Shown piece after piece: positions 1 through 63,887 of a stretch of DNA of 63,887 bases. The position numbers and the translations under genes are program-made. The notes beneath the pieces are model-generated. The model saw nothing but the letters and a program-made list of their open reading frames with translations. It ran no database searches and was not told where the DNA came from. Origin of the DNA: Welwitschia mirabilis. Its lineage: Eukaryota. Location: NCBI GenBank assembly GCA_051453625.1, contig JBOZIK010000001.1, positions 12,439,171 through 12,503,057 of the forward strand, read 5' to 3'. Every line of letters starts with the position of its first letter. The first letter of the stretch is position 1.

Positions 1-929
1 TGTTTTCTTTTTTTTCCTTAGTCTTTTTCTTTCTTTTTCTGAACTACTCTCTTTCTAATGGAATTTTATATTTTGTTTTTATTCTTAGTGAATTGTACTA
101 GTTACTTGATTAATGAAACATGATCTAGTAACTTCTTTTTATTTTTCTTCTTTTTTCTTTTAGTTTTTATTTCTTTTATCTCTTTTATTGCAAAATATTA
201 TCTAAATAGTATATTAAATTTTCTTGTAGGAGCTGATCTTTTGCAGGTTTTGAAGAAAAGATTTTAAGAAAGCAAGAAAAAAATTATTCTTCTATCCATT
301 TTTTCTCTTTATTATATTTTCTCTTCTCTATTTCCTTCTCTATATTAGGTGACGTCCTTAGTATGTACTTAAAGATTACTTTGAAAAAGAACATCATCAA
401 AAAATTTCAAAGAAGTGCTTTAGTATATGTAGTATTTATTTCTATAATTTTCATTTGTTGCATTTCATTGTATTTATTTCCAATTTTTGCATTAGTCCTT
501 TCTAANNNNNNNNNNNNNNNNNNNNNNNNNNNNNNNNNNNNNNNNNNNNNNNNNNNNNNNNNNNNNNNNNNNNNNNNNNNNNNNNNNNNNNNNNNNNNNN
601 NNNNNATTTCTATAATTTTCATTTGTTGCATTTCATTGTATTTATTTCCAATTTTTGCATTAGTCCTTTCTAAAAACCTTATTCACTTCTTATTTATCAG
701 TTACTAGAACTAGTCTTATATCTTAGACTATTAATTTTTCTAAAATATTGACTATCATTCTTGCTGAATTAATTTTACATTATCTTACTAGCACTACTAT
801 CTTCCATCATTAGTGTTGTTGGATTCTTGCATTAAACTATCTTCATCTTTGTTGAAATTTACTTCTATGATATTTTATGCCTTTTCATATATTACATGCT
901 TTCAAAGACATAACCTATCTTGATTATTT

Positions 930-1530
930 TCTTATGTTTTATGAATAAGAAATAAACCTCTGATGGTAGATTACATCAAATTCTTTTGAATCTAACATGA
1001 ATAGAAATCTTAGAGATCAGTTACAAGAGATANNNNNNNNNNNNNNNNNNNNNNNNNNNNNNNNNNNNNNNNNNNNNNNNNNNNNNNNNNNNNNNNNNNN
1101 NNNNNNNNNNNNNNNNNNNNNNNNNNNNNNNNNNNNNNNNNNNNNNNNNNNNNNNNNNNNNNNNNNNNNNNNNNNNNNNNNNNNNNNNNNNNNNNNNNNN
1201 NNNNNNNNNNNNNNNNNNNNNNNNNNNNNNNNNNNNNNNNNNNNNNNNNNNNNNNNNNNNNNNNNNNNNNNNNNNNNNNNNNNNNNNNNNNNNNNNNNNN
1301 NNNNNNNNNNNNNNNNNNNNNNNNNNNNNNNNNNNNNNNNNNNNNNNNNNNNNNNNNNNNNNNNNNNNNNNNNNNNNNNNNNNNNNNNNNNNNNNNNNNN
1401 NNNNNNNNNNNNNNNNNNNNNNNNNNNNNNNNNNNNNNNNNNNNNNNNNNNNNNNNNNNNNNNTGTCAACAAAAGGATAATGAACCTTTCTTCCATACCT
1501 TAGAGAGATTTAAGGATCTACTTATCCTCA
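930..1530 (+). pseudogene. gag: Athila-type Ty3/Gypsy gag fragment, mostly hidden by an N gap
   Basis: 1464-1530 translates CQQKDNEPFFHTLERFKDLL, matching the retrotransposon gag motif Q..E.F..WERFK.LL. It is preceded by a T-rich UTR-like region (1-930). Confidence 0.6.
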
Positions 1531-1539
1531 TCCTGTGGT

Positions 1540-2700
1540 GTTTCCTTGACCTTCTTCTGTACCTACTCATTTATATCCTCCTCCTCATTTATCTTTGAAT
1601 GTAGATAATATCATGGAGGAATAGAAGATTGTGTTTCTAATTAAAAAGATGAGTGAGAAGAAGGTCTAAATGTCTTCAATGCATGTTTAAATCTTGTTAA
1701 CTTCTCAAAAATATACATCATATGCTGCTAAGTCTTCTCCTACTAATATAACCTAATGTGGATTAATGTGAGTAGATTCATCATAGGATCTGTAGGATCC
1801 TTAAAGCATGTAACATAGAAGTGATAACTTCAGGATGGAGCTTATTATGACTTTGTAGCTCTACTAAACGGAGGTCAAGGAATAGGATCAACCTCATTGA
1901 TATGCATATGCATCAATGTAAAATAGCCAAGATGCTATGAGGGCTTAAGGATTATAACATTATGTTAAGGTATGAGAATATAGAAGTGACAACACAACCC
2001 CATGACCAAACCTCCATAATGAAGTTTTTTGTTCTCATATTTCATAGTATGCACAAAAAATTTGAAAATAATCCATAGGTGCACCTACCTTTTACTATAT
2101 AAGTATAGTCAGTAGAGGAATTTAAATCTATAGAGTATAACATCGTCTCTATGTTCATTAAGGGATTGAAGGATGTAGTCAAAGATGAAATGTAACACAT
2201 AGTGTAGAGCTCAAATGTTTATCTCTAAAAGTTGTGGATGACTTCCAATCAAGACCTACCCACATAAGTTTAACACATGCTAAAATTTCTTTAGATAATC
2301 AAAATTGTAAAGGATAACATATAGACATCTCTTCTAGGAATGTTTAGCACACATGCAATAATATCTAGAGTTATCTTGAAGTCTGCTTTTGTGATCATGT
2401 TTTTAATAAATAAATCTCTAATATGCATAATAACTAAATTGGTATAGAATCATTCAACTACCATTATTATTATCTTTGGATAAGGAATGAGTAATGATTC
2501 TCACACTTGATATTAAAATATCTATTCAACATGTAGATGAAATATCTTGAAGATGAAAACCTATATCTATTTCTTCCTTAATATTATCTTTGATTTGAAA
2601 TCATTTTCAAATATTATCTTATCTACTTGTCCATCTTAGCAAATCTGTCAACTTATCTGGATGTTGATGTGTCAACCTCCTTATCCTTGGTAGCAAGAAA
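1540..2700 (-). pseudogene. Degenerate plant-transposon/env-like accessory ORF (PF20167 Transposase_32-like)
   Basis: Minus strand ~2510-2325 reads QV*ESLLIPYPKIIIMVVE*FYTNL...FKITLDIIACVLNIPR, fitting the GW..L....LV.EFY.NL...I.I...I..L.IP pattern. Boundaries are approximate. Confidence 0.55.
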
Positions 2701-3216
2701 TAGTTTGAAAGCTATCTTATAAAATTGACAATACTGAGAAGGTTGTGCTTTAGCTGATTGACATGGAAAACATTATGAATTATTGAAAAATCCTTATCAC
2801 TAATAGTATCAATACCTTCCATCATTGTTTTTCCATTATCTTTATAGGTCACAACATCTACATTGCAGTTATCCATATTTGTGAATTCATTTATATCTTC
2901 CATTATGTGTTTTAAGAAATTACTATCAAGATACTAATGAACATCATTAGTGGCTGTTAAAGCTATGTGAAACAACTCTTATGAGCTTTACCATTGCTCC
3001 ATCTAATATTAACATTTAGGCTTTTCTTAATAAATTAATAATTAGGTAAGTTTTGCAATTTAGAAAATACATTACTAAAATGATAGTTGAGATTAATATG
3101 GTTAAATGTATTGTAAAAATTAAAATGAGAGATTTCTTACTTTTTTTTAACTAAATTTAATATTTTAAAAGTAAAATTAAGCATCACTTGATTTAAAGTT
3201 AAAAGAGATATGACTT

Positions 3217-3760
3217 TTTTGTGGTGTGTATTTGTGCAATAGTTCACGTTTCGATTTCAATCCTATTAATTATCAATAAGATGCAAAATACAACANNNNN
3301 NNNNNNNNNNNNNNNNNNNNNNNNNNNNNNNNNNNNNNNNNNNNNNNNNNNNNNNNNNNNNNNNNNNNNNNNNNNNNNNNNNNNNNNNNNNNNNNGATTA
3401 GGTGGATGATAGAGTCTGGTGGAAAGATGTTCAGTTCAATCTGCAAGTCATCTGGAATTAAGTCTGTCATCTATCCAGTTAGGGTTGTCGTCCTGACTGT
3501 CCTCTGGACGACATAGGGGACGACAGTCTTCTACTCATCCTTTGTCAGTCTGATATCTGGTTGTTTGCAAGAATAATCATCCGAAAATACAATTTATCCA
3601 TATCTATAGGAAATCTTCATGAATTATTTGATAAACTGCATGTTTTCGTCTTGTGCTCCTGGATTCTCAATTATCATAGAAACTGAGTATTTTTCTGTTA
3701 GTTTATCTGCAAAACAACTCAAAATACCTTATCAAATACACTTAAGTTGGTATCGCAACA
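3217..3760. mobile_element. Younger LTR insertion (solo LTR, or a full element collapsed in the gap)
   Basis: Exact 5-bp TSD GACTT at 3212-3216 and 3761-3765. Ends ttttgtggt...atcgcaaca form a decayed TG..CA inverted terminus. It keeps CpGs, unlike its flanks. Confidence 0.75.
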
Positions 3761-3769
3761 GACTTTACT

Positions 3770-4500
3770 CATGAAAAGAAATGAAGATTTTTGATGAGGC
3801 TAGCATCAAGGAGGAAGAAAGTGATGGAATATATTCTAAATCACTTTTGTCATTTGTTTATCTTTGCTTAAATAGCATTATCTCTAATGACTTATTACCT
3901 GTAGAAAACATTAAGATATTTTTATTTAATTCATTAATTTTTAAAAATAAATAGTTACATTTCTTTTCTCTCACTCTTGAAAGATATTAAAGATATTTTT
4001 TTTTTTTAAATTGTAATGCTTGATCTTCCAAAATCTTCTTTACAAACTCTAGTTATGATGTTTTCTTCTTCTTCTCTACATCATTTTTTGAATTGAGTGT
4101 CCTCTTTTATGATCTTCTTTCTCTCTTTGAGTATCTCTTGGTATGCCTCCATCATACTTTCATCCTCATCATTATCTTCTCCCACATTATTTCTTATCTC
4201 TTCTTCTTTTATTATTGTTTTATCTTCTTCAACATTAGAAAATAAATCCTCTTCTTTATCACTTTCTTTAGCAACCATAAGACTTGACACATTTTCTAAT
4301 TCTAACTCATGGGACTTAGTTAAATCAAATTCAAATCCATCATTTACTTTAATGATGAATTCCACATTAGATAAGGTGAATTCATTGAGAAATAGCCTTC
4401 TATTATCATAAGTATCTTCCCTATGTGATTCATTAGTATTTCAAGGGGCTATATTACATATTTCTCTAGAGTGCTTTGATGCCTTTTTCGTCTTATTATT
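3770..4500 (-). pseudogene. Acidic/coiled-coil remnant resembling the C-terminal part of Ty1/Copia (SIRE-like) gag
   Basis: ORF 4081-4365 (ELENVSSLMVAKESDKEED...MMEAYQEILKERKKIIKE) resembles the E..ANLCLMA..acidic..coiled-coil segment of Copia gag. It is on the same strand as the env-like remnant at 1540-2700. No pol is seen. Confidence 0.4.
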
Positions 4501-4511
4501 NNNNNNNNNAG

Positions 4512-6711
4512 TATTTTATCTTAGTTTTTTACAATTATAAAACTAAAACCCTTATTGTAGTAGAGTCTTAATATAATTCTTTTCATAAGATGAATCAAGT
4601 TAGGACTAAACAAAAGTAACACAATATTCTCTAAACCTGTAAGAAACTAAACAAGAATTAAAATTTTTTAATGAAATTGAACTTTAATTGATGAATTAAG
4701 AAGATGAACTAGCTCCAAAAATATATCTTAAATCATCCAACAATAAAAACTTCACTTAAATAATATTGTGTAACATTTTAAAATAAATATTAAATTGTTA
4801 AGTCATTATAGCTTAGATCGCAATGACATAATCTCGTTTACAAATGAGTGTTGGTGAATTTCTTAGTATGTTTAATCTTTTATATACTAATGTAATCATT
4901 GAAAGTAAGAACTAATGTAATCAAAATCCATCAAATAAGATGATCACAACCAAAAGTAACCATAAGAAATTCACTCGGTAATGAAAGAACTCAACAATGT
5001 AGTTTCAGTTAAGTACTAAAAGTATGAGGTTAATCACAACTTAAGATTAAAAAAGAATAATTACTAATTTATTAAAAACAAAAATTAAATTACATTAAGA
5101 AAAAAATAAAAGATGATATGAAATCCTTAAAGATAGCCCCAAAGATAGCTCATGCCTAAAGAAGAATCTTAGAAAGCCATGTCAATGGCTAAGGCTCTAA
5201 GAAGTTCCCACTATTTTTTCCAGTCAAANNNNNNNNNNNNNNNNNNNNNNNNNNNNNNNNNNNNNNNNNNNNNNNNNNNNNNNNNNNNNNNNNNNNNNNN
5301 NNNNNNNNNNNNNNNNNNNNNNNNNNNNCAAATAAGATGACCATAACCAAAAGTAACCACAAGAAACTCATTCTGTAATGAAAGAACTCAACAATGTAGT
5401 TTCAGTTAAGCATTTAAAGTGTGAGGTTAGTCACAACTTAAGATAAAAAATGAATAATTACTAATTTATTGAAAACAAAAATTACATTACATTAAGAACA
5501 AAATAAAAGATGATATGAACTCATTAAAGCTAGCCCCAAAGATAGCTTATGCCTAAAGAAGAAGCTTATAAAGTCATGTCCATGGCTAAGGCTCTAAGGA
5601 GTTTCCACTATTTTTTCTAGTTAAATATCCTTTACAAATAAAGGTACAATGCCCTTTTAGAGGTGAGTATGGGGTAGAGGTAATTAGAAGCCTTTGGCTT
5701 ATAGTGGTAGGTAGATGATTATAATGTTTGTCATGTAGCTCTAGCTAAGGTTTTCATTTTCTTATGTTAAGTAAAGGTCTTTNNNNNNNNNNNNNNNNNN
5801 NNNNNNNNNNNNNNNNNNNNNNNNNNNNNNNNNNNNNNNNNNNNNNNNNNNNNNNNNNNNNNNNNNNNNNNNNNNNNNNNNNNNNNNNNNNNNNNNNNNN
5901 NNNNNNNNNNNNNNNNNNNNNNNNNNNNNNNNNNNNNNNNNNNNNNNNNNNNNNNNNNNNNNNNNNNNNNNNNNNNNNNNNNNNNNNNNNNNNNNNNNNN
6001 NNNNNNNNNNNNNNNNNNNNNNNNNNNNNNNNNNNNNNNNNNNNNNNNNNNNNNNNNNNNNNNNNNNNNNNNNNNNNNNNNNNNNNNNNNNNNNNNNNNN
6101 NNNNNNNNNNNNNNNNNNNNNNNNNNNNNNNNNNNNNNNNNNNNNNNNNATGATTATAATGTTTGTCATGTAACTCTAGCTAAGGTTTCCATTTTCTTAT
6201 GTTAAGTGAAGGTCTTTATGATGAGTTCAACACATGGCCTTTGAATTATGATGCTTCTATCAACTCATGCTATTGCCACATGTCTTTGATGTCACCACAT
6301 ATATCACCGTCACTTTTCACTGCCATGTGTCTTTTATGTCACTATCACATTGCATTAAAAATACTAGTTATCTTTTATTTAATAATTATCTAAGTCCATA
6401 ATTGGAATGTGATCGATTTTTGAAGAAGGTTTCAAAACATAGCTTTTAATGCATTTTGCTTCAAAGGAGTAACAACACTAATGCCTTGGATTGTAACATC
6501 AGTGTTTAGCTAGATTATCTTCATACTTTAGTATATCATTCAAAATGCAGCATTTTATCTAAAATTTTTATGAAAAAGTACACAAGTTCAAAAATTATAT
6601 TAAAAAGGGTTAAATACATAATTTTGTGATAAAATCACTATTTTATTATATTCAACTAAGGTAAATTGATCAAAGATACTTGATTTAAATATCACTTTTT
6701 TGATGTTAACA
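4512..6711 (-). repeat. 3' LTR of minus-strand Athila-type element D
   Basis: 4512-5190 aligns with 49393-50077. On the minus strand it begins TGTTAACATCA at 6711, directly after a purine tract. Length is inflated by gap-flank duplicates. Confidence 0.7.
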
Positions 6712-6721
6712 CATCCCCTAG
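6712..6721 (-). promoter_or_regulatory. Polypurine tract of element D
   Basis: Minus strand reads ...ctaggggatg|TGTTAACA. Confidence 0.55.
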
Positions 6722-7323
6722 TAAGACTTTTACTAAACTCTTAGCATAATGTATGGAAAAAAGATGGTTTAACATGGAAAAATTTTAAGTAAAAAAATGC
6801 TTAAGTCTAAAAAAAGGTATATCTTTTGAAAATTTTTTGGACTAATTTTTGAAAAATCAGAAATTAAAATTATAAATATTATTTGAAAAAAGGATGTTAT
6901 ATTACCCTTTACCTAGACTTTTGCTAGACTCTTAGCAAAAAGTATGAAAAAGAAGTGATTTGACATGGATTTTTATTTAAACTACATAAACAAAAAAGAA
7001 NNNNNNNNNNNNNNNNNNNNNNNNNNNNNNNNNNNNNNNNNNNNNNNNNNNNNNNNNNNNNNNNNNNNNNNNNNNNNNNAAAAGACAATTCTATGAGAAA
7101 TCACTAAGTGATAAGGTTTCATAATGAAGGATGAAAAAGATAGAAATGAAGAAAATATAAAATTGAATATGAGGAAGAAAGTCTCAAAATGAGATGGAAA
7201 ATGGATGAAAACCAAGTTATATTCTACTTTTATAAAATATCATGACCTACCAATGACTTAAGATGATTAGGGATTAGGATAAGAGGCTATGTGAAGAAGA
7301 ATGGGATAAATAGAGGAAAATTA

Positions 7324-7410
7324 TGTCATATGTAAACCTTATTTACTTGGATATCAAGTATATTAATATTTTAATTAGATGATAAATTATTATTATTTAA
7401 AGGCCTTATA
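7324..7410 (+). repeat. Truncated 5' LTR stub of the Tekay-like element
   Basis: tgtcata...atttacttggatatcaagtatatta...taattagatgat...atttaaaggcctt matches 38068-38160. Similarity then stops abruptly. Confidence 0.7.
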
Positions 7411-7731
7411 ATTAGAAATTCAACAAAAATAATATTAATATTAGTAAATCAACCTAAGTAGAGCCCATTCAAATGAAATTGGAATATTCTTAGTTAAAGA
7501 TATGGAGTTAATCAATGTCAAAGATCAAATTTGTAATAAATTCCTAGTCAGTATTAGTACCAAAACTAGTATAATGGATATATGTACTACCATTATAAAA
7601 GAAATCATAGTGTAAGAGAATGTTTATTATGTAATAAAAACCTTTTCAGACAACAACCAAAAATGCCTGAAGGATTAAAATGTGTTTCTTAATTAATAGG
7701 ACAACTTTGAGTAGTAGTAGATAATCAAAGG

Positions 7732-8931
7732 ATGCAATTTCATATCTCTATCCTAGAAGGTAATTTTTTACTTAATAATAAAGAAGTAATTATTTTATTT
7801 AACTATGGAGAAAAACATTACTTTATGTCTCTTATAATTATTGTAAGAGAAAAATTATGTTGTGCTTCAATCAAGGAATGCATAGAGCTAGCAAATGGAT
7901 CTATGTTAAAAGTTAATTAGTAAGTTCAAAACTATACTTTGGATCTACGTTCAAAGTTAATTAGTAAGTTCAAAACTATACTTTATCCATAAGTAGGGAA
8001 TATTCTTAGATATAATAAATTATTATTGACTTAGAAAAATACAACATTGTTTTGGCTCTAAATGGGTTAATGTAGAATGGAGTAATTATAAATTGTAAAA
8101 ATTATCAAGTAAAAATGATGAATCATGATTAAAGACTAATCTTTCAAGATCCTTACAAATTAGTAGTGGAGAATTTAGTTAATGAAAATAATATAAACAT
8201 AGAAATTAAGATGGGTTCACTAGTTTATATGCTATATTTAATACCAGTTAGCTTAAAAGAAGGAGAAACTCTAGTAAATAATATACTAACAGGTCAAAAG
8301 TATCTTGATGTATATACAAAAAAATTACTAGGAAATGTCACCACTTCAAGAAGTTGAGTTTTCCATTGAATTAATCCTAGGAATCCAACCTATTTCTAAG
8401 GCATTATATAGAATGTTTCTTATAGAAATTAAAGAATTAAAAATTTAACTTGAATAACTCTTACAAAAAGGCTTCACTTATCCTAGTGTATCATCATGAG
8501 GATCATTTGTATTATTTGTAAAGAAGAAAAATGAAACACTAATATTATGCATTAATTATAGATAGCTAAATAAGCTTACCATTAAGAATAAGTATTCACT
8601 ACCAAAAATAGATGATCTTTTTTATTAGCTCAAGAAAGCTAAGGTATTCTCAAAAGTTAATCTAAAATCTAGGTATCATCAAGTTTGAATTAAGAAAGAA
8701 GATATTCATAAAACAATGTTTAGAACCTGTTATGGATATTATAAGTTTACTATTATGCCTTTTGGTTTAACTAATGCCCCCATAGTATTTATGAATCTTA
8801 TGAATTACTTCTTTCAATCACATCTTAATTTCTTTGTAATAGTATTTATTGATACCTATTCCATAAATTACGAAGAGCTTGAAAACACTTGAGAATAGTC
8901 TTATAGACTTTACAAAATTACTAATTATATG
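7732..8931 (+). pseudogene. pol: Tekay-like pol, 5' part: aspartic protease and most of RT
   Basis: GNFLLNNKEVIILFNYGEKHYFMS (decayed LFDSGASHSF). RT motifs [51 protein letters not shown]. Many stops. Confidence 0.9.
7897..7984 (+). repeat. 44-bp tandem duplication inside the dead protease
   Basis: ggatctaYgttMaaagttaattagtaagttcaaaactatacttt occurs twice (7897-7940, 7941-7984). Confidence 0.9.
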
Positions 8932-9725
8932 TGATGACTCAAAAACAGATGTACATTTATGCTATGTTCTTGATAAATTAATGAAGAATATGTTAAAATA
9001 TTAGCAATACATTATGATATTATTATAATATATTATGGATTATTATAAGTCAACTTCATAATGCAGGTTAGTTAGGTGGAGTTGTGCAATAAAAAGGGAA
9101 AGCGATTATAACAAATAAATAAGTGGCACAATGGAAGGAATAACAAACTTATTTCAACTAAACCTATAAATATGCATTATATATGAGGCAAATGGATCTT
9201 TTCAGAGTCTTGGAGAAGAGTTAGAAAGCACATATAAGGTGAAGACATCACATTGGAAGAACTGTAAAGTGACTTCTTAAGCTATTGTACTTGTTATGGA
9301 AACACAAGAAATGGCTAATTACTATATTTTCTTAATAAGTAATACAAGCTATGTTATTTTGAAAAGAATCTTGTGTTGTTGAAGTATGTAACTTTTCCAA
9401 GTTACATACTAGTGTATTAGTTAGAAATAATTGGTACATATAATCTGGCTATGTGTTCTTTGTTCTAGTTACTTTTATTTTCCCATATCCTATAAATTAT
9501 TATTTATAAGTAGAGTAACTATCAGAGCACACTTTATCAAGAATAAGAAAGTCTTTATTTGAGTTAAAATCAAAAATAAAAGTAATTTCCATATAAAAAT
9601 AATTAATGATTAAAGTCTATATGTAGATGTGATAATTTAGTTGTATGTTTTTCTAGCATTTTGTTAATATAATGGCTTCTTTTTAAGCATTTTGTTGAAA
9701 CTATTTAATTATTATATGCTTGTAA
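8932..9725 (+). repeat. LTR1 (5' LTR of A)
   Basis: tgatgactcaaaaac...gcttgtaa, homologous to LTR2 and LTR3. Internal TATAAATA at ~9165. Confidence 0.85.
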
Positions 9726-9728
9726 TTT

Positions 9729-9746
9729 TGGCACTAGAAGGAGGGC
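9729..9746 (+). promoter_or_regulatory. Primer-binding site, tRNA-Asn(GTT)
   Basis: TGGCACTAGAAGGAGGGC is a CpG-decayed TGGCGCTAGAAGGAGGG, complementary to the plant tRNA-Asn 3' end (CCCTCCTTCTAGCGCCA, recalled from memory). It lies 3 nt after the LTR. Confidence 0.8.
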
Positions 9747-9769
9747 ACTTCTAGAATTATGTCTAAAAT

Positions 9770-12700
9770 AATGAAGGACCTTTTAAGAAAAGACAACCTA
9801 GGATAAAGGAGAGATGAAAAGGAATGATATGTCCAAAACCCTAAAAAATACAAATTGGATGAAGTAACTAGTAATATAGCAATAACTGAAATTGACTCCT
9901 ATGACTTCATAGAAGATATGAAAACACTTAAGAGAGGTTAAATAGAGTTACAACATGAGATAGAACTATTAATAAAAACTCAAAAAAGAAAAAGAAAAAG
10001 CACAAGAACTAGAAGGATTGTATTGGGATGAAGAAAAAGTAGTCGATTCTACTTGTTTGTGTATTAACTATTATACATCTCATGCACCTAACTGTATAGA
10101 TACTATAGTCTTGGAAACTCTTGGTAAGATAAAAAAGAAACATAAATACTACTAATATTTTCACTTTTTAAGGTAGAAAAAAATGAAGAACCTATGCTTC
10201 ATTTGAGCCTTTTTTATTCTTTTTTCAAGGCTAAATAATTAGAAATCAACTCACATTTCTTGAGACATTTCCCTTTTTTCTTAAAAGAAGATGTCTAGCT
10301 ATGGTTTCATAGATTCCCAACCTATAATTTTAAAACTTGGAACTCTATGAGGTCAGTATTTTTGAACAAATATCAACTTGTAAGGGTCATTAAAGATCTG
10401 AGAGATTAAATTTTTAATATTAAACAGAAAGAAATGAAAAATTTGATGAATTTATGGATAGATATTAGATTTTACTGGCAAGATGTCCAAACCATGGGAT
10501 AACTCCAAGAAAACAAATGAGAGCCTTGTTAAGAGGTTTATCGAGTGATTCTTTANNNNNNNNNNNNNNNNNNNNNNNNNNNNNNNNNNNNNNNNNNNNN
10601 NNNNNNNNNNNNNNNNNNNNNNNNNNNNNNNNNNNNNNNNNNNNNNNNNNNNNNNTTATAGATTTTTGTTTGAAGTAATTAATGCCCTTTTGAAAAGAGA
10701 TAACCAAGAATGATGGAGGGATGAAAAGGGATGATATGTCCAAAACCCTAAAAAATACAAATTGGATGAAGCAACTAGTAATATAGCAATAATTGAAATT
10801 AACTCCTATGACTTCATAGAAGACATGAAAACACTTAAGAAAGGTTAAATAGAGTTACAAAATAAGATAGAACTATTAATACAAACTCAAAAAAGAAAGA
10901 GAAAAAGCACAAGGACTAGAAGGATTGTATTGGGATGAAAAAAAAGAAGTCAACTCTACTCATTTGTGTATTGACTATTATACATCTCATGCACCTAACC
11001 TTATAGAACCTGTAGTCTTGGAAACTCTTAGTAAGATAAAAAATCAACATAAATACTACTAATATTTCCACTTTTTAAGGTAGAAAAAATGAAGAACCTA
11101 TGCTTTTTTTGAGTGTTTTTATTTTGCAAGGATAACTAATTAGAAATCAACTCACATTGCTTGAGACATTTCCCTTTTTTCTTAAAAGAAGATGCCTAGG
11201 TATGGTTTCATAGATTCCCAAACTATACTTTTAAAACTTGGAACTCTATGAGGTCAGTACTTTTGAATAAATATCAACTTGTAATGATCATTAAAGATCT
11301 AAGAGATTAAAGTTTTAATATTAAATAGAAAGAATGTGACAAATTTGATGAATTCATGGATAGATATTAGATTTTATTAGTAAGATGTCCAAACCACAGG
11401 ATAACTCTGAGAAAAAAAATAAGAGCCTTATTAAGAGGTTTACTTGAGCCTTGTTAAGAGGTTTATTAAGTAATTCTTTAGANNNNNNNNNNATAGAAAA
11501 ATTATATAGAATGATAAGGGATGGACTTAAAGTAAAGAAAAAGGAAAGAGAAATGTTAAGAATCTTCTGATAGAAAAAGAAATGGAGACTAAACATGCAA
11601 GCATGTTAGAAGAAACTAATAAAAGAATAGAAGATCTAAAGGTAATATTAATAGATTAAAATAAGAAGACAAAGTAGAAACTTATGAATATTATAATGAG
11701 AAGAATCATCATCCCATAGGATGTCCAGGGATAAAAGGTTTTGTGGAATGGTTAGATATTAATAGAACTAGTTATAGTCCTNNNNNNNNNNNNNNNNNNN
11801 NNNNNNNNNNNNNNNNNNNNNNNNNNNNNNNNNNNNNNNNNNNNNNNNNNNNNNNNNNNNNNNNNNNNNNNNNNNNNNNNNACCTAGAACACTGAGAAAT
11901 GCAAATTAGATGAAGTAATTAGTGATACAGCAATAACTGAAATCGATCTATATGACTTCATGAAAAATATGAAAATACTTAAATGAGATTAAATAGAGTT
12001 ACAACATAAGATAGATCTATTGATACAAGCTCAAATAAGAAAAGAAAAAGTGAAAGAACTAGAAGGGTTATATTGGGATAAAGAAGAAATAGTCAATTCT
12101 GTTTCTTTAGGTATTGACTATTATACATCTCATGCATCTAATGCTATAGATCTTATAGTCTTAGAAACTTCTGATAAGATGAGAAACATAAATACTACTA
12201 ATATCCCCACCTTTAAAGTAGAAAAAATGCAGAACCTATGCTTCAATTGAGTCTTTTTTATTCTTTTTGCAAGGCTATCTACTTAGAAACCAATTTAAAT
12301 TTATTGAGATATTTCCCTTTTTCCTTAAACAGAGATGCCTAACTATGGTTTCATAGATTCCCAAACTATACTTTTAAAACTTGAAACTCTATAAGGTAAA
12401 CATTGTTAAATAAATATCAACTTGTAAGGGTCATTAAAGATCTGAAAGATCAAATTTTAAATGTTAAATAGAAAGAACATAAGAAATTTGATGAATTCAT
12501 GCATATATATTGGATTTTATTAGTGAGATATCCAAATCATGAAATAACTCTTAGAAAATAAATGAAGGCCTTGTTAAGAGGTCTGCAAAATAATTCTTTA
12601 AAGAAACTAAATATTCTTCATGGAGGAAGCATCAGGAATGGTAGCATCCAAGAGATTAAAACTACTATAGATAAATTATATAGAATGCGTTAGGAATGGA

Positions 12701-15700
12701 CTCAAAATGAAGAAAAAGAAAAAAGAAAAATTAATGAAGTCCTTCTAGAGAAAGGAATATAGACTAAGCATGCAAGCATCTTAAAAAAAACTAATAGATG
12801 AATCATCATTCTTTAGAATATCCATGAATAGTAGACTTTGTAAAATATTTAAAAATTAATATAATTAATTATAATCCTAACAATATTCCTTAGATTAAGA
12901 AGAAGCTGTATCCTAATCAAACTAGAAAATGGAAAGACAAGAAAGAAACTCCAATACAGAGATTTATGCAATCTAAGAGATATGATTATTTTACAAATTG
13001 GAGAAATGTAGAAAAAGAATTTCATCACAATTAATAATTAGCTAAAGGGGAAAAAACTAAAAGAATCTTCTATACCTACACAACCCCAACAAAATACAAG
13101 AGAAGCTAGTTGTAAAGCTATTAGAACTAGATCAAGTAGAAGCCATATTTCACTCTTAGAAAAGAAAAAGAAACTAGGAAAAATAAAAGTATGATTAAAA
13201 ATGGTTTAATAGAAGAAGAAATGGATGATTCTTTACCATTTCCAATGAGAAGTAAGATAATAAAAAAATTTCAAAGAAAGGAGAAAACAATGTAGAATAC
13301 CTTCTCAAAGCTCTGCAAGATATCTCAGTTATCTTACACTTACTAAAAATATTGAGAGACATCCCCTTGTATTAGAATAAAATCAAGAAGTTGTGTAGAA
13401 AAGAGGGGAGTAAGAAAAATAAAGAGAAAACTAATAATGAACAATTAATAAATGAATCAACTAAAAGAGTTTAGGTATTTTGGGTCATTTTCTCAAGATC
13501 TACAAGGAAATTAAACTGAGAAGTATAGTAACACTAGAATATCAATAGTAAATATAATTATTGAAGGTTCCTATAAAATAGAAGCTTTGATGGATTTAGG
13601 GATGAGTATTAATCTCATTTTCCATGACATATTTGAATAACTTATAAGTCTTCAGTATAATGAATGAGTTTATATGACAGATGGCTCTATAGTAAAGCTA
13701 GAGGGAATAATGGAGAATACCTTAATAAACCTACAAGGATTCAGATATCTAGTATATTTAGTTATTATGAAGACAAAAGAGAATACTCACCCTATTATCC
13801 TAGGAGTACCTTTGATGGAAACAACTAATGCAAGTATTTATTCCAAGAAGGAAGTAACAGAGATTAGTTTAAAATATTTGGTTCAGCAAATAAAAATACC
13901 TAATGAGGTAGAAATTGAACACCCCTTTACTAACAAGGGGGATAGTATAACATGATCCTCTAAAAATAATCTGAACAATTATTAGAAGACTAAGAAGTTA
14001 AAAGAAGAGACTAATTCTTAACTATTAACCTAGTAGAAAAAGAAGAGAAACTTGAGAAACTTTTTCTTGAAGAAGGTTTAGGATACATTAAAATTTAGAA
14101 AAACAAACCTTTTAGTATCAATGAGAATTTGACTCATTCTTAAAAGAGAAAATTATAAAGGATGTTGACTAAATGGACTAATTTTTTTACTTGGACTCAT
14201 AAAGATATTACTAGAGTAGGCGTACAATATGTCAACATAGAATTTATTTAGATACCATAGAAAAGCAAGTGAGGTAACTAGAAAGGAGATGTAATTCTCA
14301 TACACAAGATGTAATAAAGAAGGGATTACTTATCTCATTTATGATTTAGAATGGGTAAGTCCTATGATAGTAGCTCCTAAAAAGAATAATAAGTAAAGAG
14401 AGTATACATAGATTTTAGGCTACTAAATGTTGCTACTAATAAGGATCATTTTACCTTACCCTTTGAGGATGATGTTTTAGAAAGAATTTCTCATGATAAA
14501 TACTATAGTTTCTTGGATGAGTATAGTGGATATAACCAAATTCTCATAGCTCTTGAAGACCAAGCAAAAACTACATTTACTTGCAAATCAGGTACATATG
14601 GTTTTAAATGTTTACCTTTTGGGTTATGTAATGCACAAGTTACTTTTCAAAGACTAGTGAATAGTATTTTCCAAGACATGATAGGAAGATTAGTTGAGGT
14701 TTTTGTAAATGATTTCTTAACCCTTGAAAATGATTTTGAGGAAGATTTGAAAAGACTAGAAGCTATACTTACTTGATGTAAAGAAAAGAAATTAAAATTG
14801 AGTTGGTCTAAAAGTCATTTTATGGTGGGTAAAGGTATTGTTTTAGGCCATAGGATATTAGTAAGAGGAATTAAAAATAATAAGAAAAATATTAGTTTTC
14901 ATTAGAAAAATTCCTCCACCAACTAAATTCAAAGAACTAAGATCATTTTTTCATCATGTGGTGTATTATAGAAGATTCATTGCTAATTTTAGTAAAATTA
15001 CTAAACCAGTAGATAATCTTTTATAAAAATATGTGCCCTATGAATGGACCTAGTAATGACAAAAATATTTTTAAATTCCTAAAGATAAACTAGTTGAGGC
15101 CCTTATTTTATAAAAATTGGATTGGATCAAAACTTTTCACACTATAACTAATGCTTCACAGTATGCTATTACTATTGTTTTGGGCGAAAAGGATGATAAT
15201 TGTAAACCCTATGCTATCGCTTACATAAGTAAGAATATCAGTTATAGATTAAAAAACTACATAGTTATAGAAAAAGAGATTCTAGTCATAGTGGTAGCAT
15301 TAGATAAGTTTAGGCATTATATCCTAGGGTATGAGGTTAAAATTCACATAGATCATACTGTTATACAGCCTTTAATGAATAAGAAGACAGCAAATTCTTG
15401 AATCATAAGATGGATACTTTCTATGTAGGGATTTGATCTTCAGAAAATAGATAATAAGGAAAAAATAAAATGTGATAGCTGATCATCTATCTAGATTGGA
15501 ATTCCTAAAGAGGCTAAACAATTGGATACCTAAAATTGTTTTCTTGAGCATTTAGCAAATATGCAACAAACTCCTTGGTTTGCAGATATGGCTAACTTCT
15601 TAGTGAGTAAGAAGATACCTCCTTACTTAATCTATTATGAGAAAAAGAGGTTGTTAAGATAAGTAAAAAATTATATATGACAGAATAAGATCCTTTTCAA

Positions 15701-16887
15701 ATTTTATAAGGATGATGTCATTAGAAGTTATGTTGGTAAGCCTGATTAGAAGGAGCTTCCACAAACTTTTCATCCAAAGGAAGGAGGAGATCATTATAGA
15801 AAAAAATAACTACTATAAAATTTCTAAATGTAGGATATTATTGGCCTTCTTTATTTAAGGATTCTTTTAATTATACTAAAGGATGTAATAATTGTCAAAG
15901 AGATGGAACATGATCAAAGGTGATTTAAATGCTCCAATAATGGATTTAAGCCTTGGAACCTTTTGATGTATAGGGAATAGATTTCATTGGTTACATTAAT
16001 ACAAAATCCTATGAAAAGGAATACATTCTAGTTTGTGTGGATTATTTAACTAAATGGGCTAAAGATGAGGCTATTCCTAATTATTCCACTAAAACCATTG
16101 TCAAATTCTTATCTAAGAATATCTTTCATAGGTTCTTTATACTTAAAAGTCTTATGTCAGATAGAGAAACCTGTTTCACTAGTCAAGCCTTTGAAAAGTT
16201 TTTGTCTAAGTATGAAGTCTAACACAAACTCTCCTTAGCTTACCACCCCTAAACCAACGGTCAGGCTGAGGTTACAAATAGGGAATTAAATAGAATTTTG
16301 ACTATAATAGTAAACACTAAAAGAACTGACTCGGTATATAAACTTATTGAAGCTTTATGGGCCTATAGGTTAAGTTGAAAAAACATTATAGGTTTCACAC
16401 TCTATGAGTTAGTCTATAGCAAAAAAGAAACCTTGCCTATTGAATTAAGATTAACATCTTATAAATTGACTAAATAATTAGATTATGATTTGGATAAATC
16501 TCAAAAGGAATAATTCAAAACATGAATAAATGAGATCAAGATAAAAGAAAAACCTTAATAAGAAAAGAATAAATCCAAAATTAAGTAAAAGAGTGGAACA
16601 ACTATAATGTTCCAAAAACTAATTTCAAAATTGGAGATAGAGTTTTGGTTTTTGGTCCTAAATATATATCCTCTAAAAAAAATTACACTAAAAAATGGAT
16701 TGGACCATATACTTTAACAAAAATTCTACCTAATGGAGTAATGGAAGTATTTAATAAAGAAACTAAAGATACATATCAAGTCAATGGTCATAGAATCAAG
16801 ACTTATATAGAAGGAATTTCACTCTTAGAAGAAATTGAACAAACTTATAGGGTGGAAAGAATTCTACCCATATGTATTCCTCCATAA
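9770..16887 (+). pseudogene. gag-pol: Element A gag-pol (gag, PR, RT, RNase H, integrase)
   Basis: PR ALMDLG (~13585). RT LDEYSGYNQI..EDQAKTTFTC..LPFGLCNA..FQR (Athila-type). [58 protein letters not shown]. The gag start is present three times around N gaps. Confidence 0.9.
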
Positions 16888-17181
16888 TCCTATATTCTAT
16901 GATAAAAACATAATTAGAAATAATAATAAAAAATTAACAAGTAAATAAATAAATGATATGTTATAAGGTTTAACTTTTAAGAAAGGAAAATGGATGCTAT
17001 TTGAATTATAAGAAATTTTGTTTGATAAGTGAAAGTGTCTCTCAAAAGAATTAGTAAGACTTCAAGAAGGGAAAGTTATATATAATAAAAATGACTAGGT
17101 GATGAAGGAAAATAAAGATACCTATGCAATCATTTATCTTTTGTTTTATAAAAAAAGGGAAAAAAAGAAGAAGAGAAAACA

Positions 17182-17346
17182 ATGTCCTATCATAAGTACA
17201 TTTTGGCAAATATTCTCAAGAAGGGCCTTTGTCAGTGACTCCACCAAGGGATTAGTTGGTTATGATCTAAGTTTATAACTATGTAGGTTCTTGTCTCTAT
17301 GGTAGTAATTGTACTCTTCTTATTGCAACAGTATTTCTTAAAATAA
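17182..17346 (+). pseudogene. Accessory ORF1 of A: small peptide with a hydrophobic helix
   Basis: One frame reads MSYHKYILANILKKGLCQ*LHQGISWL*SKFITM*VLVSMVVIVLFLLQQYFLK; the stops are TGA/TAG, plausibly former TGG. Homologous to 58164-58334. Confidence 0.55.
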
Positions 17347-17759
17347 ATGCTCTTTGGCTTGAAATTATAAAGAAGACAATCACTATCCAAGTATCATCTG
17401 AGGAACAGTTAGTATCTAATATTTTCTTTAAGCCAAGTGAACCTCCAAAGGAAAAGTAAATATTACACCCCATACTGATTTTTTATTTTAACATTTAAAA
17501 CATTTAAATAAATGTATCTTTCTTCTATTTATCGTGAATCAATAATTTTTTGTGAAGATAAAAAGGCTTGACATTCAATTAATTTTTATAATTTGGTATA
17601 ATAAAAATGAGTACTAAAATAAAAGCAGATTATTATTAGTTACAATATGAAATAAAAAGAGTTTTAATCAAAAAATACATTTATTTTATTAAAGCAACTA
17701 AATCTAAATAGATAACAACTAAAGCAAAAAACTAAAATAAATTGAAATTAATCTCATGG

Positions 17760-18560
17760 GATCTTAGAAAACTTGATGCCTGTACTTATTCTTCCTCCTA
17801 AACCTATACTAATTAGATGTTTCTATGAGAGGAGGAAAAGATAAGCAGTGTAGGAAGTTAGTAATAGTCTTAATCTCTATAGCATGGGCATAGCAGAAGT
17901 TCTAATAAACTAATTCATCCAAGGGTTAATATTTTTTATAGGTAATTCTCATCAAAAGAGAGAGTATAAAGGCTTAGATTTAGATTGTTACCTTTTTTTT
18001 GCTATAACCTTTACTCTAATTCATGAATCTAACTTAAACAATGCCCTAATAAAGAATCATACCTATTAGACTCATCAATTAGAATAGAACTCAGCTTGAC
18101 AATCTAGATTTTCAAATACTCTGTACATAAGTAATCAACTATTGAATCAAAGTAGGGTGGAATTTCTCCATGGCTAAATTAATTCCTTCCATTATTTTAG
18201 AGGATGTCACCCAAGGAATTGAGCACCTCAGAAACTAAACTATAGGAATACTTTGCATAGAAATCTTCTATACTCATAATGTTCATATTTATCTAAGAGG
18301 ATCTTAAGCTAAATAGACAGCATTTAAATTTCTTAATAAGAGGAGAAGTAAGCAAGTTATTAGAACTATAGGCCATCTCTAATCTAGATATCAAGAGAAC
18401 TTGATTTAATTTTGTAAATGTGTGTTGAGTGAAATTATTCAAGGCATTGTAGTATACTTATACCTAGAAAGTAACAGTAAAGAAAACCATTCATAATTTC
18501 AGGTTTGATTGAGTCTTGGACATACCTGAGATGCTAATTTATGAGAAGTTAGAAGAGATC
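17760..18560 (-). pseudogene. Accessory ORF2 of A: antisense ORF of unknown function
   Basis: VLNSLGDIL*NNGRN*FSHGEIPPYFDSIVDYLCTEYLKI*IVKLSSIL...GNNLNLSLYTLSFDEN aligns with the antisense ORF at 58700-59340. Confidence 0.65.
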
Positions 18561-18654
18561 TATTTAATCCAAAAAATCCTAGATTAAACTCTGCTTCTTC
18601 TAACTAAACTATAAATGCCATGTCAATTGTGACTTTGTCCCCAGTCAAATTTAT

Positions 18655-19920
18655 TAATTTAAAGGACCTTCTTTAAGAAATATTCATTGCTCAAAGGCCT
18701 TCTTGAAATCTTAAACAATTTGAATATTCTATTTTTGATGACATGTTAAAAGGTACATATCATCTGTTGAAGACCCCTTTGATAAATGACTAACCTCATT
18801 CAATGGTGTCTTCAAAAACCTCTAGTGTCTTTGCTTCTTTCCCTTTTTACTCTCAGTGTGAGCTTGAAGGCCCCCTTCAAGCAACCTTCATTATGCAAAG
18901 ATTCCCTTAAACCTCTATATTTAGTGTAGTAGGAATAAATTGAATAATGAGTTAGCTTTGTCTTCCTCCTAATTTATCACTCACTTCTCGAGCCCGTTTT
19001 AGATGATCAAAGACCTCCTTTGCATAATTACTTGACTAATATGACATTTTATGGATTTCTAATTAAATATCCACTTTGGAAGAAGAAATCCTCCCTTAAA
19101 TTTTTATGTTCATAAATAAGAGCAAAAGGGTAAATTGAAGTCATAATAAATTCTTTAAAAACCTTGCCAATGACTCCTTGAAAGATTTTTTTTTTTTTTT
19201 GTTTGAAAAACAACTTTAAGATTAGTCTTTGTTAGATAATTCTTTTGAAGAAGCAATTTGTACTCAAAGGACCCATTTTAGCAACCTACATTACTCAAAG
19301 ATCCCCTTAAAGAAAGTAATTGCTACTAAAATCTAGAAGAGACTTTGTAATCTAAATTTTAAACAGAAAACATGTATTAAAAAGCTAAATAGAATACCTA
19401 ATGAAATGGACAACTACTATGATAAACTTCAAATAGTATTTTCTAGAGAGTGAACTAATAGAAAGTTAGATAAAATAAATATTATGAAAATAGCTCTTAC
19501 TAGTAGGAAAAAAAGCATCTATGAAAAAAACAATAATAGCAGTAGTATTAAATGGATTAGAATTTCAAAAGGAATTCTCTTAAGAAAGATTCTTATTCAG
19601 AGCTTTATGAAATTTGCAAAAAGAAACACATAGTCTATAGAATATAAAGTGTTTAATATAAGCCAAGGAAATTATAATTACATTTATATAATTAAGAGGT
19701 TAAAGGTACCAATTTTGGATAGTTCAAAGTACTAAAATTGAGGCAAGAATCTGTAACTTCCACTCTATTAAGTTGCTTCATCAATTTGAAGGATTCTTTT
19801 GAGGAAGTAATTATTACTCGAAGCACCCCTCTAAGAAATATTTATTGCTTGAAGATTCTCTTTGAAGATGTAATTACTACTGAAAGGATACCTTTAAATA
19901 GTTGAAGGCCTTCTTTGAGC
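18655..19920 (+). repeat. Clusters of a degenerate ~30-bp repeat in the spacer of A
   Basis: Units resembling ttRctcRaaggaYYYYtttRagaaRtaat at ~18655-18710, ~19236-19330 and ~19784-19920. Confidence 0.55.
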
Positions 19921-20325
19921 CCTGATGGGAGGAAGAGACAAAAGTAGACTTTTATATCATATTTTATTAATACCCCATTTGACGACTTTGACCACCCTTT
20001 CATCAGAAAATGTAGCAAGTCAAACTTCAACACATAGTAGGGAGCTTCAAATTTCTATAAATAGAACATCGCGATAGGTAAATTTTTATTTCAAGTTTGT
20101 TTTTAGTGAACAATTTGCTTTGTCATCTTCCAATTGCATGTGAAAACATCATGAAAACCTCCTCTATTGTCTCTTTCGTAAATTCAAAAAAATGTTATTT
20201 TAGGTTAAAGCATTTAAATTAAGAATGTTTTTTACATAGTTAAATACTTTAAGTTCTTTAAAATGCATTCTATTTTCTTCAATAAGATATTAGATGAGTG
20301 CTTGGAGTTTAATGACAATTCTTAT

Positions 20326-21470
20326 ATGAGTATTTCATATAAGAAAGCAATTGAACTCCAAAGCTAAATAGTAAAATATTTTCTACAAAAGTTAAAACTT
20401 TTTCTAGTTTAAATTTTAGAAAACTTCTAAAAAACCCTGTTTCACTAGACTTGGATAATGAATAATTAAACTTAACTAGTGAAATTGGTTAACATTTTCA
20501 AAAAAATACAATAATGAAAAAGTATACTCTTTCTATAGAAACATAAATTTTTTAGAGAAACTACCAACATTATACTCATCAGTTATTAATGTACTGATTT
20601 AGATTTTACTGGATGAAATAAAGATGATTTTTTGGGTACCATCTAGTGAAAGATTATTATCAAAAATGTGTAACAATAAGGACATCACATTATGTCTAAA
20701 ACATTTTTGCAATATCACTAATAAAGATGGATGAGTTGACATTGATAAGGTAAGGGATCCTGAGGTATTTTTCATTTCTAGAATGCTATTCTTGAATCTA
20801 GACCTAATCATCAATAAGAAAAAGGACATGAGTATACTAAGAGTACATTTAGTGGATGCCATTAAAAATCCCTCAAGCAAAAATATTAACATTGGGTTCA
20901 ACATCTTTCAATATTTATGTAAACCATAATCTAGAATAAAATACACTACGACGATTACAAAGGTTGGACTAGGATATTCATTACTGATCCTAAGGACTCT
21001 TTTAGATAGAAATATTCTATAATTCTTTCCAAGAAAAATAAGTAGCATGGAACTTTTAGTCATATTCTTATTTGGAGTTTTGGTTCTAACACCCTTTAGC
21101 ATTCTAGACACATAAGAGACACCTTCAACTAGATAGCTAGTAACATAAATTTAAACATAACTTCTAGGTCCTTCCATGGATCAAGCAAATACATTTACTT
21201 TATAGCAATTAGAGCTGTAAAAGGAAATAAAATCTTTTACAAAGTTATTAGAAGAATATAAGGAGGATTCTTTATGTGCTACTATAAATTCTTTAACTGG
21301 CTTCCTACTAGAAAAGAATAAATTACCAGAAGAAAATATTAGTTTAAAGAAAAAGGTTAAATTTTTGGAACTATAGAATAAATTTTGCAAAAATAATTTT
21401 TTCCCCTTATCACAAAGAATGGGATAAAGCAAAGGAGAAAAAGTAGCAGCTAGTGGAGAGATTAATCACT
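20326..21470 (+). pseudogene. Accessory ORF3 of A: plant-transposon/env-like (PF20167-like) ORF with a coiled-coil tail
   Basis: YNNEKVYSFYRN...RDPEVFFISRMLFLNL...INIGFNIF...VGLGYSLLI...KVKFLEL. Homologous to 30243-31370 (DNA level) and 61050-63120 (protein level). Confidence 0.6.
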
Positions 21471-23946
21471 CATTTTAAATCTCATAAGTCAAATAGCTCC
21501 TCTCTACATAATGCTTAAGTTTAAATTGAGGAATTAGAGCAAGAACTCAAAGAGGAAAAAGAGAAACTATAGCTTCCTTCCCCTCTATAATAGAGAGAGA
21601 ATCATTAATATTGCTATTTATGTTATGATCAATTGTATTAATAATAAATGCTTAAGAGTTCTTCTAACACTTATTGTAGACCATCACTATGTGATAGATA
21701 GAGGGATATGTAAATTTACTCATACACTAAATATTATTAATGGACAATGAATATGAAATAGCTTACGGTAATGCTCCTATGCCATGATGGAATTATTTAT
21801 AGTAAAGCAATATATAATAAAATAAAAACAATGTTAAAATCTCATTTTTTAATTTTAATTTACCTATTATATGTGTGTATTGTAACTTCTTATTAGTTTT
21901 AATTTTAGCTAATTAAATACATAAAATTAAGAATATCTATCTTAGGTGAAACCTCGTCATCATAGATAAGGTCTGTCTCATCTTTATTTTTACTAGTTCC
22001 ACTTAAAATATGATGGTATGATTGTTTTCTTTATTTTTGTTTAGTAAATAAAGTTATCCTTTATTATTTTTAGGCTTCCACCCTTATGTTGATAAAATTA
22101 TAGATGCAAAAATTAGTAAACTTCCTTCTTTATATTCAAAATTATAGAATTTTTTAGGCAAATGTAATAAGAGCATTGTTTCTAATGCTCCAAACCCTTA
22201 TACTCCATTTTTCCTAAATATATTCTTCTTCTATTTTTAAGAAATCTACTTCTAATTAATTTTAATTTAACCTTTTACCATCATAATGTTGTAGAATCCC
22301 TATTTCTTAGAATATTTTAACATTCCCTCTCTAGTAAAGATATTTCTCTTAAATTAGTTTTTTGAAATAATGGTGGTCTATAAGAACAATTTTGATATGT
22401 TCCATGGTAAACATCCGATATATAATAGAAAAGCTAATGAAATCTCCACTATAAAGGCTTCCATTCCATCATCCCTTATCACATAACTTACTATTACATG
22501 GCCTACCACAATCAATACACCCTGATAGGAGTAGAAAAGGGAGGAATTTTTAGAGGCTACCATCATTCTAGAACAAGATTATAAATGGCTAAAAATCATT
22601 TAGATCAAAATTGTATAAGAAATTATTCATTGTAGCTTTATTTTATTTTTTAAGCCAACACATAGAGAGAACTATACTAGTTAACTTATAGAATTTTATT
22701 ATAGGATAACCATACATTACCAATATCTTATCAATGATAATCCTAATCAACTTGAATAAGAAACCATCATTTGATGTCATATGGGTCACATTAAAATTGA
22801 TATTATAAAAGGTTTCTTATACAAAAATTATAGCATTTCATCCAAGGGAATCCACTTTACATTGATTAAGGAGTAAGAAAGAAAAAAAAGAATATTTTAT
22901 AGATCTTATAGGAGAATAAGTCACCTTTAAGGCTTTAACTTTAGCCTTTGAAGATGGGATATTTATTTAAATAATCTTTCCTTAGACATGTATGTTTTTT
23001 ATACTTATTACCATTAACATTCATTCCACAATACACATTTATTAACCTTATGACATTTCACACTATATTAGTGTTGGTGTTATACAATGCAAAAGTGTAT
23101 AATTTTACTTAAACTATCATTAAGTTCATAAAATTAGTAGTCTAATCACCCATTATTATATCTTTTCCTTTCCTTCTTGCTACCATTTTATAATCTAGAA
23201 ATATATTCAAACCAACTCATGAGTCACTAACATAAATGATAAGTTTTAAAAAATGGATCTAAACATAATTCATCTCATTAAGTAGGCCTAAATTTAACCT
23301 CTAGAAGCACTAGCTTCTTTAGATACCACACTCATAAACCTTTTTCACTAAGTAACTTTAACAAGTTAGAGGGATAATATAAAATTAAAAATAATAATTA
23401 CAAGTTCACATGCAAACTTTAGAATTCAAATTGACCAAGCTTACTAATGAAGTTTAAGAAATTAAAATGCACATTGGATTTAAGATTGAACATGTAGCAA
23501 GTGCAATATCACCAGAGGATGGGAAAAGAATATCATGAAATGAATACCCCATGAATTTGTACTTTTACCTATTTTTATCATGAAATTGAAAGATTGATAA
23601 TGATTTTATAACCATTCAATTCAATTTTTGTAATTTTGTACTATGTACTTTGATTGGCATCTTAATATAATAAATGCTCTTTTCTACTATACACGTTATT
23701 TATTTTTAATAATTTCTTACTCCATAATAAATTTACTAACATACTAAATGAGATTAATTTAAACTATTAATTATTTTCTAACAAAGGGACTATCACAAAA
23801 AAAGAATAAGACTATGATAGCACTATAAATTTTAATTTTATCACATATTGTATCACATAGTTAAAACTTGAAATACTCTAAAGTACCCTTTACAAATGCA
23901 CTTAGAACCAAATATATTCTAGTTAGTTTACTTTAAAAAATGTTAT

Positions 23947-24870
23947 TGATGACTTAAATACAAATGTACATTTATGCTATATTCTTACCAAAGTTAATGA
24001 ATGATATGTCAAAATGTTAGAAATATGTTATGATATTATATGCTATGATATTATTATAATATATTATGTGTTATCTTAAGCTAACGTTGTGATGCAGGTC
24101 AGTTAGATGGAACCATGATACAAAAAGGGAAAGCGGTTGTAACAACTAGACAGGTGGTGCAAAAGAAGGAGTAAGAAACTCACTACAACTACATCTATAA
24201 ATATGCATTATAGAGGAGGAAAAAGGATCCTTTTGGAGTATTGTGAAGTCTTGGAGAAGAGTTGAAAAGCACATCTAAGGTGAAGAGATCACATTGGAAG
24301 AACTATAAAGTGACTTCCTAAGATACTGTACATGTTGCGAAAACATAGGAAGTGGCTAATTACTATTTTTCTTGATAAGTAATACAAGTTGTGTTATTCT
24401 AAAAAGAATATTATATTGTTAAAGTGTGTAATTTGGAAACATTGCATGCTATCATTTTCTTTCTCTTAATATTGATACTGGCTAGAGTTATTATTAAGAT
24501 AGTGTATCTATTACAATAATTGGTGTACATAATCTGGCTAGGTTTTCTTTGTTCTAGCTACTTTTATTTTCCATATCTTGTAAATTATTCTTTATAAGTA
24601 AAGTAACTGTAAAAACACCTTTTTGCTAAGAATAGTCATTCTTTGACAAAATATGTGTCTTGATGAAACAACAAAAGCTTTGTTTGAGTGAAAAGCAAAA
24701 AAACATAATCTCCATATAAAAATTATTAATGATTAAAGTCTATGTGTAGATTTGGTAATTTAAATGTATGGTTTTCTAGTATTTTATTAATTTAATAGTT
24801 CATTTTTAAGTATTTTGTTGAAACTGGTTAACTGTTTTATAGTATTTCTAGTTAAATTACAAGCTTGACA
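23947..24870 (+). repeat. LTR2 (5' LTR of B)
   Basis: tgatgactt...aagcttgaca (TG..CA ends), followed by a PBS. Confidence 0.9.
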
Positions 24871-24873
24871 TTT

Positions 24874-24890
24874 TGGCCTAGAAGGAGGGC
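24874..24890 (+). promoter_or_regulatory. Primer-binding site, tRNA-Asn
   Basis: TGGCCTAGAAGGAGGGC directly after LTR2. Confidence 0.8.
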
Positions 24891-24902
24891 ACTTCTAACC
24901 TT

Positions 24903-27900
24903 TTGTTTGAAACAGTAAAGGTATTTTTGACAAAAGACAATCAAGGAAGATGGAGAAATGAAAAGAAACAATATGTTCAAAACCTTAAAAAATACAAATT
25001 GGATGAAGCAATCAATGATACAATAATACTTGAAATTAACCCGTATGACTTTATGGAAGATACTGAAGCACTTAAAAGAGGTTAAATAGAGTTACAACAT
25101 AAGATAGACCTATTAATACAAACTCGGATAAGAAAGGAAAAAGTATAAGAACTAGAAGGGTTATATTGAGATGAATAAGAAATAGTCGACTCTACTCCTT
25201 TATGTATTGACTATTATACATCTCATGTACCAAACCTATAGATCCCATAATCTTCAAAACTTTTGATAAGATGAGAAATATAAATACTACTAATATCCCC
25301 ACTTTTAAAGGTAGGAAAAAAAATGAAAAACCTATGCTTCATTTGAGTCTTTTTTATTATTTTTACAAGGATAACTACTTAGAAATCAACTCAAATTTCT
25401 TGAGAGATTTCCCTTTTTTCTTAAATGAAGATGCCCAGCTATAGTTTTATAGATTCCGAAACTATATTTTTAAAAATTAGAACTCTATAAGGTAAGATTT
25501 ATAAATAAATATCAACTTGTAATGGTCATTAAAGATTTGAGAGATCAATTTTTAAATGTTAAATAGAAAGAACATAATAAATTTTATGAATTCATGCATA
25601 GATATTGGATTTGACTGGTAAAATGTCTGAATCATAGGATAACTCTTAGAAAATGAATGAAAACCTTGTTAAAGGTCTACAAAATAATTCTTTAAAGAAA
25701 CTAAATATTCTTCATAAGGAAAACATTAGAAATTGTATCATCCAAAAGATTAAAACCAATATAAATAAATTATATAGAGTGAATTAGGGATGGACTCAAA
25801 ATGAAGAAAAATGAAAGAGAAAAATTAATGAAGTTTTAGTAGAGAAAGAAATAGAAACTACACATACAAGCATGTTAAAAGAAACTAATAAAAGAATAGA
25901 AGCTCTAGTAGATGAGATTAATAAATTAAAACAAGAAGAAGAAGTAGAAATCTATGAATATTATAATGAGAAGAATCACCATCCTACAGAATGTCCATAA
26001 ATGGTAGAATTTATGGAATAATTAGACATTAATAAAATTGATTATAACCCTAACAATACTCCTTAGATTAAGAAGAAGTCGTGTCATAACCAAACCAAGA
26101 AATGGAAAGGTAAGAAAGAAACTTCAATATAGAGATTTATGCAATCTAAGAGATATGATTATTTTAGAGATTGGAGAAATATAAAAGAAGAAGCTAGTCA
26201 CAATTAATAACTAGATAAAGGAAAAAAACTTGAAGAATATTCTATACCTACACAACCTCATCCAAGTCCAAGAGAAGCTGGTTGTAAAGCTATTACAACT
26301 AGATCAAGTAGAAGTCATCTTTCACTCTTAGCAGCCAAAAAAAAAAAAAAAAAGGGAAATAAAAGCATGGTTAAAAATAGTTTAACAGAAATAGAAATGG
26401 ATGATTCTTTACCATTTCCAATGAGAAGATAAAAAAACATTTTTTAAAAAAAGGAGAGGAAAGGATGTAGAATACTTTCTCAAAGCTCTAAAAGATACCT
26501 CAACTATCTTACCCTTAGTAAAAATATTAAGAGACATCCCCTTGTACCAAAAGCAAATAAATAAGTTGTGTAGTAAAGAAGGGAGTAAGAAAAAGAAAGA
26601 GAAAACTAATAACAACCAATTAGTAAAGGAATCAACTAAAAGAGTTCAGGTATCTTGGGCCTCTACTCAAGCTTTGCAAAGAAATTAAATTGAGAAGTAT
26701 AGTAACCATGGAATACCAATAGTAGATATAANNNNNNNNNNGTGCCTATAAAATAGAAGCTTTGGTAAATTTAGGGATGAGTATTAATCTCACTTTTCAT
26801 GACATATTTGAACAACTTGGAAGTCCTCTGTATAATAAATTAGTTTATATGATAGATGGCCATGTAGTAAAGCCAAAGGAAATAATGGAGAATACCTCAA
26901 TAAAACTACAAGAATTCAGATACTTGGTGATTTAGTTATTATAAAGACAAAAGAGAATACTCACCTGTCATCATAAGGATATCTTCCATGGCAACAACCA
27001 ATGCAACTACTTATTATAGGAAGGTAGTAATGGAAGTTATTTTAAGAAATCTGGTATAGCAAATAAAAATATCTAATAAGGTAGAAATTAAAAATCCTTT
27101 AATAACAAGGGGGATAGTGTAACATGATCCTCCAAAAAGAATCTCAACAATTATTAGAAGAATAGAAGAGACTACTTATTGATTATTAAACTGGTAGAAA
27201 AAGAAGAGGATCTTAATAAACCTTCTCTTAAAGAAGGTTTGGGATACATTAAAATTTAGAAAAATAGATCTTTAATTATGAAAATTTGACTCATTCTCAA
27301 AAGAGTAAATTATAAAGTATTATGACTAAATGAACTAATGCTTTTACTTGAACTCATAAAGATATTACTGGGGTAGATCCTATAATATGTTAACATAAAA
27401 TTTATTTAGATGCCATAGTAAAGCCTATGAGGTAACTAGAAAGGAGATATAATTCTCATATGCAAAATCTGATTAATAAGGGATTTATTTATTCTATTTA
27501 TGATTCAAAATGAATAATTCCTATGACAGTAGTTCCTAAGAAGAATAATAAATAGAGAGTATGCAGAGACTTTAGGCTACTAAATGTTGCTGCTTATAAG
27601 GATCATTTTTCCTTACCCTTTATGAATTAGGTTTTAGAAAGCATTTCTTGTCATAAATACTATAGTTTTTTAAAGGAGTATAGTGGATATAACCAAATTT
27701 CTATACCTCTTAAATACTAGACAAAAACTACTTTTACTTGAAAATGGGGTACATATGCTTTTAAATGTTTACCTTTTGGATTATGTAATGTACTAATCAC
27801 TTTCCAAAGGCTAGTGAATAGTATTTTCTAAGACATGATAGGAAAGTTAGTTGATGTTTTCATCGATGATTTCTTAACCTTTGGAAATGATTTTGAGGAA

Positions 27901-30017
27901 GGTTTAAAAAGACTAGAAGCTGTACTTACCCAATGTAAAGAAAACAAATTAAAAATGAACTGGTTTAAAAGTCATTTCATGGTGGGTAAAGGTATTATTT
28001 TAGGCCACAGGATGTCAGCAAGAGGAATTAAAATTGATTAGAAAAATACTAATGTCATCGAATAAATTCCTTTATCAATTAAATTGAAATAAATAAGATC
28101 ATTTTTACATCATGTGAGGTATTATAGAAGATTCATTATGAATTTTAGTAAAATTACTAATCCATTAAGTAATGTTTTACTAAAAAAATGCCTTATAAAT
28201 GGACCTAAGAATGCTAAAAAGATTTTTAAATTCTTAAATATAAACCACTTGTAATTCTTATTTTACAAAAATTATATTGGAACAAATCTTTTCACGTTAT
28301 GTCTGATTCTTCATAGTTTGCTAGTGGTGTTGTTTTGGATCAGAAGAATGATAATTGTAAATCCTATGTTATTGTTCACATAAGTAAGAATCTGAATATT
28401 GCATAATCAAACTACAAAGTTGTAGAAAATGAGATGCTAGCCATCTTAGTAGCCTTAGATAACTTTAGGCATAATATCCTAGGGTATAAGGCTAAAATTC
28501 ACATAGATCATAATGCTATATGGTTTTTAATGAACAAGAAGGAAGAAAATTCTTATATCATAAGATGGAAACTTTTGATGCAGGAATTTGATCTCAAGAT
28601 AATAGATAAGAAGGGAAAAAAGAATGTGGTATCTGATCATCTATCTGGAATCCCCTAAAGAGGTAGAACAATTGGATAGCTAAAATAATTTTCTTGATGA
28701 GCATTTAGTATGTGTGCAACAAACTCCTTGGTTTGTAGATATTGCTAATCTCCTAGTAAGTAAGAAGATACCTCCTTGCTTAATCTATTATGAGAAAAAT
28801 AGGTTGTTAAGAGAAGTGAAAGATTATACACGAAATAACAAGATCCTCTTCAGATTTTGTAAGGATGGTTTTATTAGAAGATGTGATGATGAGCTTGATC
28901 AGAAGGAGCTTCTACAAACTTTCCATTCAAAGCAAGAAGGAGATCATTATGGAGGAAAAGGAATAGCTATAAAAATTCTAAATGTAGGATATTATTGGCC
29001 TTCTCTATTTAAGGACTCTTTTAGTTATACTAAAAGATGTAATAAGTGTTAAAGAAAGGAAGTATGATTAAAGATGATTTAAATGTTCCAATAATGGATT
29101 CAAGAATTAGAGTCCTTTGATGTTTTGAAAATAGATTTCATTGATTCCATTAATCCAAAATCCTATAAAAAAGAATACATTCTAGTTTGTGTGAATTATT
29201 TAACTAAATGAGCTAAAGCTAAGGCTATTCCTAATTGTTATACTAAAACCATAGTCAAATTCTTATCTAAGAATATCTTTTACAAGTTTAGTATGCCTAA
29301 GAGTCTTATATCAGATAGAGGGGTCCATTTCACTAGTCAAGCCTTTGAAAAGTTTTCGTCTAAGTATGAAGTCCATCATAAACTCTCCTCTGCTAACTAC
29401 CCTTAATCCAATGGTTAGGATGAGGTCACAAATAGGGAATTAAATTGAATTTTGACTATAATGGGAATAATAAAAGAACTAATTACTAAATCTTTATGGG
29501 CCTATAGGATAATTTGAAAAAACATTATAGGTTTCACACCCTCTGAGTTAGTTTATGATGAAAAAAGAAATGTTGCCTATTAAATTAAGATTAACATCTT
29601 ATAAATTGGCTAAATAATTAGATCATGATTTGGATAAAGATCAAAAGGAATGGATCCAAAACATGAATGAATTAGATGAAGATAGAATAAAAGCCCTAGT
29701 AAGAAAAGAATTAATCTAAAAACAAGTGGCACAACTATAATGTTCAAAAAACTAATTTCAAAATTAGAGATATAGTTCTGTTTTTAAAATATAAATCTAT
29801 ATCGTCTAAATAAAAGTAACTCAAAAATGGATTAGACCATATACTTAAATAAAAATTCTATATAATGGAGAAATGAAAGTGTTTAATAAAGAAAAAAGAC
29901 ACATACCAAGTCAATGGTCATAGAATCAAGACTTATATAGAAGGAATTTCACTTTTAGAAGAAACTGGACAAACTCATAGGGTGGAAAAGATTATAACCA
30001 TATGTCTTCCTCCATAA
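24903..30017 (+). pseudogene. gag-pol: Element B gag-pol
   Basis: Collinear with A. RT VDVFIDDFL, RH MLAILVALDNFRH..RWKLLMQEFD..NVVSDHLS, INT zinc finger PWFVDIAN..H..HYGG..GYYWPSLFKD..C..C. Confidence 0.9.
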
Positions 30018-30242
30018 TCCTATATTCTATGATTAAGAAAAACATTAGAAATAATAATAACAAACAAATAAGAAATAAATAAATAAATAATATGCTATGA
30101 GGTTTAAATTTTAAGAAAGGTAAANNNNNNNNNNNNNNNNNNNNNNNNNNNNNNNNNNNNNNNNNNNNNNNNNNNNNNNNNNNNNNNNNNNNNNNNNNNN
30201 NNNNNNNNNNNNNNNNNNNNNNNNTTTAATAGTAATTCTTAT

Positions 30243-31370
30243 ATGAGCATTTCATATAAGAATAAGATTGAACTCCAAAGCTAAACTATAAAATATGTTT
30301 TTGTATAAGTTAAATTTATTTCCATTTCAAATTTTAAAAAACTTCTTAAAGATGTTAGTTTTACCATACTCAAATAATGAATAATTAAACTTAACTAATG
30401 GGACTAGTTAACATTTCTAGAAAGTATAATAATGAAGAAGTATCATCTTTTTATAGAAAGATGATATTTTTAGAGGAATCACCAATATTATACTCATCAT
30501 TCAATCATGTACCAATTCAAAGTTCATTGGGTAAAATTAGGATGATTCTTTAGGTATCATTAAGTGGAAGATTATTATCAGAAACATGTAAAAATGAGGA
30601 CACCACCTTATGTCTAAAACATTTTCATAGTATCACAAATAAAGACAGATTAGTTAACATTAATAAGGTAAGGGATCCTAAGGGATTTATCATTTCCAAA
30701 ATAGTATCTTCTAACCTAGCTCCAATCATCAACAAGAAAAAGAACATAAGTATATTAGTAGTACACTTAATAGATTCCATTAAAGATCCCTCAAGTGGAA
30801 ATATTATTATTGTATTCAACATCTTTAAATACTTATGTAAATTAGTGTCTACAATCAGAAACACCACCATGATTATAAAGGTTAAACTAGGATTTTCATA
30901 ACTAATTAAAAGGATTATTTTAGATAGAAATGTTCCATAATTCTTTCTAAGAAAAATAAGTAGCATGGAATTCTCAGTCGCATCCTTATTTGGAGCTTCG
31001 ATTCTAATACCCTTTAGTATTTTAGGCATAAAAGAGACATCTTTAACTAGTCAATCAATGATACAAATTCAAATACACAAGATCCTTCTAGGAAATAAGT
31101 CGATACATTTACTTTATATAAAGTGGGGCTATAAAAGAAAGCAGAATCCTTTACAAAGTTACTGAAAGAAGATAAGGTGATTTTTTTATGTGCCACTATA
31201 AATTACTTAACCAGAAAAGACTAGCTATAGAAAGAAAAACTTAGTTTAAAGGAAAAAGTTAAATTTTTAGAACTAGAGAATGAATTTTAAAATATAAAAT
31301 TTATTTTTGGTAGGAAGAATGTGACAAAGCAAAGGAGGAGAAGTAGTTGTTAAAGGAGAGATTAATCTCT
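30243..31370 (+). pseudogene. Accessory ORF3, copy in B
   Basis: DNA homologue of 20326-21470, ending KVKFLELENEF. Confidence 0.6.
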
Positions 31371-31499
31371 CATTTTAAATCCCAAAAGTTAGACAAGTTC
31401 TCTCTACACAATGTTCAAGCTCAAATTAAGTAATTAGAGTGAGAACTTGGAGAGGAGAAATAAAAACTATAGCTTTCCCCTATTAATAACAAATATTTT

Positions 31500-33300
31500 T
31501 TATTGGAAGTTCTAAAAATCATGGTTCATACAAAACATATTATACCAAATATGTTGAAATGCAATAATAATTTATTACTTTTATTCATAACAATTCATCC
31601 CTCCCTTTAAAGAAAGAATATTTATAGAAAATTTATGAAAAGCATATGAAAATTCAAGAGGAAAATAATAAATACAAGCAAAAATGTTTAAAGTCTTTAG
31701 AATGAGTGTAGGTTAAGTAGGAAAAAATTGAAATATAGGAGAGAAATATTGCTTTCCTATAAGAAAATCTAGAATCAACCTTTTCTTATTCCATACCCAC
31801 TAGTTATTCTTTGTTAGAATAGAGTTTACTAAATATTTTGAAATATGAATTGTCTCTAATCTCAGAAAGAGTTCTATAACCTGCTTTATAACAACTAACT
31901 CTAGTGGATACAGGGATTTTTATGCATCAAATTTTAGACGCCATCAAAGAAATATTAGTTCCTTCTAGCTAGTTGGAATTAATTGAAAAGCTAAAAAAGG
32001 AAAATAATAGGCTACTTTATGAAAATAAACTTTTAGAAGTCTAATTAGAAAAGAGAGTAAGATTTGGGGATGAAGAATTAATGGTACCAAGGAGAAAACA
32101 TTTTTATCACTAAAACTTATACGATTATTTTGATTATTATGAAGAAGTTATAAATGAAATCATATAGAACATAGAAAAAGGACGGGAGAAAATTACTAGG
32201 GTATCTAACCAAGCCCTCGAGGAGATAAATACTACCAAGAGTAAAGTAGTTAAAGGACAATATTANNNNNNNNNNNNNNNNNNNNNNNNNNNNNNNNNNN
32301 NNNNNNNNNNNNNNNNNNNNNNNNNNNNNNNNNNNNNNNNNNNNNNNNNNNNNNNNNNNNNNNNNCCCACTAATTATTCTTCATTAGAATAAAATCTAAT
32401 AAATATTTTGAAAAATTAATTGTCTCTAATCTTAGAAAGAGTTTTACAACCTGCTTTACAACAACTACTCTAGTGGATACAGAGATTTTTATGCATGAAA
32501 TTTTAGATTCCATCAAAGAAATATTAGTTTCTTCTAGCTAGTTGAACTTAATTGAAAAGCTCAAAAAAGAAATAGTAGGCTACTTTATGAAAATAAACTT
32601 TTAGAAGTCTAATTATAAAAGAGAATAAGATTTGGGTATGAAGAATTGATGGTATTAAGGAGAATACATTTTTATCATTAAAACTTATATGATGACTTTG
32701 ATGATCATGAATAAGTTATAAATGAAATCATACAGAAGATAGAAAAAGGATGGGATAAAATTACTAGGATATCTAACAAGGCCCTTGAGGAGATAAATAC
32801 TACCAAAAGTAAAGTAGTTAAAGGACAGCATTACAAGGCAATGAGCAAACTCCTATAAGTCTATGAAGGTTATAAAAAAGATATTTCTCTTTTTATAATT
32901 ACTAAGTAGGATCTAAATTCTCTAAAAAAATCAAAGAAATAAGCTTTTGTAGTGCATGAGAATGCTCAAACTTTATAGATATTTTCTTCAAAATGGAAGG
33001 AGGAGAAGAAATTTGAACTATCCTAAATAGAAATTACTCTAGTTTAGAGGAATCTGAAAAGCCTCCTCCTCCTCAGCTTATGAAGTTAAAGAATATTTCA
33101 ACTACTAAAAAGGATAAACAATTAAAAGAGAAGCTAACAAGTGTAGCTCAATCGGATCAAAAAGTTAAATTTAAAAAAATATCCCGTTTGAAAGAGAAAA
33201 TTGAGGCAAAGAAGTAGTTGAAAGAAATGAAAAAGTCATAGGTTGAATTAGAATTAGATACAATTGAAAAGAAGAAAATAAAATATCAAAGAAAATAATT
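31500..33300 (+). pseudogene. Accessory ORF4: K/E-rich coiled-coil ORF just before LTR3
   Basis: KYVEMQ**FITFIHNNSSLPLKKEYL*KIY and LIEKLKKENNRLLYENKLLEV*LEK match element C at 63300-63840. Partly duplicated around the gap at 32266-32365. Confidence 0.6.
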
Positions 33301-33342
33301 TAAATTATTAGAGGATTAATAAATGTCTTAGTATAGGAAAAC

Positions 33343-34407
33343 TAATGACTCAAAAATAGATTTACATTTATGCTATGTTCCTACCAAATTAATGAAGAAT
33401 GTGTTAGAATATTAGCAATATATGATGATATCATTATTATATATTAAGAATTATTATAANNNNNNNNNNNNNNNNNNNNNNNNNNNNNNNNNNNNNNNNN
33501 NNNNNNNNNNNNNNNNNNNNNNNNNNNNNNNNNNNNNNNNNNNNNNNNNNNNNNNNNNNATGAAGAATGTGTTAGAATATTAGCAATATATGATGATATT
33601 ATTATTATATATTAAGAATTATTATAACTAAATTTGTATGTAGGTTAGGTAGATGAAGTCATGCTACAAAAATGGAAAGCAACTGTAACAGCGAGATAGG
33701 TGGCATAAAGGAAGGGATCACAAACTCACTATAACTACACCTATAAATATGTACTATGAAGGAGATAAATGGATATTTTTGGAGTCTTGCAGAAGAACTG
33801 GAAAGCATGTCTAAGGCGAAGATGTCGCATTAAGAGAACTATAAAGTGACTTCCTAAGCTATTGTACATGTTTCAAAAACATAGGAGGTGTCTAATTACT
33901 ATATTTTATTAATAAGTAATACAAGCTTTATTATTATGAAAAGAAACTTTTGTTGTTAAGTGTATAATTTGGAAAAGTTACATGTTGTCTTTTCTTACTC
34001 TTAATATTTATATTAGTTGGAGTTAATACTAAGATAATGTGTTAGTTAAGAATAATTGGTGCACATAATCTAGCTATGTTCTCTTTGTTCTAGTTACTTT
34101 TATTTTTCCATATCTTATAAAGTATTATTTATAAGTAGAGTAACTATCAAAACATCTTTTTTCCAAGAATAGTCATTTTTGACAAAGTATGTATCCTAAT
34201 GAAATAAAAAAGTCTTTATTTGAGTTAAAAGTAAAAGAAACATAATCCCCATGTAAAAATTATTAATTATTAAAGTCTATGTGTAGATGTGGTAATTTAG
34301 TTGTATGTTTTTCTATCATTTTATTAATATAATGATTTCTTTTTAAGGATTTTATTGAAACTAGTTAACTATTTTATAGTATTTTTAGTTAAATTACAAG
34401 CTTGTGA
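33343..34407 (+). repeat. LTR3 (3' LTR, pairs best with LTR1)
   Basis: taatgactcaaaaa...aagcttgtga, followed directly by the Tekay RT. Its 3' end is repeated at 34787-35045 after a gap. Confidence 0.85.
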
Positions 34408-37400
34408 CTATGCTAATATGGAAAAGTACTCTTTTTCAAAGGAATGCATGTAATTTATAGATCATGTAATATCCAAGGAAGGTATATCAATGGATCAAGA
34501 TAAAGTTAGAACAATCATGGAATGGATAACACCTACAAGTGTTACTGAGGTTGAAAGCTTTCTTGGTTTTATTAGGTATTATCATCAATTCATCTTTAAC
34601 TTCTCTAAGATAACTTCTTCATTAAAAAGACTTTTAAATAAAAATAAATACTTCTAATGAAAAGGAAAATGTCAAGAGTTATTTGANNNNNNNNNNNNNN
34701 NNNNNNNNNNNNNNNNNNNNNNNNNNNNNNNNNNNNNNNNNNNNNNNNNNNNNNNNNNNNNNNNNNNNNNNNNNNNNNNNNNNNNNTTAAAACATCTTTT
34801 TTTTAAGAATAGTCATTTTTGACAAAGTATGTATCTCAATGAAATAAAAAAGTCTTTATTTGAGTTAAAAGTAAAAGAAACATAATTCCCATATAAAAAT
34901 TATTAATGGTTAAAGTCTATGTGTAGATATGGTAATTTAGTTGTATGTTTTTCTAGCATTTTATTAATATAATAATTTTTTTAAGCATTTTATTGAAACT
35001 AGTTAACTATTTTATAGTATTTTTAGTTAAATTACGGGCTTGTGATTATGCTAATATGGAAAAGTGCTCTTTTTCAAAGGAATGCATATAATTTATAGAT
35101 CATGTAATATCTAAGGAAGGTATATCAATGGATCAAGATAAAGTTAGAACAATCATGGAATAACCAACACCTACAAATATTACTGAGTTTGGAAGCTTTC
35201 TTGGTTTTATTGGGTATTATCATCGATTCATCTTTAACTTCTCTAAGATAACTTCTTCATTAAGAAGCCTTTTAAAGAAAAATTCTTCTAATGGAAATGA
35301 AAATGTCAAGAGTTATTTTGATCATCTTAAAGAATGCTTAACTGGTGCTCTAGTCTACCATAACCTAAGATGCGTTATAGCAAGGTATATTCCACCTTCT
35401 TGTACATGTGTTTGTCACTCTGTATACATCTTTTCATTAATCTACATAATTCCACATAGATGATAACACACTAGGCAGTGGTGTTGTGCCTTACCCATAT
35501 TTTCATCAAGCACAAGCCCCCACAAAAGCCCACTTATGGTAAAACATGGTCTAATGCTAGATTATTTTAAAACTTTTTCATTTTATATCGACGCACTAAA
35601 AAAGGTCTTAGAGCAGTGATTAAGTAAGATAAAAGAATAATAGCTTATGAATCAAGACAACTTAAAATTCATAAGAAAAATGATTTAATTCATGATCTTA
35701 AATTAGCTATAATAATTTCTACTTTAAAATTGTAAAAGCATTATCTGTGTGGTGTAAAATTTTAAGTTTGAATAGATCATAAGAGTTTAAAATACATGTT
35801 TACTCAATAAAACTTAAACCTTAGATAAAGATGATGGATGAAATTTCTATGTGATTTTGATCTAAGGATGTTATACCATGAAGGTAAGGAAAATAAGATT
35901 TAGATGCTCTTATTAAACAAGGTTATCTCANNNNNNNNNNNNNNNNNNNNNNNNNNNNNNNNNNNNNNNNNNNNNNNNNNNNNNNNNNNNNNNNNNNNNN
36001 NNNNNNNNNNNNNNNNNNNNNNNNNNNNNNNNNNNNNNNNNNNNNNNNNNNNNNNNNNNNNNNNNNNNNNNNNNNNNNNNNNNNNNNNNNNNNNNNNNNN
36101 NNNNNNNNNNNNNNNNNNNNNNNNNNNNNNNNNNNNNNNNNNNNNNNNNNNNNNNNNNNNNNNNNNNNNNNNNNNNNNNNNNNNNNNNNNNNNNNNNNNN
36201 NNNNNNNNNNNNNNNNNNNNNNNNNNNNNNNNNNNNNNNNNNNNNNNNNNNNNNNNNNNNNNNNNNNNNNNNNNNNNNNNNNNNNNNNNNNNNNNNNNNN
36301 NNNNNNNNNNNNNNNNNNNNNNNNNNNNNNNNNNNNNNNNNNNNNNNAACTTAAAGATGTAATGATTCTATCATGGTAATAATTGGTAAAGAAACTAAGT
36401 TAGCACATCTTATTCTAGTAAAATCTAATTATGATGCTAAGGATATAGCTAAAGTATATATTCAAAATATTATTCAGTTGCATGGTGTGCCTTTAATAGT
36501 TATCTATGATAGAGATTTAAAATTTACATCTAAATTTTGGTAAGAATTACAAATGGGTTTAGGAACCAAGTTAAATATGAGTGATAAACTTCATCCTCAA
36601 ATAAATAATAAAGTAAAAAGATTTAATCAAATTTTAGAATATCTTCTTATAGCATGTATTCTAGATAATCCCAAGAGTTGGGAATAGTACCTATCATTAG
36701 TAGAATTTACATGCAGTAATAGTTATTAGAGTTTAATTCAAATAGCTCCATTTGAAGTCCTATATAATATAAAATGTAGAGAACTTACTTCATGGATAAA
36801 ATCTAAAGAAAGATTGATGATAGAACCCAAAATATTATAAGAAATGGAAAATAAAAAGTGAATCATTAAGGACAGACTCAAAGAAGCAACAAATATACAA
36901 AAGATGTATGCTGAGCATCAAAGAAAAGATCTTGAGTTCAAAATAGGTAATCATGTATTTCTTAAAGTATCACTAATGAAATTAGTAATGAGAGAAATTA
37001 AGAGATCAAAACTAGCTCCTTGATTCATTAAATCATTAGAAATATTAGAAAGAGTTGGACTTATTNNNNNNNNNNNNNNNNNNNNNNNNNNNNNNNNNNN
37101 NNNNNNNNNNNNNNNNNNNNNNNNNNNNNNNNNNNNNNNNNNNNNNNNNNNNNNNNNNNNNNNNNATTATTTAGTCGCATGGTGTACCTTTAATAATTAT
37201 TTATGATAGAGATTTAAAATTTACATCTAAATTTTGGTAAGAATTACAAATGGGTTTAGGAACCAAGTTAAATATAAGTGCTACATTTCATCCTCAAATA
37301 AATAATTAGGTAAAAAGATTTAATCAAATTTTAGAATATCTTCTTAGAGCATGTATTCTAGATAATCCCGAGAGTTGGAAATAGTACCTATCATTAGTAG

Positions 37401-37990
37401 AATTTACATGCAGTAATAGTTATTAGAAATCTAAAGAAAGGTTAATGATAGGACCCAAAATATTATAAGAAATGAAAAGTAAAATGTGAATCATTGAGAA
37501 CAGACTCAAAGAAGCAACAAGTGGACAAAAGATGTATGCAGACCATCAAAGAAAAGATCTTCAGTTCAAAATAGGTAATCATGTATTTCTTAAAGTATCA
37601 CTAATGAAATTAGTAATGAGAGGAGTTAAGAGATCAAAACTAGCTCCTTGATTCATTAAATCATTAGAAATATTAGAAAGAGTTGGACTTATTACATACA
37701 AGTTTACTCTACTTTCTTAATTATTACACATGCATGATACTTTTCATGCAAGTATGCTAACAAAGTATGTTGAAAATCCTTCTTATGTGTTAATTGGTCT
37801 CATATTTAGTTGAAACTAGATTATTCAACTATAGAGTAGTTGAAAGTAGTGCCGAACCAATGAACTATTAATTTATGAAATAAGAAGGTCCATCAAGTGA
37901 AGATAGAGTAGAGTAATCATAGTCTTGATGAAGATCCTTAGAAGATAAAGGAAATAATGAAAAATTAATTCCTAAATCTTTTTAAATATT
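34408..37990 (+). pseudogene. pol: Tekay-like pol, 3' part: RT end, RNase H, integrase, chromodomain
   Basis: YANMEK..FIDHVISKEGI. RH IIAYESRQLKIH..HDLKLA..DHKSLKY. INT LHGVP..DRD.KFTSKFW, HPQ. Chromodomain-like NKKVHQVKIE*SNHS..MKN*FLNLF at ~37870-37985. Confidence 0.9.
35358..35548. mobile_element. 191-bp GC-richer insertion in the Tekay RT-RH linker
   Basis: GTCTA direct repeats at 35353-35357 and 35549-35553. Removing the insert and one repeat restores LTGALVL-MLDYFKTFSFYIDA. Confidence 0.7.
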
Positions 37991-38054
37991 ATAATATGTA
38001 ATTAGTTGTTCTTAATCTCTTTTTATATCTTGATCCCCAGGAGTGAATTAGTCT

Positions 38055-38067
38055 AAGTGGGAGAGGA
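38055..38067 (+). promoter_or_regulatory. Polypurine tract of the Tekay-like element
   Basis: aagtgggagagga directly before tgtcata at 38068. Confidence 0.8.
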
Positions 38068-40800
38068 TGTCATATCTCATATTTTGTAAATATATTTACT
38101 TAGATATTAAGTATATTAGCTTCTAATTAGATGATTAATTAATTTTATTTAAAGGCCTTGTAAAAATAATATGGCATTTTAAACTAATCTTAGTTTGTAA
38201 TTTTCATAATTTACCATGAAAATGATAAAAAATATATCAGAAAGTTTTTATAAGGAAAAATATTCAAACATTTAAAAGTAAATAATCATATTATATGAGG
38301 AATTAAAATCACATGATAAAAATAATAAATTGAAAATTTTAAGAAGACATAATAATATATTTTACATCGTACTTACTTATCTAAGTTTTTGATAAATGTG
38401 ATAGGAGTACTATATTATGAATAAACATTTTCTTCCTTGTGTTATGTGATTGACATATTTTATGCATAATGAAATAAATGAGCATGTGAATAAGTACATG
38501 TACTATTACCTAAAACCAAAAATAATAAATAAGTAGATTTACTATACCATGACTTTTAGCTTCTCGAGATATATAAAAGCACTTGGTTCATAGCATATTA
38601 TTATTTTATTCATTGAAATTAAAGAGTTTATCTCATTATGCTACATGACAATTTTGATATTNNNNNNNNNNNNNNNNNNNNNNNNNNNNNNNNNNNNNNN
38701 NNNNNNNNNNNNNNNNNNNNNNNNNNNNNNNNNNNNNNNNNNNNNNNNNNNNNNNNNNNNNAGACATTTTCTTCCTTGTGTTATGTGATTGACAGATTTT
38801 ATGCATTATGAAATAAATGAGCATGTGAATAAGTACATGTACTATTACCTAAAACCAAAAATAATAAATAAGTATATTTACTATACCATGACTTTTAGCT
38901 TCTTGAGATATATAAAAGTATTTGATTCATAGCAGACTTATTATTTTATTCATTGAAATTAAAGAGTTTATCTCATTATGCTACATGACAATTTTGATAT
39001 TTGTGGATTTATTCTTTTAATGCATGTCTTAAATAAATTAAATTTACTTATGAGCCTATGAAGGATTAAGAAAGAGCTAGCATGAGAAAATGATACACAT
39101 AAATAATATTGCTAATTAAACTAAGAAAATTACTAATTCCAATTAGGTGTATGAGTCATAAATAAAATTCCTTTTTTCATTCAAATATTACTTTGATTTA
39201 TTACACAAGGAAATTCAAATTTTCGTTAATAAATCTTGTTATTTATTATTTATATGTCCCTATCACTTTTACACAGGCATATTCAACTTGTTATTAATCA
39301 ATCTTATCAGGTAAAAATGATTTTTTTACCTTATGGATAAAAAGGTATTAGTAGTCTTTAACCAATGATATTAAGAACCATTGATACACAATTTATCTAT
39401 AAATAGAGCCGTCTTCTTCTTCTCAAACTAATATTTTTAAATAAATTTTGCTACTAAAGTTTCTTTTCAATATTTCATCCTCTTGAGTATTTTGCCATCC
39501 ATGTAGATTCTTCTTTAATAAATATTTTTAACTCCATACTAGTATNNNNNNNNNNNNNNNNNNNNNNNTAGAAAATGATACACATAAATAATATTGCTAA
39601 TTAAACTAAGAAAATTACTCACTACAATTAGGTGTATGAGTCATAAATAAAATTCCTTTTGTCATTCAAACATTACTTTGACTTATTACACAAGTAAATT
39701 CAAATTTTCATTAATAAATCTTGTTATTTATTATTTATATGTCCATATCACTTTTACATAGGCATATTCAACTTGTCATTAATTAATCTTATCAAGTAAA
39801 AATNNNNNNNNNNNNNNNNNNNNNNNNNNNNNNNNNNNNNNNNNNNNNNNNNNNNNNNNNNNNNNNNNNNNNNNNNNNNNNNNNNNNNNNNNNNNNNNNN
39901 NNNNNNNNNNNNNNNNNNNNNNNNNNNNNNNNNNNNNNNNNNNNNNNNNNNNNNNNNNNNNNNNNNNNNNNNNNNNNNNNNNNNNNNNNNNNNNNNNNNN
40001 NNNNNNNNNNNNNNNNNNNNNNNNNNNNNATTTAGCATGAGGCCTATATACATGATTATAATATGAATGTAATATTAATGTTATCCCTCCCATGGTTGAG
40101 ACTAAGATCAGGGAGATATTTGAGGGATCTATTTACATACTTAGTTGATGAGCCTACCAATGGATATTTTCCCTTCCATAAGTTGAGACTAAAACAATTG
40201 AAAGAATTAAGAGATCTCTTTACATGCTTACTTGGGAGAGTTACTAATGGATGATTATAGCTAAGTCACAAGGGGGTTCTTTCTTTATTAAAGAAAAGAA
40301 AAAATTGGATACTCATGCTTATTTTGGATATTATATTTTTATCTATTATGCATTAGGTTTATCTTATTAGGGGAAAAGTCTAATATGTAAAATTCTCTTT
40401 TAGGATAGTACTCCTTCATNNNNNNNNNNNNNNNNNNNNNNNNNNNNNNNNNNNNNNNNNNNNNNNNNNNNNNNNNNNNNNNNNNNNNNNNNNNNNNNNN
40501 NNNNNNNNNNNNNNNNNNNTCTTTATTTACTAAAAATATCTTTTAGGCTAGTACTCCTTCATGGTAATGGCTTAATGTAAATGCTTTTGTAAACTGATTA
40601 GATTTTCCTTTCTTAACTAATGTGTAATAAATTTCTATTGTAAATAATGAGTTTATCTAGTCTATTTATTATTTTACTAATTCAAGTTCTTATATAATTA
40701 GTTGTTAAACCTCTATTATATTTTCTTTACTAAAAGTTAAATTTCTAGAATAGAGGAATAAGATAAAAACATTATAGCTTATTAATTAGTAGGTACAAAT
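38068..40800 (+). repeat. 3' LTR of the Tekay-like element (end uncertain)
   Basis: Follows the PPT and matches the 7324 stub. TATAAATA at 39398 and an ~87-bp internal duplication at 40090-40250. Candidate end ggtaca|aatta at 40797 matches the left flank aatta. Confidence 0.6.
39398..39405 (+). promoter_or_regulatory. TATA box in the LTR
   Basis: ctataaatagagcc followed by a CT-rich tract. Confidence 0.5.
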
Positions 40801-41389
40801 TAGCGAAATTCTTTTTGTAAGTCTAGGATTAAATATGAAAATGTAAAAAATAGTAATTTTTCTAATGTGTAAAAATAGTAATCCATTAATTGATGTTTCT
40901 ATAACTATTAGTTAAGATATTTGTAAAATTGTGCATTCTAAATTGTAAGTTCAGAACATCTTGAATGATTTAAAAANNNNNNNNNNNNNNNNNNNNNNNN
41001 NNNNNNNNNNNNNNNNNNNNNNNNNNNNNNNNNNNNNNNNNNNNNNNNNNNNNNNNNNNNNNNNNNNNNNNNNNNNTATTGTAAATAATGAGTTTATCTA
41101 GTGTATTTATTATTTCACTAATTCAAATTATTATATAATTAGTTGTTAAACCTCTATTATATTTTCTTTACTAAAAGCTAAATTTCTAAAATAAAGGCAT
41201 AAGATAAAAACATTATAGCTTATTAATTAGTTGGTACAAATTAGCAAAATTCTTTTTGTAAGTCTATGATTATGTTATAAATATGAAAATGTAAAAAATA
41301 GTAATTTTTCCAATGTNNNNNNNNNNAGTAAGCCATTAATTTATGTTTCTATAACTATTAGTTAAGATATTTGTAAACTTGTGCATCCT

Positions 41390-44230
41390 AAATTGTAAGT
41401 TCCAGAACATCTTGAATGATTTGAAGACTCAAAGTATTTTAAAAGTTCAGATCATTTCAATGTCATGTGGTAAGGCTATAATTTTAGAAAATTTGATAAT
41501 TTTTAAACTTAAATGATGACTTTAGAAATAATATTTTTAGAATTCTAAGATAGTTTCAATTAGATTTTAAGGATCCTATTATGAGTTTAGTTTATAAAAA
41601 CTATTATAATTNNNNNNNNNNNNNNNNNNNNNNNNNNNNNNNNNNNNNNNNNNNNNNNNNNNNNNNNNNNNNNNNNNNNNNNNNNNNNNNNNNNNNNNNN
41701 NNNNNNNNNNNAAAATTTGATAATTTTTAAACTTAAATGATGATCTTAGAAATAATATTTTTAGGATTCTAATATAGTTTCAGTTAGATTCTAAGGATCC
41801 TATTATGAGTCTAGTTTATAAAAACTATTAGAATTTATTTTGTTTTATAATTATCTAATTATGAAGTTTTTTTCCTATGATGTCTCCTTAGAGTCAAAAA
41901 CTATAATTCATTTTTAATCTATAGAAAAATTATTGCATGAAATTTTATAGAGAATTGAAGTATGTAAGATATGTTTNNNNNNNNNNNNNNNNNNNNNNNN
42001 NNNNNNNNNNNNNNNNNNATTTATATAAATATCTATTTTACCTTTTTCTTTTATCTTACTTTGAATATGTACATTGTATTAGTAGTTTAAGTAACATAAA
42101 TAATTTTTGTTTTAATACTTATTTTTTGGACTTATAATGTAGCCATATGAATATTGAATCAATAATTATATCTTAAGAATTATGCTTAAGCAATACTTTC
42201 TTTTGTTTACATTCATTACACCAAATCCATGAAGATTGTCATATAAGCATAGAAGAATGTTTCTAGGATTAGCATAGCTCTAGGTATGCATTAGTTTCTT
42301 TAAGTATATTATTAAGATATGGTTTGATATATTTTTAATATTTTTATTAATATTAAAAGAAAGGAAAACAAAGAATATTTTCTTTATTTACATAGAAAAT
42401 AAAAAACGTTTCTCTTATTTAGATTTTTATTATTATAATTTTGAATATAGAGATGTTTTAGTATACTTCTTTTCTTTTTTATGATTGTTTCTATAACATG
42501 AACCTAATGATGATTAGAATTATTATAACTAGATAAATAATACATTAAATATCCATATTAATTATAATGATATGCGTGCATTTGTATGGTGTATTCATCG
42601 AATAAAACTAAATCAAGGTAATTCTAATAATGTTCATCCTCATACTTGGATTTCATCACCAAGGTGGGTTGCACTGTATTTTTTAATACCCTTTTAAAAG
42701 TGAATTTAACCACTAATCTTCTACCTTACTCATATACGAACTTACTCTGACTTAATATCTTAAGCCCTTAGCATCAATGAATCATGTTACATCATTTAAA
42801 GATGTTTCAAGAAAACAGGGCTTATTCATAAGGATGCATCCACCNNNNNNNNNNNNNNNNNNNNNNNNNNNNNNNNNNNNNNNNNNNNNNNNNNNNNNNN
42901 NNNNNNNNNNNNNNNNNNNNNNNNNNNNNNNNNNNNNNNNNNNNTTATTTACTTATTTGTCAACATATTTGCAAACTTGATTATTACAGGTTGTAGGAAA
43001 TTAAATAATATTTCCAAAATATCTTGAATTATTTAAAAATCAAAGTATTTTGAAAGTTATGATTATTTTAGTATAATACAATAGGACTATAATTTTAGAA
43101 AATTTGATAGTTTTTAGCCTTGATTAATAATGTTAAAAATAATATTTATATAATTCTAACATAGTTTAAGTTAGATTCTCAGGAACCTATTATGTGTCTA
43201 GTTTTTGAAGAAATATTATAATGTATTTTTTGCTTTGTAATTAATTAATTATTAATTTAAACTATGATGTCTCCTTAGAGCCTAAAAATGTTATAATTAA
43301 TGTTGAAGATCATATAAAAATTATTATACAAATATCTATATATAAATTAAGTATATAAATATGTTCTTATTAGTATATTTAAGTTAAATTACTCACAAGT
43401 GGTATTTATTTATAGAAATACTTCTCTTACCTTTTTTCTTTCGCTTACTTTGAATGCGCATGCTTGTAAGAGTTTTCACCTTAGTAGTTTAAGTGACATA
43501 AGTAGTCTCTAGCTTATTACTTATTTACATTGACTTATAATATAGCCATATGAAATCTTAGATAAATACTTATATCTTAACGATTATGCTTTAGCTATAC
43601 TTTTTTTTCATTTACCTTCCTTACACCAATCCATGGAGATTATCATATGTGCATGAAAGAATGTTTCTAGGATTGGCATAGATCTAGGTATATTTTGGTT
43701 TCTTTAAGTACATCATTTTATATTTTTATTATTGTTTCAAAATAAAAGAATATTTCCTTTATTTAGAAAGGGAAAAAAAGAAAAGACTATTTCCTTTATC
43801 TAGATTTTTATTATTATAATCTTGGGAAAAGAAATGTTTTTGTATATTTGCTTTCTTTTTATGGTTGTTTCTATAAAATGAACCAAACGATGATTAGAAT
43901 TATTATAACTAGATAAATAATCCATTAAATATTCACATTAATTAGAATGATGTGTGTGCATTTGCATGGTGTATTCATCGAATAAGACTAAATAAAGGTA
44001 ATTCTAGTAATGTTTATCCTCATACTTGGATTTCATCACGAAGGTGGGTTGCACTGTATTTTTTTTTAATACCCTTTTGAGAGTAAATTTAACCACCACT
44101 CTTCTACCCTACTCATATATGAACTTACTCTGACTTAATATCTTGAGCCCTTGGCATTAATGGATCATGTTACATCATTTAAAGATGTTTCAAGAAAACA
44201 AGGGTTATTCATAAGGATGCATCAACCTCG
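41390..44230. repeat. Two diverged copies of a ~1.3-kb unclassified non-coding repeat
   Basis: 41390-42844 aligns with 43010-44225 (e.g. catacttggatttcatcac.aaggtgggttgcactg). The copies are separated by an N gap. Confidence 0.65.
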
Positions 44231-47200
44231 TGTATTGCTTGTCACTTGTATTAGGGGTATATCGAGTGAATTTAAGTCTATAGAGTTGAGTCTTGTGATG
44301 TTTTTATAGTTTAAAACCTAAAGTAGAATTAACTCATATTTAGAGGATGATTAAACATTAAGCTAAAATGCTATTAATGGGAGTTACAACCTCCTATTAT
44401 ATTAGTTTACTCATGTATGTTTATAACAAGTTTAGATCTCATTAACTATTTACAAGATATCTTTTTATTTGATGAAAACTAGGAAGAAATTAAGCAAATA
44501 AACTTATGATATTACTATTATTTATAAATCCAGATAATATAGAAATCAATTATAAGTAAACATATAATATTAGTATGATTTGCTTTTTTAAGAATATAGG
44601 AATACTAATAAAGGAGTAAGTAAAATTTGATCCGAGGTTCTAATATGTCTATAACGTAATAATATTAATAAGGAAAGAAAAAGAAAATAAAATAAGAAAA
44701 AATAATGCTTAAGTAGGGTGAGAGAAGAGAAGGTATCACAAACTAATACTGTCACTATTAAGGTATTATAATAGTATCACGAAGGTCTAGGATGAATACA
44801 TTCTTAGTAAAACTAAAGCCTAATGATCATTAGACCTTAATGATACTTTTTAGACTGAATTGATCCTAGCATGACTCATGAAAGGAGAGATTTCATTATA
44901 ACAAACATAGATGCACCTTTAAGTATGCTTTCTCATAGAGATGGAGGATGAATGCATGTGGTATAAGAAAGTAAAATTGACAATGTAAACAATGTAAAAT
45001 GCAAGGGGAAATACACATCAACCATAAATTATTATGAATACAAAAGATAAAACACCTAAGTTAATGGCCACTTTATTAAAATTTTTGTGAATTTTATGTT
45101 TATTTTAATGGATCAAAATGTTAAACAAATAAAGTATTCATTAAATAAACCTATACAAATTCAAAAATTAGTAAGTAAATTCTTAAGTACAAATGTTAAA
45201 AAAGGCAAATAATAGAGTATTTAAATTCCATATTTATTTCCATAATTTACCTTTTTTACAATCACATATATTTCTTGTTTCAATAATTTAAATCAAATTG
45301 AGCATCTAGTATTATGACATCTTATTCTAGCAAGATTAAACATGTTATTTCTTAAAGAAATTAGTATTAAATTACTAGTAAGTATCTATAGCTCCAACAA
45401 AGTTGATCATGTCACAAATAAATCATTAGAGCTTCATTACTAGTGAGCATCTGTAGCCTAAGTCAGTTAACTTAATCCAAAATGATTAAAATAAAATATG
45501 CTTTTGGAGAAGAAATATTATATTTTTCTTTTGATTCTACTTCTCATTTTAACATTTTTATGCACATAAGAGCTTTCATTACTTTATTAGCCTAATTAAA
45601 AAATATTGTATTCCTATAAAATGCTTGCAAACAAAAAGTATAAAATCAAAGTAGATTCCACCTTTTTTAGCCATGTTTCTAGAATTGAAGATCTAAAGTG
45701 AAACTAATCTTAAAAAGAGAACTTAAAAATAATCATAACCTTTCTTCAAATAATATAATGCACTTTAAATTCTACCTAAACTTGTACTAACAAGATGATA
45801 TAATTATTAATGATTTATTTGTTAGGGTTATTAACTAGGATCATTAAGCCTTAAAAACTCATAGATGAATGAAAGGAACGAATGACTAATGAGTCTTATT
45901 AAATAATGCTAATGTAAAAGGGATGGATGATGAAGTTTAAGGTGGAAGTGGCTTATTTTATGTTGTGATGGTATTTTATGTTATTAAAGCAATTATTAAA
46001 TAAGTAATAATGCTTAAGTGATTCCATGAGAGCTACATCATCAAGTGATATTAGTTTTATTATAAATAACATACCCATCCTAGATCTAATCTAAAAGAAA
46101 AAATTAATCTAAAAAAATTAAAGGAAACTAAAATTTTCAAAGCAAAGGATTATCTAAAGTTATGTTTGAAAAATGGCTCAAGAGTATGGAAGGAAAGGTT
46201 ACATGATTGATCGANNNNNNNNNNNNNNNNNNNNNNNNNNNNNNNNNNNNNNNNNNNNNNNNNNNNNNNNNNNNNNNNNNNNNNNNNNNNNNNNNNNNNN
46301 NNNNNNNNNNNNNNTCTTAAGTACAAATGTTAAAAAAGGTAAATAAGAGAGTATTTAAATCCCATATTGTCTTTTCATAATTTACCTTTTTTTACAATTA
46401 TATATATTTCTTATTTCAATAATTTGAATCAAATTGAGCATCCAGTGTTATGACATATTCTTCTAGCAAGATTAAACATGTTATTTCTTAAAGAAATTCA
46501 ATTACTAGTTAGTATTTATAACTCCAACAAAGTTGATCATGTCATAAATAAATCATTAGAGCTTCATTACCAATGAGCATTCATAGCCTAAGTCAGTTAA
46601 CTTAATCCAATTAATTGATCAAAATAAAATGTGCTTTTGGAGAAGAAATATTATATTTTTCTTTTGATTTTACTTCTCATTTTAACATTTTTATGCACAT
46701 AAGAGCTATCATTACTTAATTAGCCTAATAAAAAAATATCGTATTCCTATAAATGCTTGAAAACAAAAAGTATAGAATCAAAGTAGATTCCACCTTTTTT
46801 AGCCATGTTTCCAGAATTGAAGATCTAAAGTGAAATAAATCTTAAAAAGATAACTCAAAAATAATCATAACCTTTCTTCAAATAATATAGTGCACTTTAA
46901 ATTCTTCCTAAACTTGTACTAATAAGATGATATACTTATTAATGATTTATTTATTAGGGTTATTAACCAAGGTCATTAAGCCTTAAAAACTCATAGATGA
47001 ATGAAAGGAGTAAATGACTAATGAGTCTTATTAAATAATGCTAATGTAAAAGGGATGGATGATGAAGTTTACGGTGGCAGTGGCTTATTTTATGTTGTGA
47101 TGGTATTTTATGTTATTAAAGTAAAGATTAAATAAGTGATAATGCTTAAGTGGTTCCATAAGAGCTACATCGTCAGGTGATATTAGTTTTATTATAAATA

Positions 47201-47449
47201 ACATACCCATCCTAGATCTAATCTAAAAGAAAATTTTAATCTAAAAAAATTAAAGGAAACTAGAATTTTAAAAGAAAAGGATTATCCAAAGTTATGTTTG
47301 AAAAGTGGCTCAAGAGTATGAAAGGGAAGGTTACATGATTGTTCAAAATTATGTAAACATTCTAAATTGAGAGAGAATCCCTAAAATCAAAGAGGACATT
47401 AGTACAAGTAGTAAAGTTTATGCATTCAAAGTTAGAAATAGTCCATCCT

Positions 47450-48629
47450 TTAGCTTATCTATCTTTTGAAGACAACTCATGCAAGACATCATTTTGAGAT
47501 GGAGGCAAAAGTAAGTTGAAAACATTAGAGAAGATAAATGTTCATTAAAAAAACTATTAGATGATGGTTTCAATACTAATAAAGGTTTTTCTTAATCATT
47601 TAAGTTTAGGTCTTGCTTAGAAGATAAAGATTAAGATGAAATGGTTGGCTTATAAAGCTATTACGAAGAAGGTTCTTCATAGGATCGGTCAAGTTTAGAA
47701 TCTTTGTTAATGTTTTCCTCCTTGATAAGATTACTAGGGGATTCCTCCTCATGTGGTTGCTCATATGACAATGGTTATAATCTAAAAAGGGGTTCTCCTT
47801 TAGTGTTCTCCTCCTCATTGATGTTGCTTATTAACTCATCCTTTGATATATAACTATTTTCAAATGTATACCTTTCTTGAAATGATTGCTCATTTTCTAG
47901 AATGTTTTTATTATTAAGGTCCTAATGGATTTTCTTATTGGTTTCTTTCTTACTCCTAAAGGATATGGCATAGATATCATCAATTTCACTACCTCCTTCC
48001 TTTAAAGATTTATTAAGACTCTTAGGGTTATGTTCATGGAATGTAGGAATATTTTCATCTTCTTATTGGTCATTAGTTTGATTTAGTTATTGGAAAATCT
48101 GCTCAATATTTTGCAAGGTGGAAGAGCTTTACTAGTTAATATGATGAAGTTCTTATTTGATTCACATCTAAGTTTTCATAACGCTTTTATGTGTGTATTC
48201 CAAGGAAGAGGGTTATTAAGTGTAAGAAGATGAATGGTATTAACCAAATGATTAATAACATGAGTTATAAGGACCAATGGAATGCATAAGATCAAACTCC
48301 TCATGTGGAAAATAAGGCTTTTCAAACTTGTAGTAAGGAGGTTTATATATGTATGAAGAAGGATTTATATCTTAAAGATAATTTTTAATGGTTTTCATAT
48401 TGTTGAAATAATCTTGAGGTATAAAATAATATGGGTTATCACTAAGGAAAGGTAGAGGGCCTTGACAATCTAAGAGGATAACTAGGTATTCAAATTAAAG
48501 GTAATTATTTAAGGTTTTCTTAGGTTGAATATAATATTCTAGAGTTTGTTTAGAATGGATATAAGTAGTAAAATTATAAGTATTTTTATAGTTCCCTTAG
48601 GAAGATGTGCTTTCAATGTTAGGATCCAT
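47450..48629 (-). pseudogene. Highly decayed gag-derived ORF of element D
   Basis: Starts MDPNIESTSS downstream of the PBS/UTR. YAISFRSKKE (~47950-47975) resembles the Athila gag AITLRSGK motif. No pol is recognisable downstream. Confidence 0.4.
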
Positions 48630-49371
48630 TCAGGGCTTGTACAGTATTTTGTATAATCTACCAAAAGGATCATGTACCTAACCCATGTCAAAAAATAGTC
48701 TATAATATTTAGTATTAGGATTATTTTTCACAAATCTACAAGTTTTAAAAAGGGGCTTAATATCAGACAAATTTTATAGAATGTAAGAGGATTTATCTGT
48801 AAAGTTTGAAGGCAACATATATAATAAAGCCAGCAACACTGGCTAATTTTACTAGTAGTGTCAGCTATTTAAAGAGAAATGGCATGAAACTTAAATGATG
48901 TTATGTTTAGGGTTTTATAAAATGTTTCATGTAATAGCCCATGGAAAAAAAATAGTGGAAAATGAGATGACATAAAAATGGAATGAAATGAAGCCTACTC
49001 AGAAAATCCTCAAAAAATTCTTTTTAAAAATTTTAATAGAAAAACTAAAATGCAAGAAAAAAATAATATAGCTACTAAAATGAAAATTTGTTAAAAGAAA
49101 AAAGAAAAATAAAATAACTCTTATAAGTTTTTTTCATTTCATTTTTTGATCTTCATTTTGGGTTACAACCTATAAAAATTTGTTAGATCTAAAAAACATT
49201 TATCAAACATACAACCATAAAAGATTTAATATAGAAATGGTGTTTAAGTTAGAGGGAAAAAAACTAAATAAAACTTAAAAAAGGACTAGCTCAGGTATCA
49301 CTAAAAACAAATAAATACCCATCACTAGGGGAAAATGAAAATACTAAAAAACTTAAAAGAAAGTATGCTAA

Positions 49372-49389
49372 TCAGGTATGACACTAAAA
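49372..49389 (-). promoter_or_regulatory. Decayed primer-binding site of D, probably tRNA-Asp
   Basis: Minus strand ttttagtgtcatacctga next to the LTR end resembles a deaminated TTTTGGCGCCGTTGCCGG. Confidence 0.35.
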
Positions 49390-49392
49390 CAT

Positions 49393-50077
49393 TGTTTGAT
49401 GTCAGTTTTTACAATTTATAAAATTAAGACCCTTATTATAGCAAAGTCTTGATCTCATTCTTCCCATAGGAATAAATCAAGTTAGTACTAAATAGAGGTG
49501 ATACAATGTTCTCTAAACCTATAAGAAATTAAAAAAATGAAAATCAAAGTTTTAATGAGATTGAATTTTTGATGGTAATGTGGGAAGACAAACTAAGTAT
49601 AGAGGTATAGCTTAAATAATTTAACAACAAAACCTTTANNNNNNNNNNNNNNTATAACTTTCTGAAATAAAGGTTAAATTTGTAAGTCATTATGGCTTAG
49701 ATCATGGAATCGCATTCATCACATAAGTATTGGTGGATTTCTTAATCCCTTCGGTATTTCATAACATAATGTAAATATGGACAGTAATTACTAATGTGAT
49801 CAAGATCCATCAAATAAAATGACTACAACTACAAGTAACCTCAAGAAACTTGCTCTATTATGAAAAAACTCAACAATGTAGTTTTACATAATCATTAAAA
49901 GTATAAGGCTAATCCCAACTTAAAATAAAAATAAAAAACTACTACTTTTTATTAAAAACAAAAATTATGTTACATTGGAGGATGAAAGAAAATCTAATAT
50001 AAACTCTTCAAAGCTAGCTTTGAAGCTAGCTCACTTTCAAAAATGGAGCTCAAAAATCCATTTTAATGGTTGATGCT
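49393..50077 (-). repeat. 5' LTR of the element D family, interrupted by element C
   Basis: Homologous to 4512-5190. Homology stops at the start of C's LTR. Confidence 0.7.
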
Positions 50078-51015
50078 TAATGAGTAAAGATAATTATGTA
50101 AATTTTTATCATTAATAAAATGTTTTTATTCTTATAATTATATATTTTAGATGGTATTTGATATTTTTCTTTAGTATTAAGAATAACTTGCTAGCTATTT
50201 ATTGGGTGGGTTAGTTTTATATATATATATATTATGTTACACATACAAAATACCATTTGACATGAGGATGAGGAAGAATACCAAGGTGGTAAAAATACAG
50301 CAACAAATTTAATAATAAACGTATTCTTTAGGAGCAAAGAAAGGAAAGGGCAAAATAGAAAGGGAGCTAAAGGGTATATGAAGGGGGATCACCACAAAGA
50401 GGTAGGATCTTTTGGAGAAAAGGCTCTAGAAATAAAACTAAGTAAGAGGTCAAAAGAAAGCTTTAGATATTCTAAAAAGGGCATATCAGCATCTCTAATG
50501 TTTCAATGTTACCTACAAAGGAAAGCACAAACTTATCAGTATATTTCTATGTAACATTCTAGTATTTTAATATACAACTGAAAAGATAATATTTTTGAGA
50601 AGTATTATGAACATGTTTTACCACTTGAAAAAGTAATATCCTTTTTTGCTTGCTTCTATTTATGTTGCCAAACACAAATTAGGATGATTAGCGATATTTA
50701 AAAATAAGTATTATTTAGCATTTAGTGAAACTTCTATTATGTTTTCTTGATTTCCCATAATGTAATATATGTATATAGTAAACTCATTAATTATCAGCTT
50801 GGCTAGTTCAAGTAACTTCATCATGATTTTATCTTGATGATGTATTTTAAACTAAATGATTAAAGTATTAGTAATCTTAAATATTCTTTAGTAAACGTTT
50901 GATTGTAATTTAATGGTTTAAGCTTATTTCAGGTTTAGAGCATCATAGTTTTTTACATTTTTAAGCATAATTTCTTAGTATTTTTTAATTTATTTTACAA
51001 TATAATCTTACATAA
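50078..51015 (+). repeat. 5' LTR of C (second assembled copy at 51684-52637)
   Basis: t(a/g)at(g/a)agtaaagat...cttacataa, followed by a PBS in both copies. Confidence 0.7.
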
Positions 51016-51018
51016 TTT

Positions 51019-51036
51019 TGGTGCAAGAAGGGGGGC
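51019..51036 (+). promoter_or_regulatory. Primer-binding site, tRNA-Asn (second copy at 52641-52658)
   Basis: TGGTGCAAGAAGGGGGGC and TGATGCAAGAAGGAGGGC are decayed TGGCGCTAGAAGGAGGG. Confidence 0.7.
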
Positions 51037-52689
51037 TATCCTAAAGCCATGAATAAGTCTATAATCTAATAATATAGCCAAGAAAAATGATGGGATGGGA
51101 AAGGTAAGTTTTTAAAAAACCCTAACAAATACAATTTGGATGACTAGACTAGAAGTAGGATTAAAATAGAGATAGAAGAGGAAGATTTTAGTATAGACCA
51201 AACCAATATTGGAAAGGCTATGAAAGAACAAATCTTTTCTGAATTCATGAGTGAAATAGAAATCTGTTGCATATTATTTCTCAAATCACATATCAGTCAA
51301 GGAGAATCTTCCCAAATAGTTAGGATAAATAAACTTGAAAAGAAATTTGTAGCAAGATGCTATTGGAAAGATGATGGAGATTCAAAACCTTTGAACTATG
51401 AAACTCACTTGCTAGAAGATTTAAGTCCTATTAATGTTATAGTCTTGGAATACTCAAAAAAGTGGAAAATATAAATATAACATCAATACCTACTTTTGAG
51501 ATCAAGANNNNNNNNNNNNNNNNNNNNNNNNNNNNNNNNNNNNNNNNNNNNNNNNNNNNNNNNNNNNNNNNNNNNNNNNNNNNNNNNNNNNNNNNNNNNN
51601 NNNNNNNAACTCTTCAAAGCTAGCTTTGAAGCTAGCTCACTTTCAAAAATGGAGCTCAAAAATCCATTTTAATGGTTGATGCTTGATAAGTAAAGATAAT
51701 TATGTAAATTTTTATCATTAATAAAATGTTTGTATTCTTATAATTATATATTTTAGATGGTATTCAATATTTCTTCTTTAGTATTAAGAATAATATACTA
51801 GCTATTTATTGGATGGATTAGTATTTTAAGATGTTAGGATATATATATATTATTACATTACACATACAAAATGCCATTTGACATGAGGATGAGGAAGAAG
51901 ACCAAGGTGGTAAAAATACAGCAAAAACTTTAATAATAAACCTATTCTTTAGGGGCAAAGAAAGGAAAGGGCAAAATAGAAAGGAAGCTAAAGGATATAT
52001 GAAGGGGGGTCACCACAAAGAGGAGAGATCTTTTGGAAAAAAGGCTTTAGAAATAAAACTAAGTAAGAGGTCAAAAGAAAGCTCCAAATATTCTAAAAAG
52101 AACATAGTAGCATATCTAATGTTCCAATGTTACCTACAAAGGAAAGCACAAACTTATTAGTATATTTCTATGTAACATTCTAGTATTTTAATATAAAGCT
52201 GAAAAGATAATATTTTTGAGAAGTATTATTAACATGTTTTATTACTTGGAAAAGTAATATCCTTTTTTTCTTGCTTATATTTATGTTGCTGAACATAAAT
52301 TAGGATGATTAGTAATATTTAGAAATAACTATTATCTAGCATTTAGTAAAACTTCTATTCTGTTTTCTTCATTCCCCATAATGTAATATATGTATATAGT
52401 AAACTCATTAATTATCAACCTGGCTAGTTCAAGTAACTTCATCATGATTTTATCTTGATGATGTATTTTAAACTAAATGGTTAAAGTATTAGTAACTTAA
52501 ATAGTTATTTAGTAAACTTCTAATTGTAATTTAATGATTTAAGCTTATTTCAGGTTTAGAGCATCATAGTTTTTTACATTTTTTAGCATAATTTCTTAGT
52601 ATTTTTTTAATTTATTTTATAGTATAAGCTTACATAATTTTGATGCAAGAAGGAGGGCTATCCTAAATCCATGAATAAGTCTATAATCC

Positions 52690-55600
52690 AATAAGATAGC
52701 CAATAAAAATTAAGGGATGAGAAAGGTAAGTTTTTTAAAAACCCTAAAAAATATAATTTGGATGACTAGACTAGAAGTAGGATTAAAATAGAGATAGAAG
52801 AGGAATATTTTAGTATAGATCAAACCACTATTGGAAATACTATGATAGAACAAATCTTTTTTGAATTCATGAGTGAAATAGAAAGTGCTTGCATATTCTT
52901 CTCAAATCACATATCAGTCAAGGAGAATCTTCCGAAATGGTTAGGATAAATAAACTTGAAAAGAAATTTGTAGCAAGATGCTATTAGAAAGATGATGGAG
53001 ATTCAAAACCTTTGAATTATAAAACTCACTAGCTAGAAGATTTAATTCCTATTAATGTTATAGTCTTAGAATACTCAAAAAAAGTGGGAAATATAAATAT
53101 AACATCAATACCTATTTTTGAGATCAAGAAATTATAAGAACCTCCACTGCATTTAAGTTTATTTGATGCATTCTACAAAGAAAATTATCTTAATTNNNNN
53201 NNNNNNNNNNNNNNNNNNNNNNNNNNNNNNNNNNNNNNNNNNNNNNNNNNNNNNNNNNNNNNNNNNNNNNNNNNNNNNNNNNNNNNNNNNNNNNNNNNNN
53301 NNNNNNNNNNNNNNNNNNNNNNNNNNNNNNNNNNNNNNNNNNNNNNNNNNNNNNNNNNNNNNNNNNNNNNNNNNNNNNNNNNNNNNNNNNNNNNNNNNNN
53401 NNNNNNNNNNNNNNNNNNNNNNNNNNNNNNNNNNNNNNNNNNNNNNNNNNNNNNNNNNNNNNNNNNNNNNNNNNNNNNNNNNNNNGAGTCAAACTTTAAA
53501 GGAATTAGACTTACTATGTAGAGGAAGCATTAAGACAAAGAATGTTCAAGAGGTAGGAGAAGCTATTACTTAGTTTTATAACGTGAGTTAAGGATGGGAA
53601 CTAAAAATGAAAAGAAGAAGAGAATAAATAAAGTATTTACCATAAAAGCAAATGGTAATATGTATAGTTCAAAGCATATCAGTCTTATGGAAGAAGTAGT
53701 TAAAAAAGTGACTAATAGTATGGTAGAAAAATTTGATCAGCTAGTTGTACAATACTTTAAAGAGGAAGAAGAACCTATATACAAACTTTGTGGAGAAGAT
53801 AATCATGAAGGAACAGAATGTCTCTACATGTAAAAATTTGTTCATTGATTAGATATTAATAGAGCAAATTTAAATATAGAAAATCAATCTTAAGTAAGAA
53901 AAAAACCATATCCTTATAAAAGTAGGAAATGAGATAATAAGTCAGAAAAACCATTATAAAAGTATGTAAATTATTAAAGGAAAGAGTAATATAATTATTA
54001 TAGGAATTATAGAAACAAAGATTCAAAAAACATGAAAGAAAAATTGGAGGCAGAGAAGAAAGAAGGTAAAATTCCTGCTTAACCTCAATCTAATCCAAGT
54101 GAAGTAATAAGTAAAGCAATGAGTACTAGATCTAGAAATAGATGGTAATAGATAAATACTAAGAAAAGAAAAGAAATTTAAATAGCTCTCTAGTTTATAA
54201 AGGAATAAATAAGGGAAAGAAAAAGTAGTTGAGGCATTAGTAGATCCTCTACCTTTTTCAATGAGAATTAAATAAAGAAAAAATCCAAAAATTGATAGGA
54301 ATATAGAATATTTAACAAAATTTTTATAAGATATGATCATATTATTACCTCTTTTAAAATTACTAAAAGATGTACCTATGTATTAGAAGAAAATGAAGAG
54401 CATGTTCTTAAAACAAAGGAATAAAAAGAAAAGTAAGAAGGAAAAATAAATTAAGATGATTAGGAAAGATTAAGTTTCTTGGGTTTCCACATAAGTTATT
54501 TAAAATGAACAACATGAAAAGGACAGTGACCCAAGAACACCTATGATAGACATAAAAATTAGTGAAAATCTCAAAGTATAAGCACTTTTGAATCTAGAAG
54601 CAAGTGTTAATGTGATGGCATATGAGACTTATGAGGAATCAAAAAAGCCAAATTTAATATCTTATGAAGGAAAAGTATACCTAATACTAGAAGGAATTCT
54701 AAAGAATATGCCCATTAAACTCCAAGCATATATCTACTTGATGGATTTTTTAGTAATGAAGACTCAAAGAGAAGACTCAAAGAGATACTAATGCAATAAT
54801 TTTAGAAAGACCTTAGATGGCTACTACAGATTCTACTATTTATTCTAAGAAAAGGATAATGGAAGTCAATTTAGGAGATGTTAAGAAAGATATTAAGTTA
54901 TTTAATGTAGTAGTTGTAGGGGAGATGGTGCATAATAAAAAATATAGAATTAATGCAATTCTAATATAAGAGATTAATATGATGTTAAACAAGAAAAATG
55001 AAGAAAATTATAAAGAAGAAAGTTTGACATCTCAAGAAATAGAAAAGCCTTTACTCAAGAAAGGGTTAGAGTATATTGAAGTAGTTCCAAATAGACCTCT
55101 AATTATAAATAGTTCTTTAACTCATTCTTAGGGGAAAAAAATCTTCAAAGAATGCTGATTAGAAAAAAATGAGCTTTTGCTTGGGATCATATTGATATTA
55201 ACAAAATAGATTTAAAAATATATCAATATAAAATTTATTTAAACACTTTTATTAAATCAAATAGGCAACCAGAAAGAATATGCAATTCACATATGAAAAA
55301 ATAATTACATAAGAAATTTCTAAACTCTAAGATGTTGGATTCATATATCCTATATCTGATTTAGAATGCTTTAGTCCTATTACACTAATGCCAAATACAG
55401 AAAATCAATAGAAAGTGTGTATATATTCTTAAATGTTGAATACAAAAACTTATAAAGATCATTTTTATCTCTCATTTATAGATTAAGTTTTAGAAAGAGT
55501 ATTTGGACATTAGTACTATAGCTTTTATGATGGATATACTGGATATAATTAGGTTTCAATAGCTTTGGAGAATCAAGCCAAGACAACTTTTACTTATCAT

Positions 55601-57930
55601 TGGGCTACTTATGCTTATAAATTATTACTATTTGGGTTATGTAATGCCCTTGCTACCTTCTAAAGGTTAGTAAATAGTATTTTTAAAGATATGATAAGAA
55701 GATATATTAAAGTATTTATGGATGATTTCTCAACTTTTAGAAATAATTTTGATGAGATACTTGACAAATTAAAAAGAGTTTAGAAAGATGTGAAGAGAAT
55801 CACTTAAAACTTAGCTAATTAAAAAATCATCTTATGGTGATGGAAGAAATAGTATTGGGACATAAAATATCTAAAAAAGGGATTGAGAATCATGTCCAAA
55901 AAAGTAAATTCATAAAAGATATCTTACCCTCAACCAAATGAAAAGAGTTATGATCTTTCTTAGGGCATGTTGGATATTATAGAAGATATATATCTAAGTT
56001 TAGTAAAATTACTAAACCTCTGAGTAACCTTTTACAGAAGGATGTGGAATATAATTGAACTGATGAATGGTAAAGTACTTACAAAACTTTAAAAAATAAA
56101 GTTTTATTAACACTTATTTTATAGGGATCTAATAGAACAATACCATTCCACATTATGACTAATGTAGCTAGTCACGCAATGGGAGTTATTTTGGGGTAAA
56201 AAGATGAAAATGATAAATCATACACTATTGTCTATGTTAATAAAATTTTTAAACCAACTCAACAACATTATGTAGTGACTACAAAAGATTTGTTGGTAGT
56301 AGTGATGATATTAAAAAAATTTAAATACAATATTTTAGCTTATGAAATGAAAGTTCATATAGACCATAATGTTATTAGATTTTTAATAAATGAAAAAAGG
56401 TTAATTTAAGAATTATGAGATGGATATTATTAATTCAAGAATTTAACTTAAAAATTATTAACAGAAGAGGACCTGAAAATGTAGCAATAGATCACCTCTC
56501 AAGATTACAATTTCCTAATGAATAAAAAATAAATATAAGAGATGAATTTCTAGATAAACATCTCTTTCAAGTAAAAACTAGTCCAATGTATGATGACATA
56601 ACANNNNNNNNNNNNNNNNNNNNNNNNNNNNNNNNNNNNNNNNNNNNNNNNNNNNNNNNNNNNNNNNNNNNNNNNNNNNNNNNNNNNNNNNNNNNNNNNN
56701 NNNAAATATAAGAGATGAATTTCTAGATAAACATCTCTTTCAAGTAAAAACTAGTCCATAGTATGCTGACATAGAAAATTTTATTGTAAGTAAGAAATCA
56801 CTATATTTTATGAATTAGTATGAATGAAAAATATTGTTAAAATAATCTAGAGACTACAAATGGAATGATAATATGTTATTTAGAAAATGTAAATATCATG
56901 TTATTAGAAGATGTGTGGAAGAAAATTTACAGTAGGAAATTATGAAGGAAGTTCATGATGGAAAAGAAGAAGGAAATTATGGTGCAAGAAGAATGAAGAT
57001 TAAAAGATTCTTCGTATGAGATATTATTATCCCATAATATTTAGAGATTCAAATGCTTATTTTTAGAGTTGTGATAAGTATTGAAGAGAGAGAGCATTTA
57101 ACTAGTCTCTATTGATTATTTTACTACATGTGCCAAGGCTAATGATGTAACTCACTTAAATCATAGTTACTTTTTTCTTTAGGAATATTATCCATCCATT
57201 TGGAGCCCCTCGAATCTTATATCTGATAGAAGAACTCATTTTACTAGTGAAATTTTCAAGAAACTCTTAACTAAACATGGGATCCACTACAAACTCTCTA
57301 TTGATGATCATCCTTAATCTAATGATGAAGTTGAAGTGATTAATAGAGAAATTAATAGAATATTAATAAAATTCATAAATATGAAGAAAATAGGTTGGGC
57401 TGAAAAATTAAATAAAGCTTTATGTTCTTAAATTAAAAACATAGCATGGATTTACATCATATGAATTAGTCTATGGAAAAAGAGTTATTTTGTCAAGTGA
57501 ATTTAGAATAAAAACCTTTAAATTAGCTAAAGAACTAAAGTGTAATTTGGTTATAGCTTAAGAAGAATGGATAGAAAACATGAATATTTTGAATAAAAAT
57601 AAAAAATAAGCTCTTTTTGTGAAAATAACTTATACAATAGAAAACTAAAATATATCATGATAATAAAATTAGAAAAATCAATTTTAATATAGGAGATTTT
57701 GTACTAATCTAGATTCTAAAAATATCCATTTAAAATATAAATATGAACAAAATTAGCTAGGGCCTTATACCATAACAAAAATTTTGGGAAATGGAACCAT
57801 AGAGGTATATGATCCTAATGAAAATATAACCTACCAAGTAAATGGGCAAAGAATAAAAATGTATTATGATCATAAATCTTTATTTCATTATCTCAAGAAC
57901 TACAATAAGGTGTAAAGAATACTTTCACTC
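52690..57930 (+). pseudogene. gag-pol: Element C gag-pol
   Basis: PR ALLNLEASVNVM (DLGASVN). RT YDGYTGYN*VSIALENQAKTTF..LLFGLCNA..VFMDDF. RH RWILLIQEF..ENVAIDHLSR. INT HP*SNDEVEVINRE, LGPY..VNGQRIK. Confidence 0.9.
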
Positions 57931-58163
57931 ATAAAATAAAAAATTTTAGACTAAATGATAATGACATATCATTTATCCAAGCTATCAATTTATTAAGTTG
58001 TTCAAGATAGATTTAATGATTCTAAAATAAGAAGCTAACTTAGTAAGTCTTCAATAAGAGATAGTGTATTATCCTTATTAAAAATATTGAGGAGACACAT
58101 TCCATCACATGATAGAATATCTTTTGATAAATATGTATGTGTGTGTATGTATATATATGTAGA

Positions 58164-58334
58164 ATGTTCTACTACAAGTTCACAGAGGTAAATATTCCGG
58201 AGAGGGGCTTTTGATAGTGTAATATAGTAGCTATGAGAACTCCATTAAGGGATTAGTTAGTGATGATCTATATTTTGAAAATCTTATGGATTTTTACTCT
58301 TCTAACAGTGGTTGTACTCTCCTCATTTTGGCTA
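58164..58334 (+). pseudogene. Accessory ORF1 of C: small hydrophobic peptide
   Basis: MFYYKFTEVNIPERGF...KILWIFTLLTVVVLSSFWL, truncated by a gap. Homologous to 17182-17346. Confidence 0.55.
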
Positions 58335-58699
58335 NNNNNNNNNNNNNNNNNNNNNNNNNNNNNNNNNNNNNNNNNNNNNNNNNNNNNNNNNNNNNNNNNN
58401 NNNNNNNNNNNNNNNNNNNNNNNNNNNNNNNNNNNNNNNNNNNNNNNNNNNNNNNNNNNNNNNNNNNNNNNNNNNNNNNNNNNNNNNNNNNNNNNNNNNN
58501 NNNNNNNNNNNNNNNNNNNNNNNNNNNNNNNNNNNNNNNNNNNNNNNNNNNNNNNNNNNNNNNNNNNNNNNNNNNNNNNNNNNNNNNNNNNNNNNNNNNN
58601 NNNNNNNNNNNNNNNNNNNNNNNNNNNNNNNNNNNNNNNNNNNNNNNNNNNNNNNNNNNNNNNNNNNNNNNNNNNNNNNNNNNNNNNNNNNNNNNATTC

Positions 58700-59340
58700 T
58701 TTTTGTTGGAGTGTCTCGTCTTAGATAACCCTATAAAACTCTTACATAGGGATAGCTAGTACATTTTCGTTAAAGATCGTAATAGCATGCTTATTTCTTC
58801 TAGGTGAGCTCACCAAAAATTCTTGTAAGGCTTTGCATTTCATATCATTTTCTCTATGTTGTTCCTATCAAAGCTTAGTAAAGCTAGACTAAGTATAGGA
58901 GTTGTACCTTAAGGCTAATCCACTTTCTTTTCTAATACCTACATCCATTCAAATGATTTTTCTAAGGAAACATTATAAGCTGAGTCTTCTTAATTAAGTT
59001 GCTGACATAATTCTTCCGTCCTAACCCTTAGATACTTGTCCAACAGATGATAAACCATGGGGTCAAAACCTATAGAAATGACTCCATTCCCAAAGTGTTC
59101 TTTACCATCTTCAGTATAAAAGGTATCTAATGTATCTAAGACCTTGAGAGTTGATTTATAATCATCATATAGTGAGTATTTCACCCCATTCTCATATCTA
59201 ACAATAATTTGAGGTAATGGAGGTTCTACACTTCTAATACACATATCAATCTACATAGAGTTAAAAATGTAATTCTTTACCTTTTTAACACCTAAAGTAG
59301 TAATGGTGGAGTGAGAGAGGAGTAGACACCATAAGGATTA
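58700..59340 (-). pseudogene. Accessory ORF2 of C: antisense ORF
   Basis: Includes the track ORF 58990-59244 and continues after a frameshift as YNVSLEKSFEWM*VLEKKV..GTTPILSLALLSFDRN. Confidence 0.65.
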
Positions 59341-61049
59341 AATAAGAATAAATAGTAAGGATTGAATAAGATTGAGTAGAGGAACTCTAAGACTCAATAT
59401 AGAGAATGATGAATGGTTAGCATAAAGGAATGAAATTTATATCATAAGTATTACTTAATGTAGTTGGCAAGTGTGATTTATCTTGAGATACTCAATGTAC
59501 ACATGTTTAGCAATGAAGTAAAATATTTCGAAGGAATTACATGCCTATTCTATCCAATAATTGAGATGTATCAATTATATAGAAATGATATTCATGTCAA
59601 GATAAAAACTAGAAAATTTAAAATTGACTGAGGTTTAACCTATAGTTAAAACTTTAGCTCAACTTATAATCAGCTTAGTTTTTCCCCCAAGTTGTAATTC
59701 TTTAAAGGGGGCCATTAGATTTTATTCTCATCATCGATTGCCAAGTGGTTAATTAAAATCCTAAAATATTTTTAAATCAAAAAACCTTTAAATAATGTTA
59801 TGAAAACATAGCTAGTAGTATATAGAAAAAGAATGTATTTTCAAAGAAGAATAAGAAAATAAATTTTACCTATATTATTTCTTTAGTAGCACATTATCAT
59901 AAGCTAAAATTCTAGAATAGGTTTATTGATTAACTGACACTAACTTAAATTCAAAAATTTTAGTAAGATTCAAAGTCAAGCCATGTGCTATAAGATTAAA
60001 AAGTTGATTGACACCAGTTTAAAGTTAAAACTTTGAGTTAAATTTCAAGTTAACTTATTTATGTTAAAGTAAAAAACTCGTTATTGAAGAGTGGGTTCCT
60101 TTTCTTGATGACCTCTATTAACTTTTTATTATATCTTCTTTTCATGATTATGCTTTTTTATTTCATCTCACTTAATTATATTTAAGTGGTTAGGATTCAA
60201 AGGACCATATCAAGGACTTTTGAGTTCTTGATGATGTCCTTCAAATCCTTTATCAGCTCCACAATGGATTCAATGATTCCTATTGAAAACTTAATATTTC
60301 TCAATGGCCCTCATTAAACCCTTGTATTGTAGAGAGTGATAACCACTTAAATGCAATCCCCTAGTTCTTTAACCTCTTACTTAAAATCAAACTTGATAAC
60401 CCTCTCCTCATTCTTGATGACCTCCATTGAAAATTAACAAATGGCTTATTTCCACATTATCTAATCCACATCAACCTCCACGAAATCCATTCCATTTCAA
60501 CTAATTTTCTTATTATTCTCTTTGCCACTACATCATTCATTTTTTACATCAACACCCATGTAGAAATGATTACTATTTTTTGGTGAAAATTTTTAGTATC
60601 TTCAAACATGTAAATTAAATGAAATAAAAGGTATAGGTTTTTACCTAGTTTAAGTGGGAATTAGGTATGTAATTTTACTTTTACTTCTGCATTTTACTTT
60701 CTCATGCTTAAGTTTAACATTATGGTAGAACTCCATATCAAAATTCCAGGTTTGTCATTCTATCTCATGTTTTTATTTCTAAGCATTCAGGAGTATGTAA
60801 ATGTTTAACTTGGGGTGGGTAAGATAAACAATAAATTTTGTGAAAAGAAAATGCTGGTGAAGCGTAAATTATTTCAAGATGATATTTTTAATTTTCTCTT
60901 TTCTAAAATGGCAATGTTTTATAAAAATAGATATGCTTATTAAGTGTGAATTTGTTTATTAGACATTATTACTTAAGTATTTTCCCCCCTTAATCTTCTT
61001 CCAGCTAAGGTTCTAAAAAACCTTGTTTAACTTAAACAATTAGGACAAT

Positions 61050-63120
61050 TTGATAAAATGTAAAATTATTTCTTCCTTAAATTTTACAAATGTGCTTTTA
61101 GACCCTATTTAGTAGATTTTAAATAAAGAATCATTGAATTAGGCTGGTATGAGTGGTTAACCATAAATAAGAGATTTACTTTAAAATCTGTTTATGAATT
61201 TTATAAGAATTTAAGGTTTGATGAGAAGAATAATGTACTAGAAACAATTGTTAAGAATAAGAGAATATCCATTACTCAAGAAGAAATTAAAGAAATGTTG
61301 CACTTACCATCTAGAGGTAACTCTGTTAAGGATATAAGTAGGAAAGAAGATACAAATTTAAGCATAAGTCTATTAGAGAGGATGGTAGTGAAAGGAAAGA
61401 TCCCTATAAATAAAGATTTAGAACTATAATACTTTATTATTTCAAAAATTAAGATTAGTAATTTAGTAATAATTCTTTACAATCAATAGGATATCATACT
61501 ACCTAACCTATACATGATAGCAACTATGAAGAATAGAACANNNNNNNNNNNNNNNNNNNNNNNNNNNNNNNNNNNNNNNNNNNNNNNNNNNNNNNNNNNN
61601 NNNNNNNNNNNNNNNNNNNNNNNNNNNNNNNNNNNNNNNNNNNNNNNNNNNNNNNNNNNNNNNNNNNNNNNNNNNNNNNNNNNNNNNNNNNNNNNNNNNN
61701 NNNNNGTAGTGCAAGGAAAAATCCCTATAAATAAAGATTTAGAACTAGAATTCTTTATTATTTCAAAAATTAAGACTAGTAATTTAGTACTAATTCTTTA
61801 CAATCAATAGGATATCATACTACCTGACTTATACATGATAGCAGCTGTGAAGAATAGAATAAATTAAACAAATGTTAATATTATAGAAGGAATCTTTGTA
61901 GGTTTAGTTAGACATATTTCAAAAAAGAAGAAATTTGAAATAGAAGCTTATGGTGCAGTTGGGCTAGNNNNNNNNNNNNNNNNNNNNNNNNNNNNNNNNN
62001 NNNNNNNNNNNNNNNNNNNNNNNNNNNNNNNNNNNNNNNNNNNNNNNNNNNNNNNNNNNNNNNNNNNTGTTTAGTAAATTTTAAATAATGTATCATTGAG
62101 GTAGGTTGGGATGAATGATTAATAATAAATAACATATTTACTTTGAAATTTGTTTATGAATTTTACAAGAATTTAAGATTTTATGAAAAGAATAATGTGT
62201 TGGAAACAATTGTTGAGAATAAAAGAATATCAATTACTCAAGAAGAAATCACAAGAATGTTGCTCTTACCATTTGGAGGTAAATCTATTAAGGATACAAG
62301 TAGGAAGGAAGATACAAATTTAAGCGTGAGTCTATTAAGAAGGATAGTAGTACGAGGTAACTTACCTATAAATAAAGCTTTATACTAGAGTTATTTATTA
62401 TTCCAAGAATTGTGGCTAGTAATTTAGTGTGAATTCTTTACAAACAAAAGGGTATCACATTACCTATTCTGTACATGAAAGAAGCTATAAAGGATAGAAC
62501 AAATCAAACAAATGTTAATATTATAGAAGGAATCTTTTTAGGTTTAGTTATACATATTTCAAAAATGAAGAAATTTGGAATAGAAGCTTATGGTGTAGTG
62601 GGGTTAGAATTTCCATCTTTGATAGACCAAATACTAAGTAAAAATAGGTTCCATTTAGGCCAAGTAAGTTCTGTGTGGATTTAACAATTCAATGTCTTTT
62701 TGGAGTTAAAGAATTAATCCTTTAAAAACCATAAAGCAAAGAAGTTAAACTCAAGGAACTTCTCAATTAGAACTAGGTGAACCCTCTTTTGTTCTTTAGA
62801 GCTTTCCATCATTATTTCCTCTTATAAGTGTGGGCGAAGATCCAACTTAGTTTACTTTCAAAGAACTTCCTCCTCCTCATCCATTATATCCTAGTCCATT
62901 CTATAAAGCACTAGGAGATAATACGTTTAATAGTCTTTGCACTGCTTTAAATTTAGTTAAGGATGAAATTCAAACTTATCTTGATTGAAAGAAAGAATTA
63001 TCAGAATTGCAGAACCAAGTTGCTTGTTAAGAATTGAGAATGAATTTTTAAGATAAAAATTAGATCAAGAAAAAAAAATGTTAAAAAATTACAACAATGA
63101 ATGATCAAAAAGGAGGAAAG
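61050..63120 (+). pseudogene. Accessory ORF3 of C: PF20167-like plant-transposon/env-like ORF (overlapping copies across gaps)
   Basis: EVGWDE*L...FVYEFYKNL...VENKRISITQEEITRMLLLP...GLEFPSLIDQIL, then a proline-rich linker and a coiled-coil tail. Confidence 0.7.
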
Positions 63121-63239
63121 TGTTTAACTCTCAGAATCATATAAGGACATGAGTAGAAAATTATACAAAGCATGTGAGTGAAATGTTAAATTATAAACAG
63201 CTGTTGAAGATAGAAATGAATTAGAAATTTTTCCAAAAA

Positions 63240-63887
63240 AAAGACCAAAATATTAGCCTTTTTATTGTAGAATCTCACTTCAACTAAGAAATATAATGCT
63301 AAATATATAAAGCATCAAAAAAAATTTATTACATTTATATATAATAAAGGGATTTTAACATTAAATAAGGAATACTCAGAGAAAATCTACACAAACCTAA
63401 AAGGTATGAATGAAAAATATATGAAGATTTAGGCAAAGGCCCAGAAGTATAGACACAAATGGATTGAAGTCTAAAATTTAATTAATATATTTTATAAGTA
63501 AATAAGAGATTTATTAATCAAATAACAGAAGAAAATANNNNNNNNNNCATCAAATTTAGCTATTTAGCATATGACCTTAGAAATAAAAGAAGAGATTAGA
63601 AGGATAGTAAATTTAATACAAGATATTCCTTCAACCTCTTCAAATTTTGTTGCTAAAATTAAAAATAAAATAAAACTAAGTATTATAGATGCTTTCAAAG
63701 AATCTTATTTAGAATTGAAAAAGGATATTAGATTAATACATTAGAATATACCTAAATTCTTATTCAAAATTTAGAAAAAGAAAATATAAGATTACTACAT
63801 GAATTATGCCTGATGGAGGTTAAATTAAGTAAAACCATGAAGGATTGGCAATTTCTTGAAGCCTTGATTATTATCCCTAGAAGTTAT
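63240..63887 (+). pseudogene. Accessory ORF4 of C (coiled-coil), truncated by the window end
   Basis: KYIKHQKKFITFIYNKGILTLNKEYSEKIY and LIQNLEKENIRLLHELCLMEVKLSK. Confidence 0.6.

What the first reader, a model, noticed from the sequence alone, without database searches (positions are those of the whole stretch)
16890..63887. Conserved four-ORF accessory cassette 3' of pol in tRNA-Asn-primed Athila-like elements
Seen: families A/B and C have LTRs and spacers I could not align at the DNA level. Both carry, in the same order and orientation after integrase, a small TM ORF (+), an antisense ORF (-), a ~1.7-kb spacer, a PF20167/env-like ORF (+) and a coiled-coil ORF (+). For A/B the order is a composite: ORF1-3 in A, ORF3-4 in the B-to-LTR3 segment. 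Known: Athila and SIRE elements typically have one env-like extra ORF, and some Tat/Ogre/Retand elements have extra or antisense ORFs. Inference: this lineage kept a multi-gene accessory module under selection, reminiscent of complex retroviruses (e.g. anti-silencing, movement or targeting functions). I do not recall this four-gene layout being described, but I cannot confirm novelty.
Basis: partly seen in the sequence, partly recalled or inferred. Interest (0 to 1): 0.85.

Follow-up and report, generated by a model that had tools for sequence, protein, structure and literature searches.

The report
Decayed Athila-like retrotransposons with extra genes
Three long-dead copies of a plant-type Athila-like jumping element carry, behind their polymerase gene, the remains of one backward-facing gene and one long forward gene of a known plant-transposon type, a layout already known in outline for this group of elements.

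Summary
The window holds three heavily decayed Ty3/gypsy LTR elements. A runs 8.9-24 kb, B 24-33.5 kb, and C about 49.4 kb to the window end.

Families A/B and C share frame-specific protein similarity after integrase, in the same order:
- an antisense block (171 aa, 29%, 50 bits);
- a sense block with a sub-threshold PF20167 match in C only (236 aa, 30.5%, 69 bits);
- a further sense block (111 aa, 35%, 47 bits).

None of 60 shuffles exceeded 28.1 bits. Codon-position identity in these blocks matches the pattern in pol, so they were once coding and constrained.

The "four-ORF cassette" itself is not supported:
- Nothing is open today.
- The "small TM ORF" is only a conserved DNA patch of about 220 nt, and its peptide score is at noise level.
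- "ORF3" and "ORF4" are contiguous and in one frame in B, and probably in C, so they are probably one long sense gene.
- B's missing part is a 100-N scaffold gap, not a deletion.

The antisense block has no relative in Pfam or in 1.84 billion representative proteins. Sense plus antisense extra ORFs after pol are already published for Athila/Tat elements. My verdict is a new member of a known kind, of modest interest.

The parts
8932..9728 (+). LTR1 of family A/B (5' LTR of element A)
   Evidence: blastn self-comparison with LTR2 and LTR3; LTR-end alignment
9729..9748 (+). Primer-binding-site-like motif of element A. The B copy is at 24873-24892; the C copies are at 51019-51034 and 52641-52656.
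   Evidence: Pattern search: 2 matches against 0 expected. A looser pattern also finds the two C copies with 2 mismatches each. Four-way alignment of LTR end plus PBS.
12800..16885 (+). Decayed pol of element A, in the order RT, RNase H, integrase
   Evidence: Pfam with stops read as X: RVT_1 1.4e-16, RT_RNaseH 6e-22, rve 1.8e-10, Integrase_H2C2 6e-4. The frame ends in a cluster of stops.
17051..17269 (.).
   Evidence: Three collinear blastn HSPs to C 58040-58270, best 87.5% over 32 nt, E 2e-5. DNA alignment with a 19-nt indel. Peptide score 26.2 bits is at noise level.
17927..18397 (-). Block 2 in A: remains of the antisense extra ORF (7 in-frame stops)
   Evidence: 29% over 171 aa to C on the minus strand only, E 1e-9 to 2e-8. 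Codon-position identity 0.48/0.61/0.36.
18398..20185 (.). Spacer in A with no similarity to family C
   Evidence: No HSP or 35
20186..21592 (+). Block 3 in A: sense extra ORF with the PF20167-like part (20186-20941) and a variable linker. Similarity to B ends at 21592.
   Evidence: 30.5% over 236 aa to C, E 5e-14. A/B blastn 20308-21592 with 30225-31488. Frame view.
21593..23946 (.). Tail of A, unrelated to B, C or the rest of the window. Block 4 is missing here.
30125..30224 (.). 100-N scaffold gap in B that hides the region where blocks 1 and 2 would lie
   Evidence: N-run list; A/B similarity breaks exactly at its edges
30225..32092 (+). Blocks 3 and 4 in B, in one continuous reading frame
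   Evidence: All five B-versus-C HSPs (30317, 30653, 30686, 31385/31517, 31979) share one frame. Frame view.
53486..57930 (+). Decayed pol of element C
   Evidence: Pfam RT_RNaseH 1e-13. A-versus-C translated HSPs of 34-47% identity.
58040..58270 (.). Block 1 in C, followed by the N-run 58335-58695
58843..59349 (-). Block 2 in C: remains of the antisense extra ORF (6 in-frame stops)
60845..62570 (+). Block 3 in C. The first copy is 60845-61540. Partial repeats at 61706-61966 and 62068-62570 lie across N-runs.
   Evidence: PF20167 at 27.4 bits, E 3.6e-6, profile positions 2-133 of 177. Alignment A6. Repeats across gaps.
63157..63887 (+). Block 4 in C, cut by the window end
   Evidence: 35% over 111 aa (E 2e-9) and 44% over 41 aa to B

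Best explanation
These are three old, dead copies of non-chromovirus Ty3/gypsy LTR retrotransposons of the Athila type. They belong to two families that share one primer-binding motif.

When active, the common ancestor carried two accessory genes between integrase and the 3' LTR:
1. A gene of about 170 aa or more on the opposite strand.
2. After a spacer of 1.5-1.8 kb, one long sense gene of at least about 620 aa. Its N-terminal part is a distant relative of the plant 'Transposase_32 / Athila ORF-1' domain.

A conserved DNA patch of about 220 nt lies directly after pol. It is more likely a cis-acting signal than a gene.

Shown: the blocks exist, they are collinear, and they were constrained as protein.

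Inferred:
- The sense gene was expressed from the LTR promoter, probably through a subgenomic (spliced) RNA, as for other Athila env-like ORFs. I infer that it acted as a nuclear, nucleic-acid- or chromatin-associated helper of transposition rather than as a true envelope protein.
- The antisense gene was driven by an internal promoter in the spacer. It acted as a regulator, through its protein, its antisense RNA, or both.

All copies in the window are now inactivated by heavy decay; transitions outnumber transversions and CpG is strongly depleted.
For: - Domain order RT, RNase H, integrase, with no chromodomain and no second RNase H.
- LTR-PBS structure and a PBS/LTR-end motif shared by A, B and C.
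- Three translated blocks at 68.6, 50.1 and 45.8 bits, against a maximum of 28.1 in 60 shuffles.
- The antisense block hits only on the minus strand.
- Codon-position identity in the blocks is 0.48-0.60 / 0.57-0.76 / 0.32-0.43. True-frame pol HSPs show the same pattern (for example 0.63/0.77/0.47), and off-frame pol HSPs do not. Random identity from base composition is about 0.31 (my arithmetic).
- Blocks 3 and 4 are one frame in B. The block-4 HSP reaches back across the point where A/B similarity ends.
- In C, the stretch from 62911 through block 4 is read in a single frame.
- PF20167 match in C: E 3.6e-6.
- Literature, passages read: PMC11728184 (sunflower Athila 14 with a 487-aa ORF(+) carrying PF20167 and a predicted NLS, plus an ORF(-)); PMC6317226 (most Ogre/Tat/Athila elements have extra ORFs and large non-coding regions); PMC7264820 (sense and antisense extra ORFs after pol).
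- CpG observed/expected is 0.12, and transitions exceed transversions.
Against: - No copy has an open frame, so gene boundaries, start codons and the one-gene-versus-two question for blocks 3 and 4 cannot be settled. Sharing a frame has a 1-in-3 chance per comparison.
- PF20167 is below Pfam's cut-off (27.4 against 45 bits) and was found in 2 of 6 block-3 pieces scanned; the best is the first C copy, and the long A and B read-throughs gave no family.
- No outside homologue of any block was found.
- The PBS differs from the tRNA-Asp site that PMC2844528 lists as characteristic of Athila/Calypso.
- RT phylogeny was not done.
- No expression data could be obtained.
- All functional statements are inference from other families.
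Confidence: 0.6

Rival explanations
1. One reading: four separate accessory genes kept as a module. These would be a small membrane peptide, an antisense protein, a PF20167 env-like protein and a coiled-coil protein.
For: - All four positions show some conservation between the families.
- There is a double stop in B at about 31484-31489, between the tail of block 3 and block 4.
- Both copies of block 1 can encode a hydrophobic 19-mer (Kyte-Doolittle 2.37 and 2.48).
Against: - The block 1 peptide score of 26.2 bits lies within the shuffle range, whose maximum is 28.1.
- The frames of the two block 1 copies disagree because of a 19-nt indel.
- Hydrophobic 19-mers of that strength occur in 10-15% of 400 random segments.
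- Blocks 3 and 4 are contiguous and in frame, and one HSP spans the supposed boundary.
- Stops are everywhere in these copies, so a double stop carries little weight.
Confidence: 0.12
2. The antisense block is not a gene of the element. It is a fragment of host or other-transposon sequence captured once by the common ancestor, and it is carried along without function.
For: - It has no relatives in Pfam or in 1.84 billion representative proteins.
- Neumann et al. (PMC6317226, passages read) sort Ty3/gypsy extra ORFs into 314 mutually dissimilar groups and propose independent acquisitions.
Against: - DNA similarity is gone while one-frame amino-acid similarity and a coding codon pattern (0.48/0.61/0.36) persist between the families. 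That requires constraint after the capture.
- Its position and orientation are the same in both families.
Confidence: 0.15
3. The conserved blocks are cis-acting RNA or DNA signals (packaging, splice, promoter or polypurine-type elements) rather than protein-coding sequence.
For: Block 1 is conserved at the nucleotide level more strongly than pol (87.5% over 32 nt against about 66-69%).
Against: Blocks 2-4 show no meaningful DNA-level HSPs but clear single-frame protein similarity, with third codon positions near random. This rival fits only block 1.
Confidence: 0.08
4. The similarities are artefacts of the extreme A+T-rich composition.
For: GC is 19-30%. Low-complexity K/N/I/L-rich translations appear in every frame.
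Against: 0 of 60 composition-preserving shuffles exceeded 28.1 bits, against 45.8-68.6 observed. Composition-corrected blastp was used. The hits are collinear and frame-specific.
Confidence: 0.02

Closest known systems
Athila-clade Ty3/gypsy retrotransposons with a 3' sense extra ORF (Athila4, Calypso; sunflower 'Athila 14' in PMC11728184)
   Same: - Non-chromovirus gypsy order RT, RNase H, integrase, with no second RNase H.
- A long region between integrase and the 3' LTR.
- A sense ORF with a PF20167-type domain.
- Sunflower Athila 14 also has an ORF on the opposite strand.
   Different: - The primer-binding motif is not the tRNA-Asp site listed for Athila/Calypso (PMC2844528, passages read).
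- The antisense block here is at least about 170 aa. The sunflower ORF(-) is 70 aa, and I could not see its position within the element.
- The sense gene appears longer (at least about 620 aa against 487 aa).
- All copies here are dead.
- RT-tree placement was not done.
Tat-clade elements with antisense extra ORFs after pol (maize Grande gene23, rice RIRE2, Silene Retand; PMC7264820, PMC11963269)
   Same: [quoted passage not shown]
- Long, partly non-coding pol-to-LTR regions.
- A regulatory role has been proposed.
   Different: - No second RNase H domain was detected.
- The antisense block has no Transposase_28 or plant-mobile-domain match.
- These elements also carry a sense PF20167-like ORF.
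'PMD plus coiled coil' extra ORFs of Tat lineages (PMC4408406, passages read)
   Same: A two-part accessory protein: a transposon-specific N-terminal domain followed by a helical C-terminal part.
   Different: The domain here is PF20167-like, not PMD. The orientation is sense. A coiled coil was not demonstrated.

Membership tests
Ty3/gypsy LTR retrotransposon | pol domain order RT, RNase H, integrase | tested here: met
   Pfam hits in that order in A: RVT_1 1.4e-16, RT_RNaseH 6e-22, rve 1.8e-10. RNase H in C: 1e-13.
Ty3/gypsy LTR retrotransposon | Flanking LTRs with a primer-binding site next to the 5' LTR | tested here: met
   LTR1, LTR2 and LTR3. A TGG-starting motif right after the LTR end in A, B and C. 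No 3' LTR of C lies in the window.
Athila clade (non-chromovirus, OTA) | No chromodomain and no additional RNase H (aRH). Its presence marks Tat (PMC6317226). | tested here: met
   No such Pfam hit in three frames of A and C pol at E up to 0.1. Spacing from RNase H to integrase leaves about 100 aa. Decay could hide a weak domain.
Athila clade (non-chromovirus, OTA) | Sense extra ORF after pol with the Athila ORF-1 / Transposase_32 type domain | tested here: inconclusive
   PF20167 at 27.4 bits, E 3.6e-6, below the 45-bit cut-off. Matched in 2 of 6 block-3 pieces scanned; the best is the first C copy. The long A and B read-throughs gave no family, but A and B align to C at E 5e-14. PF03078 was not hit.
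Athila clade (non-chromovirus, OTA) | PBS complementary to tRNA-Asp (stated for the Athila/Calypso group in PMC2844528) | tested here: not met
   The motif at 9729-9748 differs from the Asp site printed in that paper. Its fit to tRNA-Asn is recalled, not tested.
Athila clade (non-chromovirus, OTA) | RT, RH and INT cluster with Athila in a reference tree (REXdb) | not testable with these tools
   No reference lineage sequences were available. The 52 metagenome RT relatives carry no lineage labels.
Tat / Retand clade | Antisense ORF with the Transposase_28 (TRP28) domain | tested here: not met
   0 families in six minus-strand frames at E up to 1 and in nine further minus-strand frames at E up to 0.1.
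Pfam PF20167 (Transposase_32) | Score at or above the gathering cut-off of 45 bits | tested here: not met
   Best score 27.4 bits
Retroviral-type envelope protein | Signal peptide, membrane anchor and fusion machinery | tested here: inconclusive
   One hydrophobic stretch shared by A and B in the block-3 frame, near A 21040-21100 (read; Kyte-Doolittle about 2.4 and 1.9 by my arithmetic). No env family was found in Pfam. No dedicated predictor was available. The structure models were unusable.

The most novel reading that the evidence does not exclude
This would be a distinct Athila-related lineage that uses a non-Asp primer and kept, over a long divergence, a real multi-gene accessory region. 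The region would include a lineage-specific antisense protein with no detectable relatives, a two-part PF20167-type protein, and possibly a small membrane peptide. That would make it a 'complex' plant retrotransposon whose accessory proteins regulate its own expression or counter host silencing.
Probability: 0.15. Interest if true: 0.5.

Novelty: new member of a known kind. Interest (0 to 1): 0.25.

Why it matters
Extra genes of plant retrotransposons are common but functionally unexplained. Here an antisense gene and a sense PF20167-type gene were both held under protein-level constraint across two families whose DNA no longer aligns. That is useful evidence that such genes are functional parts of Athila-type elements and not chance ORFs. 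The antisense block also adds an unclassified protein group. These copies are dead, so the value is comparative: they tell where to look in younger relatives.

Tried and rejected
I repeated it with stops read as X.
- No whole genome is held for this window.
- Word-index homologue searches found nothing at E up to 0.01: the block 3/4 alignment (8000 candidates), C block 3 at near lengths (200 candidates) and at longer lengths (747 candidates).
- A full HMMER scan with the antisense alignment gave 0 hits at E up to 0.001 among 1,835,955,588 proteins.
- PDB sequence searches gave best E values of 0.4 and 0.38, which are meaningless.
I did not pursue it.
- AlphaFold2 on block 3 (6 rows) and on the antisense block (2 rows) gave mean pLDDT of 38.4 and 36.8. 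No fold search was run.
- Metagenome scans:
  - The block-3 alignment had no usable conserved stretch.
  - C block 3 alone gave 232 pattern matches and no relative.
  - The RT alignment gave 52 loci from 351 pattern matches, all 1.0-4.4 kb.
  - A tblastn of the accessory blocks against those 52 loci gave only one marginal hit (E 0.003, opposite strand, inside the RT match of L022). I treat it as chance.
- Sequencing runs: no RNA holder was listed. There are therefore no expression data either way.
- Earlier findings of the scan held nothing relevant.
- A paper search for a 12-nt core of the PBS returned 3 unrelated papers.
- Steinbauerova 2011 and Wright & Voytas 2002 are not held. I cite them only through other papers.
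- I did not open the supplements of PMC6317226. They list PBS type and extra-ORF domains per element and could show whether this layout is already catalogued.
- I considered and rejected real tandem duplications as the explanation for the repeats beside 100-N gaps.
Full report
WINDOW AND LAYOUT

The window is very A+T-rich, with GC of 19-30%. CpG is strongly depleted, with observed/expected at 0.12. It contains 35 N-runs totalling 4364 N, many of them exactly 100 N. It has no tRNA gene, and no whole genome is held for it.

Self-comparison gives this layout:
- LTR1 at 8932-9728, then internal region A.
- LTR2 at 23947-24872, then internal region B.
- LTR3 from 33560.
- A and B are 76-84% identical at the nucleotide level.
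- A second family, C, has an LTR-like stretch from 49406 and pol at about 53.5-57.9 kb, and it runs off the window at 63887. It aligns with A/B at the DNA level only in pol, at about 66%.

With stops read as X, Pfam finds RVT_1 (1.4e-16), RT_RNaseH (6e-22), Integrase_H2C2 and rve (1.8e-10) in that order in A, and RNase H in C (1e-13). It finds no chromodomain and no second RNase H. These are non-chromovirus Ty3/gypsy elements of the Athila type.

Nothing is intact. Of the 10 ORFs of 120 aa or more, 9 overlap N-runs, which carry no stops.

THE FOUR CLAIMED BLOCKS

I translated the post-integrase regions of A, B and C in six frames with stops as X and compared them with composition-corrected blastp.

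- Antisense block (significant): A 17927-18397(-) with C 58843-59349(-), 29% over 171 aa, E 2e-8, 50.1 bits.
- Sense block 3 (significant): A 20186-20869 with C 60845-61534, 30.5% over 236 aa, E 5e-14, 68.6 bits.
- Sense block 4 (significant): with finer seeding this is B 31385-31684 with C 63157-63459, 35% over 111 aa, E 2e-9, plus B 31979-32092 with C 63759-63881, 44% over 41 aa.
- 'Small TM ORF' (not significant as a peptide): the match is 19 aa at 26.2 bits, E 0.3.

Across 60 composition-preserving shuffles of C, the best score averaged 24.4 bits and never exceeded 28.1. The three larger blocks are therefore real. The small peptide match is not distinguishable from noise.

No further copies of any block occur elsewhere in the window.

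WERE THE BLOCKS CODING?

The antisense block gives a hit only between minus-strand frames. The plus strand gives none at E up to 5.

DNA-level search between the accessory regions finds almost nothing in blocks 2-4. The similarity survives only as protein.

Nucleotide identity by codon position is shown below.

| Region | Pos 1 | Pos 2 | Pos 3 |
|---|---|---|---|
| Block 2 | 0.48 | 0.61 | 0.36 |
| Block 3 | 0.55 | 0.60 | 0.39 |
| Block 4, first HSP | 0.60 | 0.67 | 0.43 |
| Block 4, second HSP | 0.58 | 0.76 | 0.32 |
| pol RT, true frame | 0.61 | 0.67 | 0.49 |
| pol RNase H, true frame | 0.63 | 0.77 | 0.47 |
| pol integrase, true frame | 0.66 | 0.66 | 0.43 |

Off-frame pol HSPs show shifted patterns. 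Random identity from base composition is about 0.31 (my arithmetic).

Amino-acid identity of the blocks is 29-44%. That is close to integrase (34-38%) and below RT and RNase H (44-47%).

I conclude that the ancestors of both families carried these sequences as constrained protein-coding genes. The alignments were chosen by protein similarity, which biases the codon pattern. The comparison with pol is subject to the same bias, so it remains fair.

HOW MANY GENES?

In B, all five HSPs to C from 30317 to 32092 fall in one reading frame. The block-4 HSP begins at 31385, inside the last part that B shares with A; A/B similarity ends at 21592/31488. In C, the stretch from 62911 through block 4 is also read in a single frame. 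Between the PF20167-like part and block 4 lies a linker of about 180 aa with no cross-family similarity.

The simplest reading is one long sense gene of at least about 620 aa. Because stops are everywhere, a two-gene reading cannot be excluded, and a shared frame has a 1-in-3 chance per comparison.

It is absent data, not a deletion.

A really does lack block 4. A 21593-23946 matches nothing in B, C or the rest of the window.

BLOCK 1

The region 200-400 nt after the pol stop is conserved as DNA. Three collinear HSPs link A 17051-17269 with C 58040-58270. The best is 87.5% over 32 nt, E 2e-5, which is stronger than pol at the nucleotide level.

A 19-nt indel puts the two copies in different frames. 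Both can encode a hydrophobic 19-mer (Kyte-Doolittle 2.37 and 2.48). However, 15% and 10% of 400 random 500-nt segments of this window do as well.

I read block 1 as a probable cis-acting signal. A small membrane peptide is possible but unproven.

HOMOLOGY

- Pfam gives PF20167 (Transposase_32) for C block 3: E 5.7e-5 in the long read-through, and E 3.6e-6 at 27.4 bits for the piece alone, covering profile positions 2-133 of 177. The cut-off is 45 bits. 2 of 6 pieces of the block-3 alignment match.
- The long A and B read-throughs gave no family, but A and B align to C.
- No Pfam family matches the antisense block or any other minus-strand frame.
- The antisense alignment found nothing among 1.84 billion representative proteins.
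- The three word-index searches found nothing.
- PDB sequence searches found nothing.
- The structure models were unusable, with pLDDT of 38 and 37.
- The metagenome scans gave only short RT-bearing contigs without accessory regions.

PRIMER SITE

A 20-nt TGG-starting motif directly after the LTR end occurs in A (9729) and in B (24873, 3 mismatches), against 0 expected. A related motif occurs in C at 51019 and in its repeat at 52641. The four LTR-end and PBS regions align well.

The two families therefore share a primer type. It is not the tRNA-Asp site printed for Athila-type FIDEL in PMC2844528. That it fits plant tRNA-Asn is my recollection only. PMC6317226 (passages read) reports tRNA-Asn sites in 2% of plant LTR elements. 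Its per-lineage tables are in supplements that I did not see.

COMPARISON WITH WHAT IS KNOWN

- PMC6317226 (passages read): most Ogre/Tat/Athila elements have extra ORFs and large non-coding regions. Athila ORF-1 (PF03078) occurs in 16% of Athila elements. Ty3/gypsy extra ORFs fall into 314 dissimilar groups.
- PMC7264820 (passages read): reviews sense env-like ORFs and antisense ORFs after pol, and already draws the parallel to retroviral accessory genes.
- PMC11963269 (abstract read): antisense Transposase_28 ORFs in Retand.
- PMC4408406 (passages read): PMD plus coiled-coil ORFs in Tat lineages.
- PMC11728184 (passages read): a sunflower Athila with a 487-aa ORF(+) carrying PF20167 and a predicted NLS, plus a 70-aa ORF(-) with one predicted membrane helix.

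The layout found here, antisense gene, spacer, then a sense PF20167-type gene, is therefore a further example of a described theme. What is particular is the non-Asp primer motif, the size and cross-family conservation of the antisense block, and its lack of any detectable relative.

MECHANISM

My best-supported reading (confidence 0.6) is two accessory genes plus a cis element.
- The sense gene was expressed from the LTR promoter, probably by way of a subgenomic RNA. I infer that it acted as a nuclear, nucleic-acid- or chromatin-associated helper.
- The antisense gene was driven from within the spacer and acted as a regulator through its protein, its antisense RNA, or both.

Only the existence, order, strand and past coding constraint of the blocks are shown. 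Expression and function are inferred from other families.

The rivals are four separate genes, a captured passenger fragment, purely cis-acting elements, and a composition artefact. They are scored in their own section. The composition artefact is refuted.

VERDICT

This is a new member of a known kind, with interest 0.25.

Noticed in passing
window 9749-11442, 4932-5625, 31796-32833, 34149-35318, 36469-37693, 40636-41425, 45181-47344, 50002-53129, 61108-62501: At nine places, the sequence before an N-run (mostly exactly 100 N) is repeated just after it at 82-95% identity. The differences are mostly substitutions with few indels. These look like unmerged overlapping or paralogous contig ends in a scaffold, not real tandem duplications.
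   Followed up: partly
whole window: Extreme CpG depletion (observed/expected 0.12), GC about 27%, and transitions exceeding transversions between copies (399 against 243 in A/B pol). This is consistent with long-term methylation-driven deamination of silenced repeats.
   Followed up: partly
window 9690-9790, 24834-24934, 50980-51080, 52602-52702: The LTR terminus plus primer-binding motif is conserved between families A/B and C, although the rest of their LTRs does not align.
   Followed up: yes
window 4526-5625: An LTR-like stretch 73% identical to the family C LTR region 49406-50085 lies upstream of element A. It could be a solo LTR or the end of another family C element.
   Followed up: no
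window 35300-49400: This is the most A+T-rich part of the window (GC 19-26%). It has its own internal repeats (for example 41712-42844 with 43099-44227 at 77%) and many gaps. I did not examine its content.
   Followed up: no
window 23875-23946 and 8871-8931: No clear purine-rich tract is visible just upstream of LTR1 or LTR2. Both LTRs begin TGATGACT.
   Followed up: no
window 30625-31029 (-): The only N-free ORF of 120 aa or more in the window (134 aa) lies antisense within block 3 of element B. It has no Pfam match and is probably a chance ORF.
   Followed up: partly

Follow-up and report, generated by a model that had tools for sequence, protein, structure and literature searches.

A decayed antisense reading frame behind pol, conserved at the protein level between two putatively Athila-like Ty3/gypsy elements of Welwitschia mirabilis

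Extra ORFs are common in plant LTR retrotransposons and are almost wholly uncharacterised. For Ty3/gypsy elements, Neumann et al. distinguished 314 groups of extra-ORF proteins, and a conserved-domain match was reported for only 21.4% of the extra-ORF proteins of Ty1/copia and Ty3/gypsy taken together (PMC6317226). Typical domains according to the same source are PF10536 for Ogre, PF04195 for Retand and PF03078 for Athila; what sets Tat apart from Athila is a second RNase H, placed between RH and integrase in Ogre and Retand. A review lists antisense extra ORFs located after pol and before the 3' LTR in maize Grande, rice RIRE2, Silene Retand, Phaseolus PvRetro13 and fungal Boty, and gives their function as unknown (PMC7264820). 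It credits Grande gene23 with a promoter of its own and a product found in the nucleus, and an antisense transcript from an internal promoter has been reported for both Grande and Retand. Among recently active Retand elements, antisense ORFs with Transposase_28 were found in 97% of clusters (PMC11963269), and Tat lineages III and V are reported to carry antisense ORFs with a plant mobile domain (PMC4408406). Sunflower Athila 14 is described as having two extra ORFs: ORF(+), of 487 aa, with PF20167, a family said to be related to PF03078; and ORF(-), of 70 aa, with one central membrane helix and no known domain (PMC11728184). Extra ORFs that run antisense in this position have already been published for plant Ty3/gypsy elements. 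The case described here adds one such ORF and opens no long-standing question.

We studied a window of 63,887 bases, by which we mean the whole stretch of Welwitschia DNA that was analysed. It is very A+T-rich (G+C about 25% throughout) and contains 35 runs of N. The assembly here is a rough draft, and near-duplicates of 90–96% identity bracket many of its 100-N gaps. Direct near-duplicates at such gaps, for example 50002–51507 versus 51608–53129, 45181–46212 versus 46315–47344 and 34149–34684 versus 34789–35318, look like unmerged overlaps or haplotypes, not real repeats. A threefold repeat at 9749–12803, upstream of the first gag in the window, is of the same kind. Under the standard code no frame of at least 150 codons is open except near the window start or where it runs through N runs. 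The low G+C had prompted a trial of the ciliate code (table 6), which was dropped given the plant affinity of the elements and their general decay.

Three element copies are termed A, B and C here, and all three are degenerate plant Ty3/gypsy elements. For copy A we scanned the plus-strand frames of 12000–20300 with Pfam, reading stops as X, and traced a degenerate gag-pol over 12310–16249 (plus strand, coordinates computed from residue numbers). It comprises a sub-threshold Retrotrans_gag (12310–12588), RVT_1 (14396–14854), RT_RNaseH (15129–15431), Integrase_H2C2 (15812–15904) and rve (15959–16249), all on the plus strand. These domains stand in Ty3/gypsy order and are spread over three stop-rich frames. 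Copy B is 76–85% identical to A, in blocks 12792–16990 of A with 25964–30124 of B, and 20308–21592 with 30225–31488. Copy C, whose RNase H lies at about 56140–56400, has nucleotide matches to A only at RT/RNase H (about 66%) and at the C-terminal end of pol (65.7% over 437 nt by blastn). The latter region, on the plus strand at 16364–16872 of A and 57421–57930 of C, fixes the collinearity of the two copies; its best protein block, A 16660–16872 versus C 57718–57930, has 32 of 71 residues identical (E 1.6e-12, six-frame comparison).

Self-blastn, with boundaries then read in the sequence, placed the 5' LTR of copy A at 8932–9730 (plus strand, end approximate) and a second LTR at 23947–24875 (plus strand); a third LTR copy was found by self-blastn from 33345 to about 34412. 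From the LTR starts at 8932, 23947 and 33345 we conclude that A and B form a tandem in which the middle LTR is common to both, as 3' LTR of A and 5' LTR of B, giving the layout LTR, body, LTR, body, LTR over 8932–34412. The sunflower study describes such a tandem arrangement for other elements (PMC11728184). In both A and B a TGG-led motif of about 17 nt lies 3–4 nt past the LTR end (within 9718–9760 and 24876–24900), in the place of a primer-binding site, which it resembles.

Of 620 candidate proteins, 31 matched the RT of copy A at E≤1e-5, led by one with E 1.6e-54 and 52% identity. These relatives are plant polyproteins, and every species-named one is from a plant. Neither a chromodomain nor a second RNase H (PF00075, PF13456) appears in the precomputed Pfam annotation of any of the 31, and Pfam matched neither in the element copies themselves. 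From the end of RT_RNaseH at 15431 to the start of the integrase zinc finger near 15737, copy A has about 100 codons, the size of an ordinary linker and too little to hold a second RNase H. From pol to the next LTR it is about 7 kb in A, and we found no tandem-repeat array in 16300–24000. Lack of a second RNase H, lack of a chromodomain, a long region outside the polyprotein and two extra ORFs are Athila-type traits of A. The long tail, the absence of chromodomain and second RNase H matches and a sense ORF resembling PF20167 (see below) together point to the Athila clade for A, B and C. The Athila label of the original prediction therefore fits indirectly, through the missing second RNase H and the PF20167-like ORF; it is an assignment by exclusion and by a sub-threshold Pfam match, not by phylogeny.

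The original prediction, made from the same DNA, was that an antisense ORF at 17760–18560 of A is conserved in C at 58990–59150 and had once been a functional gene opposite gag-pol. We compared A 16300–20300 with C 53500–63887 in all six frames. Three matches had E<1e-3, and two of these are collinear, namely the plus-strand pol end and a minus-strand match at the predicted place. The minus-strand match joins A 18397–17927 to C 59349–58843 in a gapped tblastn alignment with 49 of 171 residues identical and 80 of 171 positive (49.3 bits), at E 5e-9 in the region comparison and 6e-9 against the whole window. The third match, also minus-strand, is non-collinear (A 17165–16896 versus C 54221–53913, E 4.6e-4). 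Conservation was thus confirmed at both predicted places with changed limits: in A the conserved span is narrower, 17927–18397, with coding likely from an ATG at 18286, and in C it is wider, 58843–59349, with the ATG at 59244. A recount of the ungapped block first noticed gave the same 15 of 49 identities, and the second block then reported, G...LSL..LSFD.N, aligns as well; both fall inside the gapped minus-strand alignment.

Similarity of equal strength in other frames had been named as the finding that would speak against a gene. In Smith-Waterman comparisons of all 36 frame pairs the minus-frame pair scored 138 and the other 35 at most 52, and the best other-frame match overlapping 17700–18600 reached 22.7 bits and was non-collinear. 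Scores between low-complexity translations are inflated by A+T-richness, so with 25% G+C one might suspect a chance product of skewed composition. However, residue shuffles, which keep composition, averaged 29.9 (sd 4.6, maximum 56) and in none of 1000 trials reached 138; the same was true of 1000 nucleotide shuffles (maximum 50). We give chance next to no credence.

Codon positions tell which strand was coding. Nucleotide identity between the two copies of the antisense ORF is 74, 94 and 56 of 155 at positions 1, 2 and 3 (48, 61 and 36%), where composition alone would give 27–29%. The contrast among positions is significant (chi-square p 9e-5; Fisher p 2e-5 for position 2 versus 3), and the pol end, used as a control, has the same order (43, 55 and 24 of 71). 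A sense-strand reading would put the least conserved position first, so the minus strand is the coding strand. Within the ORF blastn found no nucleotide match between A and C, even at word size 7; what is conserved is therefore the protein. The same data bear on the idea that the conservation is non-coding, as an RNA or DNA signal, or belongs to a sense-strand gene, with the antisense frame as its echo. Two observations lean that way: the second-best Smith-Waterman score, 52, is that of the codon-aligned opposite strand, and a block conserved at the nucleotide level lies nearby (core 17238–17269 in A and 58239–58270 in C, 87.5% of 32 nt). Yet 52 compares poorly with 138, a least conserved first position (56 of 155) is unlike coding sequence, and inside the ORF there is no nucleotide-level match, so that an echo is very improbable. 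Past selection on the antisense ORF at the protein level is, from these patterns, a sound conclusion.

Selection also has to be weighed against mere inheritance. The ancestor of A and C might have taken up, on a single occasion, part of a host gene or of some other mobile element that it never put to use, so that the similarity would reflect no more than shared descent from a coding sequence. LTR retrotransposons are documented to transduce host sequence, and such events have been considered as a source of extra ORFs (PMC7264820, PMC11963269). Third positions are saturated, at 36% against 29% expected, yet positions 1 and 2 have kept their excess of identity; without selection, divergence to saturation should have erased it, which argues against capture. 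Nor was a donor gene seen when a HMMER profile built from both antisense copies was run against 1.84 billion representative proteins, with no match at E≤0.001. Unused capture is, in our judgement, quite unlikely.

The profile search, which the original prediction had proposed alongside its statement that no family could be assigned, was one of several to find no relatives. Pfam at E≤10 matched no family with either of two read-throughs of the antisense ORF. A word-index protein search, which covers proteins of 84–270 aa only, yielded five candidates and none at E≤0.01; the ESM Atlas gave no usable match, and the best PDB sequence had E 0.44. Plant transposon ORFs are probably under-represented in these libraries and both queries are decayed, so the blank means that no family can be assigned, not that the family is unique. 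It also means that nothing ties the ORF to any published family of antisense ORFs. AlphaFold2, given the two-row alignment, returned a mostly helical but unusable model (mean pLDDT 43, pTM 0.26). We found no hydrophobic 19-mer conserved between the copies: the Kyte-Doolittle maximum over 19 residues is 0.78 in C, and the value of 1.65 in A comes from an unaligned, stop-containing tail. Describing the product as helical and soluble rests on that poor model and this hydropathy scan.

Both copies of the ORF share an ATG at one aligned place (A 18286, C 59244), and ahead of it an in-frame stop occupies one and the same alignment column in both. The coding part likely begins at this ATG, and the weaker similarity upstream is probably leader sequence. 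The conserved part, of about 155 codons, ends near 17927 in A and 58843 in C. Copy A has nine in-frame stops over the 140 codons 18286–17867. Copy C has six over the 154 codons 59244–58783; its first 84 codons (59244–58993) are open, the longest open run of either. With both copies broken there is no sign of a working gene in this genome now. The ORF was assessed in A and C and is present in both, the counterpart in B falling in the N gap 30125–30224. It does not reach the length used in surveys of extra ORFs, given as at least 250 codons (PMC6317226) or at least 600 bp (PMC11963269), but the copies are pseudogenes, whose length is a poor guide to the ancestral gene.

The limits of the conserved stretch leave some room for a longer antisense gene, perhaps a spliced one, of which it would be a single exon or the core domain. 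There is no clear C-terminal end. In C the sequence beyond the conserved span is cut off by the N gap 58335–58695, and decay, frameshifts and this gap could hide the rest of such a gene. Spliced antisense transcripts are raised in a review whose readers are urged to seek them (PMC7264820). On the upstream side, a weak minus-strand protein match joins A 19158–18829 to C 60892–60542 (score 64, reached by 2 of 300 shuffles). This could be an upstream exon or nothing; it fails correction for the 18 frame pairs tried, and in the six-frame comparison no further A/C match in the flanks of the ORF survives that correction. The common ATG, with the common stop just ahead of it, suggests instead that conservation begins at the start of the gene. 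We consider a longer gene unlikely.

Along copy A the order is the end of the pol block at 16872, the antisense ORF at 18286–17927 and the next LTR at 23947, and the order relative to pol is the same in C. From the 3' end of the ORF to the last conserved pol block is 1055 nt in A and 913 nt in C, the latter including the 361-N gap. It is this collinear position in two diverged elements, together with frame specificity and the codon-position pattern, that leads us to a once-functional antisense gene, as the original prediction had it.

A second ORF common to the elements lies 1.6–2.1 kb beyond the antisense ORF as seen from pol, on the plus strand, so the two point away from each other. It is found by tblastn at 20186–20869 of A (degenerate), at 30407–30787 of B and at 60845–61534 of C, with a partial duplicate of the C copy at 62071–62412 beside assembly gaps, detected with Pfam; all four are on the plus strand. 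Copies A and C of this sense ORF are 29.2% identical over 236 residues (E 4e-16, tblastn), and nucleotide identity at codon positions 1, 2 and 3 is 94, 100 and 57 of 162, in the same order as in the antisense ORF. PF20167 (Transposase_32) matches the C copy over profile positions 2–131 of 177 with E 5.2e-6, and its duplicate with E 1.4e-4; the scores of 26.9 and 22.2 bits are both under the curated cut-off of 45. The family is thus matched by two of four copies, both sub-threshold; A and B are unmatched and are tied to C by their tblastn homology. A word-index protein search with the sense ORF gave 199 candidates and none at E≤0.001. Besides PF20167, no convincing Pfam domain occurs on either strand of A 20300–23950 or C 59700–63887, and none on the minus strands of A 12000–20300 or C 57900–59700. 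Two weak matches in these flank scans were PF24849 (E 0.018) and PF11465 (E 0.042).

Set beside the described systems, the antisense ORF resembles Grande gene23 and the ORFs of RIRE2, Retand and PvRetro13, which are in the same place, antisense, conserved across diverged families and, as reviewed, free of clear protein relatives (PMC7264820). However, those elements are on the Tat/Retand side and have a second RNase H, whereas A and C do not; the copies here are broken and their conserved span is short. The Transposase_28 ORF of Retand (TRP28, PF04195) likewise runs antisense within a long stretch that separates pol from the 3' LTR, and is described as a hallmark of that lineage (PMC11963269). 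Copy A has neither a second RNase H between RH and integrase nor, in 16300–24000, a tandem-repeat array. PF04195 is absent at E≤10 from both antisense copies and from the minus strand of A 12000–23950 and C 57900–63887. This and the missing second RNase H speak against a Retand element with a TRP28 ORF. The plant mobile domain ORFs of Tat lineages III and V are, as described, also antisense and at the 3' end of non-chromovirus Ty3/gypsy elements (PMC4408406); again those differ from ours in the second RNase H, and PF10536 was unmatched in any frame scanned. Sunflower Athila 14 pairs a PF20167-type sense ORF with a small domainless antisense ORF, as do A and C (PMC11728184). Its ORF(-) is 70 aa with a membrane helix, compared with about 140 codons or more and no conserved hydrophobic stretch here, a comparison made by description only.

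Conservation, frame, position and decay of the antisense ORF are all direct observations on the two copies. The reading that we prefer, to which we give a probability of about 0.7, takes it as the pseudogenised remnant of an accessory gene, located between pol and the 3' LTR in an Athila-like lineage of Ty3/gypsy. The gene would already have been present in the common ancestor of the element families A and C. Selection on its protein would have kept it while the families diverged to about 29% amino-acid identity, and both copies in the window would since have decayed along with their gag-pol. By analogy with Grande gene23 and Retand, it may have had an internal promoter of its own in the 1.5–2 kb between the antisense and sense ORFs, from which transcription would have been directed away from the downstream PF20167-type ORF. 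The protein made, about 140 residues long or longer, would have been small, soluble and probably helical, with a part in the life cycle of the element. By the same analogy its likeliest roles would be in regulating transcripts or in nuclear steps, and an env-like membrane role is unlikely. Any specific function that might be proposed is far less probable than the accessory-gene reading itself.

A signature of selection between families, beyond the reach of nucleotide recognition, argues that the antisense ORF did something for the element. What it adds to the Athila-like architecture is an antisense gene known from two dead copies. More tentatively, and on balance we lean against it, the lineage would have had two divergent accessory genes behind pol, one from an uncatalogued family of antisense proteins and the other a sense gene of PF20167 type. 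If so, the layout would be like that of a complex retrovirus, in a clade usually described with only sense, env-like extra ORFs; and if intact copies existed elsewhere as well, in this genome or in related ones, the antisense protein would mark out a new family of retrotransposon accessory proteins, specific to its lineage.

The nucleotide-conserved core near the ORF belongs to a longer block, 17181–17324 in A and 58163–58327 in C, about 300 nt beyond the last clear pol block. The block scores in several frames and on both strands, and it may be where pol ends after a frameshift, or else a signal acting in cis.
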